This document shows, piece by piece, positions 1-64,000 of a stretch of DNA of 64,000 nucleotides. The notes under the pieces are model-generated. The model searched no databases. It was not told where the DNA came from and saw only the letters and a list, made by a program, of their open reading frames with translations. The stretch comes from Bacteroidales bacterium (GTDB lineage Bacteria; Bacteroidota; Bacteroidia; Bacteroidales; VadinHA17), in assembly GCA_003157015.1 (NCBI GenBank), contig PMIJ01000114.1, forward strand, positions 15,240 to 79,239. The letters run 5' to 3'. Within the stretch, counting starts at the first letter, position 1. Every line of letters begins with the position of its first letter. A program made the translations under genes and the position numbers.

Positions 1-382
1 CGTCAGGATTGAGACCTAAAACTATACCGGTTTTTTCCTGGAAGTCCTTTTCACTCTGCATATCAAATGTTACCTTGCTATGAGTAACAGGAAAAGGGTC
101 GAGTTCATAGATTGCCCTGTTTACTCCAAGCATATGCTTTTTCCAGAATGAGTTATCTTCTGAAGGCGTTGGAAGAAGTGAAACAAGATGAAATCGTCTT
201 TTTGATTTCAAAACCTGTGCCATTACATTAGGTGAGTAATTGGTCTCTTCCAGTATTTTCTGGACCTTAAGCTTTGTTTCTTCAGCGACTTCGCCTCTGT
301 TATGTATTACACGGTCCACAGTGCCAATTGAGACACCGGCCATAGTAGCAATATCTTTGATCCTTGCTTTTTTCTGAGACAT
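1..382 (-). CDS. LacI-family transcriptional regulator (N-terminal part, runs off the window edge)
   Basis: Hand translation from ATG at 382: MSQKKARIKDIATMAGVSIGTVDRVIHNRGEV..., a classic LacI helix-turn-helix. Not in the ORF track because it is truncated. Confidence 0.9.
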   Translation of the reverse strand, partial: MSQKKARIKDIATMAGVSIGTVDRVIHNRGEVAEETKLKVQKILEETNYSPNVMAQVLKSKRRFHLVSLLPTPSEDNSFWKKHMLGVNRAIYELDPFPVTHSKVTFDMQSEKDFQEKTGIVLGLNPD

Positions 383-402
383 TGTAGTTCAGTGGTTACA
401 TC

Positions 403-1803
403 TTATAAATTATTGACACGTTTCATCGTTGGCACAAAAAAGTGCATAATGATCCATGCAAGGATATAGGCAATTCCGCAAAAGATGAACAGAATTCCGT
501 AACCCACTTCAATTTTACCCTGTGCGGTATAATGTTTTAAAAGCAGTCCGGCACATTGAGATAGAATTATTCCCCCTATCGCGCCTGACATTCCGCCAAT
601 TCCGGTAACAGAAGCAACAGCTTTTTTAGGAAACATATCAGTAACCGTTGTGAAAATATTTGCTGACCAGGCCTGATGGGCTGCACATGCAATACCAATT
701 ACAAGCACTGCATACCAGGTATTAAACTGACCTAACCAGCTTGCTGATAGTACTGTCAGTGGAAATAATGCATAGATGAACATCGAAAATTTACGAGCCT
801 TGAAAGCAGTCATTCCGTTATTTATGAGTCTTTTAGGTAACCAGCCTCCGTAAACAGATCCGAAAGTTGAAATTGTATAGACAACAGCAACGGCCAGAGT
901 CCAGCTGATTATTCCGGGAATCTCGGATATTACACCTGTAAAGTTTGGATTTAGTAATTTATATTCAGCCATTTTCCGGGCATTATCGCCACTCAGAAAA
1001 GCAGGTAACCAGAATAAATAAAACCACCATACTCCATCGGTCAGTAACTTTCCAAAAAAAAATGACCATGTCTGCCGGTATGTCAGAAGCTTTGACCATG
1101 GAACCCTTCCCTTTTCTTCTTTACTATCTTCTTTTTCATCTAAATCGCTATTGATATAATCGTATTCAGCCTGACTTAATACACCTGCTTTAAGTTTTTC
1201 TTCAGGAGAAGCATAAATGCGATACCAGAAAAAAAGCCAGACAGTACCTATAAGGCCAACAAAAATGAATGCCCACTGCCAACCCCAGTGTATTGCCATC
1301 CATGGAACAAACAACGGGGTTAAAATGGCACCTATATTAGCGCCGGAATTGTAAATGCCAGTGGCATAAGCTCTCTCTTTTTTAGGGAACCATACTGCCA
1401 TCGTTTTATTTGCAGCCGGGAAGTTACCGGCTTCAGTGAATCCTAAAGCAGCACGCCATGCTCCAAATGTAAATGTATTATGAGCAAGAGCATGACCAAT
1501 AGCAGCAATGCTCCACCCTAACAGGGAAAATGTATAGCCTTTTTTTGTTCCGATCCAGTCTATGAATCTTCCGGCAAGTGTCATGCCTAATGCATAGGCA
1601 ATTTGAAAACTCATTACAACCCATGAATAGTATAACTCCTGATTACCTTTATCAGCTCCAAAAATTCCTGCTTCAGACAGTGTCGGTTTCAAAAGACCCA
1701 GTACACTACGGTCAAAATAATTTACGGTTGTTGCGAAAAAAACAAGTGAACATATTGTCCATCGGTATTTTCCAACTTTTTCATTAATACCAGTAAATGA
1801 CAT
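403..1803 (-). CDS. exuT: MFS hexuronate transporter (ExuT-like)
   Basis: RWTICSLVFFATTVNYFDR, EAGNFPAA, WFPKKERAYATGIYNSG and HQAWSANIFT motifs; hydrophobic MFS pattern; uxaC context. Confidence 0.85.
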   Translation of the reverse strand: MSFTGINEKVGKYRWTICSLVFFATTVNYFDRSVLGLLKPTLSEAGIFGADKGNQELYYSWVVMSFQIAYALGMTLAGRFIDWIGTKKGYTFSLLGWSIAAIGHALAHNTFTFGAWRAALGFTEAGNFPAANKTMAVWFPKKERAYATGIYNSGANIGAILTPLFVPWMAIHWGWQWAFIFVGLIGTVWLFFWYRIYASPEEKLKAGVLSQAEYDYINSDLDEKEDSKEEKGRVPWSKLLTYRQTWSFFFGKLLTDGVWWFYLFWLPAFLSGDNARKMAEYKLLNPNFTGVISEIPGIISWTLAVAVVYTISTFGSVYGGWLPKRLINNGMTAFKARKFSMFIYALFPLTVLSASWLGQFNTWYAVLVIGIACAAHQAWSANIFTTVTDMFPKKAVASVTGIGGMSGAIGGIILSQCAGLLLKHYTAQGKIEVGYGILFIFCGIAYILAWIIMHFFVPTMKRVNNL

Positions 1804-1830
1804 AATGGGTTTATTTAAATGTACTTAAGC

Positions 1831-3285
1831 TTAAACATTATACGTCGAAGATGCTGTTTTCCCACCCCTGCCTGTCCAATTCGTATGGAAAAATTCTCCC
1901 CTCGGTTTATCGATTCTTTCGTAGGTATGAGCACCAAAATAATCACGTTGAGCTTGCAGCAGATTTGCCGGGAGTTTTTCGCACCGATAGCCGTCAAAAT
2001 ATCCGAGAGCGGATGATATGGCAGGAACGGCTATACCATTCATAGCAGCTTCGGATACGACATTTCTCCAGCCACTCTGTGCTTTCTCTATTTTATCATT
2101 AAAGAATGGATCGAGAAGAAGGTTAGTAATTGATGGATTATGATCATATGCTTCTTTAATCTTGCCAAGGAATGCCGATCTGATTATGCATCCGCCGCGC
2201 CACATAAGAGCGATGCCTCCATAGTTAAGTTTCCATTTATATTCTTCAGCAGCAGCTTTCATCAGTTCGTAACCCTGTGCGTAAGAAACAATTTTTGAGG
2301 CATATAATGCATCTTTGATGTGATTGATGAACTTAACTTTGTCACCCGAATATTTTGGAACAGGACCATGCAGTATTTTTGATGCTTCCACTCTTTCGCT
2401 CTTTATTGCAGATAGGCATCTCGAAAAGACGGCTTCTCCGATTAAAGTCAGCGGTATACCAAGATCAAGTGCAGTAACGGCTGTCCATTTGCCTGTACCC
2501 TTCTGTCCTGCTGTATCGAGAATTTTATCTACAAGTGGCTTCCCGTCAGAATCTTTATAAGCAAGGATGTCTCGCGTTATTTCAATCAGATAACTGTCTA
2601 GTTCACTTTCATTCCATTCTTTGAAAATAGTATGCATATCATCAGCTGTCAGGTGCAGCAGATCTCTCATAATCTGATAAGCCTCTGTGATAAGTTGCAT
2701 ATCACCGTACTCGATGCCATTGTGCACCATTTTTACGAAATGACCGGCTCCATTTTCCCCAACCCAGTCACAACATGGAGTTCCGTCTTCCACTTTTGCT
2801 GCAATTGCCTGAAAGATAGGTTTCACAAATTGCCATGCCGCTTTTGATCCACCTGGCATAATTGAGGGTCCTAACAATGCTCCTTCTTCACCTCCCGACA
2901 CTCCTGTTCCAATATAGAGGAGACCCTTTGATTCCACAAAAGCAGTTCTCCTGTTAGTATCAGGAAAATGAGTATTGCCACCATCAATAATTATATCTCC
3001 TTTTTCAAGATAGGGGAGAAGTGTATTGATCATCTCGTCGACCGCATTTCCGGCTTTGATCATCAGCATCACCTTCCTTGGACGTTCGAGAGATCCTATA
3101 AGTTCTTTTACAGAATGAGTGCCAATGATATTTTTACCTTTTGCTCTTCCGGAAAGAAAATCATCAACTTTCTGTGTCGACCTGTTGAAAACTGACACTT
3201 TGAATCCTTTACTCTCCATATTAAGCACAAGATTCTCACCCATAACAGCGAGACCGATTAATCCGATATCTGATAAATTGCTCAT
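1831..3285 (-). CDS. gnd: 6-phosphogluconate dehydrogenase, decarboxylating
   Basis: GLIGLAVMGENL, GHFVKMVHNGIEYGDMQ and LLQAQRDYFGAHTYER motifs. Confidence 0.97.
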   Translation of the reverse strand: MSNLSDIGLIGLAVMGENLVLNMESKGFKVSVFNRSTQKVDDFLSGRAKGKNIIGTHSVKELIGSLERPRKVMLMIKAGNAVDEMINTLLPYLEKGDIIIDGGNTHFPDTNRRTAFVESKGLLYIGTGVSGGEEGALLGPSIMPGGSKAAWQFVKPIFQAIAAKVEDGTPCCDWVGENGAGHFVKMVHNGIEYGDMQLITEAYQIMRDLLHLTADDMHTIFKEWNESELDSYLIEITRDILAYKDSDGKPLVDKILDTAGQKGTGKWTAVTALDLGIPLTLIGEAVFSRCLSAIKSERVEASKILHGPVPKYSGDKVKFINHIKDALYASKIVSYAQGYELMKAAAEEYKWKLNYGGIALMWRGGCIIRSAFLGKIKEAYDHNPSITNLLLDPFFNDKIEKAQSGWRNVVSEAAMNGIAVPAISSALGYFDGYRCEKLPANLLQAQRDYFGAHTYERIDKPRGEFFHTNWTGRGGKTASSTYNV

Positions 3286-3344
3286 AACTAAGAGATTATA
3301 TTTATAATATTATGACTTGTTTCAAGTTATTCATTTTATTAATA

Positions 3345-3384
3345 AATGGCTTAACGGCTCAATGGCTCAACGGCTCAACGGGGA
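3345..3384. repeat. Degenerate 8-bp tandem array (AAYGGCTC)
   Basis: aatggctt aacggctc aatggctc aacggctc aacgggga in the gap between gnd and the oxidoreductase. Confidence 0.75.
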
Positions 3385-3428
3385 AAAAACTTTATTTGGT
3401 TGATACCTTTGTGCCTTTGCACCATTTT

Positions 3429-4415
3429 TCACGCCTTTCCTTTATAATACTCCTTCACAACCTCATCCATCACATGGCTTGTTCTTGCTGCAGTTATTCC
3501 GGTACTCGGGGAGACACCCTGACCGTTCAGTGATTGAACTATTTTTTCAATCAGATTGTACTGAACATGAGCAGGACGTTCGTTGATGAATTCTTGCCGG
3601 CCCGATTCATTTGTAAGGACTATAGACTCAAAACTAAAGGTTGAAAATTTAATTGAACCTTTATCTCCGATAATCTCAATTGTATCTCTTCCGCTTTCAA
3701 GAGGTACACTGAATGACCAGGTACCTGATCCAATAATATTATTTTTGAAAAGAAACTCAGCAGAAACAAAATCCTCCGCTTTGTAAAAGCCTGAATGATT
3801 CACAGCTATGGATCTGACCTTATGGATTGGTCCGAATAGGAAATCTAAATAATCAAGCTGATGGCATGCAAGATCGAAGAAATGTCCACCACCGGAAACA
3901 TCGGGGTCGACCCGCCAAGATGGTTTCCCGGTTATTTCATCATAAGATGGAGACTTGAATAGTTGTATTATTATGAACCGGACTTTCCCGATAGCTAAGT
4001 TATCAATTAGATCTTTTACCAGCAGAAAACCAGGAAGAGCTCTTCTATAGTATGCCACAAAGACGGGAACTTTATTTTTTTCCGCAGCTTTATTTATTTT
4101 AAGACATTCTGAGTAGTTTAAGGCCATTGGCTTCTCGATATAGACAGGTTTTCCGGCTTTTATAACTTCAATCGCATATCCGGCATGGTGTCCAGGAGGA
4201 GTGGCAATATACACTGCATTTACATCCTTGTCATTTATGAGATCTGAAGCTTTAGAGTAAAACTTAGGGACATTATATCGTTTCGCATAATCCTCAGCAA
4301 GGATGGCATTTCTTCTCATTACGGCCATAAGTTTCGACCCTTTTATCAGATTAAATGCCGGACCACTTTTTACTTCAGTAACATTTCCACACCCGATTAT
4401 TCCCCAGTTTATCAT
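3429..4415 (-). CDS. Gfo/Idh/MocA family NAD(P)-dependent oxidoreductase
   Basis: WGIIGCGNV Rossmann start, VYIATPP, YIEKPMA and GGHFFDLACHQLD motifs. Confidence 0.9.
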   Translation of the reverse strand: MINWGIIGCGNVTEVKSGPAFNLIKGSKLMAVMRRNAILAEDYAKRYNVPKFYSKASDLINDKDVNAVYIATPPGHHAGYAIEVIKAGKPVYIEKPMALNYSECLKINKAAEKNKVPVFVAYYRRALPGFLLVKDLIDNLAIGKVRFIIIQLFKSPSYDEITGKPSWRVDPDVSGGGHFFDLACHQLDYLDFLFGPIHKVRSIAVNHSGFYKAEDFVSAEFLFKNNIIGSGTWSFSVPLESGRDTIEIIGDKGSIKFSTFSFESIVLTNESGRQEFINERPAHVQYNLIEKIVQSLNGQGVSPSTGITAARTSHVMDEVVKEYYKGKA

Positions 4416-4431
4416 AATATGAATTTAATAA

Positions 4432-5709
4432 TCATTCTTGATTCAATCGCTGCTTTGATGTCCACAATCCAAGGGCAGGGTTTGAAATGAAGTAGACTTC
4501 CTCTCCATATTCCATACTATTGAAGCCTTCTTTAAGCCTTTTTGGATCGAATTTCTTCATCATATCATTGAGATCACGATATTTAAAATTTACTGATTCA
4601 ATCTCATCTTTTGTAAGGAAACCGGGGCAATAAGTTATTGAAAATCTTCCTTCTGAACTTCCATGAATCAGATGAGCCGCTGCACTCAGATTATTATTAA
4701 GTTCTTCATTTTCCCTCTGGGATTTCAATGTCGCAGGTGTTCCCCGATACCCGTATTCTCTGATTAGCCGGTCTATCTCTTTGTCTTCGCCAAACTCCTT
4801 TAAGCCGGGAGCCAGAACGATCAACTCGCCATTATCGGCCATAGCCATACGTGTTCTGTATATACTTTTGTTACTGAGCCAGGTACTTTTATACTCGGAA
4901 GGATCAAGAAAGACTACCACTTTTTTCAGAGGTTCTTCAAGTACGTTAAAATTTACCTTAAGAGAAAGATCGGAAGCAAGCCTGAACACTTCTTCATCAT
5001 CTCCGATAAAAAGCCCCCTTACCACCAGTGTGCCTCTATTATCACGGCCAATTACTGTATGTATGTATACAATGGGCAAATGGTTGGTAAAATTTGCTGA
5101 GGCAAAGTTCAAAAGCGACCTGACCGGGTTATCAGCTTTTCCCATTATGCGTTCCATCCCATAAACAGCGCCTATGAAATGGCTTTTATTGATCCCTTCA
5201 TGGCCCCCGGTCCCAATGAAAAGGTTCTTATTATAATTGGCCATCCCCATAACTTCGTGTGGAACAACCTGCCCCACTGATAAGATCAGATCATGTCCTC
5301 CATTAGCAACAAGATTATTAAGCTGCGCGGGCCATTGAAATTCAAGCTTGCCATTAGTTATTGATGATACGAATTCTCCAGATACTGTTCCGACAGTAAC
5401 AACGTCCTTTCTCCAGTCATGTACTCTAAAGAGTGATTTTGGAATTCCTCCGTACATGCTGTCCAGTTGGGTGCAGGTCATAGGAGTGTGGGTTCCAAGG
5501 GCAGGAAGAATATCTTTCAGGCAATCCTTGTAATAGCTATATATATAACCGGTAAGTTCTCCAGCTCTTGAATGATAACGAGTGCAGTCGGGAGGAACAA
5601 CCAGAACCTTCTTTCTGACTCCAAGCTTTTCAAGGGCAGAATTAATCCCTGACTCAAGATCTTTTGAATCAAGAACTGTATTTTCAGATCCTAGTTTGCA
5701 ATATATCAT
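4432..5709 (-). CDS. LarA-superfamily (nickel-pincer) racemase/epimerase, probable mannonate/gluconate 2-epimerase (GntE-like)
   Basis: PPDCTR, PALGTH and VVPHEVMGMANYNK motifs match the LarA catalytic and cofactor-binding segments. Substrate is inferred from gene context. Confidence 0.75.
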   Translation of the reverse strand: MIYCKLGSENTVLDSKDLESGINSALEKLGVRKKVLVVPPDCTRYHSRAGELTGYIYSYYKDCLKDILPALGTHTPMTCTQLDSMYGGIPKSLFRVHDWRKDVVTVGTVSGEFVSSITNGKLEFQWPAQLNNLVANGGHDLILSVGQVVPHEVMGMANYNKNLFIGTGGHEGINKSHFIGAVYGMERIMGKADNPVRSLLNFASANFTNHLPIVYIHTVIGRDNRGTLVVRGLFIGDDEEVFRLASDLSLKVNFNVLEEPLKKVVVFLDPSEYKSTWLSNKSIYRTRMAMADNGELIVLAPGLKEFGEDKEIDRLIREYGYRGTPATLKSQRENEELNNNLSAAAHLIHGSSEGRFSITYCPGFLTKDEIESVNFKYRDLNDMMKKFDPKRLKEGFNSMEYGEEVYFISNPALGLWTSKQRLNQE

Positions 5710-5880
5710 AGTTTATTGTTTTTGGCCCCCACCCCTAAACGGGGCCTAATTTTATCCGTTTCAGAATAATTAATCTACTTTTTAACTTTTGTCTTCTTAC
5801 CTTTGTCTTTTATCTTACACTATTTTTAAAACTGTGCGCCTTACACTTCACCACTTACGCCTTCTTCCCCTGAGCTTTTC

Positions 5881-5929
5881 CCTCACACCTCACACCTCAC
5901 ACCTCACACCTCACACCTCACACCTCATG
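5881..5929. repeat. Heptamer tandem repeat (CCTCACA)x6 plus one degenerate copy
   Basis: Six perfect copies at 5881-5922 followed by cctcatg. Confidence 0.95.
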
Positions 5930-5949
5930 CATATTGCCCACTTCATGCC

Positions 5950-6840
5950 TCACACCAGCTTCCAGTGAGGATGTTCCGGCAGGTAAGTCTCAAATTCTTT
6001 TATCAGTTCATCTTCATAACCCCCTCTAAAGGTTCCGGCAAAGAATCTGTCAAGACCCTCGATACAGAGTTTTTCCCAAGATTCTTCCTCTTTACCAGGA
6101 TTTATCGGGAAGAAGCTGACCCCATTTGATCTGGCAGCTTTCAAATCACCATTTGCATCGCCTATCATCAGTATTTTATCATCAGGATACTTCCCCTTTG
6201 CTGCATATTTAAGATGTTCTGCTTTTGTACCGTGTTCCTGTCCTGCTATCATCCTAACGAAATTGTCGATTCTGTTCTCTTCCCACTCTCGCTTCAATGC
6301 TTCGAGGGGAGTTTGTGAAACAACCATGACATCAGCAGTTGACTTTGTTTTCTCAAGGCATTCTCTGACAAATGGAAAGGGAGCTATTCCGGATATCATT
6401 TTTTTTATATCCTCATTTACCTTAAGTGACCATTCAAGAGTCTGTGAAATGAAAGGATCATTAATTTCTTCTGCATACTTTTTTAACGTCTGATTCCCAA
6501 GTTTTGTCTCTTTATTTGTCCATTCTATAAGAGGGGCCGGTGAAGGAACAGTGAAACTTCTGGCTTTTATTTCAGGTCGCATTGAGAGCAGTCTGAGAGT
6601 CTCATTTACTGCCAAAAAACGATTGCATCCCCTGTTGGTTGAATAAAGATTAACAAACTCCCATGTTTCACGGGCATACTTTGAAACGGGCTGCAGACCA
6701 AAGAGCTTTATAAAATTAGGGCAGAAACATTCTTTCTGCTTTATCTCCATAGTGTCAAATGCGCAGCCGTCGGAATCTATTCCAATAAAAAACTTCTTCT
6801 CCGGTATTAAAGCTAATAACTGCTCCTGTGGATTCATCAT
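5950..6840 (-). CDS. HAD-superfamily hydrolase (phosphatase-like)
   Basis: Motif I GIDSDGCAFD, motif II VVSQT, motif IV MIGDANGD. Confidence 0.85.
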   Translation of the reverse strand: MMNPQEQLLALIPEKKFFIGIDSDGCAFDTMEIKQKECFCPNFIKLFGLQPVSKYARETWEFVNLYSTNRGCNRFLAVNETLRLLSMRPEIKARSFTVPSPAPLIEWTNKETKLGNQTLKKYAEEINDPFISQTLEWSLKVNEDIKKMISGIAPFPFVRECLEKTKSTADVMVVSQTPLEALKREWEENRIDNFVRMIAGQEHGTKAEHLKYAAKGKYPDDKILMIGDANGDLKAARSNGVSFFPINPGKEEESWEKLCIEGLDRFFAGTFRGGYEDELIKEFETYLPEHPHWKLV

Positions 6841-6925
6841 ATTTATAAGTCGAAAATCAAAAGTTAAAAGTTAAAAAGATACCATTAAAAGTGAGAAGAC
6901 GTGGAACTAAATAGTAAAGAGTAAA

Positions 6926-8215
6926 TTATTGTTTTTCATATGCTTCCGGTAAATAATCAGGCAACTTCTTATCAGCAAATTTCATCTCAAATCTGGCAAA
7001 CCTTTGTCTGCCATTGATAATCGGTACTGATGGCCAGTCTTCACCTATCAGAGGTTCTGAATAAGCAATAAAATCATCCGTGACATCATAACGGTTTTTC
7101 GCAATCCAATGTTCAGGAAAGGTTCTTTCTGACAGTGCAACTTTCTCCAGAGGAACTTTATCGTATCTCACGTTGTAAATAAAGCCTGATTCTCTTAAAA
7201 TAGTAGCCATCCAGCCATTCCCATCATACAGAGCTATCTCAACGGCTTTCTGTGCCACTTTATATGCTTCATCAAGGTCTACTACTGAAGCAAAGGCGGT
7301 GGTGTCGCGTTGATCAGTTCCCATGACCTGGCCCCTGGCGGTGCCTCTGGCTTTTAGTCCTTTACTGTTCAGATAATTAACCACAGTCTGGAAGACTGAA
7401 CTCTTACTTGAACCGAAATTGATATGTCCAAAGGCATCTTTCACATCACCCTTATTTCCAACATTAAAACCTTCGCTTATAACAACAATGCATCTTTTGT
7501 CTCTTTTCAACTGGTCATTTACGTTATCAACCAGGTTGTCTATAGATATTTTTGATTCGGCCAGATAAATCTGCAGAGGCATTATTCGTTCCGGATCGGC
7601 TAGCCTTGCGGCAGCAGGAATATATCCAATCTTCCTTCCCATTGCCTGGATAACAAGTACCGGGTCAGCCGGAGCAGAACCCATATTCTCCTCATTGGCA
7701 TTCTGAATAATATTCGACCAGTACCTTGCTACGCTGCCATATCCAGGGGTGTGATCAATAAGTTTAAAATCATTGTCGCCCATATCATTATCTATTGTTT
7801 TTGGCACACCAACTGCTACCAGGTCGAGACCTTTGGAATTCGCCATTTCACTGACTTTTAATGCAGTATGCTGCGAATCGTTGCCGCCTATATAGAAAAA
7901 GTATCCGATATTATGAGCTTTAAATACTTCCATTATCCTTTGGAAATCCTTTTTATGTGCATCGAGGAGTTTATATCTGCAGGTACCTATGCTTCCGGCA
8001 GCAGGAGTGTTTCTAAGAAGAGCGATCTCTTCTTCTTTCTGTGATGACAGGTCAAGTAACTCCTCGTTCAGGACTCCCTCAATCCCGTGCCAGCCGCCAT
8101 ATACCTTCCCGAATTTATCAGGAAACATCATGCAGGTCTCGATGATGCCTCGCAATGAACTATTTATTACCGGTGAGGGTCCGCCTGACTGGGCAACTAT
8201 TACGTTTTTAGTCAT
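6926..8215 (-). CDS. Phosphofructokinase-family kinase with pyrophosphate-dependent signature
   Basis: AQSGGPSPVIN, IGGNDS, PKTIDND and MGR motifs. Start moved to MTKNVIVAQ (ATG at 8215) because the longer ORF crosses a repeat array. Confidence 0.85.
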   Translation of the reverse strand: MTKNVIVAQSGGPSPVINSSLRGIIETCMMFPDKFGKVYGGWHGIEGVLNEELLDLSSQKEEEIALLRNTPAAGSIGTCRYKLLDAHKKDFQRIMEVFKAHNIGYFFYIGGNDSQHTALKVSEMANSKGLDLVAVGVPKTIDNDMGDNDFKLIDHTPGYGSVARYWSNIIQNANEENMGSAPADPVLVIQAMGRKIGYIPAAARLADPERIMPLQIYLAESKISIDNLVDNVNDQLKRDKRCIVVISEGFNVGNKGDVKDAFGHINFGSSKSSVFQTVVNYLNSKGLKARGTARGQVMGTDQRDTTAFASVVDLDEAYKVAQKAVEIALYDGNGWMATILRESGFIYNVRYDKVPLEKVALSERTFPEHWIAKNRYDVTDDFIAYSEPLIGEDWPSVPIINGRQRFARFEMKFADKKLPDYLPEAYEKQ

Positions 8216-8288
8216 AGTCTTTGTCTTTTTGCTTTTGTCTTTTATCTTCAAATTCTGTTCTTTGCCCTTCGCCCTTTGCCCTGTGCCG

Positions 8289-9131
8289 TCAAACTCCGCT
8301 GTATGCACTAAACCCACCGTCAACCGGAATAACTACACCTGTGACAAACTTTGACAGATCAGAAGCAAGATAAATCAAAGTACCGGTTAGTTCTTCCGGC
8401 AGGCAGTAACGTTCCATAGGAGTGCCGTTAATTATTTTCTTTCCCCTTTGAGTATACGCTCCGGTTTGTTCATCAATCAATAAAAATCTGTTCTGGTTTG
8501 TGAGCAGAAACCCGGGAGCAATGGCATTTACCCTTATACCTGTTTTTGCAAGATGAACAGCAAGCCATTGTGTGAAATTATTGACCGCTGCTTTTGCCGA
8601 TGAGTATGCAGGAATCTTTGTCAGGGGTCTGAAAGAGTTCATTGATGAAATGTTAATAATTACTCCTGATTTATTCCTGACCATATCAGTTGCGAAAACC
8701 ATTGACGGAATAAGTGTGCCCTTAAAGTTAAGGTCAAAAACCTTTTCAAATTCTTCGATCCGGAGTCCGAAAAATGTCTCTTCAGGATTTTCACTTTCAC
8801 TCCCATCCATTTTTTCAACCTTCGTGGTAGCTGCAGGAGAGTTTCCCCCGGCGCCGTTAACCAGGATGTCGATGGTACCGAACTGTTCATGTATTATATT
8901 CATAGCACTTTGGAGGGAAGCTTTATCGAGAACATTTGCTGAAACTCCAATTGACGATGTTGTATACTCTTTCTCTATCTGTTTGGCGACAGAAGTTGCG
9001 GCATCTTTATTAAGGTCAAGGATAACCGTTTTTACACCATGAACGGCAAGCGATCTGGCCATGGCCGAACAGATTATCCCAGCGCCACCAGTTATTACTG
9101 CAACTTTATTCTTGAGATTTAATTCATTCAT
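8289..9131 (-). CDS. uxuB: SDR-family D-mannonate oxidoreductase (fructuronate reductase)
   Basis: ITGGAG, LVNGAGGN, PLTKIPAYSSAK and PGFLLTNQNR motifs typical of the SDR-type UxuB; directly downstream of uxaC. Confidence 0.8.
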   Translation of the reverse strand: MNELNLKNKVAVITGGAGIICSAMARSLAVHGVKTVILDLNKDAATSVAKQIEKEYTTSSIGVSANVLDKASLQSAMNIIHEQFGTIDILVNGAGGNSPAATTKVEKMDGSESENPEETFFGLRIEEFEKVFDLNFKGTLIPSMVFATDMVRNKSGVIINISSMNSFRPLTKIPAYSSAKAAVNNFTQWLAVHLAKTGIRVNAIAPGFLLTNQNRFLLIDEQTGAYTQRGKKIINGTPMERYCLPEELTGTLIYLASDLSKFVTGVVIPVDGGFSAYSGV

Positions 9132-9272
9132 ATAAAATGTGTTATGTCTAACTTTTAGTACACCTCAATTTTACCTCTCCTTAAATCTCTCCCCCAAGAG
9201 GGAGGGACTTAATGCATACCCCCTTCTCTCCTGGGAGAAGGGGGCAGATTGTAGAGGCATCAGAACAGGGGT

Positions 9273-10670
9273 TTAAAATCCAAAATATTCCTTTGCATTC
9301 CTGTACGAGATACCCTCGATTAATGGTTTTAATAATTCTTCATCTTCCGGAATCAGTCCCTTTTCAACCTCCTCTCCCAAAAAATTACAAACCAGTCGTC
9401 TGAAATATTCATGCCGGGGATACGACATGAAGCTGCGTGAATCCGTCACCATTCCTATGAACCTTCTTAATAATCCATGAGAAGCCAGGTCCTTCATATG
9501 CTTTTCCATCCCGTTTTTCTGGTCAAGGAACCACCATGCTGCCCCATATTGTACTTTTGACACAATTGAACCATCATTAAAATTCCCTGTCATTGTTATC
9601 ATCATCTCATTATCTGCAGGATTCAGATTATAAAGGATTGTTTTCGCTAGCTGGTCATTTCTATCAAGTTCGCTGAGAAATTTTGAAATATTAAAAGGGT
9701 CCTGTGCAGGGCCAATTGAATCCCATCCAGTATCAGGCCCCATCTGTCTGAACATCCGTGAATTGCTGTTTCTCAAAGCGCCAATATGGAATTGTTGGGT
9801 CCAGCCCCTTTTATGATTCATCCTGCACAGTTCAAGCATCATAGCAGTTTTGTATTTTTCAGCCTCTTCTGTTGAAAGTGTTTTGCCACTGAGAAGGGTA
9901 CTGAAAGCTGAGTTTATTTCTGCAGCAGTAGAAGTAGCAAAATAGAAGCGGTCAAGACCATGGTCCGATAACCGGCATCCCATTTCATGAAAGAATTTGT
10001 GTCTTCTGTCCAGTACCTCAATAAGAGAATCAAAATTCAGGATATCTTTTTCGCTTGCCTGTTCCATCTTCTTTATATACATTATAAATTTCTCCGGATC
10101 TTCAATTTTAATTACATTATCGGGCCGGAAAGTGGGCAAGACCTTAATTTCGAAGGAGTCTTTCAGTTTTAGATGATGTTCAAGATTATCAGCAGGATCA
10201 TCAGTTGTACATATGATTTCGACATTCATTTTCCGTATTATGGATCTGGTACTAAACTCATGAGTCCTGAGAAGGGCAGAAGCTTTTTCATAAATACCTG
10301 TAGCTGTCGACGGAGATAGAAGTTCAGTAATGTCGAAATATCTTAAAAGTTCCAGATGGGTCCAGTGATAAAGCGGATTTCCTATTGTGGCCGGAACAGT
10401 TTCTGCCCATTTTTTGAATTTTTCTATATCCGTAGCATTTCCCGTGCAGAATTTTTCACTGACACCATTTGTTCTCATGGCCCGCCACTTATAATGATCT
10501 CCCTTCAGCCAGGCTTGCGTCAGATTTGTAAATTGATGGTTCCCGGCTATCAACTCTGGTGAAAGATGGCAATGAAAGTCGATAACAGGTTTATTTTCAG
10601 AATATTTATGATAAAGTTTTTCAGCAGTTTTATTACCAAGAAGAAAATTATCATGAATAAATGGTTTCAT
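9273..10670 (-). CDS. uxaC: Glucuronate (uronate) isomerase
   Basis: IDFHCHL, GDHYKWRAMR, GNPLYHWTHLEL, WWFLD and TDSRSFMSYPRHEYFRR motifs. Confidence 0.97.
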   Translation of the reverse strand: MKPFIHDNFLLGNKTAEKLYHKYSENKPVIDFHCHLSPELIAGNHQFTNLTQAWLKGDHYKWRAMRTNGVSEKFCTGNATDIEKFKKWAETVPATIGNPLYHWTHLELLRYFDITELLSPSTATGIYEKASALLRTHEFSTRSIIRKMNVEIICTTDDPADNLEHHLKLKDSFEIKVLPTFRPDNVIKIEDPEKFIMYIKKMEQASEKDILNFDSLIEVLDRRHKFFHEMGCRLSDHGLDRFYFATSTAAEINSAFSTLLSGKTLSTEEAEKYKTAMMLELCRMNHKRGWTQQFHIGALRNSNSRMFRQMGPDTGWDSIGPAQDPFNISKFLSELDRNDQLAKTILYNLNPADNEMMITMTGNFNDGSIVSKVQYGAAWWFLDQKNGMEKHMKDLASHGLLRRFIGMVTDSRSFMSYPRHEYFRRLVCNFLGEEVEKGLIPEDEELLKPLIEGISYRNAKEYFGF

Positions 10671-10715
10671 ATCTTTCGAACAGATAATAATATTTTCTAA
10701 CTTTGAATACTGATG

Positions 10716-10735
10716 TTTCGTTAACGATCACGAAA
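10716..10735. promoter_or_regulatory. Candidate LacI-family operator
   Basis: TTTCGTTAACGATCACGAAA, a 16/20 palindrome centred on CG, 45 bp upstream of the uxaC operon that ends in a LacI gene. Confidence 0.6.
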
Positions 10736-10786
10736 TTATGAAATGCAAATCAATTTATCAAGAAATATCAGAAGATAAAAGTATAA

Positions 10787-10813
10787 AGATTGCTTCGCTT
10801 CGCTCGCAATGAC
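10787..10813. repeat. Dispersed REP-like repeat (GTCATTGCGAGCGAAGCGAAGCAATCT family)
   Basis: Its reverse complement matches 21581-21607 with one mismatch. Related copies lie near 48279-48395 and 58072-58215. Confidence 0.75.
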
Positions 10814-10965
10814 GTTGCAAGTAATCAAATCCTGATTTAAACGGGAATTGACAACACTAAACATGAAACGCAAAACGGCCGTCTGGTAAAAAGAAACAGG
10901 AAAAAAATGGAATGACAAAATTATAAATTGATGGGACACTGTAAATCCTATAGAAAACTATTTTT

Positions 10966-12114
10966 ATGACAACAGGTAAATGTATTTTGGCAATTACTTT
11001 AGTAATTTGCTCCATTTCAATTTTCTCACAGGAACCGGCAAAAACTTACTATAATGCAGATTTGAGACTTTCGGATGTTAAAACTGTGCTAAAAGCAGTT
11101 GCAGACTGGCAGATAAGAACTCCATTGACCCATGAACTTGCTGACTGGACTAATGGAGCACTCTATGCGGGTATGATTGAATGGGCAGAAGTTGCAGAAA
11201 ATAATTTGTACTATGAATGGCTGAAAAATATTTGTGATAAAACAGGCTGGTCGTACATGAAGAGAGAGAATCCTCTCGGGAGATATCATGCAGATGACTA
11301 TTGTGTGGGACAGACTTATATTGAATTATATCGCAAATACAATGAAAAGAGGATGATCGAACCGATGAAGAAATATCTGGATCAGATAATTAAAAACCCG
11401 GCCACAGGCAATCTCACATTTGAGAATACTGATAATTACTGGTCAACCCAGCGATGGTCTTGGTGTGATGCGCTTTTCATGGGTCCGACAGTATGGGCAA
11501 AAATGGCGAATGTGACTGGCAGTAAAAAGTACCTCGATTTTATGTATAAAGAATATAAAGCCACCACGGATTACCTTTACGATAAAGATGAAGATCTTTA
11601 TTACAGGGATTCGAATTATTTTACAAAAAAAGAGGCAAACGGAACAAAAGTTTTCTGGGGACGAGGAAATGGATGGGTTTTTGCCGGCTTGCCTATAATA
11701 ATAAGAGAGCTTCCTGCAAAATATGAGCATAGGGAGTATTTTGTGAATATTTATAAGAAAATGGCTGCGAAACTTCTCAAATTACAGTCAGCTGACGGAT
11801 TCTGGCATGCAAGTCTTCTTGATCCTTTCAGTTATCCCAATCCGGAAATGAGCGCAACTGCGTTTTTTGTGTATGGATTTGCCTGGGGCGTAAATAAGGG
11901 ATATCTTGATAAGGAAACATATCTTCCGGCAATAGTAAAAGGATGGAAATCAATGGTTACTTCTGTATGGCCCGATGGGAAGGTAGGTTTTATTCAACCC
12001 ATTGGAGCTGATCCAAAAAGTGTTTCCAGGGAAATGACTGAAGTGTACGGTGTAGGCGGATTTCTTATGGCAGGATCAGAGATTACCAGGTTAATTGATA
12101 AAGGAATCTTATAA
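10966..12114 (+). CDS. Glycoside hydrolase family 105 (unsaturated uronyl hydrolase), secreted
   Basis: Signal peptide; DWTNGALY, HADD, WSWCDALFMGP and FWGRGNGW motifs. Confidence 0.9.
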   Translation: MTTGKCILAITLVICSISIFSQEPAKTYYNADLRLSDVKTVLKAVADWQIRTPLTHELADWTNGALYAGMIEWAEVAENNLYYEWLKNICDKTGWSYMKRENPLGRYHADDYCVGQTYIELYRKYNEKRMIEPMKKYLDQIIKNPATGNLTFENTDNYWSTQRWSWCDALFMGPTVWAKMANVTGSKKYLDFMYKEYKATTDYLYDKDEDLYYRDSNYFTKKEANGTKVFWGRGNGWVFAGLPIIIRELPAKYEHREYFVNIYKKMAAKLLKLQSADGFWHASLLDPFSYPNPEMSATAFFVYGFAWGVNKGYLDKETYLPAIVKGWKSMVTSVWPDGKVGFIQPIGADPKSVSREMTEVYGVGGFLMAGSEITRLIDKGIL

Positions 12115-12189
12115 TTACGAATTGCGAATTACGAATTACGAATTACGAATTGCGAATTATCAACTGAGAATTACAAATTAGAAATTAAA
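12113..12189. repeat. Heptamer tandem array (AATTRCG)n, left flank of the four-helix-bundle gene
   Basis: aattacg aattgcg aattacg aattacg aattacg aattgcg, then degenerate units (aattatc, aattaca, aattaga, aattaaa) in the same 7-bp register. Confidence 0.9.
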
Positions 12190-12195
12190 TCTAGA

Positions 12196-12570
12196 ATGAA
12201 GAGCGACAATGTCATACAAACTAAAAGTTACGCTTTTGCTTTAAAGATTGTAAAAATATATCAGTTTCTAATTGAGGAGAAGAAGGAGTTTGTACTTTCA
12301 AAGCAGCTTCTCAAAAGCGGTACATCAATTGGAGCAAACACTGAAGAAGCACTGGGAGGACAAACAGATAAAGACTTTTATACAAAGTTTAATATTGTTT
12401 ATAAGGAAGCCAGGGAAACACATTTCTGGTTAAGACTTCTGAGAGACTCGAATATTCTAAGGGGTGAGCAAGCAGACAGTCTTTTAGAAGATTGTGAGGA
12501 AATCCTAAAAATTGTTGGTTCAATCACTAAAACACTAAAGTCAAAACTTTATCCAAATAATAATTCGTAA
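12196..12570 (+). CDS. Four helix bundle protein (23S rRNA IVP / TIGR02436-like)
   Basis: KSYAFAL...LSKQLLKSGTSIGANTEEA...DF..K..I..KEARET.FWL.LL family signature. Confidence 0.9.
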   Translation: MKSDNVIQTKSYAFALKIVKIYQFLIEEKKEFVLSKQLLKSGTSIGANTEEALGGQTDKDFYTKFNIVYKEARETHFWLRLLRDSNILRGEQADSLLEDCEEILKIVGSITKTLKSKLYPNNNS

Positions 12571-12595
12571 TTCGTCATTTCTAATTTCAAATTAA
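12561..12595. repeat. Inverted heptamer array, right flank of the four-helix-bundle gene
   Basis: taattcg taattcg tcatttc taatttc, the reverse complement of the left-flank unit. Confidence 0.75.
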
Positions 12596-12605
12596 TTATC
12601 CAATT

Positions 12606-13811
12606 ATGAAACAAAGAAGTTTAATATTATTTGTAACAATCTTTCTGGCTGGACAATTTGCAGATTGCCAGGGATTTCTAAGGGTTCAGGGAAAACAGAT
12701 CGTAAATGAAAAAAACGAAAATGTCCTTCTGCGAGGAATCGGTCTTGGTGGTTGGATGCTTCAGGAACCATATATGTTTCAACTTTCCGAAGTTGCAGGA
12801 AATCAAACTGACATAAAATCAAAAATAAGCGGATTGATCGGTCAGAAGAACTGCGATGAATTCTATAAACGTTTTCTGACTAATATGATAACAGAAAAGG
12901 ATATTGATGCTCTAAAAAAATGGGGATTTAATTCTGTACGGCTGCCAATGCATTACAACCTGTTTACCCTGCCCGTAGATAAAGAACCTGTTGCCGGACA
13001 AAATACATGGCTGGAAATCGGATTTAAATTGACTGATAACCTGCTGTCGTGGTGCAGGAAATATAATATCTACCTGATTCTTGATCTCCATGCCACCTCG
13101 GGAGGCCAGGGAAATGACAGGCCTATAGCGGATATAGATACTCTTAAGCCGAGGTTATGGCAGAGTGAAGCAAATCAAATGAAAACTGTTACACTTTGGA
13201 AAAAACTGGCTGAAAGATACAAGGATGAAGAATGGATCGGAGGATATGACCTTATAAACGAAACCAATTATAAACTTGAAGGAAATGCAGCCCTTAAAAA
13301 ACTTTTTGCAGAAATTACCCGGGAGATCCGGAAAGCCGATAAAAAACATATTATCTTCATTGAAGGTAACCAGTTCGCAAATGATTTTACAGGACTGACA
13401 CCACCATGGGATAACAATATGGTCTATAGTTTTCATAAGTACTGGAATCCGACTACCCTGGAGACAATTCAGAAATACCTCGATATGAGAGAAAAGTATG
13501 ATATCCCGCTATGGATGGGAGAATCGGGCGAAAATACCAATGAATGGTTTAAAGCTGCGGTTAACTTGTTTGAAACAAACAATATTGGCTGGTCATGGTG
13601 GACAATAAAGAAAATTGGCTCGGAAAGCAGTTTATTGACTATTTCAAGACCAGCAGGTTGGCAGAAAGTTATAGATTATTGGGCAGGGAAAGGGCCAAAG
13701 CCAACAGTTAAAGAGGCAAAGGCTACATTCATGGATTTAGCTGAAAATGTGAAGTTTGAAAACTGTAAAATAAATAATGGAGTGATAGAGGCATTGTTTG
13801 GGAAGAAATAG
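12606..13811 (+). CDS. Glycoside hydrolase family 5 (cellulase family), secreted
   Basis: GFNSVRLP, ILDLHA, acid/base YDLINET, YSFHKY and nucleophile WMGESGEN. Confidence 0.9.
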   Translation: MKQRSLILFVTIFLAGQFADCQGFLRVQGKQIVNEKNENVLLRGIGLGGWMLQEPYMFQLSEVAGNQTDIKSKISGLIGQKNCDEFYKRFLTNMITEKDIDALKKWGFNSVRLPMHYNLFTLPVDKEPVAGQNTWLEIGFKLTDNLLSWCRKYNIYLILDLHATSGGQGNDRPIADIDTLKPRLWQSEANQMKTVTLWKKLAERYKDEEWIGGYDLINETNYKLEGNAALKKLFAEITREIRKADKKHIIFIEGNQFANDFTGLTPPWDNNMVYSFHKYWNPTTLETIQKYLDMREKYDIPLWMGESGENTNEWFKAAVNLFETNNIGWSWWTIKKIGSESSLLTISRPAGWQKVIDYWAGKGPKPTVKEAKATFMDLAENVKFENCKINNGVIEALFGKK

Positions 13812-13938
13812 GAATCAGAGATCAGAAATCAGGGATCAGGAACCAGGAAACATGAGATATGACTAATTTAATTTCGATCCTTCCGCCTCAAGCCTGACGC
13901 CGTTTAGTTTATTGGAAGTTTATGTTAATTATGATTTT

Positions 13939-14775
13939 ATGAAAACAGAACTAAGATATGCCGCTCATCCTGACGATGTAAAAAATTGGGATACAGCCAG
14001 ATTACGTAAAGAATTCCTAATTGAAAACATTTTTCTTAAGGATGAGATTTGCCTGGTCTATTCAATGTATGACCGTCTGATAGTCGGAGGTGCAATGCCT
14101 GTCAATAAACAATTAACGCTTGAATCACCTGATGAACTGAAATCAGAACAGTTTCTAAGCAGGAGGGAAATGGGAATAATAAATATTGGAGGAGAAGCGG
14201 TAATTCATGCTAGTGGCAAGGTTTATAAAATCGGATTTAAGGAGGCTTTGTATCTTGGAAAAGGGTCTCATGATGTCACCTTTAATTCTGTCTATTATGA
14301 TAATCCTGCAAAGCTGTACATCAATTCAGCTCCAGCTCATCAGGCGTATCCTTCAAAAAAAGTCACTCTTGCTGATGCTGAAGTAGTTGTAATTGGAACA
14401 CCTGAATCTTCCAATCGCCGGACGGTAAATAAGCTGCTTATAAACAGTGTGATAGAGACCTGTCAGCTACAGATGGGAATGACTGAACTTCAGACAGGCT
14501 GTGTCTGGAACACAATGCCGGTACATACACATAACAGGAGGATGGAAGCCTATTTCTATTTTGAGGTACCTGAGAAGCAAGCTATTTGTCATTTTATGGG
14601 CGATCCTGATGAAACAAGACATATCTGGATGAAGAATGAGCAGGCTGTACTTTCACCATCATGGAGTATTCACAGCGCTGCTGGAACTTCCAATTACACT
14701 TTTATCTGGGGCATGGCAGGGGAGAATCTTGATTATGGTGATCAGGATATCCGGCAACCCGATACTTTAAAGTAG
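13939..14775 (+). CDS. kduI: 5-dehydro-4-deoxy-D-glucuronate isomerase
   Basis: FLSRREMGIINIGG, WNTMPVHTHNRRMEAY, SPSWSIH and FIWGMAGEN motifs. ATG at 13939. Confidence 0.95.
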   Translation: MKTELRYAAHPDDVKNWDTARLRKEFLIENIFLKDEICLVYSMYDRLIVGGAMPVNKQLTLESPDELKSEQFLSRREMGIINIGGEAVIHASGKVYKIGFKEALYLGKGSHDVTFNSVYYDNPAKLYINSAPAHQAYPSKKVTLADAEVVVIGTPESSNRRTVNKLLINSVIETCQLQMGMTELQTGCVWNTMPVHTHNRRMEAYFYFEVPEKQAICHFMGDPDETRHIWMKNEQAVLSPSWSIHSAAGTSNYTFIWGMAGENLDYGDQDIRQPDTLK

Positions 14776-14781
14776 GTTTTG

Positions 14782-14870
14782 CCTCCGTGCAACTCTGTGA
14801 TCCTCCGTGTACCTCTGTGTAAGTTCTTAAAATCAGTTACACAGAGTCACACAGAGAAGACACAGAGGGA
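14782..14870. repeat. Inverted pair of 9-10 bp tandem arrays (CTCTGTG.../...CACAGAG)
   Basis: ctccgtgcaactctgtgatcctccgtgtacctctgtgtaa ... ttacacagagtcacacagagaagacacagagg. Confidence 0.8.
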
Positions 14871-14891
14871 AAGAAAATAATATTATGAATT

Positions 14892-15686
14892 ATGACAGAT
14901 TTATTTGATTTAACAGGCAAAGTTGCACTTATTACAGGTGGCACCCAGGGTATCGGGCTGGCAATAGGATTGTTATTGGGGAAAGCCGGAGCCATAGTAT
15001 GCGTAAACGGACGGAATAATGAAAAATTACAGATCTGCAAGGATGTATTCAAGGCACACGACCTCGATATTTTCACCCTGAAATTTGATGTTACAGATGA
15101 GTCCGATGTTGATAAAGGAGTTTCCATGATCGAAAAGAGTGCAGGACCTGTTGACATACTTGTAAATAATGCCGGGATAATAAAGAGAATTCCAATCATT
15201 GATATGGCAATAGCTGATTTTAAGAATATAATTGATGTTGACCTGGTTGCTCCTCTGGTAGTTTCAAAACGTGTTGTACGAAAAATGATTGAAAAGCGAA
15301 GCGGTAAAATAATAAATATGTGTTCGATGATGAGCGTATACGGACGAAATACCGTTTCTGCATACGCTTCGGCAAAAGGTGGTCTTAAACTTCTTACTCA
15401 GAATATGACATGTGAATGGGCAAAATACAATATTCAGATCAATGGAATTGGTCCGGGATATATTGCGACTTCCCTGACAGCACCCCTGCGTGAAAAAGGA
15501 CATCCTTTCAACGATCTGGTAATGTCGCGCACTCCGGCAGGACGCTGGGGTGAACCAGAAGACGTTGCTAATGCCGCTCTCTTTCTTGCTTCAAAAGCCA
15601 GTGACTTTATCAACGGTCATATTTTATATGTTGATGGAGGTATCCTTGCTAACTTTGGATACGTGAAGGGGGAGAATGAAGTCTGA
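14892..15686 (+). CDS. kduD: KduD / gluconate 5-dehydrogenase-type SDR
   Basis: ITGGTQGIG, LVNNAGIIKR, YASAKGG and RTPAGRWG motifs; follows kduI. Confidence 0.8.
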   Translation: MTDLFDLTGKVALITGGTQGIGLAIGLLLGKAGAIVCVNGRNNEKLQICKDVFKAHDLDIFTLKFDVTDESDVDKGVSMIEKSAGPVDILVNNAGIIKRIPIIDMAIADFKNIIDVDLVAPLVVSKRVVRKMIEKRSGKIINMCSMMSVYGRNTVSAYASAKGGLKLLTQNMTCEWAKYNIQINGIGPGYIATSLTAPLREKGHPFNDLVMSRTPAGRWGEPEDVANAALFLASKASDFINGHILYVDGGILANFGYVKGENEV

Positions 15687-15789
15687 AAGGATGGAAGTCT
15701 GATGGTCTCGAAGTTTTGAGGTCTGTTGTTTAAGTGCGTCCCAAAAGACCTATGCGCAAAGACACAAAGACACAATGACACCAGAACAA

Positions 15790-16752
15790 TCAACCTTTAT
15801 TTTCCGGATTATCCGGATGATCGTCAGCATACGGTTTGGCATAGAGATCTTCAACTCTGACCCTGTTTTCTTCCGTGGATAAAACCACTATAGCCTGGTT
15901 TTGTTCTTCTCCAGCCTTTCCATTAAAATAAAGGATGCACGCAAAAATCGGCATTATAGGCAGGGTTAGAGCGTTCATTATTGCAGATAGTATTATGAAT
16001 AATGGTTTGGTTGTAACATCAGCAAGCTTTGTAGTGTCTTCCGGATTGACAATTGTCTTAATAAAACTGCCTGTGAAAGGCAGGAGTATAATACCAGAGA
16101 GGATCACAGATACAACAAGCATAATTATGATAAAGACGCTTACCCAACCAATGTTTGACCAGAAATTTTTATGAGTGAGTTTTATAGTTCTTGATATCGT
16201 GGAACCAATATTCATACCCTCAACCATCATAACAGGTAAAATGAAAAGGTAGAGCGTTACCACATATAACATTGCAAATAATGCTCCGATAATAAGTACA
16301 AAAATGCCAAGAGCTATTGCAATAGTGCCTACAAAAGCAAGAAGTACCATAATTACAAGATATGGTACAAAATATTTCAGCGACCTGACAATGGAATTGA
16401 AAATAGTATTCTCTTTATCTACAGGGTTATACAGAACATAGTACTGAAGAATAGTGTTAAAAAGCAGGCTGATAAAAGAAATCGCTAATATCGGAACGAT
16501 TAAACTCTTTAATTTTTCAAGTACAATCATTGGATCTGTAATTGAAGACAACTCCTTCATATTTATAAAGGTTGAAACATACTGCAAAACGAGCGACATC
16601 AGCAGTGAAATAATGAATAATGAAAGAAATTTCTTTTTATAAAACGCCCATAACGAACTCATGGCACTGTCAATATTATGCCTGCGGTAAAGAGGGTGAT
16701 TGCTGAACTGATCCATGAAAAATGATTTTAAATTGTCTGCAAATTTAGACAT
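15790..16752 (-). CDS. Hypothetical multi-pass membrane protein
   Basis: 320 aa with about six hydrophobic segments; no recognised catalytic motif. Confidence 0.75.
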   Translation of the reverse strand: MSKFADNLKSFFMDQFSNHPLYRRHNIDSAMSSLWAFYKKKFLSLFIISLLMSLVLQYVSTFINMKELSSITDPMIVLEKLKSLIVPILAISFISLLFNTILQYYVLYNPVDKENTIFNSIVRSLKYFVPYLVIMVLLAFVGTIAIALGIFVLIIGALFAMLYVVTLYLFILPVMMVEGMNIGSTISRTIKLTHKNFWSNIGWVSVFIIIMLVVSVILSGIILLPFTGSFIKTIVNPEDTTKLADVTTKPLFIILSAIMNALTLPIMPIFACILYFNGKAGEEQNQAIVVLSTEENRVRVEDLYAKPYADDHPDNPENKG

Positions 16753-17858
16753 TATTGGTTTCCATCCTTTTCTTGACGCGAAAGAATTTCCTGTAATATC
16801 ATGTTAAATTTTCCAGGTTCCTCAAAAATCGGAGAATGAGCTGAATTCTCAAAAGGATAAAACCTTTTTATCGGCGCTTGCAAACTATCATAATATTCTT
16901 TCGCTATCGCAAAGCTTGTCTCATAATCAAAGGTACCCTGCATGATATAAACGGGAATCTTCTGAGATGGAATAGCTTGAAATAGATTTGTTTTCATAAT
17001 AGCATCCCATAGGTAGTTTCTGGTAAATTTCATGCCCTTTAAATAATTTATCTTTTCAATTAAAGTATATTCTTTACAAAAAAGAATTGGTTCTACGGCT
17101 GCAGGGTAAAAATTCCCTTTTTTAACAGCGCCTCCATATCTGATGACATATTTTCTCTCAGTCAGCATTTTATCAATTGCTTCTTCAGGATCAGAGTAGG
17201 GAGGAGGACCTATCTTTTCAAGTTTTCTGATTGCTTTTCGGTCTTTTAATACCCTGGCCCTCGACAAAACAAAATCATATGAAATTCTTTCGGACCGTTT
17301 CTGATCACCTACTTGTCCTACAGCTATGAAAGCATAATAATAATCGGGAAATTTATTTGCCGTAAATGCCCCAAGCATAGTTCCCCAGGAATGTCCGAGC
17401 AGATATATTTTTTTACGTTTAAATTTATGAATCAGATATTCCGAAACTTTTCCGGCATCTTCAACAAACTGGGCCAGAGTCATTGTTTCCGGTGGAATGT
17501 CTTTTGAATATGACAGACCTGCGCCACGCTGATCCCAGTAACAAACCACAAACAAATCTTCAATTTCAGGATTAAACTTAAGCACAAACGGAAACTCCGG
17601 ATCTCCAGGTCCGCCATGCAGATATAACAGAACAGGCTTTGTGGAATCCCTGCCGCGAATAATCATTTTCTGATTAAGGCCATTAATATTTACAGTTTCT
17701 GTAATTGAAATGCTCCCCGGGATTTTTTTCCCATTTTGGTTCAGAAAGGGCTTTGAGTTACCGGTACTTTCTGAGAGAACAATAATGATGAGGATTATCA
17801 AAAGCAGGGGAATAGAAAATTTGACAACATTCAGGCTGGTAATCAGGAATTTTTTCAT
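16752..17858 (-). CDS. Alpha/beta hydrolase (proline iminopeptidase-like) with an N-terminal membrane anchor
   Basis: LHGGPG, WDQRGAG, nucleophile GHSWG and SAHSP. Probable start MKKFLIT. Confidence 0.85.
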   Translation of the reverse strand: MKKFLITSLNVVKFSIPLLLIILIIIVLSESTGNSKPFLNQNGKKIPGSISITETVNINGLNQKMIIRGRDSTKPVLLYLHGGPGDPEFPFVLKFNPEIEDLFVVCYWDQRGAGLSYSKDIPPETMTLAQFVEDAGKVSEYLIHKFKRKKIYLLGHSWGTMLGAFTANKFPDYYYAFIAVGQVGDQKRSERISYDFVLSRARVLKDRKAIRKLEKIGPPPYSDPEEAIDKMLTERKYVIRYGGAVKKGNFYPAAVEPILFCKEYTLIEKINYLKGMKFTRNYLWDAIMKTNLFQAIPSQKIPVYIMQGTFDYETSFAIAKEYYDSLQAPIKRFYPFENSAHSPIFEEPGKFNMILQEILSRQEKDGNQ

Positions 17859-18094
17859 GATTTGGATCTTTGGTAAATTATCACACACCTTAAATTACAC
17901 AGGCTGGAAATAATATATTTTCTAAAGATACTTATACTTAACGGATAAACCCTCCTAACACTGAAGCTGTATGATTTCCTCACTTGATTCTGAAGAGCAG
18001 GAAATGCTTCTCCCTTGACTTCTTATTATTTAGTTTTTTGCTTTTGAACCCAATGCTTCAGTCGGGGTCTTCGCTTCGACTTCTGACTTCTGAC

Positions 18095-18694
18095 CTACTT
18101 CCCTTTTCTCCACTGTCTCAGTACATTGCTGAAGGGAAATATGCTATTTGGTTTTCTCGGAGTAAAAATACCCTCATTGACTGCCTTCACATCCTCAATT
18201 GTATAAAAAGCATTTGGATTGAAGCTGGTAATAATGTCAAGTACATTTGCCAGTTCATTTCTCTTTATAATTGAATAAATCAGATGAATATTTTCTCGTG
18301 CTCCGTGAGCTTCAACAACTGTTGCTCCAAAACCCTGCCTGCTTAAGGACTGTACAAGTTCGTTTCCTTTCTCATGAGCGAAAACTCTTATCATAAGGAT
18401 TCCCATTGCCAGCCTTTCCTCGATTAGCATTCCTACAAGATTACCTGTTGCAAACCCAGCGGCATAAGCAACAAAATTTATATAGTGATCGAGGTTCTCC
18501 ATAATCTTGCTTATAGCTGTTATCCATATAAGAACTTCGAAAAATCCGAGGATAGGAGCTATGTTCCTTTTCCCTTTTGAAACGAATATGATCCTCATTG
18601 TTCCTATTGATACATCACATATTCTTGCCAGAAATATCAAAACAGGCATAAGTACGTAACTGAACAGACCGGAGTGAAAAAAGGAGGTATCCAT
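18095..18694 (-). CDS. DUF5698/DUF2179 (UPF0316) membrane protein
   Basis: LARICDVSIGTMR, GFFEVLIW, YAAGFATG and C-terminal PNAFYTIED. Confidence 0.8.
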   Translation of the reverse strand: MDTSFFHSGLFSYVLMPVLIFLARICDVSIGTMRIIFVSKGKRNIAPILGFFEVLIWITAISKIMENLDHYINFVAYAAGFATGNLVGMLIEERLAMGILMIRVFAHEKGNELVQSLSRQGFGATVVEAHGARENIHLIYSIIKRNELANVLDIITSFNPNAFYTIEDVKAVNEGIFTPRKPNSIFPFSNVLRQWRKGK

Positions 18695-18885
18695 GGCAGT
18701 GAATATTATATAATTTAAACAAATATAGTAATAACAGGACCTCATACCTCACATGTCGTATCCCCTGCTGCAGACCGGATTTAAACTTTTTTGTCTTTTA
18801 TTTGTTAATGAGATAATCAGAATTGTGTTCAGATTCAAATAATCAATATTCTTGGTAATTAAATTAAACAAAAACATATAATAAG

Positions 18886-19950
18886 ATGAAATTCAGAAAA
18901 ATAATTGTTCCGTTGATCCTGGCATCAGTTATCGCGATAGGTATAGTATCGTGTACCGGCAATGCTGATAAAAAAAATACTCACACAGGTGTGGAATATT
19001 ACAGGAACCTTCAATTCAGTGAAACTCCATATGATATTGAAAAAGGAAATCATCCGTTAACTGCCGAACAGGCAAAAACAATTAACAGCTATAAATTTAC
19101 TTATGATAAGACTGGACGTCTACTGTCGGTAGAATATGTAAGAAATAATGTTCTTCTTGGCTATTCATCAATGCAGGGTGCAGCCAAAATTACCTACGAT
19201 TATAGCACCAGTCTGCAGACAAAGCATTATTTCGATAAGGATAATAAACCAATTGAGTCAGCCGGCGTTTTTGCTGCTCAGTATTCTTTAGATCCTGGTG
19301 GGAAAAGGACCGGTCTGATGTTTTTAGGCAAAGACGGATCGATGGTCGAGAACAGGAATAAAATCCACTCATATACATGGAGCGTACTGCCCGATGGTAT
19401 GGTAAAAGAACTCCGTTACAATCTTAAAGGAGAAGAAACTGTTATGAATCCATTCTGTCCTTTTTATGAACTGAGGTTTACTTATAATGACAAAGGGTAT
19501 ACAATCAGGATGGCAAATTTTAAAGCCGATACACTTTATAATTGTACCGCGGAGAATTGTGGCGATATCGGTGTTTCTTATTTCGCTTTCACTCCAAATC
19601 AGAGTGGAGACCTTGAAAACTTTTCAGTTTTTAATGTAACCGGACAAATGTCAAACCTTTATTGGGGATGGTCAAAGCGTATTAATAAGGTCGATGAGAA
19701 TGGATATGTACTGGAAACTACTTTATTCGATCAGGATAACGAGTATGTTAAGGGTAAGCTGGTTCCTGTCACTCGGAATGCTTATGATAGCCATGGTGCC
19801 GTCATCGAAGTAAAGAATATGGATAAAGACGGGAATCTTATTAATAGTCCGGATAATGGGGTAGCTATAACACAATACAAATATGATGAACTGGGAAATC
19901 GTACAGAAACTCTCACGTTCAATAAAGACATGGCGCCGGTAAAGGTTTAG
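18886..19950 (+). CDS. Hypothetical lipoprotein with YD-like beta-hairpin repeats
   Basis: Lipobox IVSC; repeated YDxxG units (YDKTG, YNDKG, YDSHG, YDELG). Confidence 0.75.
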   Translation: MKFRKIIVPLILASVIAIGIVSCTGNADKKNTHTGVEYYRNLQFSETPYDIEKGNHPLTAEQAKTINSYKFTYDKTGRLLSVEYVRNNVLLGYSSMQGAAKITYDYSTSLQTKHYFDKDNKPIESAGVFAAQYSLDPGGKRTGLMFLGKDGSMVENRNKIHSYTWSVLPDGMVKELRYNLKGEETVMNPFCPFYELRFTYNDKGYTIRMANFKADTLYNCTAENCGDIGVSYFAFTPNQSGDLENFSVFNVTGQMSNLYWGWSKRINKVDENGYVLETTLFDQDNEYVKGKLVPVTRNAYDSHGAVIEVKNMDKDGNLINSPDNGVAITQYKYDELGNRTETLTFNKDMAPVKV

Positions 19951-19972
19951 CAACTTCAGAAACTATATAGAT

Positions 19973-21016
19973 ATGAAGAGAAAATATTTTTCCACATTTA
20001 TGCTTTTTATTCTGGTACTTTTTGCTTTTTCAGGATGCAACGGGAAAAGAGCTGAAACCAGGAAGGAAGCTGAACAGGTGGTGAACAAGCCTGTAGCCCC
20101 TGTTGCAATCGGAACCGAGACTGCTCTCTTGCTGAAAGATCTTAAGGAGAATGGTGATTATGTAAACAGTAAAGTATTTCCGTCGCTGATCAAAGCCTCA
20201 ATAGTAAATGAAAGTCTTGGCAAAAATATTCTTGTTGTTGATATTCGTCCTGCAAACCAATTTGCTCAAGGGCACATCAAGGGGTCAGTGAATAAGAAAT
20301 TTGAAGATCTGCCTTCCTATTTTGAAAAAGGGATTAAGCCATTTGAATTTGATAAAATAATTTTGGTAAGCGAAGACGGACAGGTGTCTAGTTATACGAC
20401 GTGCCTGTTAAGGCTTATGGGATATGGCAATGTCTATTCGATGCGCTGGGGGATGTCTGCCTGGAATAATATGTACGCTAAAGAGGGATGGCTAAAAGGG
20501 GTATCAGGAAAGTATGAAACCAAACTCGAAAATACTGTAAATGAAAGACCAGCCCTGCTTGGCATGCCTGAGCTTAAAACAGGCTTAACTACAGGATCCG
20601 AAATAGGAGCAGCGAGATTTCTGAAAGTATTTGAAGGAGGAATCTCAGATATTTTTGTAACAGCCGATGAGGTTTTCAGCAACCCTAAAAAGTATTACAT
20701 CATTAACCTTGACCGGAAGGATAAATATGAAGATGGACATATACCCGGATCAGTAAGATATAAACCGGAAGGCACGTTGGGATATACTGATGAGATGGCT
20801 TCTATTCCTTTTGATAAGCCTGTAGTTGTTTACTGCGCAACAGGGCACAATTCTGGGTTTGCCACAGCTTATTTGCGTTTGTTTGGCTATGATGCACATA
20901 CTCTCAAATATGGAAACAATGGTTTTATGTATGATAAGATGGTAAAAGAGAGAACTGCTTTATCGTGGCTTCCCTTTGGTTCAGAAGATGTCAGTAATTT
21001 TGAAGTGGTAAAATAG
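19973..21016 (+). CDS. Tandem rhodanese-domain lipoprotein (sulfurtransferase)
   Basis: Lipobox FSGC; two GHI(K/P)GS rhodanese motifs; C-terminal domain has catalytic loop YCATGHNS, N-terminal domain lacks the Cys. Confidence 0.85.
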   Translation: MKRKYFSTFMLFILVLFAFSGCNGKRAETRKEAEQVVNKPVAPVAIGTETALLLKDLKENGDYVNSKVFPSLIKASIVNESLGKNILVVDIRPANQFAQGHIKGSVNKKFEDLPSYFEKGIKPFEFDKIILVSEDGQVSSYTTCLLRLMGYGNVYSMRWGMSAWNNMYAKEGWLKGVSGKYETKLENTVNERPALLGMPELKTGLTTGSEIGAARFLKVFEGGISDIFVTADEVFSNPKKYYIINLDRKDKYEDGHIPGSVRYKPEGTLGYTDEMASIPFDKPVVVYCATGHNSGFATAYLRLFGYDAHTLKYGNNGFMYDKMVKERTALSWLPFGSEDVSNFEVVK

Positions 21017-21049
21017 TTTTTCTGACTTTTTTAATACTTAAAATTCCGA

Positions 21050-21505
21050 TCAGTTCAGAGTATCTGGCCGGAATTTGTATTTAAGAACCTCATTGTCAGT
21101 AGAATCAGTTAGAATGTAAATATTCCTGCATCCCATCTGACTCAGAAGCATCCATATTCTTGCCGATAAACCAGGATCGGAAGAATAAAGCAATACGGGG
21201 CCAATATGCTTCATGATCAGACTTTCATGATTTTTATTCAATATTGAATCAGGAGGGATAATTCTGGAATCACCTGGTAACTCCATAATACGGCTTACAT
21301 CGTTATCGAGAGAGATCATCAGGACTTTCCCTTTTAGAGAACCTGCCTGTTTGATGCTTATGATATTCGATTTATCTATTGATGGTTCAGCCCATTTTTT
21401 GGCATCATTTTTAAAATGATTCACGCCTAATGATCTGATAAGTATAAGAATCAATATTGGGAGTACCACTCCAATTGCCAGTTTGAATTTTTTTATTAAT
21501 CCCAT
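21050..21505 (-). CDS. Small membrane-anchored degenerate rhodanese-like protein
   Basis: N-terminal hydrophobic helix; VLLYSSD..SARIWMLLSQMG..NIYIL resembles a rhodanese C-terminal half. Start MGLIKK. Confidence 0.6.
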   Translation of the reverse strand: MGLIKKFKLAIGVVLPILILILIRSLGVNHFKNDAKKWAEPSIDKSNIISIKQAGSLKGKVLMISLDNDVSRIMELPGDSRIIPPDSILNKNHESLIMKHIGPVLLYSSDPGLSARIWMLLSQMGCRNIYILTDSTDNEVLKYKFRPDTLN

Positions 21506-21643
21506 CTTTGATTCTTGAATATTGTTTCTCGTTTTGCGTTCCTCGTTCCTCGTTAAAATCAGACCTTGATTACTTGCAGCGTCATTGCGAGCGGAGCGAA
21601 GCAATCTTTTTCCTTTTTCCTTTCGCCCTTATCCTTCTTCCTT

Positions 21644-22255
21644 CTACTCACATCCTCCGTCAAGTTTTTTAGCAGCTAAGTGCTTTGAGTTGACGTATTT
21701 CATTTTCAGGCTGTCAGGCAGACTATTCATTTCAGTAAATAATTTTTTTGCCCTTGATCTTGTTTCAAAAAGCGCATTTTCCCTTGCCGAAATCCTTTCC
21801 CCTGTAAAGTTGCTGTTCATAACAGTATGGAACCATTCATTCAGGCCGCCTTTCATTACATAGGAATTATTATATTTTAAACCTCTCGTTATTGCCAGGG
21901 CATAATTTGCATCAAAATCGCCGTTTGAATAGAAGATATTTCGTGTTTTCCCATTGTTAAGAAGATTGACTGGATCGTGTTCAAGAAGTTTACCATAGGG
22001 AATATTTACTGAACCCGGTATATTCTCCGCTCTGAATTCTTCAGGTGATCTTAGATCAATAATCTGAACAGAACTATCCTCTGAAACAATGAATCTGGCA
22101 ACCTGGTCAACTGTAAAATAGTTGCCATTGTCGAGAACTTCAGAAAGAAGCTTTTGCGGCTTTCCGGTAAATGACCTGCTCCCGGAAAGTGGCAATAATG
22201 CAAGGATAAGGCCGATACTCAACAGACAAACTGAAAATTTTTCCCGTGCGTTCAT
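21644..22255 (-). CDS. Rhodanese-like domain protein with a C-terminal GGCE tail
   Basis: IIDLRSPEEF..NIPGSVNIP and YVMKGGLNEW; active loop YSNGD lacks Cys; ends KKLDGGCE. Confidence 0.8.
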   Translation of the reverse strand: MNAREKFSVCLLSIGLILALLPLSGSRSFTGKPQKLLSEVLDNGNYFTVDQVARFIVSEDSSVQIIDLRSPEEFRAENIPGSVNIPYGKLLEHDPVNLLNNGKTRNIFYSNGDFDANYALAITRGLKYNNSYVMKGGLNEWFHTVMNSNFTGERISARENALFETRSRAKKLFTEMNSLPDSLKMKYVNSKHLAAKKLDGGCE

Positions 22256-22265
22256 TTTTTTGTAT

Positions 22266-22868
22266 TTAAATTTCGCTTGAAATATCTGGTCTTGCAAATT
22301 TCTTTTCTGCAACCTCTGCAAGCCAGAACATTGCAACGGCCGCTACAATAAGAAGAAAAGTGAAAAGACCAGGTGATATACCCATCACCTCATTGATCTT
22401 AACAGGACCCTTGTATGATCCATTAGCCAGTTTTTGAATGTAGGGATATGTTTCTGCAAAAAGGAATGCACCTGTCAATCCACCAAGGAAAAATATCATT
22501 GCATCTATCTTACCGATTGAAAGAGCACATAAACCAGTTCCGGGGCAAAACCCACCCATTATAAACCCGGCTCCCATAATAATTCCGCCAACTATTGAAG
22601 CAGCCACATAATACTCATTCACAAATACAAGATTAAGGTTAAGCAGTCCAAAGTAACTTAACAGTTGTGACCCCACAAGTGCAACAATTGCGGCAGTAAA
22701 AAATACTTTGATTACTGTCGTATCATATCCATAAAACATTCCAGCCAGCTTCCTGCTGGAAGAAAAACCAGCCTGTTCAAGAGCAAAGCCGAAACCGACC
22801 CCAATCAGAAGAGCGATTAGCAAATCGAGCCATTCAGGCATTGATATTAAGGAAGATATAGGTCCCAT
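22266..22868 (-). CDS. YeeE/YedE family sulfur-compound transporter subunit
   Basis: GFGFALEQAGF and GFIMGGFCPGTG motifs; hydrophobic. Confidence 0.85.
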   Translation of the reverse strand: MGPISSLISMPEWLDLLIALLIGVGFGFALEQAGFSSSRKLAGMFYGYDTTVIKVFFTAAIVALVGSQLLSYFGLLNLNLVFVNEYYVAASIVGGIIMGAGFIMGGFCPGTGLCALSIGKIDAMIFFLGGLTGAFLFAETYPYIQKLANGSYKGPVKINEVMGISPGLFTFLLIVAAVAMFWLAEVAEKKFARPDISSEI

Positions 22869-22991
22869 TTTAAATTTTTTAAGTCTTTTTGTCTTTTACT
22901 TTTTTTAACTACGGAGTTTCACGGCTTTCGTTTTATTTTAATCCCAGCCTTGTATTATCTCTGTGCCCTTCGCCCTTCGCCATGTGCCCTT

Positions 22992-23501
22992 TCAAATCCA
23001 GTTTTTCCTGAAGAACCATGCAAAAAGATAGGCAGAACCGAATATTGCAACCATTGTTACAAATCCGGCTACAGATAGTACTGCCATTCCTGAAAGTGCT
23101 GCACCGCTTGTACATCCACGGGCCAGCTGGGCCCCATAAACAAAAAAGACACCGCCCAGGAAAGCAAAGACCACTCGCCTCGAATTAGAAATCTTTGGAG
23201 ATTTTTCAATTTTGAATTTCAGCCTTTTGGAAACGGCTCCCGATAAAAAACCACCCGCAACTACACCGAGTATTTCAATTGTGAGCCAGTTCTTTAATGG
23301 CTTTTTCCCATCTTCAAAATACTTGCTGTAATATATTGATCCGTCTGCGTGCGGACGATCGACGGCTCCCACTATTGAGACTACGCAATATTTAAGGCCG
23401 CCGCTTGCACCCAGTCCGCGGCCGGCAAGGAACATAGCCAGAAGCAGGACTATGCCAAGCATAGTACCTGCCATGTACGGATTCATATATTTCTTTTTCA
23501 T
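22992..23501 (-). CDS. YeeE/YedE family sulfur-compound transporter subunit
   Basis: NPYMAG, GLGASG and GAQLARGCTSGAALSG motifs. Start MKKKYMNPY. Confidence 0.85.
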   Translation of the reverse strand: MKKKYMNPYMAGTMLGIVLLLAMFLAGRGLGASGGLKYCVVSIVGAVDRPHADGSIYYSKYFEDGKKPLKNWLTIEILGVVAGGFLSGAVSKRLKFKIEKSPKISNSRRVVFAFLGGVFFVYGAQLARGCTSGAALSGMAVLSVAGFVTMVAIFGSAYLFAWFFRKNWI

Positions 23502-23680
23502 ATGAAACGTCTTCAGTTTTTCGCATAAATACAAATTTAGCATATCTATGGCTCCAGTCATAACAGTTAGCAGTCGATAATGTTCATAACCTCTTTTTAG
23601 GTTCTTAGCGTCTAAACATAAGACTGCTTCGTCTCCGCCAAACCATCTTAATATCATTAAGATTAAGGAGACAAATTTCG

Positions 23681-23688
23681 TACATTTG
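23681..23688 (+). promoter_or_regulatory. Bacteroidota -7 promoter element (TAnnTTTG) for truA
   Basis: TACATTTG ends 10 bp before the truA ATG. Confidence 0.6.
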
Positions 23689-23697
23689 CGGACTAAT

Positions 23698-24483
23698 ATG
23701 AAAAAGATGGGAAGATTCAAATTAACAATTGAATACGACGGTACACGTTATTCAGGCTGGCAGATGCAGAAGGGTGGCAGAACAATTCAGGGCGAAATTC
23801 TGGATGCATGTCGCGAATTATTTAAAAATGATGAGATTGATATTTTCGGGGCAGGACGGACGGATGGCGGAGTTCACGCATCAGGACAGGTTGCTCACCT
23901 CGACGTTGTAACTGATCTTGCTCCACTGAAGATAAAATATGGAATTAATGACCGGCTGCCACCTGATATTTGCATTATAAATGTTGAAGAGGCACATCAG
24001 AAATTCCATGCAAGGCATGATGCAAATGCCCGTAGTTATATTTACCAGATTAGCAGAAGACGAACTGCTTTCGGAAAAAAATTCGTATGGTGGATAAAAG
24101 ACCCGCTCGATATTAATCTTATGAACGAAGCTGCAAAACATTTTCCCGGGCTAAAAGACTACAGATACTTTACCGACGAAGAGGCTGAGACTTTATCAAC
24201 AAAAGTGGAAGTATTACATGCAAAAGTGAATGATTTTGGTGATATGCTTGTTTTTCATGTCGTAGGGTCACACTTTCTCTGGAAACAGGTAAGAAGAATG
24301 ACTGGAGTTCTGGTTGAAGTTGGAAGAGGCAAACTTTCTCCTGCTGATGTTGGTACATTTTTCAAAATGAAAACAGATATACCTGCAAAGCTTACAGCCC
24401 CACCGAGTGGATTATTTCTTGAAAAAGTATATTACAAGAAAGAGGAGATCTCTTACGAGACACAACCAATCATTAATATTTAA
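23698..24483 (+). CDS. truA: tRNA pseudouridine(38-40) synthase
   Basis: IEYDGTRYSGWQ, GAGRTDGGVHA, FLWKQVR and TAPPSGLFL motifs. Confidence 0.95.
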   Translation: MKKMGRFKLTIEYDGTRYSGWQMQKGGRTIQGEILDACRELFKNDEIDIFGAGRTDGGVHASGQVAHLDVVTDLAPLKIKYGINDRLPPDICIINVEEAHQKFHARHDANARSYIYQISRRRTAFGKKFVWWIKDPLDINLMNEAAKHFPGLKDYRYFTDEEAETLSTKVEVLHAKVNDFGDMLVFHVVGSHFLWKQVRRMTGVLVEVGRGKLSPADVGTFFKMKTDIPAKLTAPPSGLFLEKVYYKKEEISYETQPIINI

Positions 24484-24591
24484 ATTACTGCATACTTAAT
24501 ATTGCTGCTTACTGTTTGCTAGTTTGGTTTCGCGTTCCGTGTTTCTCGTTGACTTGTTATTTACCTCTTTGTTGCTCTGTGCTCCTCTGCG

Positions 24592-25560
24592 TCACTCTGT
24601 GAAAGTTCTTCTTTCTTTATTGCATTCGCATTCCACAACAGTACCTATTTGCTGACTAAGATTCATTTTGATAAGTCGGTCAGTTCTTCCATATAAACAT
24701 TTATTACAGGTTGAAAAGAGTCCCAGATCCCAAGTATCTGCGAAAACCCGTCCTGCCTTTAATCCAATTCCATATTCCAGAACTTCTTCCAGGGAATGAA
24801 TATCCGGTAAGCTGAAATCTCCTTTATTCATCAATAAATCAATAGCTCCGTTTCCGGCTCTGACAGGAATAACTGTACAACATTCTACACCGGAGCTGAA
24901 TGCAAAATCGAGTGACCGTTCAGCCCAAAAAACACCTTCTGATTCTGAAAGAAACGGTGGTTTAAGCAATATAAATGCCCTTGTATTAATATCATGTTTT
25001 GTAAGAAAGCTGACAGAATTACTGAAATCGTCAATTGTCATCAGTTTATTAAGCTTACCTAAAATCTTTTTGTTTACAGTTTCAAGTCCAAGAGCAATCT
25101 GTAGTTCAGTTTTAAGCATATTTCTGAAATCCAGGCATTTATTATTGATTAGCCTGGGATGACTTTCAATAATGACTGTCTCAAAATCCTTCAGAATTGA
25201 GGCAATATTTTCATAATCTACCATCGGAACAGCCCTGTTATCAAAGAAGCTTCCGCTGTTATAGAGTTTCAGATGCTTAACATCTGGCATTTGAGACAGG
25301 GCTTGTTCAATCTGCGCCGGAATTGCCCCGGAAGGAACAGATTCATCTGTAGTGTTCTTCCAAAGATCGCACATCAGGCAATGAAAGGGACATTCCCTGT
25401 TGGTCAGAAATATAATTCCTGTATCTTCAATGCTCCCTGACACTGTTCGTTCCTTTTCGACCATCCAGCCATAAGGCTTCAGAGGGTCGACAGGATTTTT
25501 ATTTCCCCGCGAGGCTACAATCCATTGATCATTTATAAGCAGATCTGTCTTTTCACTCAT
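24592..25560 (-). CDS. Radical SAM protein, RaSEA / TIGR01210-like
   Basis: CPFHCLMC (CxxxCxxC), KLYNSGSFFD, IESHP, ALGLET and LLKPPFLSE motifs; extra C-terminal cysteines. Confidence 0.8.
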   Translation of the reverse strand: MSEKTDLLINDQWIVASRGNKNPVDPLKPYGWMVEKERTVSGSIEDTGIIFLTNRECPFHCLMCDLWKNTTDESVPSGAIPAQIEQALSQMPDVKHLKLYNSGSFFDNRAVPMVDYENIASILKDFETVIIESHPRLINNKCLDFRNMLKTELQIALGLETVNKKILGKLNKLMTIDDFSNSVSFLTKHDINTRAFILLKPPFLSESEGVFWAERSLDFAFSSGVECCTVIPVRAGNGAIDLLMNKGDFSLPDIHSLEEVLEYGIGLKAGRVFADTWDLGLFSTCNKCLYGRTDRLIKMNLSQQIGTVVECECNKERRTFTE

Positions 25561-26881
25561 AACTTGAAAGAAACTCTTTCCTGTAGGCTATCTCCTTTTC
25601 AGGGAAATGTTTGTTGAAATTTCTGTCGGAGGCTGCGCCATGCTGAAAACGTCTTTTCTGAAAAACGGGCATTTCTATTCCTGTAATTGCTTTAACGCCT
25701 GCGGAAACAACTTTACCTTTAAGTTCATAGAGTTTTTCATGATCCCAATTGGTCATATCTATGTATGGAATACCTTCAGATATTTCTATCACATTCGGTA
25801 ATGTATAAGGACTGAACCCTTCAAAACCCATGAGATCACCGGTAGCAAATGTCCGCATATATCCCCTGCTTAAGCCTCCGGAATAAGTTAATGAATGTTT
25901 AATGGATTCCACTCCCCAGCCTTCATGATAGAGCATTAGATTATTAAGGACACTTTTTATAGTTAATTCCGGATTTTCTTCAATTGGATAATCTTTCAGG
26001 TTTTCATCCCCGCCATCGCCGTCGATTAAATATTTCCAATCGGGATAGCATGACCTTATTCCCTGCAAAAGAGCTAAATTCATTGTTGCAGACTGAATAT
26101 CAAGAGCTTTATAATCTTCGACAACTTTCACTGCTTTTTTCCAATCCAATGATGAATAATCCACTTCAACCGGTTCGAGGAATAATCCGAGATTCACCGC
26201 TTCCAGAAATTTCCTGGCCTGGAGCAAATCAGCTCCGTCTCCATCAATTGAAAGAGTGAAAGCTTTCAATCTCGACGGACTTTCACCAAGTTCTCTGAGT
26301 GCATGATATGTCAGGAGGAATACAGAGCCACTGTCAATCCCTGCAGAAAAAGTTACGCCTACAGGACCCGATTTGGCACGGAACTTAAGCCACTTTTTAA
26401 TCTCATTATATAAAGTTCTGATATATTTTTCTCCGATGCTTTCCGGATCATAACCTGAGAATCTGTTGCGCTCAGGATCAAAGAAGCGTTCATAGACGGG
26501 GTTAGGGTCAGGACAACCCAAAAGTTCAATTTTAGTAATATAATGGGCCGGAGCCATCCTTGTATAAGATGGATGAAACTGATGATCAAGTCCTTCCTTT
26601 TTCAGGTAGTTGTAAATTACATCAATTCGCTCAGCGATAACCAGTTCGGGACCACCCGGACGTTTAGCTATAAAATACCTGATCGGACGTCCTATCGATC
26701 TGGCCATCCTGATTGTTTTACCCTCAACTGAGACCAGTGAAAACTGTCCGTCGATCGTCCTTACAGCATTGACATCACCTGCCTTTACGATATTTACGGC
26801 TTCTTCATGCGTCATATTATAAATGACATTTTTCTCTGGATTTGTGAGATCCGTAACATTGCTAACATAATGATTATTCAT
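25553..26881 (-). CDS. Asparagine-synthetase-like ATP-dependent amide ligase without the glutaminase Cys
   Basis: PP-loop FSAGIDSG and DGDGGDE. N-terminus MNNHY lacks the Cys2 of Ntn glutaminases. Overlaps the radical SAM gene by 8 bp. Confidence 0.8.
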   Translation of the reverse strand: MNNHYVSNVTDLTNPEKNVIYNMTHEEAVNIVKAGDVNAVRTIDGQFSLVSVEGKTIRMARSIGRPIRYFIAKRPGGPELVIAERIDVIYNYLKKEGLDHQFHPSYTRMAPAHYITKIELLGCPDPNPVYERFFDPERNRFSGYDPESIGEKYIRTLYNEIKKWLKFRAKSGPVGVTFSAGIDSGSVFLLTYHALRELGESPSRLKAFTLSIDGDGADLLQARKFLEAVNLGLFLEPVEVDYSSLDWKKAVKVVEDYKALDIQSATMNLALLQGIRSCYPDWKYLIDGDGGDENLKDYPIEENPELTIKSVLNNLMLYHEGWGVESIKHSLTYSGGLSRGYMRTFATGDLMGFEGFSPYTLPNVIEISEGIPYIDMTNWDHEKLYELKGKVVSAGVKAITGIEMPVFQKRRFQHGAASDRNFNKHFPEKEIAYRKEFLSSYE

Positions 26882-26922
26882 ATAATTGGATTTTTAAATG
26901 TTCTTATAAATCAAATTGCCTT

Positions 26923-27004
26923 TTGTAGAGACGCCCAATTTGGGCGTCTCTACAACAAATTTATCACAAAATTAGAAATAGGAGACACCCAGATTGGGCG
27001 TCTC
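26923..27004. repeat. GTAG-type REP palindrome doublet
   Basis: ttgtagagacgcccaa-t-ttgggcgtctctacaa (perfect 16-bp arms, 26923-26955) and a degenerate second copy at 26981-27004. Confidence 0.85.
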
Positions 27005-27006
27005 AA

Positions 27007-28668
27007 CTATTTCGATACAATTCCTGTTCCTTCTTTAATAGTAATATAACGGTCCGATGCAATTTTATTGTATACCTCCTTTTTCCTGTCGGACCATCTG
27101 ATTTCAAGTATGTCGATCATCTTTTCCTTACCGAGTCCGAAATGTACTCTTGGGTCATTGTTAGTAAGATAGGAAGTTGCCCATTGATTTATCATGACAT
27201 GTTTTTTCCCGCCGGCGGTAAGGGTTACTTTTGCTCCTATTGCAGCTGCTGGACCGTCCTTTCCTTTGAGTGTCAATCCGAGCCAGTGATTCTTGTTGCC
27301 TCCATCGTTTCTTAAGAGGACAGGCGTTCCTTGTTTATCAAGATGAGAAACAATAATATCGAGGTCTCCGTCATTGTCAAAATCCCATACAGCCAAAGCT
27401 CTGCCGGAACGCTTGGTTGAGAAGTAAGAACCATGTTCTTTTCCTACATTCTTAAAATGACCTGTTCCATCATTCTCCAGCAATAATGGATATTGCGGGA
27501 CAAGTTCTTCTGCAGTTCCATTTGCGGCCACTATATCGAGGTTACCGTCGTTATCATAATCAAAAAGTTGTGCACCCCAGCTGCCTTTGCCTGCCATGGC
27601 AGCCGCAACGCCACTTTCCTCAGTAATATCCTCAAATAGGCCATTACCAAGATTGCGGTAAAGAGCTCCATAATCAAGGTCTGATACAAGGATATCAATC
27701 AATCCATCGCCATCAACATCACCAATTGATGCGTGCATGGAACCTGTTCCTTCACCATGGCTGTTTGCTGCCACACCGCTTTGCACCCCGACTTCCTTAT
27801 AAATTCCATTGTCATTTCTGAAAAGGAAATTCAGCTGGTGATCGTTTGCCTGAAATATATCAAGATCACCGTCATCATCGTAATCAAATACTGTCAGCCC
27901 CATACACTTAGAATCGGGGTAATAAAGATTATTTTTCCTGGTAACATCAATAAATTTTCCATCGGCTTGTTGTTCGTAAAGCATTGATGCCTGGCCCCTA
28001 TACTCAGTTGGACTCGGCATCATATTTGGTGAAGCAGGAGTAAAATAAGCAGGGTTAAAAGCCAGAAAGTTGCCAACCATAGCATCCAGCCTTCCATCAT
28101 GGTTATAGTCCCAGAATGAGACACCAATACTCCACTTAGTAAAACCGTTTAACGTATCAGGTCCGCTAAGGCCTAATGAAGATGTTATATCGGTAAATGT
28201 TCCGTTGCCATTGTTATGGTAGAAGACATTTGGTCCATAATTCAGAACATAAAGATCCTGATATCCATCGTTATCGAGATCAATGGCCCCTGCAGCCATG
28301 CTCCACGTGTGGCGGCAATCTACTCCGGCCGCTTTGGAAACCTCTGTAAATGTGCCATTACCATTGTTTCTATAAAGATCATTATGTGAATTTTCGTAAA
28401 CTTTTCCTTCAGGATCTGATATGCCTTCAAGGTATGTTCCATTCATAAGGTAGAGATCCATTAACCCATCGTTGTTGTAATCAAAAATTGTAATTCCCGA
28501 CCCACTGCTCTCAAGGATATTTTTGTATGTGTCATCTCCATAGGTATATTTGAAAGTGATGCCTGCCTTTTTTGTTACATCAGTGAAAGTCACATTATTT
28601 TTCTGAGCAGCGGATTCGGAAGTTACCCGTATCAACAAGAACAAACATAAAAAACCGGTTAATTTCAT
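27007..28668 (-). CDS. CRTAC1-family FG-GAP/VCBS propeller with ASPIC/UnbV domain, secreted
   Basis: Repeated DxDxDGxxD calcium loops; C-terminal SYLTNNDPRVHFGLG...IRWS. Confidence 0.9.
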   Translation of the reverse strand: MKLTGFLCLFLLIRVTSESAAQKNNVTFTDVTKKAGITFKYTYGDDTYKNILESSGSGITIFDYNNDGLMDLYLMNGTYLEGISDPEGKVYENSHNDLYRNNGNGTFTEVSKAAGVDCRHTWSMAAGAIDLDNDGYQDLYVLNYGPNVFYHNNGNGTFTDITSSLGLSGPDTLNGFTKWSIGVSFWDYNHDGRLDAMVGNFLAFNPAYFTPASPNMMPSPTEYRGQASMLYEQQADGKFIDVTRKNNLYYPDSKCMGLTVFDYDDDGDLDIFQANDHQLNFLFRNDNGIYKEVGVQSGVAANSHGEGTGSMHASIGDVDGDGLIDILVSDLDYGALYRNLGNGLFEDITEESGVAAAMAGKGSWGAQLFDYDNDGNLDIVAANGTAEELVPQYPLLLENDGTGHFKNVGKEHGSYFSTKRSGRALAVWDFDNDGDLDIIVSHLDKQGTPVLLRNDGGNKNHWLGLTLKGKDGPAAAIGAKVTLTAGGKKHVMINQWATSYLTNNDPRVHFGLGKEKMIDILEIRWSDRKKEVYNKIASDRYITIKEGTGIVSK

Positions 28669-28782
28669 ACCTGCTTTTTCGATAAATTAATTATTCTGTC
28701 TTCCCTTTGTGCTACTTTGTACTTTACTTTGTGATTAAATTAATTAGTTTTACCACAAAGGAACACTAAGGCCTTTTTAGCG

Positions 28783-31700
28783 CTATTTTTTTAATGCATT
28801 TCGAAAATCATCCGATGTAACAACTCTGGTATTGTAATCCTTCAGATACTTCTGATGTTCATCATCCTTTGGATAAATATCAGATGCAGACGGTGGATAG
28901 CTTTTCATGCCATGGAAAGGAAGCGGCAGAACCGTGCTTCCAAGCGCTGTGTTTATATCACCGTCCTTCACCCAGCCTACGGTGTGAATCAGGAAATCTC
29001 TTTTCCACCCTTTCGTTAATTCCGGCAATACCCTGGAGTCAAACTCAACTGATGTTTCATCGCCTGCATTTGAAATAATATATTTGTTATCAGATTTCTT
29101 AAGCAGGGGCAATACATCACCGTAACGGGTATAATTGCCTGACAGATCGCGCCATTTGACAGCTTTATCAACACTGGAATAGTCAAACCAGTGAGGACCG
29201 TACCGGCCGCCTTTTCTGTAGCTATGTGAAAACCCTCTGTAATGCAAATCAGCTGCAACCGGATTAAGTATTGTTGAAACCACGGGAGCGTTTGAGACAT
29301 TATCAGAGAAAAAGATATAATCCCAATAGATCTCCATATTTGTTCTGATCCTTATCCTGTGATCTGCTGACAGGAACTTGCCTGACAGATCGGCAATTAC
29401 GGTCTTATCTTTTCCCATTGGAAATCCCAGGTTCTCAGTAACCGTTTCCCATTCGCCTTTTTTATTAATCACCTGTACGAAGGGACGGAAAACTTTCAGT
29501 GCAGAGGATTGTGAAATAGCAACATTAATACTGGCATCGGTAGGAAAAATCCAGCCATTCAGGAAAAGGAATAGATTCTTGTTTTTTCCCACATCGCCCG
29601 GATCAAGAATAAGATCGTGCATCTCCACAACTCCCTGGTATTTATCAGGTCCAAAGTCAGAGAGATATTTATCATCCTTTGCAGAAATGAATGAAAGAAC
29701 ATCGTTCCCCTGTGAATCTGTAGCACTCAGAGGGATGTGCTTTCCTTTAACCTCGAATAACTTATTGCCCGGGAAGGGTGGGGGAGAAAACTGTTCAGGA
29801 ACAAAAATATCTACAGAATCAGGATGATCGACAGCAACCAGTTGCACCTGATCGAAGAACATAGTCTCCCAAAGTTCTGATGTAAGCTGTATAGAGTATA
29901 TTCCGTTTCTTGGTTTCAGTAATTCGCCCGGTATCTTAATATAATCATCGGATGCATCGGGGAATGCGTATGCGGTATTGCCCCCCATTATTCCGAGCGG
30001 CATACCGAGAGCGCTTCTCCACATGACATCCTTTACAAAGGTAAATTCGTTTCCATCCCATGTGTATAGAAACGGACATGATCCTTTAAGTGTTTGTGCC
30101 TCAATCAGCGCCTGATTAGTTCCCGTTGATAAAATATTCTGCGGTACTCCATTGGTCCATGTGATCCTTATATTATCAGCTTTTGCCCTGTTTCCCAGTC
30201 CGAAATGTATATTTGGATCAGTGACTACCATAGACTGGTAAAGATCACCGGCACGTATTTCAACCTTTGCTCCAATCCCGAAATGATTATTCTTGGCGCT
30301 TCCTGCTCTTAACCCCACAAGCTTCATAGTTACATAATGGTTCAAATTTCCACCATCATTCCGTAAAAGGGTAACACCTCCATTTAATCCTGCAATAACT
30401 ATATCAATATCGCCGTCATCATTATAATCAAATAAAGCTATCTGGTTTCCTGATCTGGGTTCTTCGGGCAGAAGTCTGGAGACATCTTCAAAATTACCTT
30501 TCCCGTCATTATGATAAAGGAATACTCCGCGACCGCCTTTTTCATCAGATTCACCTGCAACAATAAGATCCTGATAACCATCATTATCAAAATCAAAGAA
30601 TTTAGCATCATAAACTTTTACATGTTTTAATGCAGCGAACATCTGATTTGAATTCTTTGCAAGTTCAAAAGTGCCATTACCCTTGTTTCGCATTAGCTCA
30701 TGATCACCTCCATTAACTGATGTGATGAAAAGGTCAGGAAATCCGTCATTATTATAATCTCCCACTGCCACTGCACCCGATCCTCCTTTACTTTTAAGAC
30801 CGCTGGCTTCAGTAATATCCTTAAAATTGCCCTGACGCTGATTTGAAAATAAGGTATTGCTTGAATTCTCATTTACTACGAACAGGTCAATGTCCCCATC
30901 GTCATCAAAATCTCCAAATGCTGCCTCGCGGCTATTGGCGTTCTTACACGACATTCCCATTTTTTCTGCCTGCTCCTGAAAAGTGCCATCTCCATTATTC
31001 CTGAACATCAGATTTGAATTCGATCCTGTTTCATATAAGTCAAGATCTCCGTCATGGTCCATATCGAAGAATAATGCTCTGTTTCCACCGGTTTTGCTGC
31101 CTATATGTGCTTTCTCAGTGACATTTTCAAAAATTCCTTTTCCGGCATTTCTGTATAATATATCACCGCCTTCTCTTGCAATAAAAAGGTCGAGAAATCC
31201 ATCGTTGTCGTAATCAGCAAATGCAGCCGATGATTCCTTACCCGAATGCTTTATTCCGGCTTCTTCTGAAACATCTTTAAACCTGCCCATATCATTGTTC
31301 ATCAGGTAATGCTTATAAGTCGAGGAAGCCTGATCATAGCTGCCCACATAGAGGTCAACATCTCCATCGCTGTCATAATCAGCTGCTTCCACATGAGTGG
31401 AATATCTGAATTCCGTATTCTTATCATCAATATTCGCCGGGATAATATTTAAACCGGCTGCGGCTGTAGCATCGGTAAATTTTATTGCAGAAAGAATTGA
31501 TTTATTTTCCCATGATTCTGATACAGGCTGCTGGTCATAAGAAATCAAAGGGAAACCGACTAATGATCCTCCGGGTCCTTTTAAATCCATGATACCGGCC
31601 TGGTAAGGTGAGGTAACTTTAAGATAATTATGGAATATTGTAAATTGAACTATTGCATTTTCCTTATCGGCCTTTTTCAGTAAAGAGAGTGTTTTGTTGT

Positions 31701-32340
31701 AATAATCAATGGCTTCCTTAGGGAACTCAGGAAATTGTTTATGAATAGTTTCCAGCTGTTCAGTTGCTTTGTCATAATCCCCGTTGCGGATGTAAATATC
31801 AGTCAGACTTAGTTTAGGGACAAGATTATCAGGAGCTTTCGCAACCAGCTGTAGCAATAAATTCTTCCTTTCCTGTATTGATGCGGTATCTGTTGCCGAC
31901 GAAAATAATTCAGTAAGATCATATAGAATTTTAACATGGTCGGGAGCAAATTTAAGAGCCTCTTTAAGTTCTGAGACAGCTTTTGCACGTTCATCATTCA
32001 TCTGGTACACCGTAGCCAGCAATAATCTTATATCCGCATCTTTAGGGTCAATTTTTATGGCTTCAAACAACTGCTTTTTTGCTTCAGGATATTTACCCAT
32101 TCTTAAATATGCCAGGCCCAGATTTGCATATCCGAGCTTCTCCTTAGGAGCCATTTTGATGAATTTTAAAAACTCCTTTTCTGCGTCATCAAGTTTGAAT
32201 TCCTCAAGATCTGCAAGACCAAGGGTCTGGGTCGTCATCAATTCGACCGATTTTTGTTTTGCGTCTTTTGCAGTATCCTTGCAGCTTAAAAGAAAAGAGA
32301 AGCAAAATGCAATTAGTAATAAAATGATATATTTATTCAT
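28783..32340 (-). CDS. Large lipoprotein: TPR repeats + FG-GAP propeller + ASPIC/UnbV + uncharacterised C-terminal domain
   Basis: Lipobox LLSC; TPR helices (YANLGLAYLRMG); many DxDxDGxxD loops; IHFGLG..ITWTNG; then about 430 aa starting GSCPFLYTWDG. Confidence 0.85.
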   Translation of the reverse strand: MNKYIILLLIAFCFSFLLSCKDTAKDAKQKSVELMTTQTLGLADLEEFKLDDAEKEFLKFIKMAPKEKLGYANLGLAYLRMGKYPEAKKQLFEAIKIDPKDADIRLLLATVYQMNDERAKAVSELKEALKFAPDHVKILYDLTELFSSATDTASIQERKNLLLQLVAKAPDNLVPKLSLTDIYIRNGDYDKATEQLETIHKQFPEFPKEAIDYYNKTLSLLKKADKENAIVQFTIFHNYLKVTSPYQAGIMDLKGPGGSLVGFPLISYDQQPVSESWENKSILSAIKFTDATAAAGLNIIPANIDDKNTEFRYSTHVEAADYDSDGDVDLYVGSYDQASSTYKHYLMNNDMGRFKDVSEEAGIKHSGKESSAAFADYDNDGFLDLFIAREGGDILYRNAGKGIFENVTEKAHIGSKTGGNRALFFDMDHDGDLDLYETGSNSNLMFRNNGDGTFQEQAEKMGMSCKNANSREAAFGDFDDDGDIDLFVVNENSSNTLFSNQRQGNFKDITEASGLKSKGGSGAVAVGDYNNDGFPDLFITSVNGGDHELMRNKGNGTFELAKNSNQMFAALKHVKVYDAKFFDFDNDGYQDLIVAGESDEKGGRGVFLYHNDGKGNFEDVSRLLPEEPRSGNQIALFDYNDDGDIDIVIAGLNGGVTLLRNDGGNLNHYVTMKLVGLRAGSAKNNHFGIGAKVEIRAGDLYQSMVVTDPNIHFGLGNRAKADNIRITWTNGVPQNILSTGTNQALIEAQTLKGSCPFLYTWDGNEFTFVKDVMWRSALGMPLGIMGGNTAYAFPDASDDYIKIPGELLKPRNGIYSIQLTSELWETMFFDQVQLVAVDHPDSVDIFVPEQFSPPPFPGNKLFEVKGKHIPLSATDSQGNDVLSFISAKDDKYLSDFGPDKYQGVVEMHDLILDPGDVGKNKNLFLFLNGWIFPTDASINVAISQSSALKVFRPFVQVINKKGEWETVTENLGFPMGKDKTVIADLSGKFLSADHRIRIRTNMEIYWDYIFFSDNVSNAPVVSTILNPVAADLHYRGFSHSYRKGGRYGPHWFDYSSVDKAVKWRDLSGNYTRYGDVLPLLKKSDNKYIISNAGDETSVEFDSRVLPELTKGWKRDFLIHTVGWVKDGDINTALGSTVLPLPFHGMKSYPPSASDIYPKDDEHQKYLKDYNTRVVTSDDFRNALKK

Positions 32341-32575
32341 ACTAATCAGGTTTTTTAAAGACAACAATGTTATTCTATGCTTCTGAAATGGCATTGTTAA
32401 TTCGCTTTTTAACTTTGTGTTCCTTGGTGACGTACTTAGTGCTCTTTGTGGTTCATTATTTACAATTTACCACAAAGGTACTCGAAGGTTTTCACTAAGG
32501 TACACGAAGGGCTAATTGGACATTCAGTTTGTTATTTTTATCAAAATTATGAAATTAAAGGAACATAACCCGTGT

Positions 32576-33700
32576 TTACTTTTCAACCGACACTGGAATT
32601 CCATTTTTTATTTGCATCAAACCGGGAGTGCCCATGCGTTTCCCTTTATTATCAAACTGAATTGGTCCGGTCACCCCGGTATAATGAATTTTTGACAAAT
32701 AATTTTGAATCTCTCTGCGCTCGGTACCGGCATTTTTAATAGCTTCAATAAGTAAATTTATGCCATCAAATGAATATGCAGCAACCGCACCCGGTACTTT
32801 GCCATAGTTTTTTTGAAACTCCTCCCGGAAGGATAAACCCTTTGACCCCGATAAGTTTACTGAAGAGACAAAAACAACATTCTCATACGATTTCATATCC
32901 AGTTCTGAAATATCATTTTCATCCAGAAGAGCTAAAGATCCAAATAAAGGCTGAATCATTTTCCTTTTTCTAAACTCATCAATTAATTTTATGGAAGCTG
33001 CAGGTTTGCCAAACATAACAATAGCTTTTATGTCAGCATTATTGATCCGGTCGATTAAGCTTTTAAAATCTTTATTATTATTATCATATAATAGTTGCAA
33101 CGGATCAGTTTTACCTTCAAGCTTTGTCTGTTTCACAAAATTTTCAAGTGCCAGTTTCGAGTCATAATCATTCCCTGAAACGGCTGCTATTTTAGTAAGT
33201 TTTCTTTTATCATAAATTTCTTCAATAAGAGCATCTGCCTGTTGAATATCAGTTGGTGCACAGCTGAAGTACCATGGTACAAACGCCTCGGCCAGAGTAG
33301 GGTCACTTGCCCATGAAGATAAATAGACTATCCTTGTTTTTGCAGCGACCTGTTCAATAAGATGCCCGTTTCTACCATCGCCTGAACTCATCAGAGCGCA
33401 TACGTTATCTTCAAAAATAAGGCTGACTGCCTGGTTGGAGCCGGTTCCCCACGGACCTTCCATTGAACGAACGACTAACTGGAAGGGCTTGTTCCTGTAG
33501 CCTCCCTGCTCATTGGCTTTGCGGATTGCCATTTCTGCACCATTTACTGCAGACAGGGAGTTATTATCAGAAATTAACAGTCCGATTTTCACAGTCTTAT
33601 CAGACTCTTCATGCTTTTTGCCGGACTGTAAGTCAGATGCAATGAATCCGGAGAGTACTGAAATGAGACAGACAGGCAATAGTAGTTTCTGTAATTTCAT
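32576..33700 (-). CDS. Leu/Ile/Val-type periplasmic solute-binding protein (orphan)
   Basis: VKIGLL..GAEMAI..AN..GG, AAYSFDG and GVTGPIQFD..G.R motifs. Confidence 0.85.
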   Translation of the reverse strand: MKLQKLLLPVCLISVLSGFIASDLQSGKKHEESDKTVKIGLLISDNNSLSAVNGAEMAIRKANEQGGYRNKPFQLVVRSMEGPWGTGSNQAVSLIFEDNVCALMSSGDGRNGHLIEQVAAKTRIVYLSSWASDPTLAEAFVPWYFSCAPTDIQQADALIEEIYDKRKLTKIAAVSGNDYDSKLALENFVKQTKLEGKTDPLQLLYDNNNKDFKSLIDRINNADIKAIVMFGKPAASIKLIDEFRKRKMIQPLFGSLALLDENDISELDMKSYENVVFVSSVNLSGSKGLSFREEFQKNYGKVPGAVAAYSFDGINLLIEAIKNAGTERREIQNYLSKIHYTGVTGPIQFDNKGKRMGTPGLMQIKNGIPVSVEK

Positions 33701-33720
33701 CAAAAGACCTCACTATTTTT

Positions 33721-34602
33721 TCATATATGGGCAGCTTTGAGTGTTGAAATTCCTCTCCCTACAGCCTTGGCAATTTTATTCAGACCGGCCATAAGGAGTC
33801 TGAATTCATCAAGGTTAAGCGACTGATAGCCGTCACAAATTGCTTCTTCAGGTTTATAATGCACTTCCATGATTAACCCATCCGCGCCAACCGCTATAGC
33901 AGCCTTTGACATAGAAGGCACCATCCATCTCAGGCCTGTTCCGTGACTTGGGTCAACGATTACCGGAAGATGGCTGAGCCGTTTCAGCATGGGAACAGCG
34001 CTCAGATCGAGTGTATTCCTTGTGGAGGTTTCGAATGTCCTTATTCCACGCTCACATAAAATAACCTGGTCGTTACCCTGATTAAGAATATACTCAGCGG
34101 CAAGCAGGAACTCGTCAATTGTTGCCATCATACCACGCTTCAGTAAAACAGGTTTTTTGCACATACCAGCCTCCTTTAGGAGAGGATAGTTCTGCATATT
34201 ACGCGATCCGATCTGAATCATGTCGGCATATGAAGCGACCATCTCAACCTGTCTTGTATCCATTACTTCTGTTACAACGGGCAAACCTATCTCTTTACTT
34301 ATAATACTGAGCAACTTCAATCCTTCTTCTCCAAGTCCCTGAAAATTATATGGTGAAGAGCGTGGTTTGAATGCTCCGCCTCTCAGAATGCCTGCACCAT
34401 GGGCTTTTACAGACCTGGCAGTTTCGAAAAGCTGTTCGCGGCTCTCGACGGCACATGGTCCGGCAATAACTACTATTTCAGCTCCTCCAACCAGCACGCC
34501 GTTAATATTCACTATAGTGTCTTTCTGTGATGGCTTCCGGCTCACTTTAGAAGGAATAGCAGACTTTCCGTTTACATTATTATTGCATGGATTTGTTTCC
34601 AT
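33721..34602 (-). CDS. aroF: DAHP synthase (type I-beta) without a regulatory domain
   Basis: [40 protein letters not shown] and VDPSHGTG motifs. Probable start METNPC. Confidence 0.92.
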
Positions 34603-34621
34603 TATTGCTTCGTTTATTTTA

Positions 34622-35935
34622 TTAATAGCCTCCTGTCGAACTTCCGCGTTTGTATTTCTGATCAAGCGGGGGAGCAGGAGAAAATACAAATTTTCCGTTA
34701 TGAACTTCGGCAATGAAAATATCTCTGATGTTGTTCCAGCTTCCATCCAGTATTATCTTGCCGGTAACTCCGTCATAATTCTGAAAAGTCTTTCTGTCAG
34801 TTAGCAGATCACGGATAAGCACCCTGTTTAATCCGGCTTTCCTGATAGCCTCAATTATAATGTTCATTCCATCATAAGAATGTGCAGCGAATACATCAGG
34901 TTCCTGGCCGAATCTCTTTAAATAATTAGCCTGGAATGCTTTCAGCTTTGGATTATCTGATGTCGGATTATATTGACATGTGGTAATGATTCCTTCAGCC
35001 AATGGCCCGGCAATCGTAAGAAATTCGGGATTCACAACCCGGTCGGAAAAATATACCGGTTGTTTTAGTCCGATTGCACGCATCTGTTTCAGAATAAGTC
35101 CCGACTCTTTTGCATTTCCCCAAACGAGAATTGCATCGGGGTTTGTAACCATAATTCTTTCCAGCTGTGTTTTAAAATCAGTTTCTCCATCATTGAACCT
35201 CTCCTCAATGATCATTGGATGTCCGACACGTGTAGCATTCTCCGAAAAGATTTTTATTCCGACTCTGCCATACCTGTTGTTGGCCCTGATGACAGCGACA
35301 CGGGCATGGCCGTCTTTTTTGTATATTCTGGTAACCAATTGATATCCGCTCTGCCTGTCGTCGGGGATGACACGATTCAGCCATGGTATATTTGTCTCTG
35401 TAAAAGTCGGATCAGGATCACCGACACATAGCATGAAAATTTCCAGCTTTAATGCTGCTCGTAAGGCCACATGGGAAACTATATCATCAATTGACCCCAT
35501 GAATATCCATACTTTTTCATCATCCATTTTAACCACTTCATTTGCAGCGGCTCCCCACAATCCGGCATCATTGTGTGGCATTAAAACGAAAGGAATTCCC
35601 TTGTAGCCGCCATTTTTGTTAGCCTCCTCCATTGCAAGTTTTGCACCCTGTAACATTTGTATTCCCTGAGGCACCATTACTGAACCACTAAGAGGCCCAA
35701 GAAATCCTATTCTTACTTCTTTAAGATCAGCAGGTGCTTTTAATTCACGTCCGGCACCATAGAACTGAATAGGGTTGAGGAAATGGTACATATACGCTTT
35801 CGTATATTTCTGATACGGGAAAAGTTCATCGGGAGCTTTGCCATAATTTTGTTTCTGTTCCTGTCCGTTTAAAATTGAAGCTGGCACAAAAAGTGTGATC
35901 AGAAAAGCTGCTGCTAAAAAATGTCTAGTTTTCAT
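34622..35935 (-). CDS. Leu/Ile/Val-type periplasmic solute-binding protein (orphan)
   Basis: Signal peptide; [36 protein letters not shown] and GVTGKI motifs. Confidence 0.88.
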
Positions 35936-35944
35936 GATTGTGAA

Positions 35945-36532
35945 TTAATTTGATTTACAGATTGCATAGACTTCAATTTCGACAAGAAGGGTTTCCCAGC
36001 ACAATCTTGCCTGAATACCTGTACTGGCCGGCAGTGGATCGAGCTTCATCCATGTATAGAAGGATGTACGGATCTTATTGAATTCTGCATAATCCCTTTC
36101 AATATCCCTGAGATAGTTTGTTGTTCTTACAACATCATGCCAGCTCATTCCTTCTGCAGACAACAGATTGGTAATATTTACATAAGTTCTCCATAACTGG
36201 GCTTTAAAATCGCCGATATGCTCTGCCTTGCCTTCTTCGTTTACGCTGGCAGTGCCTGAAATGAGCAATACCTTATGACCTCCGAAATCCAGACGTAATG
36301 CACGGGAAAAGGAAGATGGTTTTTGATAGTTATATGCTTCATTTATAACATGTGGAGCATGAACAACAAGTTTTTCAATAGGAGGACGATCTTCATGTAC
36401 CTCAGGATATTTATAGGTGTTAATTTCATTATAATCAGATAATATACCAAGCTTTTTCATCTCGAGTTTTTCTCCATCAGTAAGCTTTGACAGATCAATG
36501 AGTAATTGTTTTTTCTCTATTATCTCAATCAT
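35945..36532 (-). CDS. Rid (YjgF/YER057c/UK114) fold protein, chorismatase-like
   Basis: FSRA, ISGTAS, H.GD..AQ and LC...LLVEIE. Has PAST where RidA has PAR(S/T). Confidence 0.75.
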   Translation of the reverse strand: MIEIIEKKQLLIDLSKLTDGEKLEMKKLGILSDYNEINTYKYPEVHEDRPPIEKLVVHAPHVINEAYNYQKPSSFSRALRLDFGGHKVLLISGTASVNEEGKAEHIGDFKAQLWRTYVNITNLLSAEGMSWHDVVRTTNYLRDIERDYAEFNKIRTSFYTWMKLDPLPASTGIQARLCWETLLVEIEVYAICKSN

Positions 36533-36572
36533 ATCACAAGTATTAACTCATTCGACTTTTTCAATTTTTCAA

Positions 36573-37709
36573 CTATTTAAGTAATTCTCCACGACTAACA
36601 CCTTTTTCAGTAGCTACCCAAAGCACCTCTTTATCAGCATCGACACCAATAATGAAATTATGAGCTATTGAGGGACTCATTGGAATTTCCCTGGTAGTTT
36701 TATTCGCTGTACTGTCGTCGTCGCGGCTGAAATTGGATATGATAGCTTTCCCGTTACTGTCATTATCATTTTTCTTATAAGTAACCCAGCCTTTCCCGTT
36801 GGTACTGCTTAGCCCGTTGTCGCTGCAAATGAATACCACAGGGCCCTCAGCTCTGACAAAATTGATGAAGTTGCTTGCCAGACCGCAATGTTCTTTAAAG
36901 TAGCCTTTCCAGTGCGTGCCGTCATAGCTGCTTAAACCAAAATAGGTCGATACCCACAGATATCCGGCTCCCCAGGTAGTTGCTGTTGTTATATCATGAA
37001 CTATTCCATCATCGGGGAGTAAGTCAATTTCCATTTCACCGTCAGGATCGGTATAATCCTTGAATTGTTTCGTCTTCTTAGTATATTCGATAACACCGCC
37101 TCCCCAGGCAGCAATAAAAATCTTGCCATCGCCTTCGGAGACACCATAAGTCCAAGGCTCATGCATGGGGGCATTTTGTTCGGTGAATATCTCCCATTGC
37201 CTGGTTGCCGTATCATAATGACCTGCGCCGCCACCAGTGGCTACCCAAACGTCTTTTCCGTCGCATATGACGCAGTAAACCAGATCATTTGGCATGCCGC
37301 TGTTTAACTGAGTGAAATTTTCAAACTTGCCTCCCGACCACCTGCTTAGTCCTCCCAGTGTTCCGATCCAGACATCTCCGGTTACCTGGCTTACATCAAT
37401 GGATAATATTCCATTGTGTGGAAGACCATCAGTTGTGGTATACGTTTTCCACTTCCCATTCTCATAAACAGCCAGTCCATCATGGGTTCCTGCCAATACC
37501 CTGTCACCATCAACACGGACACAATAAACATGATCGGAAGGAAGCCCGTCCTTTGTGGTAAAATTGCGCCAATGACCGTATACTGGCATCTTATTCGCGT
37601 CATCCCTTACATTGGTCTTAACTGAAGGTTGTCCGTTCATGGTGCAGACGCCTGAAAGTATCAATGCAACAATGCCCATAAGAACCTTTTTAACTAATAA
37701 TTTTCCCAT
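36573..37709 (-). CDS. Stand-alone two-component-regulator-type beta-propeller, secreted
   Basis: Repeats of T.DGLP....V..I..D....WxGT.GG; no kinase or transmembrane output domain. Confidence 0.8.
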   Translation of the reverse strand: MGKLLVKKVLMGIVALILSGVCTMNGQPSVKTNVRDDANKMPVYGHWRNFTTKDGLPSDHVYCVRVDGDRVLAGTHDGLAVYENGKWKTYTTTDGLPHNGILSIDVSQVTGDVWIGTLGGLSRWSGGKFENFTQLNSGMPNDLVYCVICDGKDVWVATGGGAGHYDTATRQWEIFTEQNAPMHEPWTYGVSEGDGKIFIAAWGGGVIEYTKKTKQFKDYTDPDGEMEIDLLPDDGIVHDITTATTWGAGYLWVSTYFGLSSYDGTHWKGYFKEHCGLASNFINFVRAEGPVVFICSDNGLSSTNGKGWVTYKKNDNDSNGKAIISNFSRDDDSTANKTTREIPMSPSIAHNFIIGVDADKEVLWVATEKGVSRGELLK

Positions 37710-37728
37710 GATTTTCACTGTTAATAGA

Positions 37729-39756
37729 TTAGTTTTTAGCATGATTTTTCTTTAAATCCACATATTCGTATTGGGGAGATCTTAGTGATTTCAGATAATC
37801 AATAAGTTCATTAAGCTGAATTTTTGTCATATCATTTACCACTCCGTGTTTATCACCTTTCCCGTATTTGGTCCAGATTTCCTCCAGAGTTGCAGCACGA
37901 CCGTCATGTAAATAGGGTGCAGAAGCATAAATATCATTAAGGTGAGGAGTATCAAACAGTATTGAATCATCTGTTGAGGACAGAGTCTGAACATATGCCA
38001 GCTTACGATTGGTATAATAAGGAGGTGTATGACAGGTAATGCAACGATTGGCTTCAGGTATTTCTTTTCCGTAGTTATCCTTTGTTCGTTCAAATATTTC
38101 CTTTCCGTGTAATTGCGCTTCTGTAAGTTTCCCTTCAGGATTATACTGAAGATTAGGAGGATTCTTTATTCCTGTAAGGATGTAAGCAGTGAGGGCATCA
38201 AGATCCTTATAACTGAACGATTCTGTACGTGTTAGGAAAGTGGAAAAACGCATTCCGTCCTGCTTATATACAGTAGGGTTAGTTCCCGACCATTTAAATG
38301 GCGCAGTTTCACTTATATCCCTCAGTGTCATTGTATTAGTTACATTCCGGCCCATGTCCTTACCTGACATATTATAAACAAGGCCGTCTTCATGCATATC
38401 CGGATGGCAGGTATAACAACAATACTGATTCTGAAAGGTATGCGAAGAATTGTTAAAGAGCCTGCGTCCACGACGGGCAACAGTTATTCTGTGAGGACCT
38501 CCAAGGTCGATGGTTGAGACTTTCTGCAGGCTCTCTGTATTAATAACGCCAATATTGTCATCAAGCATCTCTGCCACATAGAGCAGCTTACCGTCGGGTG
38601 AAAGTGCAATCCCTTTCGGGTTCGCACCTGTGTGAATGCGCTTCAGAATATATCGGCTGCTGATACCAAGATTATTTGAGAATTGTTTCCGTGCTTCAGG
38701 AGATGCACCTGCTAACAGTGTTCTTACTGAGTCAACATCTACAATGGAAATATAATCTGCACCGGCACTGGAGATAAAAGCTTTTTTACCATCGGGAGTG
38801 ATTGCGATGCCAAATGGATCGGAATAGAAGGAATCAGGTTCATCTATCAGCAACTCGCTGATTTTTCCGTCTTTCCCTGGTTCGATTACACCGAATCCAT
38901 GGGTCATCATCCAACCCTGTTCAACCTGTATGGCGGGCACATAATTCTTGGGTCTTATCAATGTCACAAATCCGAGGTCACCGCGAGGAGTGAATGCGAT
39001 ATTTTCCATCATATAAGCAGATTCAATTTTCTTGTACTCAGAAATCCTCCTGGAACTGTCATTTATAACTGTGAGCTCGCTAACAAGCGGTTCGCCATAA
39101 GGAGCAATTTTGGCACGTCTGCTTGTTACAAAGAGGAACTTGCCGTCAGGAGACAGTTTAGCACCGGTAGGGTTATTACCGGCAGTGATGCGGTTTATTT
39201 CTTCTTTTGAATTAAGATTAATAACTGAAACATCCGACGAAAATGAGTTAACCACATAAAGTGCCTTGCCGTCACTGCTCAATGCAAGGCCGGCAGGACC
39301 GTTGCCTGTTTTAAGCGTATCTGTGACTTTTCCTGCTGAAAGGTCAATTACGGAAACATTATCCGACCACTGATTGCTGACATAAGCTTTCAGACCGTCT
39401 TTACTTAGTATGACTGAATGAGGCTGGTTACCAACATCGATTTTATTTATAACTTTATTCTTCTCTGCATCAACAATAAGCAATGCATTGCTTTCCTGAG
39501 CAACAACATATAATCTTTTGCCGTCGCCCGAAACAGTAAGGTTAATCGGTGACAGGTACCTGGCATTTACAAGTTTAGCAGAGAGACCTGTTTTCTGAAT
39601 ATAAAGATGGCATGAAGTACATAAAAGCGGATGATCAGTGGTCGCTGTTTTTTCGTTAACATGCGCCCTGGCCCATTTTCGTCCCGGAAAATAGATTAGC
39701 AGAGCCAGAACAAGAATGATTCCCGATAAGCGGATAAATAGAGTTGATCTCTTCAT
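37729..39756 (-). CDS. YVTN beta-propeller fused to a di-heme cytochrome c peroxidase/MauG-like domain (hydrazine synthase beta+gamma-like), 3 CxxCH motifs
   Basis: CTSCH near the N-terminus; YVTN repeats (YVSNQWSDNVSVID, YVVNSFSSDVSVIN); CYTCH, CITCH and FDTPHL...APYLHDG.A.TLEE. Confidence 0.85.
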   Translation of the reverse strand: MKRSTLFIRLSGIILVLALLIYFPGRKWARAHVNEKTATTDHPLLCTSCHLYIQKTGLSAKLVNARYLSPINLTVSGDGKRLYVVAQESNALLIVDAEKNKVINKIDVGNQPHSVILSKDGLKAYVSNQWSDNVSVIDLSAGKVTDTLKTGNGPAGLALSSDGKALYVVNSFSSDVSVINLNSKEEINRITAGNNPTGAKLSPDGKFLFVTSRRAKIAPYGEPLVSELTVINDSSRRISEYKKIESAYMMENIAFTPRGDLGFVTLIRPKNYVPAIQVEQGWMMTHGFGVIEPGKDGKISELLIDEPDSFYSDPFGIAITPDGKKAFISSAGADYISIVDVDSVRTLLAGASPEARKQFSNNLGISSRYILKRIHTGANPKGIALSPDGKLLYVAEMLDDNIGVINTESLQKVSTIDLGGPHRITVARRGRRLFNNSSHTFQNQYCCYTCHPDMHEDGLVYNMSGKDMGRNVTNTMTLRDISETAPFKWSGTNPTVYKQDGMRFSTFLTRTESFSYKDLDALTAYILTGIKNPPNLQYNPEGKLTEAQLHGKEIFERTKDNYGKEIPEANRCITCHTPPYYTNRKLAYVQTLSSTDDSILFDTPHLNDIYASAPYLHDGRAATLEEIWTKYGKGDKHGVVNDMTKIQLNELIDYLKSLRSPQYEYVDLKKNHAKN

Positions 39757-39758
39757 AA

Positions 39759-41192
39759 CTATTCGGTGTCGATCATTTTATCTTTAATCTTATTTATGTG
39801 GACAGGGATGCCAACAGGTGCTTTTCTTACTGCAAGAGGAATCCGGTTATCAGGGACGATATCCTGATCTTCATGACATCCTACGCATCCCCTTCGTTCA
39901 TTGGGACGTAGCCATATCCAGTCACATTTCCGGATTACGTTTCCCATTTCATCAAGTGTACGGATCTGGAAAGGCTTGTCTGCTATCACCTTAAGGTAGA
40001 ATGACCCATCCCCCGAAGGTTTAAATACTCCCAGTGACGAATCAATTCCCATTATCTCTACTTTTGAAATCTTTTTAAGCATGACACCGGATATCTTTGC
40101 AGGGTTATCCTCTACATTCACATCCTGACACATAATGAGGCCGGTTTTTATAACGGCATTCACCTCGCTTGGCAGCTTTCTGGATCTGATATGTTTCACT
40201 GCATCAACAACTTCAAGTACATCGAATTCATTATTGCTGTAAATGGGTTTGCCCAGAGATTTATTCTCAGGATCGAATTCATAAAGCGCATATCTGTCAT
40301 TGGTGGTTTTGCGGAATGAGACCAACAGCTTCCCTGAGGGTTGAGGACAAACAGCCCTGAAATCACCTTCAATTTCAGAGGACAGGTTGAGCCTGGAGTG
40401 CATCGGACGATTATAACTGACTGAAATAAGATTTCCTTTATCCGGGTTACTCTTTACCGATTCGATGAAAACTATTCTTCCATTGTCTGTTTCCAATCCG
40501 CGACCTGATAATTCACTGCCTTCGCTGCCCTTGTAAAACAGTTCTGACTTGGTACCGTCGGGTCGCATAACCATAAACTTCTGATCCCCTGTTTCAGGGA
40601 ATTCCTGCACTCCGATCGTCAAAATGCGACCGTCACGGAGTACGTTGGAAGCTACATACATGCCCGGATTGTAAGTTATACGCTTCTGGTCAGAGCCATC
40701 AATATTACTTGTAAAAATGGATTCATTTGCCTTCAATGAATCGGTAGCTGAATGACTGGTAAAAAGGAAACGTCCGAGCGGTAAATAAGCCGGATCGGTG
40801 CAATCCGTTTTCAGTTTTGTTAACTGCCTTGTCTTAAGGTTTCCAAGATCAGTTTCCCAAATCTGCCATGTATCACCTTCATTTTTCTGACCGGCAAAAA
40901 TCATGAAATGTCCGTCACTTGATATTTCAGGAGACCTGGCTGAATAAAAAGAGGATGTGAGTAGCTTTGGTGATGGGTCAGGCTTGCCCGGCTCAATTGC
41001 AACAATCTCTGACCGGAGAATATATTTCCGTGAACTTGCTGCAGAGAAATTTGAATTTTCAATCTTTCCTGCAGTTCTTGTTATAACTATACTAGCTTCT
41101 TTTAATTTTTCCCTGCATGAGGTCAGAAAAAGGCTGCTAATGCCTGTGGCCATTATAAATAAGAAGACTATGGTCGATCGATGGTTATTCAT
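39759..41192 (-). CDS. Hydrazine synthase alpha-like lipoprotein (TolB-like propeller + HZS-alpha middle domain, 1 CxxCH)
   Basis: Lipobox LTSC; PD40-like repeats; C-terminal DGSFYLKV.ADKPFQIRTLD...WLRPNERRGCVGCHE. Confidence 0.75.
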   Translation of the reverse strand: MNNHRSTIVFLFIMATGISSLFLTSCREKLKEASIVITRTAGKIENSNFSAASSRKYILRSEIVAIEPGKPDPSPKLLTSSFYSARSPEISSDGHFMIFAGQKNEGDTWQIWETDLGNLKTRQLTKLKTDCTDPAYLPLGRFLFTSHSATDSLKANESIFTSNIDGSDQKRITYNPGMYVASNVLRDGRILTIGVQEFPETGDQKFMVMRPDGTKSELFYKGSEGSELSGRGLETDNGRIVFIESVKSNPDKGNLISVSYNRPMHSRLNLSSEIEGDFRAVCPQPSGKLLVSFRKTTNDRYALYEFDPENKSLGKPIYSNNEFDVLEVVDAVKHIRSRKLPSEVNAVIKTGLIMCQDVNVEDNPAKISGVMLKKISKVEIMGIDSSLGVFKPSGDGSFYLKVIADKPFQIRTLDEMGNVIRKCDWIWLRPNERRGCVGCHEDQDIVPDNRIPLAVRKAPVGIPVHINKIKDKMIDTE

Positions 41193-41199
41193 CCGGAGG

Positions 41200-42897
41200 C
41201 TATTTTTGCAGTTCTTTAATAGTAAGAATCTGATTGACTTTGATATTCTCAAGCACCTGTAATTTCCCTGAGGGCCACTTTATCTCGATTCTGTCAACCA
41301 TCTCATTCTTAGCCAGACCAAAATGCATCCGAGGATCATTCTGAGAAAGATATCCTGAAGTGCTTTTCTTCTGATTCGTTTGCACTTTGCCTCCTGATGT
41401 CACCTTTATCCTGGCACCTATTCCGTCTCTGTTGCTTACCGTTCCGATGAGATTGAGAGTTATCCAGTTGTTCTGATTTCCTTTGTTATTTCTCAGGAAT
41501 GCCCCGCGGTCATTCAGATTCACAATATATGCATCAATGTCTCCATCATTGTCGTAGTCGCCAAAACAGGCCCCTCGTCCAACCAGCTTTTCCTTAAAGT
41601 AACTGCCCAAATCCCATGAAACGTCCTTGAATTTTCCGTTTCCAAGGTTTTCAAAAACCTGGTCCTCCTGCCCGTAGAGATGTTTCAGCGCTCCGTTTGT
41701 TTTATAAATATCAACCAGACCATCATTGTTATAATCAAAGAAGGAAGAGGACCATCCGACAAATTGTCCTGCAGGCATTGCTATTCCCGACGGGTATGAT
41801 TGTTCGCTGAAGATGCCGTTTCCCATGTTTTCATAAAGCCTGCAGTACTTGTCATCAGAAATGAACATGCCCATTCTTCCAGAACCTGTATAATCAGCAA
41901 AATCTACAGACATACTGACTGCCGATTCTCCTGATTGGCCAAACGCAGTTCCTGAAGGAGTGCCCACGTCAGTGAAGCTCTTTCCTCCGTTATTGTGCCA
42001 GAGGTAATTCATTGAATGGTCATTGGCAACATAAATATCAACGAATCCATCGTCGTCATAGTCTATTGCGCCAACACCCATAGCTCTTCCGTCCAGGTCG
42101 ACTATTCCCATTTTTTTCGTAACATCCTCAAATGTGCCATCTCCATTGTTGTGATATAAAACATCAGGCTGGGCATCATAGGCCAGTGGACCGGGAAAGC
42201 CGTCAGGAGCGTAATAATATTTATAGTTTGGATCAAAATTGATGTACTTACCAACATAGAGGTCGAGGAAACCGTCGTTGTCATAATCGAGCCAGACAGC
42301 TCCTGTATTGAAATCAGTTTCTTTTCCTCCGACACCGGCGCGTTTGGTCACATCTGTGAACGTTCCGTCACCGTTATTTTTATAAAGAACATTAGTTCCG
42401 TAATTGCTGACATATAAATCGGGATATCCATCATTATTGAAATCGCCGACTGTTACTCCCATGCTGTACCATGGGCCACCAACTCCTGCTTTTTTTGTAA
42501 CGTCCTCAAAGGTTCCGTCACCGAGGTTATGATAGAGATGATTCTCAGGCATTATGGCAGGTTTCTCCCCGCTGCTCACACCTTTAAGCCAGGTCCCGCT
42601 GCAGACATATAAATCTATAAATCCATCCTGATCATAGTCGAGAAAGGCAGCTCCGGCACCGCTTGATTCAACTATATTAGTCAGCTCTTTGTCACCGATA
42701 GAGTGAACAAAATCAATACCGATCTCTTTGCCGATCTCCTGAAAATAATCACCATTCGGAGCAGGAACAAAGTGTTTCTTTACACCTGATGATTTATTAT
42801 TTGACTGGCAGGCTGAAACACACAGCAGGAGAATAAAAAGGAAAACTAAGTAAAAGGATTCATCTGAATTACTGAAAAACTTCTTTATTGCACGCAT
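41200..42897 (-). CDS. CRTAC1-family FG-GAP/ASPIC-UnbV lipoprotein
   Basis: Lipobox VSAC; DxDxDGxxD repeats; SGYLSQNDPRMHFGL..IEIKWPSG. Confidence 0.9.
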   Translation of the reverse strand: MRAIKKFFSNSDESFYLVFLFILLLCVSACQSNNKSSGVKKHFVPAPNGDYFQEIGKEIGIDFVHSIGDKELTNIVESSGAGAAFLDYDQDGFIDLYVCSGTWLKGVSSGEKPAIMPENHLYHNLGDGTFEDVTKKAGVGGPWYSMGVTVGDFNNDGYPDLYVSNYGTNVLYKNNGDGTFTDVTKRAGVGGKETDFNTGAVWLDYDNDGFLDLYVGKYINFDPNYKYYYAPDGFPGPLAYDAQPDVLYHNNGDGTFEDVTKKMGIVDLDGRAMGVGAIDYDDDGFVDIYVANDHSMNYLWHNNGGKSFTDVGTPSGTAFGQSGESAVSMSVDFADYTGSGRMGMFISDDKYCRLYENMGNGIFSEQSYPSGIAMPAGQFVGWSSSFFDYNNDGLVDIYKTNGALKHLYGQEDQVFENLGNGKFKDVSWDLGSYFKEKLVGRGACFGDYDNDGDIDAYIVNLNDRGAFLRNNKGNQNNWITLNLIGTVSNRDGIGARIKVTSGGKVQTNQKKSTSGYLSQNDPRMHFGLAKNEMVDRIEIKWPSGKLQVLENIKVNQILTIKELQK

Positions 42898-43161
42898 TTT
42901 TAGGGTTATATTTTATGAATATAATATTGCCGTCCTAATCAGTTTCTATTAAAAAAAATACCGGCTGAACAAACTAAAAGGCCGTAAATATAATAATTTT
43001 CATATACCTCTTAACCTTACGACCTCATTTGTAAAACCTGTTACCCTGTTTACCTTCTAAAACTAACCTAAACAATATTAACCTATAACCTTGAAACGAT
43101 TCCTGACTATGCAAATTATTCAGGAGATTTAATTTTTGACTAAGGCAATGTTACGCATGCC

Positions 43162-43205
43162 CTATTAAACGTGGATTAAAATAAAATTAAAAAAGGATTA
43201 AAGTT
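43162..43205. promoter_or_regulatory. Four ATTAAA boxes at exact 11-bp spacing, candidate OmpR/PhoB-family binding site
   Basis: ATTAAA at 43164, 43175, 43186 and 43197, about 270-300 bp upstream of the 12-gene operon. Confidence 0.45.
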
Positions 43206-43363
43206 TTGATCGATTCTCATCGCGCCCTTCTATTGGTTTATCTCTCCCCAACCCTCCCTCAGGAGGGAGAGGCTATTGCAATATATGCCATTTAGGACCC
43301 CTTTCTCTCCTGGGCTACCCTTTATACACATCTTTTTTCCCAAAGTCGACTTATATTTTTAAA

Positions 43364-43453
43364 TAGCTCTGAAAGAGCTAAATACGAATAACCCCTGGCG
43401 CCAGCCGGGGGTCTATGCAACAAACAATCTACAGATCTGAAGGAGCTGAATAT
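43364..43453. repeat. REP-like hairpin cluster
   Basis: tagctctgaaagagcta, acccctggcgccagccgggggt and a degenerate third hairpin; similar layout to 60731-60820. Confidence 0.6.
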
Positions 43454-43522
43454 AAAATATCAGAGGAAATACTTCTCATAAAGAGAGCAACCCGACCACC
43501 TATTTACCTGATTATTTATATT

Positions 43523-44809
43523 TTAATCCCTCAAACAACGAACAGGTAAGCCATATGACTCACTGAAGATGCCCCTGTAGACTTGGGCGGGAATGTAACC
43601 AATGCACCGAAAGTAGGCAAAAGTTGGAGATCCTTCCGTAGAACTCCACCAGATACCGTGCAAGTTAACAAAGTTTACTACACCAGAGCTGAAACGGCCG
43701 CCACTTGGAAGACCCGTAAAACCACTACTATTATTGCTTGCCTGATCGTTGCCAACGTTCCCTGCTGTTGTATCTGCAATAAATCCAGAAGTCGCTGCCA
43801 AAGATTTGGCAATATCGTTTCCGCTACCTTCAAAACCATAACCATTATTTGTGAGAAAATAGGTCAAAGTTGTCCAATCATTATCAGTAGGAACATGCCA
43901 TCCTGCGGGGCAAACATTACGGCTATCCGTTATTGCATAATAAGTATAAAATCTACCATAAGTAACATTTGTACACTCCCATTGGTACTCAGGTATTATT
44001 AAATTTGTGATATCCAATGTTGCAGGAGATGTCGTTCCTATTAAATCACCATTACGGTACCTGGTGGTTCTGAGGTTTTCTTGCATCCATACCTGAGTTC
44101 CGATATTTATAGTATTATAAGTATTGCCTTCAACATCTGCCAAAAGAGTGGTAAATGTCAAATCACTTCCATATGTTGTCCCAAGAGAATTAACTGCTTT
44201 TACCCTGAAATGATAGATAGTCGCTTCGGTTAGTCCAGCAATATCTGCATTTACAGAAGAAGTTGTTACACCTGTTAAAGGACTTTGAGCAGCTGTTACA
44301 GTAGTGCCATAACTTGTAGTTGTCCCATATTCCAGGGTTACTACTGTGGATAGATTGTTGGCAACTACATTACCAATCAATGTTGCAGTGGTTGCTTCAA
44401 TATTTGTTACTGATGAAGTTGTTGCAGTTGGTGATTGTCCATAAGAAATGAAAGAAACAACCCTACCATATCCTGTTCCAACAGAATTTGCGGCATAAGC
44501 ACGGATATAATAAACTACATCTACATTCAAACCTGTTATGTTGCTGGAAAAACTTCCTTTACCCCTACCATCTATCGTTTTGTTATCGGCTATAGTAGGG
44601 TTAACATCTGTGCTCCAACATACTCCACGAATTATGATTGATGAACTACCTTCATCGGTTATAGTTCCGCCACTTGTTGCATTAACTCCAGTAATATCCG
44701 AAACTGGTGTTGTTCTAACAGTAGGTACATTTTCTTTTTTACATCCAGATAAAATAGTTCCTGCAATAAGATAAATGATTACCAGATAACACTCAGTTAT
44801 TTTTTTCAT
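43523..44809 (-). CDS. FISUMP-domain lipoprotein with Fn3-like repeats
   Basis: Lipobox LSGC; YYIRAYAANSVGT.YG repeats; IGTQVWMQENL, CPAGWHVPT, WWSST and VRCLRD motifs. Confidence 0.88.
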   Translation of the reverse strand: MKKITECYLVIIYLIAGTILSGCKKENVPTVRTTPVSDITGVNATSGGTITDEGSSSIIIRGVCWSTDVNPTIADNKTIDGRGKGSFSSNITGLNVDVVYYIRAYAANSVGTGYGRVVSFISYGQSPTATTSSVTNIEATTATLIGNVVANNLSTVVTLEYGTTTSYGTTVTAAQSPLTGVTTSSVNADIAGLTEATIYHFRVKAVNSLGTTYGSDLTFTTLLADVEGNTYNTINIGTQVWMQENLRTTRYRNGDLIGTTSPATLDITNLIIPEYQWECTNVTYGRFYTYYAITDSRNVCPAGWHVPTDNDWTTLTYFLTNNGYGFEGSGNDIAKSLAATSGFIADTTAGNVGNDQASNNSSGFTGLPSGGRFSSGVVNFVNLHGIWWSSTEGSPTFAYFRCIGYIPAQVYRGIFSESYGLPVRCLRD

Positions 44810-45417
44810 AATTATATATTTAACAGATTATATCAAAATAACGTTTCCACCGCATGAAGTTCAAGGGCCAGAAATGCCATCCTAGATCCTGGCAGTGATT
44901 TCTTATGTAAAGTTATTAAAAAAACCGATCATGTTAAAATTGACATTTTAAGTATGAAATTTCTTCCATGATTTTCGGGGTTATTTCCTTTTTTAAACTT
45001 TTTTAACATTCCACCCAAGAGTTAACCCAGATGGATGGAATTAGCACTATTATTTCTCAGTGGTTCATGAGATTTTAAGAGTTGTAAGGAACCATCTCAG
45101 AATAACAGGGAAAAAATACAGCATGCTTACCAGCTTATGAGGGTTGAATAAAATTATTGATATGATGTGAAGTAGAAAGTTGTTAACAGCCATCAACCAT
45201 CGCATATTTCTGAACTGAAAGTCATAAAATCTATACAAACTGGCAAACCTGGCAATAAACAGAGCCGAGGTAAAAAAATTGCGCGGTGGGCAATTTTAGA
45301 TAGTCCTATTCGCAAACTATGATTTAAAAGATATGTACAAAGGTTAGTTGTTGTTTAATTGAAGGGGGGAAAGGGTTAAGAAAACAATGAAATTTTATAG
45401 GATATTTTAAAGTTTTA

Positions 45418-46785
45418 CTAAACCGTCGGAAGCAAAACCGTTACAGTAGTGCCTTTTCCTAACTTTGAGGATAGATTAACCGTCCCGTTATGGATTTTAA
45501 TTATCTGGCTGACAAGTGGAAGACCGATTCCGGTACCTGAAATGGAGATAGTATTACCACCACGATAAAAAGGTTCAAAAATTTTCCCGACATCCGTCTC
45601 CGGAATACCAATACCTCTGTCTTCAAAAACTATTTCTATGGACTTTTCTATTGGCATAAGCTTAATCTCCACAGTGTGGTCCGGGGAATACTTGCAACCA
45701 TTATCTATAATATTTGAAACAGCCACTTTAAGCAGATTCTCATCACCCACGACGATCATCTGTTCCGAATCGGTAATTGAATTGTCTATTGAAATATTTA
45801 TGCGATAATTGCTGTTGAATCTCTGTATTTCTTCCTGTACCTGCCATAAGATTTCATCAATCCTGATTTTTTTATTAAAATTCACAGGACCTTCTGCGCT
45901 TGTGCGTGCTATGAGTAATAATCTGTTTGACAATACTATGAGAGATTTAATGTCATCGAGCACCGACGTAAGTGCGGACTTATATTCCTCTGAGGAGCGT
46001 TCTTTCATCATTAGTACCTCAAGCTGACCATTTATTGATGTAAGCGGAGTCCTGAGTTCGTGAGAGGCATTTGCAATGAAATTTTTCTGCATCGAAAATG
46101 AGGTCTCAAGCCGCTCAAGCATTTTATTGAATGTTCTGGCAAGTTTGCCGATCTCATCATTCCCTTTTCCTTCGAAAACTCTTAAGTTCAGACTTGTAAT
46201 AGTGATATCTTCCACTTTTTTTACTACATCTGAAATAGGTTTAAGGGCTCTTCCCGAATAGAACCATCCTGCCACAAAAAATAACAGCAGGCTGACTACA
46301 CAAACAATTATCAGTAAGATCTTTAATTTTTTTAGACGCGATGATCCCTCGTTATCGATGGCGGCTGCAACAACAACAAACCGGTCATATTTTGTATAGT
46401 ATAACGTAGCCAGAATATCATATGGATCCTGATTATAAGTTATATCAAAACCCTGTTTCACATGTTCAATGATATTGTTTCTTATTTTGATATCGGAGTT
46501 CTCGTCTGAATTGTAAACAGTGTCATTTTTGTAATTCAGGATTATTATCTTTTCGTTTTGAAGGAAAACGGGTTTTTTGCTTTCAATGCTCAGGATCCGG
46601 TTAGCATCCGCCTTGTCGGTATTAAACAGCAAATTCGCGGTGCTCATTGCCTTTTGGCTCAGTTGGCTGAAAAAATCCTGCCTTCTGAATTTTGAGGAGG
46701 AAATATAAATTGCAACTGATGCAATTATCATAATTATTCCTCCAATCAGTAGGAATTGTAATGTCAATCGGGTCCTTATCTGCAT
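45418..46785 (-). CDS. Sensor histidine kinase with HAMP domain
   Basis: Two transmembrane segments, HAMP, H-box ASHELRTPL, N-box NIIDNGCKY, DRGIGI and GTGIGL. Confidence 0.95.
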   Translation of the reverse strand: MQIRTRLTLQFLLIGGIIMIIASVAIYISSSKFRRQDFFSQLSQKAMSTANLLFNTDKADANRILSIESKKPVFLQNEKIIILNYKNDTVYNSDENSDIKIRNNIIEHVKQGFDITYNQDPYDILATLYYTKYDRFVVVAAAIDNEGSSRLKKLKILLIIVCVVSLLLFFVAGWFYSGRALKPISDVVKKVEDITITSLNLRVFEGKGNDEIGKLARTFNKMLERLETSFSMQKNFIANASHELRTPLTSINGQLEVLMMKERSSEEYKSALTSVLDDIKSLIVLSNRLLLIARTSAEGPVNFNKKIRIDEILWQVQEEIQRFNSNYRINISIDNSITDSEQMIVVGDENLLKVAVSNIIDNGCKYSPDHTVEIKLMPIEKSIEIVFEDRGIGIPETDVGKIFEPFYRGGNTISISGTGIGLPLVSQIIKIHNGTVNLSSKLGKGTTVTVLLPTV

Positions 46786-46786
46786 T

Positions 46787-47464
46787 CTAAAAATCTCCAA
46801 ATACGTAGCCAAAACCGACCCTGGTATGGATCATCTTTTTATTATGTCCCTTATCAATTTTTTTGCGTAAGAAGTTTACATAAACATCTACCACGTTGGT
46901 ACCGAAATCAAAATTTATATCCCATACTTTTTCAGCAATATCGATCCTTGATAATACTCTTCCACTATTCCTCATGAAGTATTCAAGCAATGAGAACTCC
47001 TTGGCAGTAAGATCAATATATGAACTGCCCCTTCTTACAACTTTCTTTTCCAGGTCGAGTTCCACATCGCCTACGACAATACTGTTCGATCTGCCATCAG
47101 ACTGACCTGGTTTCTTTAGCAACACCTTTACTCTAGCCAGAAGTTCCCTGAATTCAAATGGTTTTACCAGGTAATCATTTGCACCTGCCTCAAAGCCTTC
47201 AATTTTATCATCAGTTGTACCGAGGGCTGTAAGCATGAGGACAGGCAGATTTGAATTTATTCTCTTAAGTTTTTTACAAAGATCCAGACCGTTAATTCCC
47301 GGAATTATGATATCAAGTATGAAAAGATCGAATTTTTCTGAACGTGCAAGTTTTTCCGCAGTCTCACCGTCATAGGCAATTTGAGCATCATAGTTGTTCT
47401 CTTCAAGTCCCTTTTTTATAAATGATGCTACCTTCTTTTCATCTTCAACAATCAGAATCTTCAT
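46787..47464 (-). CDS. OmpR/PhoB-family response regulator (CusR/ArlR-like)
   Basis: ILIVEDE, LDIIIP, DYLVKPF, LTAKEF and NVVDVYVNFLRKKID motifs. Confidence 0.95.
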   Translation of the reverse strand: MKILIVEDEKKVASFIKKGLEENNYDAQIAYDGETAEKLARSEKFDLFILDIIIPGINGLDLCKKLKRINSNLPVLMLTALGTTDDKIEGFEAGANDYLVKPFEFRELLARVKVLLKKPGQSDGRSNSIVVGDVELDLEKKVVRRGSSYIDLTAKEFSLLEYFMRNSGRVLSRIDIAEKVWDINFDFGTNVVDVYVNFLRKKIDKGHNKKMIHTRVGFGYVFGDF

Positions 47465-47650
47465 TTAATTCAATTATATGAAATTGATACCTTATATTAT
47501 AGACTACAGGAATTGATGAGATTTGTCTTAAATCAAACGCCTTAGAAATATGGTAGCAAATATACATTTTTTTGTTTTGAGTTTTACCCCCAGCCTCTGC
47601 CTTGCTTAGCTGAAGCGGCTGCGCAAAGGAGAAGAAGGGGGGGACAAGGG

Positions 47651-48219
47651 CATAGCCGTCAACTTAAGGAGTTGAATATAGTAAAATATGGAGAGAGTTT
47701 AGTACAAAACAGAATGTAAAGTAATGAAATTAAGCCTGATACATTTCCCCTCCTTTTGAAGGAGGGGTGGCCGGACCACTTTATAATTATGATACAAATG
47801 CTGATACCGGCCGGGGTGGTTGATTGATATTCACCGTGCGGATTCCCATCAAGCTCAATTACAAGTTTTTCTGAAGCACAAAAAAAGTCAACTATGTAGT
47901 TACCTATACTGTGTTGTCTTCTGAATTTTCTTGCATTAAGTTTTTTTGATTTTAAAATATTCCATAACACAGCCTCAGCAGAAGTGGACTTGTTCCTAAG
48001 TGATGATCTGAAGAATTTAAGGCTTTTCCTGTTAAAGAGGTTTTGGTTTTTCATACCAATAAAGGTAAGAAGAAATCAATGAATCAACCACCCCGGTCGG
48101 GAAATAAAATACTGTATATATAAGATAATCAATCGTCCCGACCACCCCTCCTTCAAAAGGAGGGGAAACTTTTTTATGCAGTATCTCATTCATCCCCAAA
48201 GCTTAAGTTGACGCCTATG
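47651..48219. mobile_element. Non-autonomous IS4/IS231-like insertion cassette (569 bp)
   Basis: 18-bp terminal inverted repeats CATAGCCGTCAACTTAAG (47651-47668) and CTTAAGTTGACGCCTATG (48202-48219), one mismatch. 10-bp direct repeat GGGACAAGGG at 47641-47650 and 48220-48229. No transposase inside. Confidence 0.8.
47826..48054 (-). pseudogene. Truncated DUF559 (Vsr-like) endonuclease
   Basis: LRNKSTSAEAVLW..KFRRQHSIGNYIVDF.C...LVIELDG..H. Homology stops where the inverted repeat begins and the usual RD..L...G..VLRF tail is absent. Confidence 0.8.
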
Positions 48220-48739
48220 GGGACAAGGGACCTTGCACACGTCACAGAGTCTTTTAGATAACCCAGTGTAAAGCCGTAAGATTGCCGCGTCCTCCTTTGT
48301 CGGACTCGCAATGACTCTGCAGGCAAGATAGTTTGTGGCTGGTTGTTATAGGAATTAGGTAGAATCGGCGAGGAGCGAAGCGACGAAGCAATCGTATGAA
48401 ATAACGGACAGTTTAATTCAGGATATACCTTTATATATTATAGATGAAAATTGTTTCTACCTCTTTTGCTTATCAGATCAAAAATCAAAATTATTATTTG
48501 GATTGTGTCTAAATTACGATCCTCATATGAAGCGGGAAATTTATTGTATAATATTTAAAGACAAGATTTTGACTCCTTTTTGACTCCTTTTTTAATAATT
48601 TTTTAATAAGCGGGAATAATTTATGAGAAATTAGTGTTGTTATTCTTGATTTTATTTTTACCTTCGTTACCCGTGAACCTATCACCAATCGATGAATAAA
48701 GAAAATTCTTGTTTTATATTATAAACCCTTTTAACTAAC

Positions 48740-51700
48740 ATGTTTAAAAAACGACTGACTATGCAAATTTCTACAAGTGTACGGCGCATTGCGCTGTTTT
48801 TTCTAAGCATGGTTCTCTCTTCAGGCATTCTTTTTGCTCAGGAGAAGACCATCACAGGGAAAGTCACCGGTCAAGGCGAAGGAGTTCTGGCTGGTGTGAA
48901 CGTTACAGTTCAGGGAACGACGATCGGTGCGATCACAGACCTGAATGGTAGCTACTCAATCAAAGTGCCGGGTTCGGCAGCTGTACTTGTCTTTTCATCC
49001 GTCGGCTACAGCACCAAACAGATAGCTGTAGGCACGCAGAATGTAATTGACATGGTTCTTCTATCAGACGTAACTGCTCTGAGTGAAGTAGTTGTAACAG
49101 GTTATACTACCCAACGGAGAAAGGACCTTACTGGATCTGTTGGAACTGTTGCAAACACCGAACTTACTGCTGTTCCTGTTCCGAACGTAAGTAATGCACT
49201 GCAGGGACGTTCATCAGGGGTAGTGGTAACCGGAAACGGACAACCTGGTACCACAGCATCAGTGAGGATCAGGGGATTCAGTTCATTCCAGGCCAACGAC
49301 CCACTCTATGTTGTTGATGGAGTTCCGACCCAGGACATTTCCTCTTTGAACCCGAGTAACGTTGAATCAATCTCCGTACTGAAAGATGCCGGAGCCGCTT
49401 CTATTTACGGATCAAGGGCATCTAACGGTGTTATCATTATCACGACCAAAAAAGGGCAAAAAGGAACACAAGTAGGCTACAGCATGTATGCAGGCATTTC
49501 TGATCCTGGCAAAGGCCCGACCAACCTGTGTAATACTCAGCAATATGCCGATCTTCAGTGGCTCATTTACAAAAATGATGGAGTTACAACAAACGACGCC
49601 ATTTATGGTCCTTCAACTAATCCTACACCCACATTACCCAGTTGGGCAGCAAATACCAACTGGTACAAGGCTATGACCCATACTGCTTATAAGCAGAATC
49701 ACGACCTCACCCTTTCAGGTGGTTCTGATAATGCTAAATTCTTTGGAGCAATAGGAGTAGACGATGAGAATGGTATTATTATCTATAACTATTCAAAGAA
49801 ATATACAGCAAGGTTCAACTCGGAATTTAGTTTCCTGAACAGCCATGTAAAAATTGGAGAAACATTCGCTTTCGAGTACGGATCAACAAACACTGTTGCG
49901 AACCTGAACGAAAGCAGCCCTTTCCAGATGGGTTCCTACAGGAGCCAGCCGATCATACCGGTTGTTATTCCCGCAGGTGAGACAATTCCAGCATCAGGTC
50001 ATCTTTATCAACCCGGCGATTGGGGAGGAACAGGAATTTCCACTGGTCTGGGACAGGCTGCCAATGAAGTAGCCGTACTTACAAGAGCAAAAGATAATGT
50101 TAACTGGAACATCAATTTGATCGGAAGTGGTTATTTAGATGTTAAAATTCTCCAGGGTCTGAATTTCAGATCAACTCTCGGAGGAACATGGTCCAATTAC
50201 TACTATTCAAATTATACGTACGCAACTTACGAAGGATCAGAAAATGTTGCTACCCCAGCTTTGAATCAGGGTGCAGGTTATAACAGGGACTGGACCTGGA
50301 CAAACCAGCTGACCCTGGATAAAACATTTGGTCAGCATAAGATCCTTGTTGTTGCAGGTTATGAAAGTAATGATCTTGGCGTCGGAGCTGACTTAAATGC
50401 TACAGCCAGCGGATACTTCACAGATAATGTGAATTACCGTACATTGACCAATGGCGCTAAAATTACCGGTGCAGGATCAAATTTGTATACTGCAACAACA
50501 CTGTTATCCCAGTTCGCAAGAGCTGATTATTCTTTCATGGACAGGTATATGTTGAGCGCTACAATACGTCGTGATGGTTCTTCAAAATTCGGCGCTTCTA
50601 ACCGTTATGGTGTATTCCCTTCATTTTCTGCAGGATGGCGCATAAGCGATGAACCATTCTTCAAAGGTATCAGCTTTATCAATGACCTGAAATTAAGAGG
50701 TTCATGGGGTCAGATGGGTAACCAGCTGGCCGTTGACCCGCAGAACCAGTTCTCTGCTTATGGTGGCGATCCTTCTACATCTTTTTATGCTATAGACGGG
50801 GCGACCAGTTCAGCAACGCAGGGATTCCACCCTGTACGTCTCGGTAATCCTAATGCAAAATGGGAAACCAACATTACCACGGATATCGGGATTGAAACAT
50901 CTTTCCTTAACAGTAAATTCTCGATCAAAGCCGACTGGTACCAGAAGAAGACCAAAGACCTTCTTTACAATCCTACATTACCGGGTACTGCAGGGGCAGC
51001 AACAGCGCCTTATATAAATATTGCCGCCATGACCAATACAGGACTCGATCTCGAACTGGGATACAAAGATAAATGGGGCGACCTTGGATTTGACGGAAGT
51101 ATTATTGCAACAACAGGTAAAAATACCATTGATAAAATTGCTGAAGGTATAAACTACTTTGACGCCAATGGAGGTTCCAGGATCGGAGCTTTCAACAGGA
51201 GTATGGTAGGTCACTCGATGGGAGAATTTTTCGGTTACAAGGTGATCGGCCTGTTCCAGAGTGCTGCTGAGGTTGCTTCTTCTCCAACACAAGATGGAGC
51301 TGCTCCGGGGTTGTTCAAATATCAGGACACCAATGGCGATGGCAAGATTGATGCAACTGACCGGGTATTCCTGGGTAGTCCACTTCCAAAATTAACTTAT
51401 GGATTTAATCTGGCATTCACCTATAAGAATTTTGACCTTACCGCTTTCATCTGGGGTTCATATGGAAACAAAATATATAACTGGAACGCTTGGTGGATTG
51501 ATTTCTGGCCATCATTTGCAGGACAGAAGAGTACAGATCTTTTGTACAAAAGCTGGACACCAACCAATACAAATACAGATATACCAAAGGCAACCTCTCT
51601 GTCTAACTTCTCAACAAACACACAATCAACCAGCTTTTATGTTGAGGACGGTTCTTATGCAAGGCTGAAAAACCTCCAGTTAGGTTATACCTTTCCATCA

Positions 51701-51895
51701 AGCCTGATGAGCAAGATAAATGTAAAAGCTCTCAGAGTTTATGTTCAGGCAGTAAACCTTTTCACAATTACCAAATATTCAGGACTTGATCCGGAAATTG
51801 ACACCCAGGGTGGGAACGACCAGATCAGAGGCGTTGACTATGGTAACTATCCTGCTGTCAAACAGTATATTATTGGACTCAATCTAACGTTTTAA
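48740..51895 (+). CDS. susC: SusC/RagA-family TonB-dependent transporter
   Basis: LSEVVVTGY, PLYVVDGVP, VLKDAGAASIYGSRASNGVIIITTKKG, RRDGSSKFG, KWET and terminal F. Start may be the ATG at 48761. Confidence 0.95.
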   Translation: MFKKRLTMQISTSVRRIALFFLSMVLSSGILFAQEKTITGKVTGQGEGVLAGVNVTVQGTTIGAITDLNGSYSIKVPGSAAVLVFSSVGYSTKQIAVGTQNVIDMVLLSDVTALSEVVVTGYTTQRRKDLTGSVGTVANTELTAVPVPNVSNALQGRSSGVVVTGNGQPGTTASVRIRGFSSFQANDPLYVVDGVPTQDISSLNPSNVESISVLKDAGAASIYGSRASNGVIIITTKKGQKGTQVGYSMYAGISDPGKGPTNLCNTQQYADLQWLIYKNDGVTTNDAIYGPSTNPTPTLPSWAANTNWYKAMTHTAYKQNHDLTLSGGSDNAKFFGAIGVDDENGIIIYNYSKKYTARFNSEFSFLNSHVKIGETFAFEYGSTNTVANLNESSPFQMGSYRSQPIIPVVIPAGETIPASGHLYQPGDWGGTGISTGLGQAANEVAVLTRAKDNVNWNINLIGSGYLDVKILQGLNFRSTLGGTWSNYYYSNYTYATYEGSENVATPALNQGAGYNRDWTWTNQLTLDKTFGQHKILVVAGYESNDLGVGADLNATASGYFTDNVNYRTLTNGAKITGAGSNLYTATTLLSQFARADYSFMDRYMLSATIRRDGSSKFGASNRYGVFPSFSAGWRISDEPFFKGISFINDLKLRGSWGQMGNQLAVDPQNQFSAYGGDPSTSFYAIDGATSSATQGFHPVRLGNPNAKWETNITTDIGIETSFLNSKFSIKADWYQKKTKDLLYNPTLPGTAGAATAPYINIAAMTNTGLDLELGYKDKWGDLGFDGSIIATTGKNTIDKIAEGINYFDANGGSRIGAFNRSMVGHSMGEFFGYKVIGLFQSAAEVASSPTQDGAAPGLFKYQDTNGDGKIDATDRVFLGSPLPKLTYGFNLAFTYKNFDLTAFIWGSYGNKIYNWNAWWIDFWPSFAGQKSTDLLYKSWTPTNTNTDIPKATSLSNFSTNTQSTSFYVEDGSYARLKNLQLGYTFPSSLMSKINVKALRVYVQAVNLFTITKYSGLDPEIDTQGGNDQIRGVDYGNYPAVKQYIIGLNLTF

Positions 51896-51914
51896 TTTTA
51901 AATAATATTAAAAT

Positions 51915-53807
51915 ATGAAAAAGAAGTATATTATATTTATCCTAATCATTGCAGTGATCGGAACATGGGGTTCCTGCAAAAGCGATTTTCTTACTGTCGC
52001 TCCGACAGGAAGTCTTGACCAGGGGTTATTACAGACAACTGCCGGTCTCGATGCTTTGTTAGTCGGTTGTTATTCAATGTTGACCGGCGCAGACAATCAG
52101 CAAGGTTGGAGCTGGGAAGCTCCAGGATCCAACTGGGTGTGGGGTTCTATACGTGGTGTTGAAGCAAATAAAGGATCCAACTCGGGTGACCAGCAGGACA
52201 TTCAGCCTATACAGGGCTTTACAGAAGATCCTACAAATTCTTACCTTGATATTTCATGGAGATTCCTTTATGAGGCTATTTCCAGGTGTAATAATGCTAT
52301 TATTATTACCAACAAAGCACTGGCTGCAAGCAAAATTACCCAGGATCAGGCTACTGTTTATCTCGAACAGGCTCAGACACTTCGTGGATGGTACCACTTT
52401 GTCGCCTGGAGAATGTGGACCAAAATCCCATACATGGATGAAAATGCTGATCCCTCCAAAGCATCTAACTCAGCAGATGTTACTCCGCAAATAATTGCTG
52501 ACCTGACCGCAGGTACCAATCTGCCAGATAACATGGGAGAGATTGGGAAATTCAACGGAACCGTTGCAAAAGTTCTTCTCGCAAAAGCCCTGATGCAGTG
52601 TAATCATGACTATGCAGGCGCTTTAACTCTCCTTCAGTATGTTAAAGTAAGCGGTAAAAAACCCGATAATTCAGCTATCGGACTTGCTCCAACTTATGGT
52701 GAGATATTTGATATTGAACACCGTAATGGAATTGAAGCTGTTTACACAGTTCAGACTTCAGTAAACACTGGTTCGGGCGGATTTACCGGTACAGAAAACG
52801 AACTATTGAATTATCCCTATGGCACTGGCAAACCCGGAACGTGCTGTGGATTCTTCCAGCCAACCCAGGAATTTGTTAATTCCTTTGACGTCGATGCTAA
52901 TGGCCTCCCATTATTGGATAACAGTTATGACTCACCTGCAAATCAGAATTTGCGTGATGAAGGTATTGTCGGTGGTCAAATATGGGATGCGACTCTAACT
53001 TATGCTAAAAACCAGGGTGTCACTGCTTATGCTCCGGGAGCTCCGTTTAAAGATCTGGGATATGTTTCTCTTATAGACGCTAATAAAGGAAATAACCCTC
53101 TTACGAGCCCGGCTGCATGGTCTCTGACGTGGACAGAAGACAATTCAAAACCTGTTGACCCGCGTCTTGACTGGTCAGCTGGCAGGAGAGGTATTCCATA
53201 CTGGGATTGGGGCGTACATACCGGTTCAGACTGGATCCGTGACCAAACCTATGGCGGACCATACAGTCCTAAGAAGCAGGTTTACAAGAAATCACAGGAA
53301 GGTAAATTTACAGAAGTTGGAAACTGGACATCCGGCTGGACAGCAAATGGCTACCGCATGATCCGTTACGCTGACGTACTTTTAATGCTTGCTGAATGCC
53401 AGATTGAAACTAATGATTTGGCCAGTGCACTTGTCAATATTAACGCGGTTAGAGCCAGAGCAGCTAATCCTCTGGGTTTTGTTATGGAATCCGATGGCGT
53501 AACTCCTGCTGCTACTTATCACGTAGGTCAGTACCCATCTTTCCCGACTCAGGATTATGCCCGTACTGCGCTCCGCCTGGAAAGAAAACTTGAACTTGGG
53601 CAGGAAGGCCACAGGTATTTTGACTTCCAGAGATGGGGAGCTACTTATCTGATCAGCGAAATCAACAGAGCTTTAACCTATGAGGAATCAACGCCCTGGG
53701 GTCCGACCACTTACAACGGATCGAAAGCTGCAGCAAAAGATGTTAACTATCCTATACCACAACAGGAGATTGACCTGAGCAACGGTGCTATAGTTCAGAA
53801 CAGATAA
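51915..53807 (+). CDS. susD: SusD/RagB-family lipoprotein
   Basis: Lipobox WGSC; IRYADVLLMLAE, ERKLELGQEGHRYFDFQRWG and PIPQQEID motifs. Confidence 0.95.
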   Translation: MKKKYIIFILIIAVIGTWGSCKSDFLTVAPTGSLDQGLLQTTAGLDALLVGCYSMLTGADNQQGWSWEAPGSNWVWGSIRGVEANKGSNSGDQQDIQPIQGFTEDPTNSYLDISWRFLYEAISRCNNAIIITNKALAASKITQDQATVYLEQAQTLRGWYHFVAWRMWTKIPYMDENADPSKASNSADVTPQIIADLTAGTNLPDNMGEIGKFNGTVAKVLLAKALMQCNHDYAGALTLLQYVKVSGKKPDNSAIGLAPTYGEIFDIEHRNGIEAVYTVQTSVNTGSGGFTGTENELLNYPYGTGKPGTCCGFFQPTQEFVNSFDVDANGLPLLDNSYDSPANQNLRDEGIVGGQIWDATLTYAKNQGVTAYAPGAPFKDLGYVSLIDANKGNNPLTSPAAWSLTWTEDNSKPVDPRLDWSAGRRGIPYWDWGVHTGSDWIRDQTYGGPYSPKKQVYKKSQEGKFTEVGNWTSGWTANGYRMIRYADVLLMLAECQIETNDLASALVNINAVRARAANPLGFVMESDGVTPAATYHVGQYPSFPTQDYARTALRLERKLELGQEGHRYFDFQRWGATYLISEINRALTYEESTPWGPTTYNGSKAAAKDVNYPIPQQEIDLSNGAIVQNR

Positions 53808-53830
53808 TATCTTTATAAATTATTATATTC

Positions 53831-53868
53831 ATAGTGGACTGCCTGTTCGGGCAGTCCACTATTTTTTT
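53831..53868 (+). terminator. Rho-independent terminator after susD
   Basis: atagtggactgcc-tgttcg-ggcagtccactat, a 13-bp stem followed by a T run. Confidence 0.85.
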
Positions 53869-53894
53869 ATACATTTGGCGGGTTAATGAATACT

Positions 53895-54090
53895 TACCTC
53901 ATCCCCCTGCCCCCTTCTCCCGGGATAGAAGGGGGTAACTTGTTGACAGTGATAAATACTGTATTAGCCCCTCCCTCCCGGGGGAGGGGTTGGGGAGAGG
54001 TGAATCCCAAATGCAAGGGGGAAGAGGCAAGAAAATATATGGAAGGATTAGGGGAGAGGTGGATCCCAAATGGATTGGGGGAAGAGGCAC
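53895..54090. repeat. Cluster of CCCCTCC/GGAGGGG-type REP-like hairpins
   Basis: ccccttctcccgggatagaagggg and cccctccctcccgggggagggg, plus repeated ggggagagg..atcccaaat. Related sequences lie at 9172-9258 and 43241-43320. Confidence 0.65.
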
Positions 54091-54127
54091 TTGAAATAGA
54101 AATAAAAACAAAACCATCATATATAGC

Positions 54128-57100
54128 ATGAGAATTTCAATATTGTTTATCTGCATCATATTTCTGTCAATTTCCTGTTCTCAACCAACAAAGTTCAGGG
54201 CATTGAAATCCGACAGGACAGGGATCACCTTTAATAATAAGATAGTTGAATCGGACAGTTTTAACCTGATGAAATATGAATATATATATAATGGCGCAGG
54301 TGTGGGTATTGCCGACCTGAATAATGATGGTTTACCTGATATAATTTTCGCGGGGAACCAGGTATCTCCAAGGATCTATTTGAACCAGGGTAATTTTAAA
54401 TTTAAGGATATCACATCAAACTTTGCGGGACTTACCAATGATGAGTGGTACAGCGGTGTCGCAATTGTGGATATCAACAACGACGGATGGCCCGATGTTT
54501 ACCTGACTGCTACTGGTAATAAAGATCCCCAGAAACGGAAAAACAGGTTGTGGGTCAACAATGGTGCAAAGAACGGAATGGATCCCACTTTTACCGAGAT
54601 GGCAGAGAAATATGGAATTGCAGATACTGGTTATTCGGTCAATGCAACATTTTTTGATTATGACAGAGATGGATACCTCGATCTGTATGTTTTAAATAAC
54701 ACAGTTAATTCAAGGATGAATACCAATTACCGTGCTAAAATTAATGACGGTAATTCTCCAAACAATGACAGGCTTTATCATAATAACGGAAACGGAACTT
54801 TTACCGATGTGACCATAAAAGCAGGAATAGTTTATGAAGGCTTTGGGCTGGGGATTGCCGTAGGCGATGTGAACAAGGACGGATACCCTGATATCTATAT
54901 TTCAAATGATTTTAATTCCAATGACTTATTATATATAAATCAGGGTGATGGCACGTTCAAAAATGAAATAGCTAAATACATGTCATACCAGTCAAAATCT
55001 TCAATGGGTGATGATATGGCTGATGTGAACAATGACGGAAATCTTGACATGTTCACACTCGATATGTTTCCCGAACAATATGCTAAAAGAAAACAGACCG
55101 TTAATGGTTTTTTCTATTACATCTATATACTGGAAGATAAATTCGGATATGAACACCAGTATGTTCGCAATATGCTCCATATGCATAATGGATTCCTGAA
55201 TGGTGAAATGTTGCCTTACAGCGAAGAAGGTCAGATGAGAGGTGTTTTTGCAACTGACTGGAGCTGGTCCCCGCTGTTTGCCGATTACAATAATGACGGC
55301 AATAAGGACCTTATCATTTCAAATGGTTTCCCCAAAGACGAGACCGATAAAGACTGGACTAGGTTCAAAGTGACAGCTGAAGGATATTATGCTTCAAATA
55401 AGCTGCTTATTGATATGGCTCCTGCAGTTAAAATTCCGAATAAAGCATTTGAAAATAACGGCACTGGAAATTTCGTAGAGAGAAGAGACTGGCTTCCCCA
55501 GATCCCTTCATACTCTTATGGAGCTGCCTTTGTTGATCTCGATAACGATGGAGATCTTGATTATGTTGTAAATAATTTGAATGACGAAGCCTTTATTCTA
55601 AGGAATTATACTGTCGAAAAATCCAAAAAAGACGCTAATTATATAAAGATAAAGTTGGTTGGAAAGACAGGAAATACCATGGCTATTGGAGCAAAAATAG
55701 AATTGTGGAGCAACGGTAAGTTCCAGTACACGGAACATTATCTGACAAGAGGATATGCTTCATCTGTTGATCCTATAGTCCATTTTGGCATCGGAAAGGA
55801 AACTGTTATTGATTCAGTAAGAATTACATGGCCGGCCAGCGGCAATACCACGGTTATTAAGAATATTAAAGCTGATCAGACAATTGAAGTGAATGAAATT
55901 AGTTCTGTCGTGTCACATCCGGTCGTTAAAACTTTAAGTAAAAGCCACCTGTTGTTCAACAAGCGTGAGAATGTTATAAATTATGTTCATGAGCAGAAAG
56001 ATTTTAACGATTTCGGGCTCAATCAGATAATAATGCCGCATAAGTTTTCACAGATTGGTCCACGGATGGCAAAAGGGGACCTTAATAATGATGGACAGGA
56101 AGATATTATCATAGGTTCAACTAATACCTTACCAACTAAAGTGTTCCTCAGGAAAGGAAACACATTCGAGGAAGCCGTATTTGATGGACTTACCACGCAA
56201 AAGCCATTCTCTGAATCTGACCTTGCAATAGTTGATATAAATAATGACGGAAAAAACGATGTTGTGGCTGTTGCAGGTGGTTATGAGAATAAAGAGGAAG
56301 CTGAATATAAACACTACCTGTATGAAAACCAGAATGGCACTTTTATAAGATCAGAGCTTCCGATTCCGGCATTCCCGGCGTCAGTTATCCGGCCATGTGA
56401 CTTTAATCACGACGGATATGTGGATTTGTTTATCGGCGCCAGGGTAAAGAAAGGAATGTTTCCATATTCAAATCATTCATGGCTCATAATTAATGATAAA
56501 GGCAAACTTACTGTTAATTCAACTTCGCGCTGGGATCTTGGAATGGTTACGGATGCGATCTGGACCGATTATGATAATGATGGCTGGGAAGATCTGCTTG
56601 TTGCAAGAGAAGATAATTCTCTGGTATTACTCAAAAATATGAACGGGAAAGAGCTTGTTCCCCAGAACATACCGGAGCTGGAAGAAAAACACGGTATGTG
56701 GTCTTCACTTATTGCCGGTGATTTCAATAAGGATGGCTACCAGGACTATATTGTCGGAAATCTTGGTGACAACAATCGATTTAATGTAAGTGATAAATAT
56801 CCTCTGAAGCTTTATGCAATTGATCTTGACGGAGACGGTAATATCGACCCTCTGATGACTGGATATTGGCCTGATCAGAACGGAATAATGAAAGAATACC
56901 CAGTCAATTATCTCGATGAACTCTGGTCGCAATCAGTCTTCTTTAAGAAAAAATTCAATGACTATGTAACGTTTAGTTATGCCACTATAGGCGATATTCT
57001 GGATGAAAACCTGTTAAAAAAGGTAAAGTTTAAGCTTTATGTCAATACAACATCGAGCTACATTTTATGGAATGAGAAAGGAAAATTCAGATGGGAAAAG

Positions 57101-57436
57101 TTACCTGAAGCCGTCCAGGTCTCTCCGGTTAAAAAAATGATAGTTAATGATTTCAATGGCGACGGTTATCCCGATGTGCTTGTAGGCGGTAATGATTATT
57201 CTTATGATGTGTCAACCGGATATTATGATGCAAATAAAGGACTGATCTTAATGAATAAAGGCGCTAAAAGGGAAAAAGGAAAACCCTCTTTCGATGTATT
57301 GTCTGCTGCTCAGAGCGGGCTGTTTCTCCAGGGAGTGGTAGAATCGCTGTTATACTTTAAAGGCGATACATCTTTGGTTGTCGCAGGTATTAACAGGTCA
57401 AAAGTATCAGTGTTTGAACACGTTGATAAAAAGTAA
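54128..57436 (+). CDS. VCBS/FG-GAP repeat lipoprotein with ASPIC/UnbV domain (two propellers)
   Basis: Lipobox SISC; many DxNxDGxxD loops; TRGYASSVDPIVHFGIG..ITWP. Confidence 0.9.
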   Translation: MRISILFICIIFLSISCSQPTKFRALKSDRTGITFNNKIVESDSFNLMKYEYIYNGAGVGIADLNNDGLPDIIFAGNQVSPRIYLNQGNFKFKDITSNFAGLTNDEWYSGVAIVDINNDGWPDVYLTATGNKDPQKRKNRLWVNNGAKNGMDPTFTEMAEKYGIADTGYSVNATFFDYDRDGYLDLYVLNNTVNSRMNTNYRAKINDGNSPNNDRLYHNNGNGTFTDVTIKAGIVYEGFGLGIAVGDVNKDGYPDIYISNDFNSNDLLYINQGDGTFKNEIAKYMSYQSKSSMGDDMADVNNDGNLDMFTLDMFPEQYAKRKQTVNGFFYYIYILEDKFGYEHQYVRNMLHMHNGFLNGEMLPYSEEGQMRGVFATDWSWSPLFADYNNDGNKDLIISNGFPKDETDKDWTRFKVTAEGYYASNKLLIDMAPAVKIPNKAFENNGTGNFVERRDWLPQIPSYSYGAAFVDLDNDGDLDYVVNNLNDEAFILRNYTVEKSKKDANYIKIKLVGKTGNTMAIGAKIELWSNGKFQYTEHYLTRGYASSVDPIVHFGIGKETVIDSVRITWPASGNTTVIKNIKADQTIEVNEISSVVSHPVVKTLSKSHLLFNKRENVINYVHEQKDFNDFGLNQIIMPHKFSQIGPRMAKGDLNNDGQEDIIIGSTNTLPTKVFLRKGNTFEEAVFDGLTTQKPFSESDLAIVDINNDGKNDVVAVAGGYENKEEAEYKHYLYENQNGTFIRSELPIPAFPASVIRPCDFNHDGYVDLFIGARVKKGMFPYSNHSWLIINDKGKLTVNSTSRWDLGMVTDAIWTDYDNDGWEDLLVAREDNSLVLLKNMNGKELVPQNIPELEEKHGMWSSLIAGDFNKDGYQDYIVGNLGDNNRFNVSDKYPLKLYAIDLDGDGNIDPLMTGYWPDQNGIMKEYPVNYLDELWSQSVFFKKKFNDYVTFSYATIGDILDENLLKKVKFKLYVNTTSSYILWNEKGKFRWEKLPEAVQVSPVKKMIVNDFNGDGYPDVLVGGNDYSYDVSTGYYDANKGLILMNKGAKREKGKPSFDVLSAAQSGLFLQGVVESLLYFKGDTSLVVAGINRSKVSVFEHVDKK

Positions 57437-57447
57437 AAGTCTTTATT

Positions 57448-57975
57448 CTATTCTACTTTGATCAGGTCTCCTGATTTGAACCGGTATTTAACCACTTCCT
57501 TGCAGAGTGAACAATTTGCAAGAGGGGAATTGCGCGATTTGGTATAGATTTCGGCTGTTATTACCCTGTCTTTTATTCCCAGGATTCTCATATCAGATTC
57601 GATTGCCCTGCTTAGGATAAGCTTTCCATCTGTGTTTATTAGTATCAAATGTTCGGACATTACAATATACTGACCATGATAATAATCCATAGAAATAATT
57701 GCGTCTTCAGTATTATCATCATCAATAAGGCCTGTATAAATTTTTGCAGGGTCTATCACATAACTTGACTGATCTTCTCCGACGGTTATAATTCCATCCT
57801 TTGAAACTGTTTTCTTCGGTTCTTTAAATTTTCCGTTTATATAATTGGTAGCCAGTGCCAGAACTTCCTTCTTAACACGTGGTGAAACATATTTTCCGTT
57901 AGCATCTTTTTTCCCACTATTTGTGCAGGATAAAAGAAGCGGGATAAGAAATAATATATAAAAACTCTTTTTCAT
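57448..57975 (-). CDS. Hypothetical lipoprotein
   Basis: MKKSFYILFLIPLLLSC lipoprotein signal; CxxC near the C-terminus. Confidence 0.75.
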   Translation of the reverse strand: MKKSFYILFLIPLLLSCTNSGKKDANGKYVSPRVKKEVLALATNYINGKFKEPKKTVSKDGIITVGEDQSSYVIDPAKIYTGLIDDDNTEDAIISMDYYHGQYIVMSEHLILINTDGKLILSRAIESDMRILGIKDRVITAEIYTKSRNSPLANCSLCKEVVKYRFKSGDLIKVE

Positions 57976-58128
57976 AATTAGGAATTTGATTGTGATCAAA
58001 AATATAACAAATCGCGTGAATTGGAAAGGTGAAGAGATAAATTGTTTTTTCAAAATTTGTTCAAACTCATGAGATTCCTCATTCCGCTGCGCTTCATTCG
58101 GAATGACAAGCAATTTTTGAAGTATGGG

Positions 58129-58167
58129 GTAGCGATGGCGGTTCGCCGAGCGAACCGCCATCGCTAC
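58129..58167. repeat. GTAG-type perfect palindrome (REP-like, possibly a terminator)
   Basis: gtagcgatggcggttcgc-cga-gcgaaccgccatcgctac with 18-bp arms. Confidence 0.8.
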
Positions 58168-58229
58168 TCTTGTTACCCCTTATTTGCTGTCATCCCGAGC
58201 GAAGGCGAGGGATCTCTGTCTCTCAGTAT

Positions 58230-58649
58230 TTACTTCGTATATTTTAACCTGAGATCAATCTTTTTATCATAGACAAAATAACAAGGATTGTCACATTGAG
58301 TCTTGTCAAATTTTACCCTGGGGGTAGCGGAATCTACCGCAATGTAATAATTATCAGATATGTAATAGGTGGCCGTTACTGTATATTTTTTATTTATAGT
58401 CACAGGAATTGTAGCCTGTGAGCCTGATGCCTGGAATGAGTCATATAATACACTGTCCTCGATATTGCCTTCATATACATTAATCAGTATTGAATTGCCA
58501 TAATGCGGCGGATCCATTTTCACATCGAGATTTGTTTTTACCGGTTCATCTGCTGTGCAATCAGGACATTTGATAATAAGAGACTGATCTTCACACGAGA
58601 AGAAGAAAATAAGAACAATTGACAATATAATTTTAAATATATTTCTCAT
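58230..58649 (-). CDS. Hypothetical lipoprotein
   Basis: Lipobox FFSC; CPDC and CDNPC cysteine pairs. Confidence 0.75.
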   Translation of the reverse strand: MRNIFKIILSIVLIFFFSCEDQSLIIKCPDCTADEPVKTNLDVKMDPPHYGNSILINVYEGNIEDSVLYDSFQASGSQATIPVTINKKYTVTATYYISDNYYIAVDSATPRVKFDKTQCDNPCYFVYDKKIDLRLKYTK

Positions 58650-58823
58650 TAAATTTGTTTTTTCAAAATTTGTTCAAACTCATGAGATTCCTCATTCCGC
58701 TGCGCTTGTCATTCCGAACGTAGTGAGGAACCGAGTACCGATCTGTCGGTACGAGCTCACCGAAGGTAATCTCATACTCAATTATTTTAAGACTATTATT
58801 GATAACTGATACTCAAATTTTTT

Positions 58824-60275
58824 TTAATACCATTTTAAAGTTTTTCCTTTTGTTCTGACCTTGTCAAAATAAAGATTGTAAGATGCTCCAAATCTGAGCC
58901 ATATCGGACCTATATGGTAAAAATCAGATTTCAGATAATCGGCACCGAGAGAAAACGAAAGATCCTTCTTTGTCCATACAATTGAGAAGGCCGGGATTAT
59001 CCTGAATTTATTGGCAGGCACCATTAAGGTCCCTTTGAGTTCATTTCCAAAAGAATATCCTGCAGTCAGTGAGGCTGATAATCCAAAATTGCCTCTGAAA
59101 GGGTCATCTGTCAGAGAAAAATCTTTAAATACCCCTGCATAAAAAAGTGAACCCTTATCCATGTACTGATAGAATAAGTGTTCAGATTGTTTGACGAGCA
59201 CTCTGGTGTACCATAATTTGGTATCCATACCTAATATTATACCTCCGTTAAGGTATGGTTCCCTGAATGACAAACTTACCCCGGTATAAATGTCACGCGT
59301 AAAAAACCTTGTGGATGCCGTTATATCTACCTGGTCTATCTCATACTTAATTTTCCCCGGAATTTTATTGGTGTCAAGAATTTTGAGAATATCCTTTCTT
59401 CGGTATTTTGAGGCAATAATATACGGATTGATAGCATTATTTTCCAAGGCAGCCCATTTGTCACCAATTTTAAGAAGAAATTGAGTCGCATCTTTCTGAT
59501 TGGCGATTATAGTTAGCGACAAAGCGTTGTGATTTGAATTATTTGTTGCATAGATGTCGGCTCCTTTTACAAACAAAAGTCTCATTAGTAATGTGTCTCC
59601 GTTAAGTGCCGCCATCAGAAAGGCCGTAAATCCCTCATTATCCCTTGTCTCAAGATTAGCGTGATTCTGAATCAGAATATCTGTTATATCAGCATTGCCA
59701 GCCCAGATAGAGGCGAAAAGAGGAGTTGATCCGTCAACAGTTTTTTTATCTATTGAAGCATTATAATAAAGCAGCAGATCGACCAATTGAAAATATCCGT
59801 AAACTGAAGCATAATGAAGAGCTGTTGCGTCATATTTGTCACTGGCATCAATATCGGCACCCTCTCTTATAAGAGCTTCAGCAATCTCGGGATTCTGATT
59901 TTTTACTGCGATTATAAGTGGAGTTACAGTCTGGGAAGTCACCTTATTTACATCTGATCCATAATCAATAAGCAACTTGGCAGCTTCGGTCTGGTTATTG
60001 GAAACTGCAAAAATGAGAGGAGTGGCGCCCTGATCGGTTTCTGCAAAGATATCAGCTCCATTATTGATAAGCCGGGTAATTTCAGAGACGTACCCTTTTG
60101 AAGCGGCAACCATCAGGTTGTAGTCAAGTGCTCCTTTATAAAATGAAGGAATATATTCAGTGGTATCAATATAGACAGTATCATTATCTGGAATTTGAGA
60201 GATTATATCTCCTGATACTAAAATTAGTGTCAGTGTAAAAAGAATCTTTATTTTTTGGAGGTTCTTTGACAGCAT
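58824..60275 (-). CDS. Exported ankyrin-repeat protein with a C-terminal beta-rich domain
   Basis: Signal-like N-terminus; about eight TPL/TAL..A...G repeats; C-terminal alternating aromatic strands. Confidence 0.85.
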   Translation of the reverse strand: MLSKNLQKIKILFTLTLILVSGDIISQIPDNDTVYIDTTEYIPSFYKGALDYNLMVAASKGYVSEITRLINNGADIFAETDQGATPLIFAVSNNQTEAAKLLIDYGSDVNKVTSQTVTPLIIAVKNQNPEIAEALIREGADIDASDKYDATALHYASVYGYFQLVDLLLYYNASIDKKTVDGSTPLFASIWAGNADITDILIQNHANLETRDNEGFTAFLMAALNGDTLLMRLLFVKGADIYATNNSNHNALSLTIIANQKDATQFLLKIGDKWAALENNAINPYIIASKYRRKDILKILDTNKIPGKIKYEIDQVDITASTRFFTRDIYTGVSLSFREPYLNGGIILGMDTKLWYTRVLVKQSEHLFYQYMDKGSLFYAGVFKDFSLTDDPFRGNFGLSASLTAGYSFGNELKGTLMVPANKFRIIPAFSIVWTKKDLSFSLGADYLKSDFYHIGPIWLRFGASYNLYFDKVRTKGKTLKWY

Positions 60276-60457
60276 AGAATACAAAGTTAATTTTTTGATT
60301 CTTTTTATAAAAGAAACTAACACACATTATATATTTTTTTATGAGTATCGGCAATCATGCATAAAAACCGATAGATTTTGGCTTCGCCGAGCTCCGCTAC
60401 GCTTCGGTTCTTCGTTTACCCCGGCTCCGCCACTGGCGGAGAGCGAAGAACCGAGTC

Positions 60458-60578
60458 CCGATTTATCGGGACGAGCTCGACGCAGTCAAAATCAATTTAC
60501 TCCCCTTGGGGATGGGGTAAATAAATTGATTTTCAAGAGGTTTGCACCTAAATTTATTCATTTTTTTTCTTTTTCCCT
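60458..60578. repeat. About 120-bp direct repeat, copy 1 (copy 2 at 61226-61345)
   Basis: ccgatttatcgggacgagctcgacgcagtc...ctttttccct; the copies differ by one substitution and one T in a run. Confidence 0.9.
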
Positions 60579-60821
60579 TAAACAAAAAATACAGTGTCAT
60601 TCGGAGACCTCATGCAATTTTGCACACCAGGTATTTATGACAAGTATACAAGTATCAGATTATTATCGACATATAAAATATTATAATTAATCTATGGTTT
60701 GAGGTTTTAAGAATCGATATAATATGAAGAAAGGCCGTAGGCCTTAGATATTGTAACATCGGGCTTTGCCCGATGTCGAACTTCAACAAAAATTATCAAG
60801 CCCCGTAGTGGGCGAAATAAA

Positions 60822-60969
60822 AAGTGCATCAACACCTGAATTACTGACTGAAAATCCACCATAACCATCCTGCCAATAGAAGTTGCTGTAATGTACTCCC
60901 TTAGTTTTTATCCACTTAGATGAACTTTTTTTGACCTCTTCTGCAAGATCAGCCTGAGTCATGGTCTGG
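60822..60969 (-). pseudogene. Internal fragment of an IS200/IS605-type (Y1 / RAYT-like) transposase
   Basis: Hand translation: QTMTQADLAEEVKKSSSKWIKTKGVHYSNFYWQDGYGGFSVSNSGVDA. The HUH motif and catalytic Tyr helix are missing. Confidence 0.85.
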
Positions 60970-61631
60970 ATTTATTTCGCCCGCTACGGGGCTCATTAAG
61001 CTTTTGTAACTTTATTTGCAGGGCGTTGCCCTGCTTTAATGTATTTTGCCCCTGACGGGGCTAATCAAAAACAATCTGGTCCGGATTATTTCACCAATGG
61101 CATTAGAATTTAAATTTAAGTTCCACAATCTCAAAGACTTCAAACTGTACTACTATGGATTAAGTGTTTTTAAGCAAGCAAAATAATAAATGTTGTCATT
61201 AGATGCACCAGCGAGGAACCCGGTACCGATTTATCGGGACGAGCTCGACGCAGTCAAAATCAATTTACTCCCCTTGGGGATGGGGTAAATAAATTGATTT
61301 TCAAGAGGTTTGCTCCTAAATTTATTCATTTTTTTCTTTTTCCCTGACATTAAAATAGAGCTAACCGAAGGTAATTTCACAGTAAATTATAAGTAATTTC
61401 TGATACTCATTTTTTTTTACGACAGGTAATGTCCGTTTCATCAAATCAAATCGTATGACAAAATATTTTCTATATACTTTAAACCAATAATTTACGTTCA
61501 GTTATAGGCTACATCATAATTCCTGTGTTAAAAACCTTAATTATTATTCAATTTAGGATTTTTTATAGTAATCTTGACGTGAGTTAAGGAATACTTTTTA
61601 TTTTTGTCTGGTGAAAACTGATTCGGAGCCG

Positions 61632-62942
61632 ATGAGAAAAGGCAAAATATTATTGATTACACTCTTGTTTTTATTCTTAAGTTCCAATCCTGGAGCAAAA
61701 GAAAACAGCTTCATTCTGGTTGATAAGCTTGTACCTTATAATGTAAGATTGACAAATAGTTTTTCATCGGGGAGTGAGTTCGCCGGTGTCGAAAAAACAG
61801 TGGATGCATTTTTAAAAAAGTGGACAATCGCAGGCGCATCAATAGCCATCGCGAAAGACGGTAAGCTGATTTTTGCACGAGGATTTGGATATGCCGATAC
61901 GGCCTTAAAAATTGAAACCCAGCCATATAGCCAGTTCAGAATTGCCAGCATCTCGAAGCTGGTTACGGCTGTTGGAATCATGAAGCTTCAGGAAGATGGA
62001 AAGCTGGCTTTGACCGATAGTGTTTTTGGCTCAAGAGGAATTCTGAATGATTCTTACTACGGTGTGCCCAGAGACAAAAGAGTTTATAGAATAAACGTTG
62101 CCGAGCTTCTGGGCCATGAAGCCGGATGGACACAACGTTATGGAGATCAGATGTTTATGCCCTTAGTGGTAGCTGAGAAGATGGGAATTAAACCTCCTGT
62201 CGACACTAAAGCAATTGTAAAATTTGTTCTTGGAAAAAATCTTAATTATACCCCTGGTACAGAAAAAGCATATTCAAATCTGGGCTACAGTATACTGGGC
62301 CTGATCATTGAAAAAGTATCAGGTATACCTTACGAAGATTATTGCAGAAAGACAATTTTGGAACCGCTGGGTATTTATGATATGAAAATTGCCGGAAATC
62401 TGCCTTCAGAAAAAGCGCCTTTCGAAGTTACTTATTATGAACCTTCTGATGTAGTAAAGAAACCTTCAATATATGGTACAGGAGAAATGGTGCCTTCATG
62501 TTACGGAGGAAATGATATAAAAACACTGGGAGGTGCAGGTGCATGGATTGCTACTGCTCCAGATCTTATGAGGATCTTATTAGCTATAGATGGTTTTAAA
62601 ACCCGTCCGGATATTCTTTCTGATCAGAGCATCAGATTCATGACAGACGCCAACAATGGCTTTGCACCAGTCGGATGGAAAGGAACAGTATTAGATGGCA
62701 CATGGTGGAGGACCGGTTCTTTTCCCGGTAGTGCAGGTATGATGAAAAGACAATCTGACGGAATTTCCTGGGTTGTTCTCTTCAATTCAAGCGCATGGAA
62801 CGGTCCTGAAATCTACAACTATATCAGTAATATGATGACTCGGGCGATAGCTAAAATTGACCCATGGCCTGATTATGACCTTTTCAACTTTTCAATACCG
62901 GTACCTCTGAAAACAAACTTGTCGGAATATTCAAGCAGGTGA
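61632..62942 (+). CDS. Serine hydrolase, beta-lactamase class C family, secreted
   Basis: FRIASISK (SxxK), LLGHEAG and YSNLGY (YxN) motifs. Probable start MRKGK. Confidence 0.9.
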   Translation: MRKGKILLITLLFLFLSSNPGAKENSFILVDKLVPYNVRLTNSFSSGSEFAGVEKTVDAFLKKWTIAGASIAIAKDGKLIFARGFGYADTALKIETQPYSQFRIASISKLVTAVGIMKLQEDGKLALTDSVFGSRGILNDSYYGVPRDKRVYRINVAELLGHEAGWTQRYGDQMFMPLVVAEKMGIKPPVDTKAIVKFVLGKNLNYTPGTEKAYSNLGYSILGLIIEKVSGIPYEDYCRKTILEPLGIYDMKIAGNLPSEKAPFEVTYYEPSDVVKKPSIYGTGEMVPSCYGGNDIKTLGGAGAWIATAPDLMRILLAIDGFKTRPDILSDQSIRFMTDANNGFAPVGWKGTVLDGTWWRTGSFPGSAGMMKRQSDGISWVVLFNSSAWNGPEIYNYISNMMTRAIAKIDPWPDYDLFNFSIPVPLKTNLSEYSSR

Positions 62943-62944
62943 TC

Positions 62945-63670
62945 ATGTGCTTTACGGTAAACGTTAACCTTATAAAAGAGGAGCTTGAAAACCGTTATGG
63001 TGCCACCCTGATCGATCCTGATAAGTATCGTCCCAGTTATTATTATCATGCGTTCGGTCTACCTTCAATTCCTGCCGTTTGCTCAGCCAATCCTTCAAAA
63101 ATTCAACTCCTGAAGTGGGGATTGATACCTTCCTTTACAAAAAGCATTGATGACGCCAATATAATAAGATATAAAACATTTAATGCCAGATCAGAGACAA
63201 TCTCAGCTAAACCATCATTTTCTTCTTCTTTCAGGTCAAAAAGATGCATTATTCCCGTAATTGGTTTCTATGAGTGGCAGCATGTTGGCAATGAGAAGAT
63301 ACCCTGGTATATTTATCATTCTGAAAATGAAATTTTGTCTATCGCCGGAATCTACAATGACTGGATCGAAGACAACACAGGGGAGGTCTTAAGTACTTTC
63401 TCGATTGTTACCACTGAAGCAAATGATATGATGGCACATATTCATAACTCAGGCAAGCGTATGCCTGCTATTCTCAGTAAATCTGCTGAAACCAGATGGA
63501 TAAACAATTCCATTACGGAGTCTGATGCACTTGATATTTTAAAGCCTTTACCTGACGGGATTCTTAAAGCCCATACTATCGGTCCTCTTATTAATTCAAG
63601 GTCAATGGATAGGAATACCCCTGAGATCATTCAACCATACATCTATCCCGGGGAGAATTTATTATTTTAA
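62945..63670 (+). CDS. SRAP family (YedK/HMCES) abasic-site processing protein
   Basis: N-terminal Met-Cys (ATG at 62945), WGLIP, FNARSET, GFYEW and HNS.KRMP motifs. Confidence 0.9.
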   Translation: MCFTVNVNLIKEELENRYGATLIDPDKYRPSYYYHAFGLPSIPAVCSANPSKIQLLKWGLIPSFTKSIDDANIIRYKTFNARSETISAKPSFSSSFRSKRCIIPVIGFYEWQHVGNEKIPWYIYHSENEILSIAGIYNDWIEDNTGEVLSTFSIVTTEANDMMAHIHNSGKRMPAILSKSAETRWINNSITESDALDILKPLPDGILKAHTIGPLINSRSMDRNTPEIIQPYIYPGENLLF

Positions 63671-63742
63671 AGAAAGGTATGTGGTACGCGTTTTTCGGTT
63701 TGCGGAAAGAAGACCCACCGCGTGCCGCACACCGGTAACCGG

Positions 63743-64000
63743 TTATTGCGCCACAAATTCATAAGTAAGCATGCCTAGTTGAATTCTGGGTGAACTGGCA
63801 TCGGGATTAAAACGGGATATCAGGGCAGTATTTATAGCAGTTTCAATCAGACATGGATCTGAAGCAGTGCTTTCTCTGTCAACGATTTGCGCCTTTTGAA
63901 CGACTCCATTCTGGTCAACTTCAATTGAAAGAACAACCTTGCCTGATCCCTCGCATTTATAAATCGGTATCGGGAGATAAAGATGATTCCTGTTTACCAG
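63743..64000 (-). CDS. TonB C-terminal-like domain protein (C-terminal part only)
   Basis: Hand translation: ...LPIPIYKCEGSGKVVLSIEVDQNGVVQKA...ARF-like SRFNPD...GMLTYEFVAQ*. Confidence 0.75.
   Translation of the reverse strand: MVNRNHLYLPIPIYKCEGSGKVVLSIEVDQNGVVQKAQIVDRESTASDPCLIETAINTALISRFNPDASSPRIQLGMLTYEFVAQ

Follow-up and report, generated by a model that had tools for sequence, protein, structure and literature searches.

What is the function of a run of twelve genes that sets hydrazine-synthase-like heme proteins beside an adenylating enzyme and a radical SAM enzyme in the genome of a peat Bacteroidales bacterium? In the window (the whole stretch of 64,000 nucleotides analysed, from contig PMIJ01000114.1), the ORF list and searches of Pfam and NCBIfam gave twelve co-directional genes, g1 to g12, which run on the minus strand from 42897 to 24592, and thus bore out the gene set and domains named in a preliminary description of this DNA. 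The tight spacing claimed there was also found, as all junctions except three overlap or are separated by 40 nt or less, and the three larger gaps (181, 114, and 125 nt) do contain palindromic repeats. When read by eye with the lipobox rule, the N-termini of eight of the twelve products are of the signal or lipoprotein type, with none such in g5, g7, g11, and g12, and this agrees with the proposed eight exported and four cytoplasmic products. Moreover, the same genes recur in the same order in several orders of Bacteroidota, and the locus is a conserved Bacteroidota cluster of two modules, B (g1-g8) and A (g9-g12). What had been taken for a single twelve-gene unit does have a conserved gene order, and its halves adjoin even when permuted, but they are separable modules rather than parts of an indivisible operon.

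Module B begins with g1 (41200..42897), a lipoprotein of the CRTAC1 type in which Pfam finds UnbV_ASPIC and six FG-GAP_3 stretches, and whose N-terminus ends in VSAC, taken by eye as a lipobox. Following this, g2 (39759..41252; likely true start M21 at 41192, then LTSC) is a homolog of the hydrazine synthase (HZS) alpha subunit (PF18582 HZS_alpha, 53.7 bits; 5C2V chain A, E 1.3e-15), which reached 88.6 bits against the NF052339 cut-off of 800 and has a single c-type heme motif (CXXCH), CVGCH at residue 456. The HZS beta and gamma homologs are fused in g3 (37729..39756), where a YVTN-type propeller is joined to a CCP_MauG-like di-heme domain (5C2V chain B, E 1.8e-50, and chain C, E 2.4e-17; 239.6 bits against the NF052342 cut-off of 1250). 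Here, three CXXCH motifs are present because an N-terminal one (CTSCH at 46) is added to the two of the di-heme domain (CYTCH at 447 and CITCH at 572). In the alignment to 5C2V, Trp489 of g3 sits at the gamma-His position, and this residue and all three heme motifs are invariant in seven orthologs. Weak matches of g3 included MauG, MbnH, and the beta subunit of QH-amine dehydrogenase. The fourth gene, g4 (36573..37742; likely start M12 at 37709), encodes an exported Reg_prop-type beta-propeller (Pfam, 27.5 bits with a cut-off of 20.4), whose Atlas record begins at residue 12 and whose look-alikes in the Atlas are Reg_prop clusters.

The remainder of module B combines two binding proteins with two cytoplasmic products. 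The first of the latter, g5 (35945..36532), is a Rid-family protein (Rid, 58.7 bits) extended at its N-terminus by about 85 residues; it has Ser in place of the RidA-type Arg, a replacement found in three of five alignments. Its earlier label of "chorismatase-like" is not supported, since the likeness is faint (Pfam E 0.0093) and the TIGR04444 score of 25.7 bits lies far below the cut-off of 325. The other, g7 (33721..34746; likely start M49 at 34602), is a type I-beta DAHP synthase (NF006421, 447 bits with a cut-off of 335) and an extra copy, being the third PF00793 gene in a genome that also has a DAHP synthase-chorismate mutase fusion and a KDO8P synthase. Both genes are optional: 13 of 76 evaluable loci lack g5, and 6 of 65 lack g7; a chorismate-derived precursor, as was proposed, would therefore be at most an auxiliary supply. 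By Pfam, g6 (34622..35935) is an exported HAAT-type (amino-acid/amide) Peripla_BP_6 binding protein, with Leu/Ile/Val-type binding proteins as PDB relatives, and g8 (32576..33703) is a second exported Peripla_BP_6 protein and the fastest-evolving gene of the cluster (35-71% identity to orthologs). While both resemble amino-acid binders, NCBIfam matches show that their family also includes urea and amide binders. No PF02653 match for a LivH/M-type permease partner of g6 and g8 was found in their own genome (95.65% complete).

In module A, g9 (28783..32394; likely start M19) is a lipoprotein of 1203 residues in which TPRs at the N-terminus are combined with UnbV_ASPIC and seven FG-GAP_3 stretches, and g10 (27007..28668) is an exported FG-GAP/ASPIC (CRTAC1-type) protein by Pfam and the immediate upstream neighbor of g11 in 18 of 19 evaluable metagenome loci of the Bacteroidota type. 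Conservation within the cluster is highest for g11 (25553..26881), which encodes a putative cytoplasmic adenylating enzyme of the AsnB/beta-lactam synthetase fold (PF00733 Asn_synthase, 32 bits), with a variant PP-loop (SAGIDS) and a DGDGGDEN motif and without the N-terminal Cys (glutaminase) nucleophile. Its AlphaFold model (pLDDT 91.6) matches the beta-lactam synthetase/AsnB type, as the top Foldseek hits were 1M1Z and 1MC1 (TM 0.62-0.64, E 4e-14). Downstream, g12 (24592..25560) is a RaSEA-like radical SAM enzyme (TIGR01210, 116 bits with a cut-off of 212) with a CX3CX2C motif (CPFHCLMC at 57); among 37 sequences, C57, C61, and C64 are invariant, and the C-terminal C288, C311, and C313 nearly so. 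The two genes overlap by 8 nt and are predicted to encode a translationally coupled cytoplasmic enzyme pair.

A palindromic repeat, CTTTGTGG...CCACAAAG (family D15), occupies 28727..28771 in the g9/g10 gap, with a second copy at 32444-32488 in the g8/g9 gap, and a GAGACGCCCAA..TTGGGCGTCTC palindrome pair (26925..27007), one member of which scored as terminator-like, lies in the g10/g11 gap. As the g8/g9 and g10/g11 gaps carry a terminator-like hairpin and TAnnTTTG motifs, separate transcripts are possible. A search for riboswitches and other known RNA families gave no match in the cluster. Contigs from two peat metatranscriptome runs each covered 29 of 30 locus bins, with DNA carry-over possible, and two bioreactor RNA runs covered 22 and 20 of the 30. 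RNA-library contigs span g10/g9, g5/g4/g3, and g2/g1 with zero mismatches, and g8/g7, g7/g6, and g6/g5 with few, while at the g10/g11 palindromes they break with loose ends, as at a multi-copy element. Most gene junctions are thus bridged, which is compatible with one or several transcripts but is no proof of transcription itself.

Of 15 related genome loci, 13 have the full set of twelve genes in unchanged order, which is not attributable to chance, and the order of g1-g10 is kept in the best 80 of 311 Bacteroidota loci. Among 40 relatives, 16 have both g3 and g11, 23 have neither, and one has g11 alone, and over 11 loci the identity of g3 to the window covaries with that of g11 and g12 (Spearman 0.80 and 0.93); as these genomes are kin, both pattern and correlation are descriptive only. 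The modules adjoin in Bacteroidales and Flavobacteriales loci despite different flanks, and in other arrangements: g9-g12 precede g1-g8 in L187 and L192, g11-g12 lie ahead of g1 in L084, and in L065 they are upstream on the opposite strand. Each module also has an existence of its own. In G436, rated 100% complete, g1-g8 are present and g11 was not found, G010 has only a g10 stub with g11-g12, and in G240 g1-g6 are on one contig and g11, a Wzi-like gene, g12, and a flavoprotein on another, among sugar genes. The modules are, then, separable yet stay adjacent through rearrangements. Within the genus, the flanks are syntenic too, with truA downstream and a two-component pair upstream (45418..47464, minus strand; by Pfam, an OmpR-type response regulator at 46787-47464 and a HAMP histidine kinase at 45418-46812), so vertical synteny alone accounts for much of the conservation. 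This pair, which immediately precedes g1 in many Bacteroidales loci, though not in Maribacter and Lutibacter, is a candidate regulator of the locus. Record titles and run labels place the carriers in peat, fen, lake, and marine habitats. Maribacter and Lutibacter, which are aerobic marine bacteria, are among the cultured carriers, and g12 follows g11 in all five of their genomes; the locus is hence experimentally accessible there.

Relatives of g11-g12 also occur in other lineages, on high-GC contigs that have no heme genes. In a set of 50 metagenome loci whose g11 is <70% identical to the window protein (the non-Bacteroidota-type set), g12 adjoins g11 in 28 of 34 evaluable loci, a flavoprotein gene is 3' of g12 in 14 of 21 evaluable loci, and, of the 22 loci that are 8 kb or longer, 8 contain an FG-GAP/ASPIC gene; in comparison, the 5.2 Mb of the window's own genome has just seven UnbV_ASPIC matches. 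No g2 or g3 relatives were found in the flanks of these loci (0 of 50), and g11 and g12 form a self-standing enzyme unit. Near it, homologs with the g9 architecture occur in L170 and L188, and NMT1-type ABC importer genes in L131, L135, L170, and L194. Enzymes of the QhpG/GoxB/LodB type hydroxylate a protein Trp. Among 19 flavoprotein members scanned, QhpG and GoxB (GoxB and LodB being named oxidase maturases by NCBIfam) matched 19 and LodB 16, and the halogenase CmlS matched about equally, all far below the family cut-offs, so the likeness agrees equally with protein modification and with small-molecule chemistry. The 154 Bacteroidota-type subjects searched gave one real case of the flavoprotein, that of G240, where g11-g12 are away from the heme module.

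Our best explanation, to which we give a probability of about 0.4, is a peroxidase/MauG-type periplasmic heme-propeller system served by an amide compound made in the cytoplasm from an aromatic amino acid; its chemical steps, heme complex, and localization are what we infer. Module B would be the exported machine, with one heme on g2, three on g3, the Reg_prop and CRTAC1-type propellers, and two orphan binding proteins. In the cytoplasm, g11 may adenylate a carboxylate and join it to an amine, and g12 may then remodel the adduct by radical C-N chemistry, on the model of RaSEA, which in the available part of PMC11298593 acts on a lysine adduct made by ArcS. The product would be an amide- or amidine-bearing compound, with the optional g7 boosting its precursor, though the aromatic-precursor argument is weak because g5 and g7 are missing from the loci counted above. 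No small-molecule exporter gene is present within the cluster; the compound would reach the periplasm, be held there by the binding proteins and/or the FG-GAP/ASPIC propellers, and be oxidized or used by the heme complex via peroxide-type chemistry.

The main rival, which we consider rather unlikely, is the maturation of a protein-derived cofactor, whereby g11 and g12 (and in other lineages the flavoprotein) would act on a protein destined for export, the FG-GAP/ASPIC propellers being the most plausible targets, while it is still in the cytoplasm. In Bacteroidota, the MauG-like di-heme domain of g3 would then complete an oxidative maturation in the periplasm. Indeed, MauG completes the oxidative maturation of tryptophan tryptophylquinone, and the Trp of g3 is typical of CCP and MauG, and g3 also has the weak matches given above. 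The flavoprotein matches to QhpG, GoxB, and LodB point the same way, although CmlS scores equally. FG-GAP/ASPIC genes are moreover the common partner of the g11-g12 pair (8 of 22 long loci, with the same architectures in L170 and L188) and of the heme genes, which they accompany in clades I-III in the available text of Hagglund et al. 2025 (PMC12758564). While the sole Bacteroidota-type flavoprotein is in a genome where g11-g12 are not beside the heme module, that genome (G240) also has a g3 homolog, so the one is not a strict substitute for the other. Furthermore, a search of 44 loci found no conserved small precursor ORF 5' of g11, no residue emerged as a candidate for modification, and such maturation leaves the DAHP synthase and Rid protein, as well as the binding proteins of the amino-acid type, with no role. 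That the modules, and perhaps the DAHP synthase, Rid, and binding-protein genes, are separate systems with no shared function, neighbors by common descent and joint transfer, seems unlikely to us. Each module does occur without the other, the flanks are equally syntenic within the genus, and the wider gaps, with their hairpins and promoter-like motifs, coincide exactly with the g8/g9 and g10/g11 borders. Against this, the modules adjoin in at least three different orders and in two bacterial orders with differing flanks, g3 and g11 are concordant in 39 of 40 relatives, and FG-GAP/ASPIC genes are shared by the two modules and accompany either partner set.

Quite improbable, in our view, is periplasmic catabolism or detoxification, in which the heme complex would oxidize an external amino-acid-like or aromatic compound delivered by the orphan binding proteins, and the cytoplasmic enzymes would process the imported product. 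The amino-acid type of the binding proteins, for which no importer was found in the genome, the NMT1-type importer genes near g11-g12 in other lineages, and carrier habitats rich in complex organics are consistent with this, but the Bacteroidota cluster encodes no uptake system for the product, and a biosynthetic DAHP synthase is unfitting for a catabolic route. AsnB-fold and RaSEA-like enzymes, too, serve biosynthesis and modification rather than catabolism. Least probable of all, and very doubtful, is the N-N or N-O bond chemistry of the preliminary description, by which the heme complex would act in the manner of hydrazine synthase on a nitrogen-containing cytoplasmic product. In its favor, g2 and g3 are clearly homologous to all three HZS subunits and retain both heme sites that are candidates for catalysis (gamma-I-like and alpha-I-like), and the binding-protein family extends to urea and amides. 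Nevertheless, the scores are far below every HZS cut-off (88.6/800, 239.6/1250, 217.9/560, and 81.1/625), and the cluster is carried by aerobic Maribacter and Lutibacter.

Compared with the anammox enzyme, g3 has Trp in place of gamma-His144 and is without the insertion that holds the Cys of the third heme bond. For HZS homologs, the available text of PMC12758564 describes a two-residue gap at alpha-Tyr591/Ser590, a beta-loop Glu that is not conserved, and absence of the alpha-II heme in clades II and III, and concludes that they cannot make hydrazine. Given the CCP/MauG-type Trp and the missing HZS-specific residues, the locus is very probably not a hydrazine synthase, and that it makes hydrazine is very unlikely. 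Our literature search found no characterized pathway with the composition of g1-g12, as had been claimed, but the g1-g8 core has been published, since it matches the "clade III" cluster of HZS homologs, to which the available text of Hagglund et al. 2025 (PMC12758564) assigns no function. As in that cluster, an FG-GAP gene is followed by an alpha homolog and a fused beta-gamma homolog (g1-g3), with two binding-protein genes downstream (g6 and g8); the alpha homolog has one heme, the beta-gamma homolog has an extra heme motif, and Trp occupies the gamma-His144 position. The heme core with its CRTAC1 and two binding-protein genes is, in this sense, already known.

The stretch belongs to contig C87 of a 5.2-Mb Bacteroidales genome assembled in 238 contigs, and its sequence is present in DNA runs labelled peat or permafrost metagenome. 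Here, the minus strand carries twelve ORFs in a head-to-tail arrangement (42897 to 24592), which are numbered g1 to g12 in transcription order. Our domain scans bore out almost completely the domain list of the preliminary description. Accordingly, g1 is an FG-GAP/ASPIC protein of the CRTAC1 type, g2 carries the HZS_alpha domain, g3 combines a YVTN-type propeller with a di-heme CCP/MauG-like domain, g4 is a Reg_prop propeller, and g5 is a Rid-family protein of 195 aa. These are followed by two Peripla_BP_6 binding proteins (g6 and g8) on either side of a DAHP synthase (g7), a TPR/FG-GAP/ASPIC protein of 1203 residues (g9), another FG-GAP/ASPIC protein (g10), an Asn_synthase protein (g11), and a TIGR01210 (RaSEA)-like radical SAM protein with a CX3CX2C motif (g12). 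The two heme motifs originally counted on g3 are in fact three. Moreover, reading by eye, we noticed signal or lipoprotein-type N-termini on eight products and none on four, which agrees with the proposed division into eight exported and four cytoplasmic proteins. Several of the ORFs probably start later than their longest form implies, and with these later starts two seeming overlaps (53 and 125 nt) vanish. As had been claimed, the larger gaps (181, 114, and 125 nt) contain palindromic repeats; REP-type palindromes fill larger intergenic gaps at 26925-27007, 28727-28771, and 32444-32488. A scan for promoters and terminators gave no excess over shuffled sequences (59 versus 50.6 and 15 versus 16.1) and is thus uninformative on operon structure, while a search of 23500-48800 for riboswitches and known RNA families returned only three chance-level matches.

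Around the cluster, a gene with Fib_succ_major and fn3 domains (43523-44809, minus strand) separates g1 from two-component genes solely in this genome, and looks like an insertion because the related loci have a kinase gene adjoining g1. Three large ORFs of 1051, 630, and 1102 aa are located downstream of the two-component genes (48740-57436, plus strand), the 1102-aa ORF having an UnbV_ASPIC match at C87:70921-71124 (window 55682-55885). Similar SusC/SusD genes were confirmed to adjoin the cluster in two of the compared loci (L028 and L086).

The cluster is a real and conserved unit that is probably expressed. Among 40 relatives, 15 of the 24 genomes from the same genus carry a g3 orthologue, as does one other family of the order; g11 is found in those same 16 genomes and in G010. 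All 12 genes stand in the same order in 13 of the 15 loci that were fetched; a contig end falls inside g9 in L015, and L019 is without g7 and g12. Copies of the cluster are in pieces in some few-contig assemblies (G003, G006, and G018), which may reflect sequencing error or decay. In addition, the cluster or its end is present twice in two assemblies from the genus, G006 (contigs C23 and C24) and G020 (C64 and C130), with the loci L018, L198, L016, and L197. One of the copies in G006 is fragmented and the other intact, and the doubling could stem from strain mixture in the bin or from true duplication. Elsewhere in the phylum, only three of 400 other sampled genomes have a g3 relative with an E-value of 1e-30 or lower. 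Our pattern scan with one genome per species gave 311 relatives, the best 80 of which are all Bacteroidota and include Maribacter arenosus, M. polysiphoniae DSM 23514, M. luteus, and Lutibacter citreus. The order from g1 to g10 is kept in these best 80 of 311 loci, and g12 comes after g11 in all five Maribacter and Lutibacter genomes. As for missing genes, 13 of the 76 loci evaluable for g5 clearly lack it, and 6 of 65 lack g7, the latter including all three Maribacter loci.

Two peat metatranscriptome runs from one study (X15 and X16) gave contigs over 29 of 30 bins each across window 24000-43900, and two bioreactor RNA runs, each from a further study (X17 and X18), covered 22 and 20 of the 30, so that 1, 1, 8, and 10 bins, respectively, are uncovered. 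Zero-mismatch RNA contigs span g10/g9, g5/g4/g3, and g2/g1, and those with few mismatches span g8/g7, g7/g6, and g6/g5; such contigs cannot demonstrate a single transcript, and DNA carry-over is possible. At the g10/g11 palindromes, the RNA contigs end (26924-26958) in differing loose ends, which suggests a multi-copy element in the community.

Metagenome contigs were searched using an alignment that had a distant g11 relative as its lead sequence, and the best 80 of 567 relatives were kept. Of these loci, 30 resemble Bacteroidota, their g11 sharing 70% identity or more with that of the window. Among them, g10 precedes g11 in 18 of the 19 loci that could be evaluated, and g12 is downstream in 25 of 25. 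In the other 50 loci, with a g11 identity of 42-66% and a G+C of 0.42-0.72, g12 comes after g11 in 28 of 34 evaluable cases, and a flavoprotein of ~510 residues comes after g12 in 14 of 21. FG-GAP/ASPIC genes occur in 8 of the 22 such loci of at least 8 kb, their products including a 596-residue protein like g10 and a 1236-residue TPR protein like g9. No relative of g2 or g3 occurs in any of the 50. This recurrence of the g11-g12 pair without the heme genes marks g9-g12 as a module, the enzyme pair of which recurs across very different base compositions. Moreover, g9-g12 lie ahead of g1-g8 in L187 and L192, g11-g12 lie ahead of g1 in L084, and g11-g12 are upstream on the opposite strand in L065. 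In L196 (G010:C11:27500-47499), the last ~80 codons of g10 precede an intact g11 and g12 (89% and 74% identical to those of the window), and g3 was not found in this genome, which is rated 99% complete; the locus is a deletion remnant. Conversely, G436 has g1-g8, and a search for g11 found none there. In G240, one contig carries g1-g6 followed by SusC/SusD genes, and a second carries g11, a Wzi-like gene, g12, and the flavoprotein gene among sugar genes. Separately, we observed NMT1-type ABC importer genes (binding protein, permease, and ATPase) near g11-g12 on high-GC metagenome contigs (L131, L135, L170, and L194).

To our knowledge, hydrazine synthase (HZS) was long held to have no relatives. 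Distant homologues were first reported in December 2025, without a function (PMC12758564), and the main text of that report (Hagglund et al., 2025, Genome Biol Evol) divides the co-located alpha and beta-gamma homologues that occur beyond the anammox bacteria into four clades. According to this text, the gene order in clade III is FG-GAP/CRTAC1, alpha, fused beta-gamma, and then two ABC-type binding-protein genes. Its alpha protein is short and without the second (alpha-II) heme, and its beta-gamma protein has two canonical heme motifs, one extra motif, and a Trp at the gamma-His144 position. In the authors' judgement, these proteins are unable to make hydrazine, and their main text proposes no function (PMC12758564). 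Our cluster shows every clade III feature of the main text, with g1, g2, g3, g6, and g8 following the gene order and g2 and g3 having the heme and Trp features. By this likeness to the description, g1-g8 match the heme module already in print. In the main text, DAHP, radical SAM, and asparagine are not mentioned, nor is a second FG-GAP module or a two-module structure described.

Comparison with the HZS crystal structure (PDB ID: 5C2V) gave matches of g3 to HZS-beta (E 1.8e-50) and HZS-gamma (E 2.4e-17), and of g2 to HZS-alpha (E 1.3e-15). However, the scores against the NCBIfam HZS families (NF052339-NF052342) fall far below the equivalog cut-offs for alpha (88.6 versus 800), BC (239.6 versus 1250), beta (217.9 versus 560), and gamma (81.1 versus 625). 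In g2, we found a single CXXCH motif (CVGCH at 456) in 497 residues. Trp489 of g3 aligns with the His of PFRHEG in 5C2V chain C, the position of gamma-His144, and the Cys of the third heme bond (gamma-Cys165) sits in an insertion that g3 lacks in the same alignment. The meaning of His144 and of Cys165, which makes the third covalent bond to heme gamma-I, follows the main text of PMC12758564. The three heme motifs and W489 of g3 are invariant in seven orthologues with 43-76% identity. With respect to the peroxidase families, g3 scored 27.3 against the Pfam CCP_MauG cut-off of 25.6, though no single stretch passes alone, and 25.5 versus 150 and 25.3 versus 444 for the NCBIfam CytoC_perox and MauG families; its match to MbnH is weak. 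Pfam HZS_alpha also scored above cut-off in Bacteroides thetaiotaomicron, whose genome is among 14 named controls, so this gut model organism has an HZS_alpha-domain protein as well.

For g11, a model predicted from a 150-sequence alignment had a pLDDT of 91.6. A Foldseek search with this predicted model matched beta-lactam synthetase over the whole length (TM 0.62-0.64, E 4e-14), along with asparagine synthetases, carbapenam synthetase, and TsnB9; these hits (1M1Z, 1MC1, 9B6C, 1Q19, and 1CT9) range from TM 0.55 to 0.64 and from E 4e-14 to 7e-11 over ~450 columns, with a sequence identity of 9-17%. The two-domain fold, Ntn-like and PP-loop, is present, and PF00733 scores 32.2 versus 21, yet TIGR01536 gives 27.9 versus 267. 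Since g11 starts with MNNHY, it has no N-terminal Cys nucleophile of the true AsnB kind, in which it presumably resembles beta-lactam synthetase and carbapenam synthetase. It also has a variant PP-loop and a motif of its own family, DGDGGDEN. At E up to 0.001, this compact family comprises 718 representatives of 50% clusters; these were used in place of 90% clusters, where, given the size of the family, the 120 matches listed were all at least 88% identical. As for g12, TIGR01210 aligns from 37 to 317 (profile positions 5-299 of 313) with 116.1 versus the RaSEA equivalog cut-off of 212.15. Its radical SAM motif is CPFHCLMC at 57, with C57, C61, and C64 invariant in 37 sequences and the C-terminal cysteines conserved. 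A single-sequence search found no solved relative of g11 or g12, nor did a profile of the 37 g12 sequences for g12. The single-sequence model of g12 (mean pLDDT 32) was unusable, and prediction of a g11-g12 complex (score 0.00) gave no answer, speaking neither for nor against one.

Turning to the other cytoplasmic proteins, g7 is a type I-beta DAHP synthase (NF006421 447.2 versus 335, TIGR01361 391.3 versus 267.75) and an extra copy, as a DAHPS-chorismate-mutase fusion and a KDO8P synthase are encoded elsewhere in the genome. The Rid domain of g5 scores 58.7 versus 27.3, and TIGR00004 gives 42.8 versus 106. In RidA-type proteins, the Arg of the PAR motif is conserved and has a role; g5 reads PAS where 2DYY, 2CWJ, and 1XRG read PAR, with Ser for Arg. 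The chorismatase-like character once suggested for g5 was abandoned, because the scores lie far under every cut-off (TIGR04444, for FkbO/Hyg5, 25.7 versus 325 over 185-262 of 311; FkbO_Hyg5-like_N 16.4 versus 27); full-length chorismatases have ~310-340 residues, well above the length of g5.

Taken as a whole, the observation of the cluster is confirmed, and searches of open-licence PubMed Central papers and bioRxiv preprints found no functional description of it, in line with the view that no such pathway has been characterised. The accompanying interpretation, a small-molecule pathway with a heme complex and possible N-N or N-O chemistry, is partly supported: the unit is conserved, but its heme core was already in print and the unit is modular. 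N-N chemistry is unlikely, given the Trp in place of gamma-His144, the lack of a Cys165 equivalent, and the low HZS scores. Judged by sequence, the heme core is not a hydrazine synthase, and a chemistry of that type, despite the homology of g2 and g3 to all three subunits, is the least probable of five readings. We tentatively favour, at a probability of about 0.4, a model built on a small molecule and a heme complex of the peroxidase/MauG type. As the account in PMC11298593 has it, RaSEA and ArcS associate in a complex, and RaSEA converts an ArcS-made lysine adduct into an amidine. By analogy with this chemistry, we propose that g11 would attach an amine to an adenylated carboxylate and g12 would remodel the adduct; the likeness points to the formation of an amide or amidine nitrogen in two steps.

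Compared with this small-molecule model, maturation of a protein cofactor is a rather doubtful reading. Here, the flavoproteins that follow g12 outside the Bacteroidota cluster (L142:12240-13763, L201:5910-7409, and 17 other loci) share an invariant GGW.W stretch, and all 19 scanned match QhpG, GoxB, and the CmlS halogenase, and 16 of 19 LodB, with scores all far under the cut-offs (e.g., QhpG 82 versus 240). On the other side, no conserved precursor-peptide ORF was found upstream of g11 in 44 loci, the upstream sequence being common only to close relatives. The flavoprotein was not found in the Bacteroidota cluster, nor with one query in the genome of the window. Mere adjacency of unrelated modules is an unlikely reading; in its favour, each module can stand alone, and against it, the modules stay neighbours through rearrangement. 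Periplasmic catabolism we regard as improbable. In its favour, g6 and g8 resemble amino-acid binders, and a LivH/M-type permease was not found in the genome (95.65% complete).

A broader reading concerns the bacterial CRTAC1-type FG-GAP/ASPIC propellers, for which searches of open-licence PubMed Central papers and bioRxiv preprints likewise found no functional description. These propellers may be an unrecognised periplasmic redox class whose activity would depend on a dedicated cofactor, either a diffusible aromatic-amino-acid-derived amide or a protein-derived quinone-like residue. Such a cofactor would be made by the pair of a g11-type beta-lactam-synthetase-fold enzyme and a RaSEA-like radical SAM protein, and its maturation finished by a QhpG/LodB-like flavoprotein in other lineages or by a MauG-like heme complex in Bacteroidota; anammox HZS would then descend from such a cofactor-handling peroxidase complex. 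We consider this reading distinctly unlikely.

What the cluster adds is that the Bacteroidota HZS homologues sit in a larger, co-inherited 12-gene unit that is present in RNA libraries, and that its enzyme pair is conserved in contigs whose base compositions differ widely, with a tendency to adjoin CRTAC1-type proteins. Moreover, the unit occurs in cultured M. polysiphoniae DSM 23514, M. arenosus, M. luteus, and L. citreus, and these carriers make the role of non-anammox HZS homologues and the ancestry of HZS testable at the bench, as they do all five readings. Should the enzyme pair make a new cofactor or amide metabolite, there would be new chemistry as well.

Among known systems, g11-g12 are like ArcS-RaSEA, which serves archaeosine synthesis and acts on preQ0-lysine in tRNA, in that a TIGR01210-type radical SAM protein is encoded beside a possible amine-attaching enzyme, and where RaSEA and ArcS form a complex, the g11 and g12 genes overlap by 8 nt. 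In contrast to ArcS-RaSEA, the partner of g12 has the AsnB/beta-lactam-synthetase fold and is not ArcS, the carriers are bacterial, and nothing ties the pair to tRNA or preQ0. The flavoprotein after g12 in other lineages and in G240 recalls the tryptophylquinone-cofactor maturases QhpG, LodB, and GoxB and the halogenase CmlS. Like CCP, MauG, and MbnH, g3 bears two CXXCH motifs in its C-terminal domain, and, as far as the published descriptions go, its conserved Trp is at the catalytic-Trp position of CCP and MauG; unlike in these, the di-heme domain is fused to a propeller and a third heme, g3 is paired with an HZS-alpha-like heme protein, and no gene for a known MauG substrate is found nearby. 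Relative to anammox HZS, the cluster reaches only 11-39% of the family cut-offs, and its carriers are Bacteroidota without an anammox context. While HZS-alpha has two hemes (alpha-I and the bis-His alpha-II), g2 has one and is ~300 residues shorter, and the beta-gamma homologue has an extra N-terminal heme motif. The gene order is also reversed, with g2 (alpha-like) preceding g3 (beta-gamma-like), whereas in HZS beta and gamma are upstream of alpha. The beta-gamma fusion of g3 is nevertheless like that described for Ca. Scalindua, and HZS and the cluster have in common a propeller plus c-heme architecture and an exported location.

Follow-up and report, generated by a model that had tools for sequence, protein, structure and literature searches.

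Two adjoining genes on the (−) strand of a peat Bacteroidales genome encode an HzsA-like protein (39759..41192, 477 aa) and a fused HzsB/HzsC-like protein (37729..39756, 675 aa; hereafter HzsBC-like), positions being those of the window, the whole 64,000-nucleotide stretch that we analyzed. Both genes, with their domains and motifs, were confirmed as described in the initial annotation, including the gap of 2 bases (39757–39758) between them, and the assignment to Bacteroidota agrees with a SusC/SusD pair within the window and with 92% identical proteins in Bacteroidales MAG records. We confirm that the two proteins are distant relatives of all three subunits of anammox hydrazine synthase (HZS), with ∼20–30% sequence identity to the Kuenenia stuttgartiensis chains.

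The HzsA-like protein combines a lipoprotein signal, a TolB/HZS-alpha-type propeller and an HZS_alpha middle domain with one c-heme motif, and contains WLRPNERRGCVGCHE. An upstream TTG at 41252 would extend it to 497 aa; the ATG was preferred because 477-aa homologues align over residues 1–477. Pfam HZS_alpha, set beforehand as a test, matched at 53.7 bits (cut-off 26.6, E = 3.2e-14), alongside NCBIfam hydrazine_alpha (2.4e-25) and the HZS alpha chain 5c2v_A in a phmmer search of the PDB (1.3e-15); a profile of 65 relatives matched the same chain at 8.1e-51. Foldseek with the AF2 model (pLDDT 89.4) also placed 5c2v_A on top (E = 1.2e-24, TMq 0.76), with TolB as the second-best fold (3.9e-10, TMq 0.47), so the earlier label “TolB-like” was a fair one (TIGR02800, 2.3e-07). 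The motif CVGCH (residues 436–440, 39873..39887, (−) strand) aligns with CSGCH of 5c2v_A and is the counterpart of the heme alphaI motif. It is the single CXXCH of the protein, which ends 37 aa beyond the motif His, in line with the shorter, one-heme alpha originally proposed.

The HzsBC-like protein begins with an anchor helix and an extra mono-heme segment, followed by a seven-bladed propeller and a CCP/MauG-type di-heme domain. Cys46, Cys49 and His50 of the extra motif, CTSCH (residues 46–50, 39607..39621, (−)), are invariant in 35/35 Bacteroidota-type sequences. The blade-6 loop RPKNYVPAIQVEQGW (residues 268–282, 38911..38955, (−)), the counterpart of the tunnel-approaching HzsB loop, aligns with TPKNWLPVCEAENGQ of 5c2v_B, and among 56 sequences from several phyla G281 never varies and W282 hardly does. 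In the di-heme domain, CYTCH (447–451, 38404..38418, (−)) aligns with CASCH of 5c2v_C and is the equivalent of the heme gammaI motif, and CITCH (572–576, 38029..38043, (−)) is that of heme gammaII. Both are invariant (56/56), as is Trp489 (38290..38292, (−)), whose PFKW aligns with PFRH of 5c2v_C; it occupies the position of gammaHis144 of HZS, which the published comparison equates with the inter-heme Trp of CCP/MauG (PMC12758564). Invariant residues across phyla comprise C447, C450, H451, W489, Q499, R503 and R510. With APYLHDG at residues 613–619, every element that had been read from this gene was recovered.

Sequence searches linked the HzsBC-like protein to NCBIfam hydrazine_beta (2.1e-64), hydrazine_BC (5.6e-71) and hydrazine_gamma (7e-23), and to 5c2v_B (phmmer, 1.8e-50, residues 68–407 against chain residues 13–349) and 5c2v_C (2.4e-17). 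Its AF2 model reaches a pLDDT of about 90 in the propeller and falls below 50 at residues 437–622. Foldseek ranked 5c2v_B first (E = 1.7e-32, TMt 0.88) and 1l0q next (8.2e-23), and the proposed comparison with the HZS structure accordingly put 5c2v_A and 5c2v_B well ahead of the next fold. Homology to HZS is therefore supported by sequence for alpha, beta and gamma and by fold for alpha and beta. The suggested Pfam CCP_MauG match was obtained at the whole-protein level (27.3 bits, cut-off 25.6), with no single stretch above threshold.

Modeled together, the two proteins gave an ipSAE of 0.84 in each of three runs (at least 94% of contacts in common, partner pLDDT at least 86), against 0.00 for the best of three controls; in calibration, the mark used separated solved complexes (58 of 80 reached it) from mismatched pairs (2 of 110). 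This result may mirror the solved HZS complex 5C2V, and the model was built without hemes. The proteins are predicted to bind 1:1 through one shared interface formed by the blade-6 loop and the heme-motif segments alpha-like 433–452 (which hold CVGCH) and gamma-like 441–442 and 502–513, with HzsBC-like residues 268–274, 276–277 and 279–282 contacting alpha-like 443–452. Together with the adjacency of the genes in 77/80 Bacteroidota loci, the model makes the homologous complex envisaged at the outset plausible. A search for cytochrome c maturation found a CcsA-type match inside a 1029-aa frame of the genome, so heme attachment is possible.

A conserved operon around the gene pair

The pair lies within a ∼14-kb operon that is conserved across 80 Bacteroidota loci and is newly described here; all its genes in the window are on the (−) strand. 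The module opens with an FG-GAP/ASPIC-UnbV (CRTAC1-type) lipoprotein (41200..42897; Pfam FG-GAP_3 1.4e-47, UnbV_ASPIC 2.5e-24; lipobox-like LLLCVSAC N-terminal), whose gene ends 7 nt before the HzsA-like ATG. FG-GAP matches occur upstream of the HzsA-like gene in 75/80 loci, an approximate count because paralogues cross-match. The gene that follows the pair shares 14 nt with the end of the HzsBC-like gene and encodes a secreted stand-alone propeller (36573..37742; Pfam Reg_prop; best PDB match 4a2l, 7.6e-22), akin to the sensor domains that Bacteroides hybrid two-component systems carry. It is directly downstream in 78/80 Bacteroidota loci and 58/80 loci of other phyla.

Next comes a Rid/YjgF-family protein of 195 aa (35945..36532; Pfam Ribonuc_L-PSP 7.4e-16) that lacks a signal peptide and is extended N-terminally by 85 aa. 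It scores 42.8 bits against the TIGR00004 cut-off of 106, the arginine of the RidA “PAR” motif aligns with Ser, and matches were found at 58/80 Bacteroidota, 23/80 other-phyla and 5/8 Balneolaceae loci (67–73% identity). Two secreted HAAT/LivJ-type solute-binding proteins follow, one at 34622..35935 (Pfam Peripla_BP_6 7.1e-47; best PDB match 3td9, 6.5e-29; 74/80 Bacteroidota loci) and one at 32576..33703 (Peripla_BP_6 3.1e-35; 73/80, some low-identity matches being cross-matches to the former), and no ABC permease or ATPase gene was seen within the operon. Between them is a type I-beta DAHP synthase (33721..34746; NF006421, 447 bits against a cut-off of 335), present in 65/80 Bacteroidota loci and near the module in 4/80 loci of other phyla. 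The genome has another DAHPS-like gene on contig C143, which makes this a second copy; contig C232 carries a KDO8P synthase.

Domain matches define two further products, a TPR + FG-GAP + ASPIC/UnbV lipoprotein of 1203 aa (28783..32394; 78/80 Bacteroidota loci) and a third FG-GAP/ASPIC-UnbV protein of 553 aa (27007..28668; 75/80), both counts including FG-GAP cross-matches. A histidine kinase and an OmpR-type response regulator (45418..47464, (−)) stand upstream of the module in many relatives (30/80 and 27/80 loci), on the same strand and 4.7–9.4 kb upstream of the HzsBC-like gene (most 4.7–7.1 kb), the kinase count including two weak matches (26–32% identity) on the opposite strand, at loci L074 and L093 (the latter downstream), that do not share this arrangement. 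In the window, an unrelated Fib_succ_major gene separates them from the module.

Relatives in other lineages and published homologues

A related HzsA/HzsBC-like module, newly recognized here, is also present in other phyla, where 61/80 loci have an HzsBC-like gene beside the HzsA-like one and, in many of the others, the contig breaks off early. Their beta-gamma frames carry 10 CXXCH motifs in 40/61 cases and 6 in 16/61; the remaining five have 2 to 9, two of these frames being cut or over-long. In Balneolaceae, a further new observation is an alpha-like subunit that lacks the heme motif within a retained operon: RRGF(T/N/A)(G/S)W(D/N) replaces RRGCxGCH in 7/7 complete frames, and the beta-gamma partner keeps three CXXCH in 6/6. 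Among the 20 Bacteroidota genomes with a match, 17 encode HZS_alpha-domain proteins that have no beta-gamma partner.

The pair resembles HZS of K. stuttgartiensis (5C2V/5C2W) in its alpha-type propeller and middle domain with a heme motif in the same place, in its beta-type seven-bladed propeller with the blade-6 loop, in its gamma-type di-heme domain and in a predicted interface that joins the loop to both heme segments; the beta-gamma fusion recalls that described for Scalindua HZS (PMC10732223; PMC12758564). It differs in its extra N-terminal heme motif and anchor helix, and in gene order, alpha lying upstream of beta-gamma here and downstream in HZS. The CCP/MauG/MbnH family (PF03150) shares the two CXXCH motifs ∼125 residues apart, the inter-heme Trp and the PYxHDG-type motif, but in the window this domain is fused behind a propeller with an extra heme motif and paired with an alpha-like subunit.

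Features specific to HZS are absent. NCBIfam hydrazine models scored 88.6, 217.9, 81.1 and 239.6 bits against cut-offs of 800, 560, 625 and 1250, respectively. The HzsA-like protein has no heme alphaII domain; in the 5c2v_A profile alignment, Ser stands in place of alphaCys303, and alphaTyr591 has no equivalent, the alignment stopping two residues past the motif and the 65-member family having no conserved Tyr downstream. In the HzsBC-like protein, gammaHis144 is replaced by Trp489, and gammaCys165 has no equivalent, as the stretch between residues 451 and 571 lacks Cys. The ligand check proposed initially thus finds neither the Zn site nor the Tyr ligand by which the HZS alphaI center is defined. 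None of the nine multi-heme frames of the genome matched a hydroxylamine/hydrazine oxidoreductase-type family. Judged by these residues, the pair is not a hydrazine synthase, and their loss points to a different reaction, as the initial annotation had supposed.

That idea is right but not new, the same inference having been published for the same gene order by Hagglund et al. (2025, Genome Biol Evol; PMC12758564), who likewise judge HZS homologues not to be hydrazine synthases. In their “clade III”, as the paper describes it, an FG-GAP gene precedes a short alpha that has no heme alphaII, next comes a beta-gamma fusion bearing a single additional heme motif, and two genes for substrate-binding proteins lie downstream. 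The window shares the FG-GAP/CRTAC1-type gene upstream of alpha, the position of the short alpha ahead of the fusion, the lack of heme alphaII, the single extra beta-gamma heme motif, the two downstream binding-protein genes and the Trp at gammaHis144. These are all the features that the text gives for the clade; on them the window matches clade III, and gene order and heme counts place it in a kind already in print. The paper describes clade I–III homologues as all keeping the heme alphaI site, unlike the Balneolaceae copies, and its sections on homologues make no mention of the operon's sensor-like propeller, Rid-like protein or DAHP synthase.

Dalcin Martins et al. (2023; PMC10732223) reported hzs-like genes in Phycisphaerae UBA1845 MAGs, with hzsA-like directly upstream of a fused hzsBC-like gene, and proposed that these belong to a wider family of enzymes acting on other substrates. 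Our search recovered alpha-like relatives on OFTM MAG contigs from that study. They differ from the window pair: their beta-gamma frames carry 6 CXXCH, four of them extra, their loci gave no FG-GAP match, identity to the window proteins is 26–30% (alpha) and 36–40% (beta-gamma), and the tree sets them apart as a group of their own.

Proposed mechanism and alternatives

A cryptic true hydrazine synthase, bringing anammox-type chemistry to Bacteroidota, is exceedingly improbable: three HZS subunit families are matched by adjacent genes, but scores lie 4- to 9-fold under the equivalog cut-offs, all five tested HZS-specific features are gone, the nine multi-heme frames offer no oxidoreductase of the hydroxylamine/hydrazine type, and Hagglund et al. 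conclude likewise for the homologues (PMC12758564). It is also very improbable that a generic YVTN-propeller/peroxidase fusion and a TolB-like lipoprotein are mere neighbors that do not work together. YVTN and PD40/TolB-type propellers are widespread, 1l0q equals HzsB in sequence score and HZS_alpha proteins are often partnerless in Bacteroidota; yet the end-to-end beta-type match takes in the loop, where generic YVTN propellers are unaligned, HzsB leads the fold matches by ten orders of magnitude, the two genes stay paired across phyla and the complex model beats its controls.

The di-heme domain might instead act as in MauG or MbnH, oxidizing a residue of one of the FG-GAP/CRTAC1-type proteins or of the alpha-like subunit to yield a cofactor or cross-link. 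The CCP/MauG-type Trp (PMC12758564), weak matches to MbnH (2.2e-06) and MauG (7.8e-06) models and to PDB 6e1c, and the FG-GAP genes that accompany the pair in Bacteroidota and other phyla speak for such a role, which we nevertheless regard as distinctly unlikely: in relatives the same protein bears 4 or 8 additional hemes, which suits continuous electron flow better than one-off maturation, the nearest characterized relative, HZS, works on small molecules, and no candidate target residue was identified. Two-site channeling as in HZS would send an intermediate made at the gammaI-like heme along an internal tunnel; at the alpha-like heme it would be joined to a second substrate, perhaps an amine or amino acid supplied by the HAAT-type binding proteins, giving an N–N or N–O product other than hydrazine. 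Consistent with it are the meeting of both heme-motif segments and the beta-type loop in one predicted interface, the conservation of that loop and of the alpha-like CXXCH, the two transporter-less binding proteins, and the lack in the alpha-like family of a second conserved His/Met as possible sixth ligand, so that this heme could be five-coordinate. The missing Tyr ligand and Zn site of the alphaI center (PMC12758564) and the Balneolaceae operons without the alpha-like heme motif make this reading, too, unlikely.

We lean toward a c-type cytochrome complex of HZS plan that is periplasmic, tethered to the membrane and a match to clade III, with four heme c motifs (one on the alpha-like lipoprotein, three on the beta-gamma-like fusion). 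The likeliest chemistry, offered tentatively as a whole, is redox catalysis at the CCP/MauG-like heme. Electrons would pass between membrane and enzyme by way of the extra heme near the anchor, which would connect to the gammaII-like heme; from there, by analogy with CCP and MauG, they would reach the gammaI-like heme across the invariant Trp489. The latter is the putative catalytic center, as suggested by its invariant residues in 56 sequences and the motifs kept by the Balneolaceae partner. Candidate substrates include H2O2, NO, a hydroxylamine-like species or some other small oxidant or nitrogen compound; alternatively, the two HAAT-type binding proteins may deliver a small amine. The cytoplasmic operon genes (Rid-like and DAHP synthase paralogue) are conserved, and this mechanism leaves both unexplained.

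The alpha-like heme is probably an ordinary His-ligated, accessory second site, since Balneolaceae have lost its motif. The Cys/Cys/His of this CXXCH are kept in 60/65 family members, which makes the motif probably important in most lineages; such retention is as compatible with a two-site reaction like that of HZS as with an accessory role. Across the family, the many CXXCH motifs in the beta-gamma frames of other phyla suggest a sustained redox role for HzsBC-like proteins.

Homology of the gene pair to hydrazine synthase

Two minus-strand genes separated by 2 bases make up the pair. The first, alpha-like (39759-41192), encodes 477 aa from its ATG: a lipoprotein-like signal (LFLTSC) is followed by a propeller, and the C-terminal region reads WLRPNERRGCVGCHE, then 36 more residues. 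It contains a single CXXCH (CVGCH), in line with the shorter, one-heme alpha of the initial annotation, and the protein ends 37 residues past the motif. Pfam HZS_alpha scores 53.7 bits against a cut-off of 26.6 and the NCBIfam model for the alpha subunit of anammox hydrazine synthase (HZS) matches at 2.4e-25, and in searches of PDB sequences the Kuenenia stuttgartiensis alpha chain (5c2v_A) is found at 1.3e-15 with the single sequence and at 8.1e-51 with the family profile. The AF2 model (pLDDT 89.4) retrieves 5c2v_A first with Foldseek (E 1.2e-24, TMq 0.76), followed by TolB (3.9e-10, TMq 0.47). Cys131 is nearly invariant and is conserved in HZS alpha too; it was dropped as a candidate heme ligand, being present in five heme-less members and absent from six heme-bearing ones.

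The second gene, beta-gamma-like (37729-39756), encodes a fusion protein of 675 aa with an N-terminal hydrophobic helix, an extra heme motif (CTSCH, 46-50), a YVTN-type propeller, two further heme motifs (CYTCH, 447-451, gammaI-like; CITCH, 572-576, gammaII-like), and APYLHDG at 613-619. It matches the NCBIfam beta (2.1e-64), gamma (7e-23), and beta-gamma fusion (5.6e-71) models, as well as the beta chain 5c2v_B (1.8e-50 with the single sequence, 4.1e-64 with the family profile) and the gamma chain 5c2v_C (2.4e-17 and 3.5e-27, respectively) among PDB sequences. The beta-type alignment runs end to end (residues 68-407 against 13-349 of 5c2v_B) and includes the blade-6 loop, where RPKNYVPAIQVEQGW aligns to TPKNWLPVCEAENGQ of 5c2v_B. 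The AF2 model is confident in the propeller only (28 strands; pLDDT <50 at 437-514 and 572-622), and its first Foldseek match is 5c2v_B (E 1.7e-32, TMt 0.88; next match 8.2e-23). Fold support covers the propeller part, and the gamma-like part is assigned from sequence matches. The latter has the features of a di-heme CCP/MauG domain, namely CYTCH, CITCH, and an inter-heme tryptophan (Trp489). CCP/MauG PF03150 passes for the whole protein (27.3 bits, cut-off 25.6) and for no single stretch; with so marginal a match, we regard the gamma-like part as related to that family and not as an orthologue. A 1029-aa frame of the window's genome carries a CcsA-type heme lyase match, which makes heme c maturation plausible. 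The motifs listed in the initial annotation are all present where it placed them, and its claim of an HZS alpha/beta/gamma-like set is borne out: across the Pfam and NCBIfam scores, the matches to 5c2v_A, 5c2v_B, and 5c2v_C, and the Foldseek results for alpha-like and the propeller, the alpha-, beta-, and gamma-type homology to HZS is real.

We modelled the complex from beta-gamma residues 66-660 and alpha residues 58-462, ranges that begin beyond the anchor helix and extra heme segment of the fusion and beyond the first propeller strands of alpha-like. All three runs gave an ipSAE of 0.84, while the highest value among three controls was 0.00; at least 94% of contacts are common to the runs, and partner pLDDT is at least 86. 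Among solved complexes 58 of 80 attain the mark used, and among mismatched pairs 2 of 110, a rough guide here since our own alignments were supplied. On the beta-gamma side the modelled interface comprises the blade-6 loop (268-282) and gamma-like residues 441-442, 465-469, and 502-513; on the alpha side it comprises 433-437 and 443-452, adjoining the heme motif, together with 259-265 and 338-343. This meeting of loop and heme segments is the HZS arrangement as given in PMC12607021. Because 5C2V is already solved, the modelling result demonstrates likeness and is no proof of binding by this copy.

Departures from hydrazine synthase and probable membership of clade III

Judged by its scores and active-site residues, the pair is not a hydrazine synthase. 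All four NCBIfam equivalog cut-offs are missed by a wide margin: 88.6 vs 800 bits for alpha (NF052339), 217.9 vs 560 for beta (NF052340), 81.1 vs 625 for gamma (NF052341), and 239.6 vs 1250 for the beta-gamma fusion (NF052342). In HZS the heme alphaI iron is ligated by Tyr591, whereas the alignment of alpha-like to 5c2v_A stops two residues past CXXCH, and no tyrosine is conserved downstream of the motif (family consensus GCxGCHEDxExxPxNRxPxA). The HZS zinc site is formed by His587 and Cys303, the latter (chain position 276) aligning to a serine in alpha-like; these ligand roles are as described in PMC12607021 and PMC12758564. The C-terminal bis-His heme alphaII domain of HZS is absent from alpha-like. 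On the gamma side, gammaHis144, which lies near heme gammaI, corresponds to Trp489, and this tryptophan is invariant in 56/56 relatives from several phyla. There is no cysteine at 451-571 to replace gammaCys165, the third covalent heme bond of HZS; at its position one alignment has a gap and the other Asp500, and the distal-side gammaAsp168 falls on Phe504. The seven-bladed beta-type propeller of HZS, with its blade-6 loop insertion, is present. The missing counterparts of Tyr591, Cys303, alphaII, gammaHis144, and gammaCys165 support the earlier suggestion that the complex catalyses a different reaction. In the window's genome (95.65% complete), no match to the hydroxylamine/hydrazine oxidoreductase-type family was found in the nine multi-heme frames scanned, and NrfA (PF02335) was not found; a search of the same genome with HAO-type PF13447 gave no matches, and its control also matched no genome.

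Homologues of this kind have been described. Hagglund et al. 2025 (PMC12758564) divided the HZS homologues with co-located alpha and beta-gamma genes into clades I-IV. In clade III, the alpha gene has an FG-GAP/CRTAC1-type gene on its upstream side and a fused beta-gamma gene on its downstream side; the alpha subunit is short and has no heme alphaII, beta-gamma carries one additional heme motif, and two genes for ABC-type substrate-binding proteins follow downstream. The window holds the same order on the minus strand (FG-GAP at 41200-42897, then 39759-41192 and 37729-39756), one CXXCH in alpha-like and three in beta-gamma-like (46, 447, and 572), and a pair of Peripla_BP_6 genes (34622-35935 and 32576-33703). 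By these described features the pair fits clade III, whose taxa are not named in the consulted text. The paper also reports a tryptophan at gammaHis144 and a two-residue gap at Ser590/Tyr591 in the homologues, and the authors conclude that these cannot make hydrazine. In a quick tree of 56 beta-gamma sequences, a branch with SH-aLRT 100 sets the 22 one-extra-heme sequences apart, and the Bacteroidota one-extra-heme group is separate from the 6- and 10-heme groups with this support. Two beta-gamma references containing a stop, L141 and L169, were left out of alignment A5. Dalcin Martins et al. 2023 (PMC10732223) had earlier reported hzsA-like upstream of fused hzsBC-like genes in Phycisphaerae MAGs and suggested a broader enzyme family. 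A literature search outside subscription journals found no function assigned to HZS-like homologues. The finding of the initial annotation is real and correctly interpreted, and of a kind already described in December 2025; the existence of the homologues and their non-HZS status are in print, and what is gained here is detail, not discovery.

One such detail concerns the alpha-like heme. Five alpha-like cluster representatives lack CXXCH, and a search with four of these five returned eight Balneolaceae/Balneolales loci (L197-L204) with a clade-III-type operon. All seven complete alpha-like frames (starting at L197:8019, L198:5775, L199:2095, L200:8019, L201:1949, L202:3049, and L204:8001) have RRGF(T/N/A)(G/S)W(D/N) instead of RRGCxGCH, the eighth being cut by a contig end, and all six complete beta-gamma frames retain three CXXCH. 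This lineage can therefore do without the heme at the place where HZS is proposed to form hydrazine, which contradicts the statement in PMC12758564 that the alphaI site is kept in all clade I-III homologues. As the alpha-like heme is lost and the beta-gamma hemes are kept, these copies point to the gammaI-like heme as the catalytic centre, and they offer a natural experiment for telling which of the hemes is catalytic.

Operon structure, distribution, and expression

Bacteroidota loci share a fixed gene order: response regulator and kinase (not in all loci), FG-GAP, HzsA-like (alpha-like), HzsBC-like (beta-gamma-like), a sensor-like propeller, Rid-like, binding protein 1, DAHP synthase, binding protein 2, TPR/FG-GAP, and FG-GAP. 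Among the 80 loci listed of 95, matches were found for the sensor-like propeller in 78, HzsA-like in 77, binding protein 1 in 74, binding protein 2 in 73, DAHP synthase in 65, Rid-like in 58, and the kinase in 30; many misses arise because contigs end early, and counts for FG-GAP and binding proteins are approximate because paralogues cross-match. In other phyla (best 80 of at least 563 loci) the order is Rid-like where present, HzsA-like, FG-GAP, HzsBC-like, propeller, and binding proteins, with a Phycisphaerae group lacking the FG-GAP gene. Matches among these 80 comprise HzsBC-like (61), propeller (58), FG-GAP (58), binding protein 1 (43), Rid-like (23), and DAHP synthase (4). Their beta-gamma frames carry ten CXXCH in 40/61, six in 16/61, and other numbers in 5/61, which fits the clade I description in PMC12758564.

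The operon DAHP synthase (33721-34746, minus strand) is bona fide at 447 bits against a cut-off of 335. It lies between the two binding-protein genes and overlaps 34622-35935 by 125 nt, so its real start is possibly an internal Met; in this genome, contig C143 has a second DAHPS-like gene and C232 a KDO8P synthase. The binding proteins resemble LivJ/HAAT proteins (best PDB match 3td9, 6.5e-29), and the operon propeller resembles the sensor domains of Bacteroides hybrid two-component systems (4a2l, 7.6e-22).

The Rid-like protein (35945-36532, minus strand) has no signal peptide and is cytoplasmic by sequence. It scores below the cut-off for archetypal RidA (TIGR00004, 42.8 vs 106.25 bits). The substrate-binding arginine of the PAR motif is essential in RidA; the arginine of the PH0854 PAR motif aligns to serine in the window protein. 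Rid-like is the best-conserved member of the module: its Balneolaceae copies are 67-73% identical and those of other phyla mostly 51-57% (range 31-65%), while the corresponding values for beta-gamma are 47-52% and 34-45%. Support for Rid-like as a chorismatase partner of DAHP synthase was too weak to retain (TIGR04444, 25.7 bits vs a cut-off of 325; PF21168, 16.4 vs 27; an Atlas match at rank 24, score 0.81).

Just past the last gene of the operon, 24592-26881 (minus strand) holds an asparagine-synthase-like and a radical SAM gene (RaSEA-like, 1.9e-33); these lie beside the module in 7/80 and 6/80 of the loci listed (80 of 95); their position varies, and one locus has them on the opposite strand. 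On the plus strand, 48740-57436 contains a SusC/SusD pair and, after it, a fourth FG-GAP/ASPIC-UnbV protein (1102 aa), so that in this genome CRTAC1-type genes are also linked with a locus of the polysaccharide-utilisation type. A further three copies are found on contig C156.

In 301 sampled Bacteroidota genomes, the HZS_alpha domain occurs in 20 (13/144 genera), and full-length beta-gamma-like matches are limited to the window's genome, G200 (51% identity; the neighbouring alpha-like frame has 489 aa), and, as a distant match, G031. Another two matches cover generic propeller repeats only. In a one-genome-per-species collection, 95 of 178 candidate stretches encode close beta-gamma-like relatives, the 80 listed being mostly Bacteroidales and other Bacteroidota MAGs, with one Balneolaceae and one Chlorobiota record. 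One of the 80 (L085) is a named culture-collection strain, Lutimonas halocynthiae CECT 8444, so function is testable at the bench. Alpha-like cluster representatives number 331 at E <= 1e-30 and 963 at <= 1e-10. A profile of seven distant alpha-like sequences recovered at least 563 relatives among at least 599 stretches, the best 80 belonging to Planctomycetota, Acidobacteriota, Verrucomicrobiota, Bdellovibrionota, Deltaproteobacteria, Omnitrophota, and Anaerolineales, with some recorded as 'uncultured bacterium'.

Other architectures, with no beta-gamma partner, likewise contain the HZS_alpha middle domain and its CXXCH (L002, L003, and L008, in genomes G031, G293, and G228). These include a 751-aa PD40 and HZS_alpha protein with two CXXCH, a form with a type IX secretion C-terminal sorting domain, and one of >1079 aa with an FGE-sulfatase domain. 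Pfam HZS_alpha also matches in Bacteroides thetaiotaomicron, a control genome, so a match to this domain by itself is no sign of an HZS-like complex. The distant beta-gamma-like match of G031 (L023, G031:C2:163365-164978; 29% identity) has one in-frame TAG, which could mean that the gene is broken or could be a sequencing error; a 1206-aa frame with HZS_alpha and FGE-sulfatase domains is 8 kb away. The window's genome encodes two fusions of an NapC/NrfH-type tetraheme domain with an FGE-sulfatase/PvdO/GldK-like domain (C33:30356-31903 and C145:27845-29374; L191 and L192), which resemble that G031 fusion.

Sequence of the stretch occurs in 14 DNA runs from peat or permafrost, each a possible source of this DNA, and in contigs of six RNA libraries from five studies: two peat libraries from one study, with 0.92 and 0.67 of its words, and four bioreactor libraries with ∼0.3. 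Over 27000-46900, RNA-library contigs cover 30/30 bins in the two peat libraries and 22/30 in two bioreactor libraries, with DNA carry-over possible; bins without cover in X17 and X18 are uninformative. Transcription of the locus is suggested by these data.

Proposed function and significance

A secreted lipoprotein with one heme motif, a membrane-anchored fusion with three, and a conserved operon are the basis for a proposed mechanism. The two proteins would form a 1:1 periplasmic complex, in which the anchor-proximal heme may link the enzyme to membrane electron carriers, a role that four or eight c554-like hemes could take in other phyla. Electrons would follow the route of CCP and MauG, from the gammaII-like heme across Trp489 to the gammaI-like one, and the gammaI-like heme would face the interface with the loop and the alpha-like heme. 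Our tentative proposal, put forward as possible though short of an even chance, is that the enzyme acts on a small molecule, either an oxidant or a nitrogen compound, or else on a small amine brought in by the binding proteins.

Other readings draw on the same evidence. A two-site channelling reaction of the HZS type would suit the modelled interface of loop and heme segments; the alpha-like heme is dispensable in Balneolaceae, and we consider such a reaction unlikely. A protein-modifying role like that of MauG or MbnH would agree with the di-heme motifs and the inter-heme tryptophan; this role seems to us less likely still. True hydrazine synthesis could appeal to the three-subunit homology, but the missing ligands and domain counterparts support a different reaction, and we regard it as extremely improbable.

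HZS was long thought to be without relatives, and its homologues bear on the origin of anammox as parts of a large enzyme family. The HZS-like family is common in peat and sediment Bacteroidota, where it sits in a fixed operon of about ten genes. What makes the locus valuable is its reaction, together with the family's breadth, a more complete operon, and the Balneolaceae variants that lack the alpha-like heme. A decidedly speculative and improbable reading takes the HZS-like module for a periplasmic enzyme system that is widespread in anoxic soils, peat, and sediments and carries out a nitrogen (or peroxide) transformation, perhaps with NO, hydroxylamine, or H2O2 chemistry at the CCP/MauG-like heme coupled to an amine or amino acid from the transporter-less HAAT-type proteins, and with the alpha-like heme as an optional second site. 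If true, the anammox enzyme would be a late specialisation of an older enzyme, and cultivable Bacteroidota would harbour a new nitrogen-cycle reaction.
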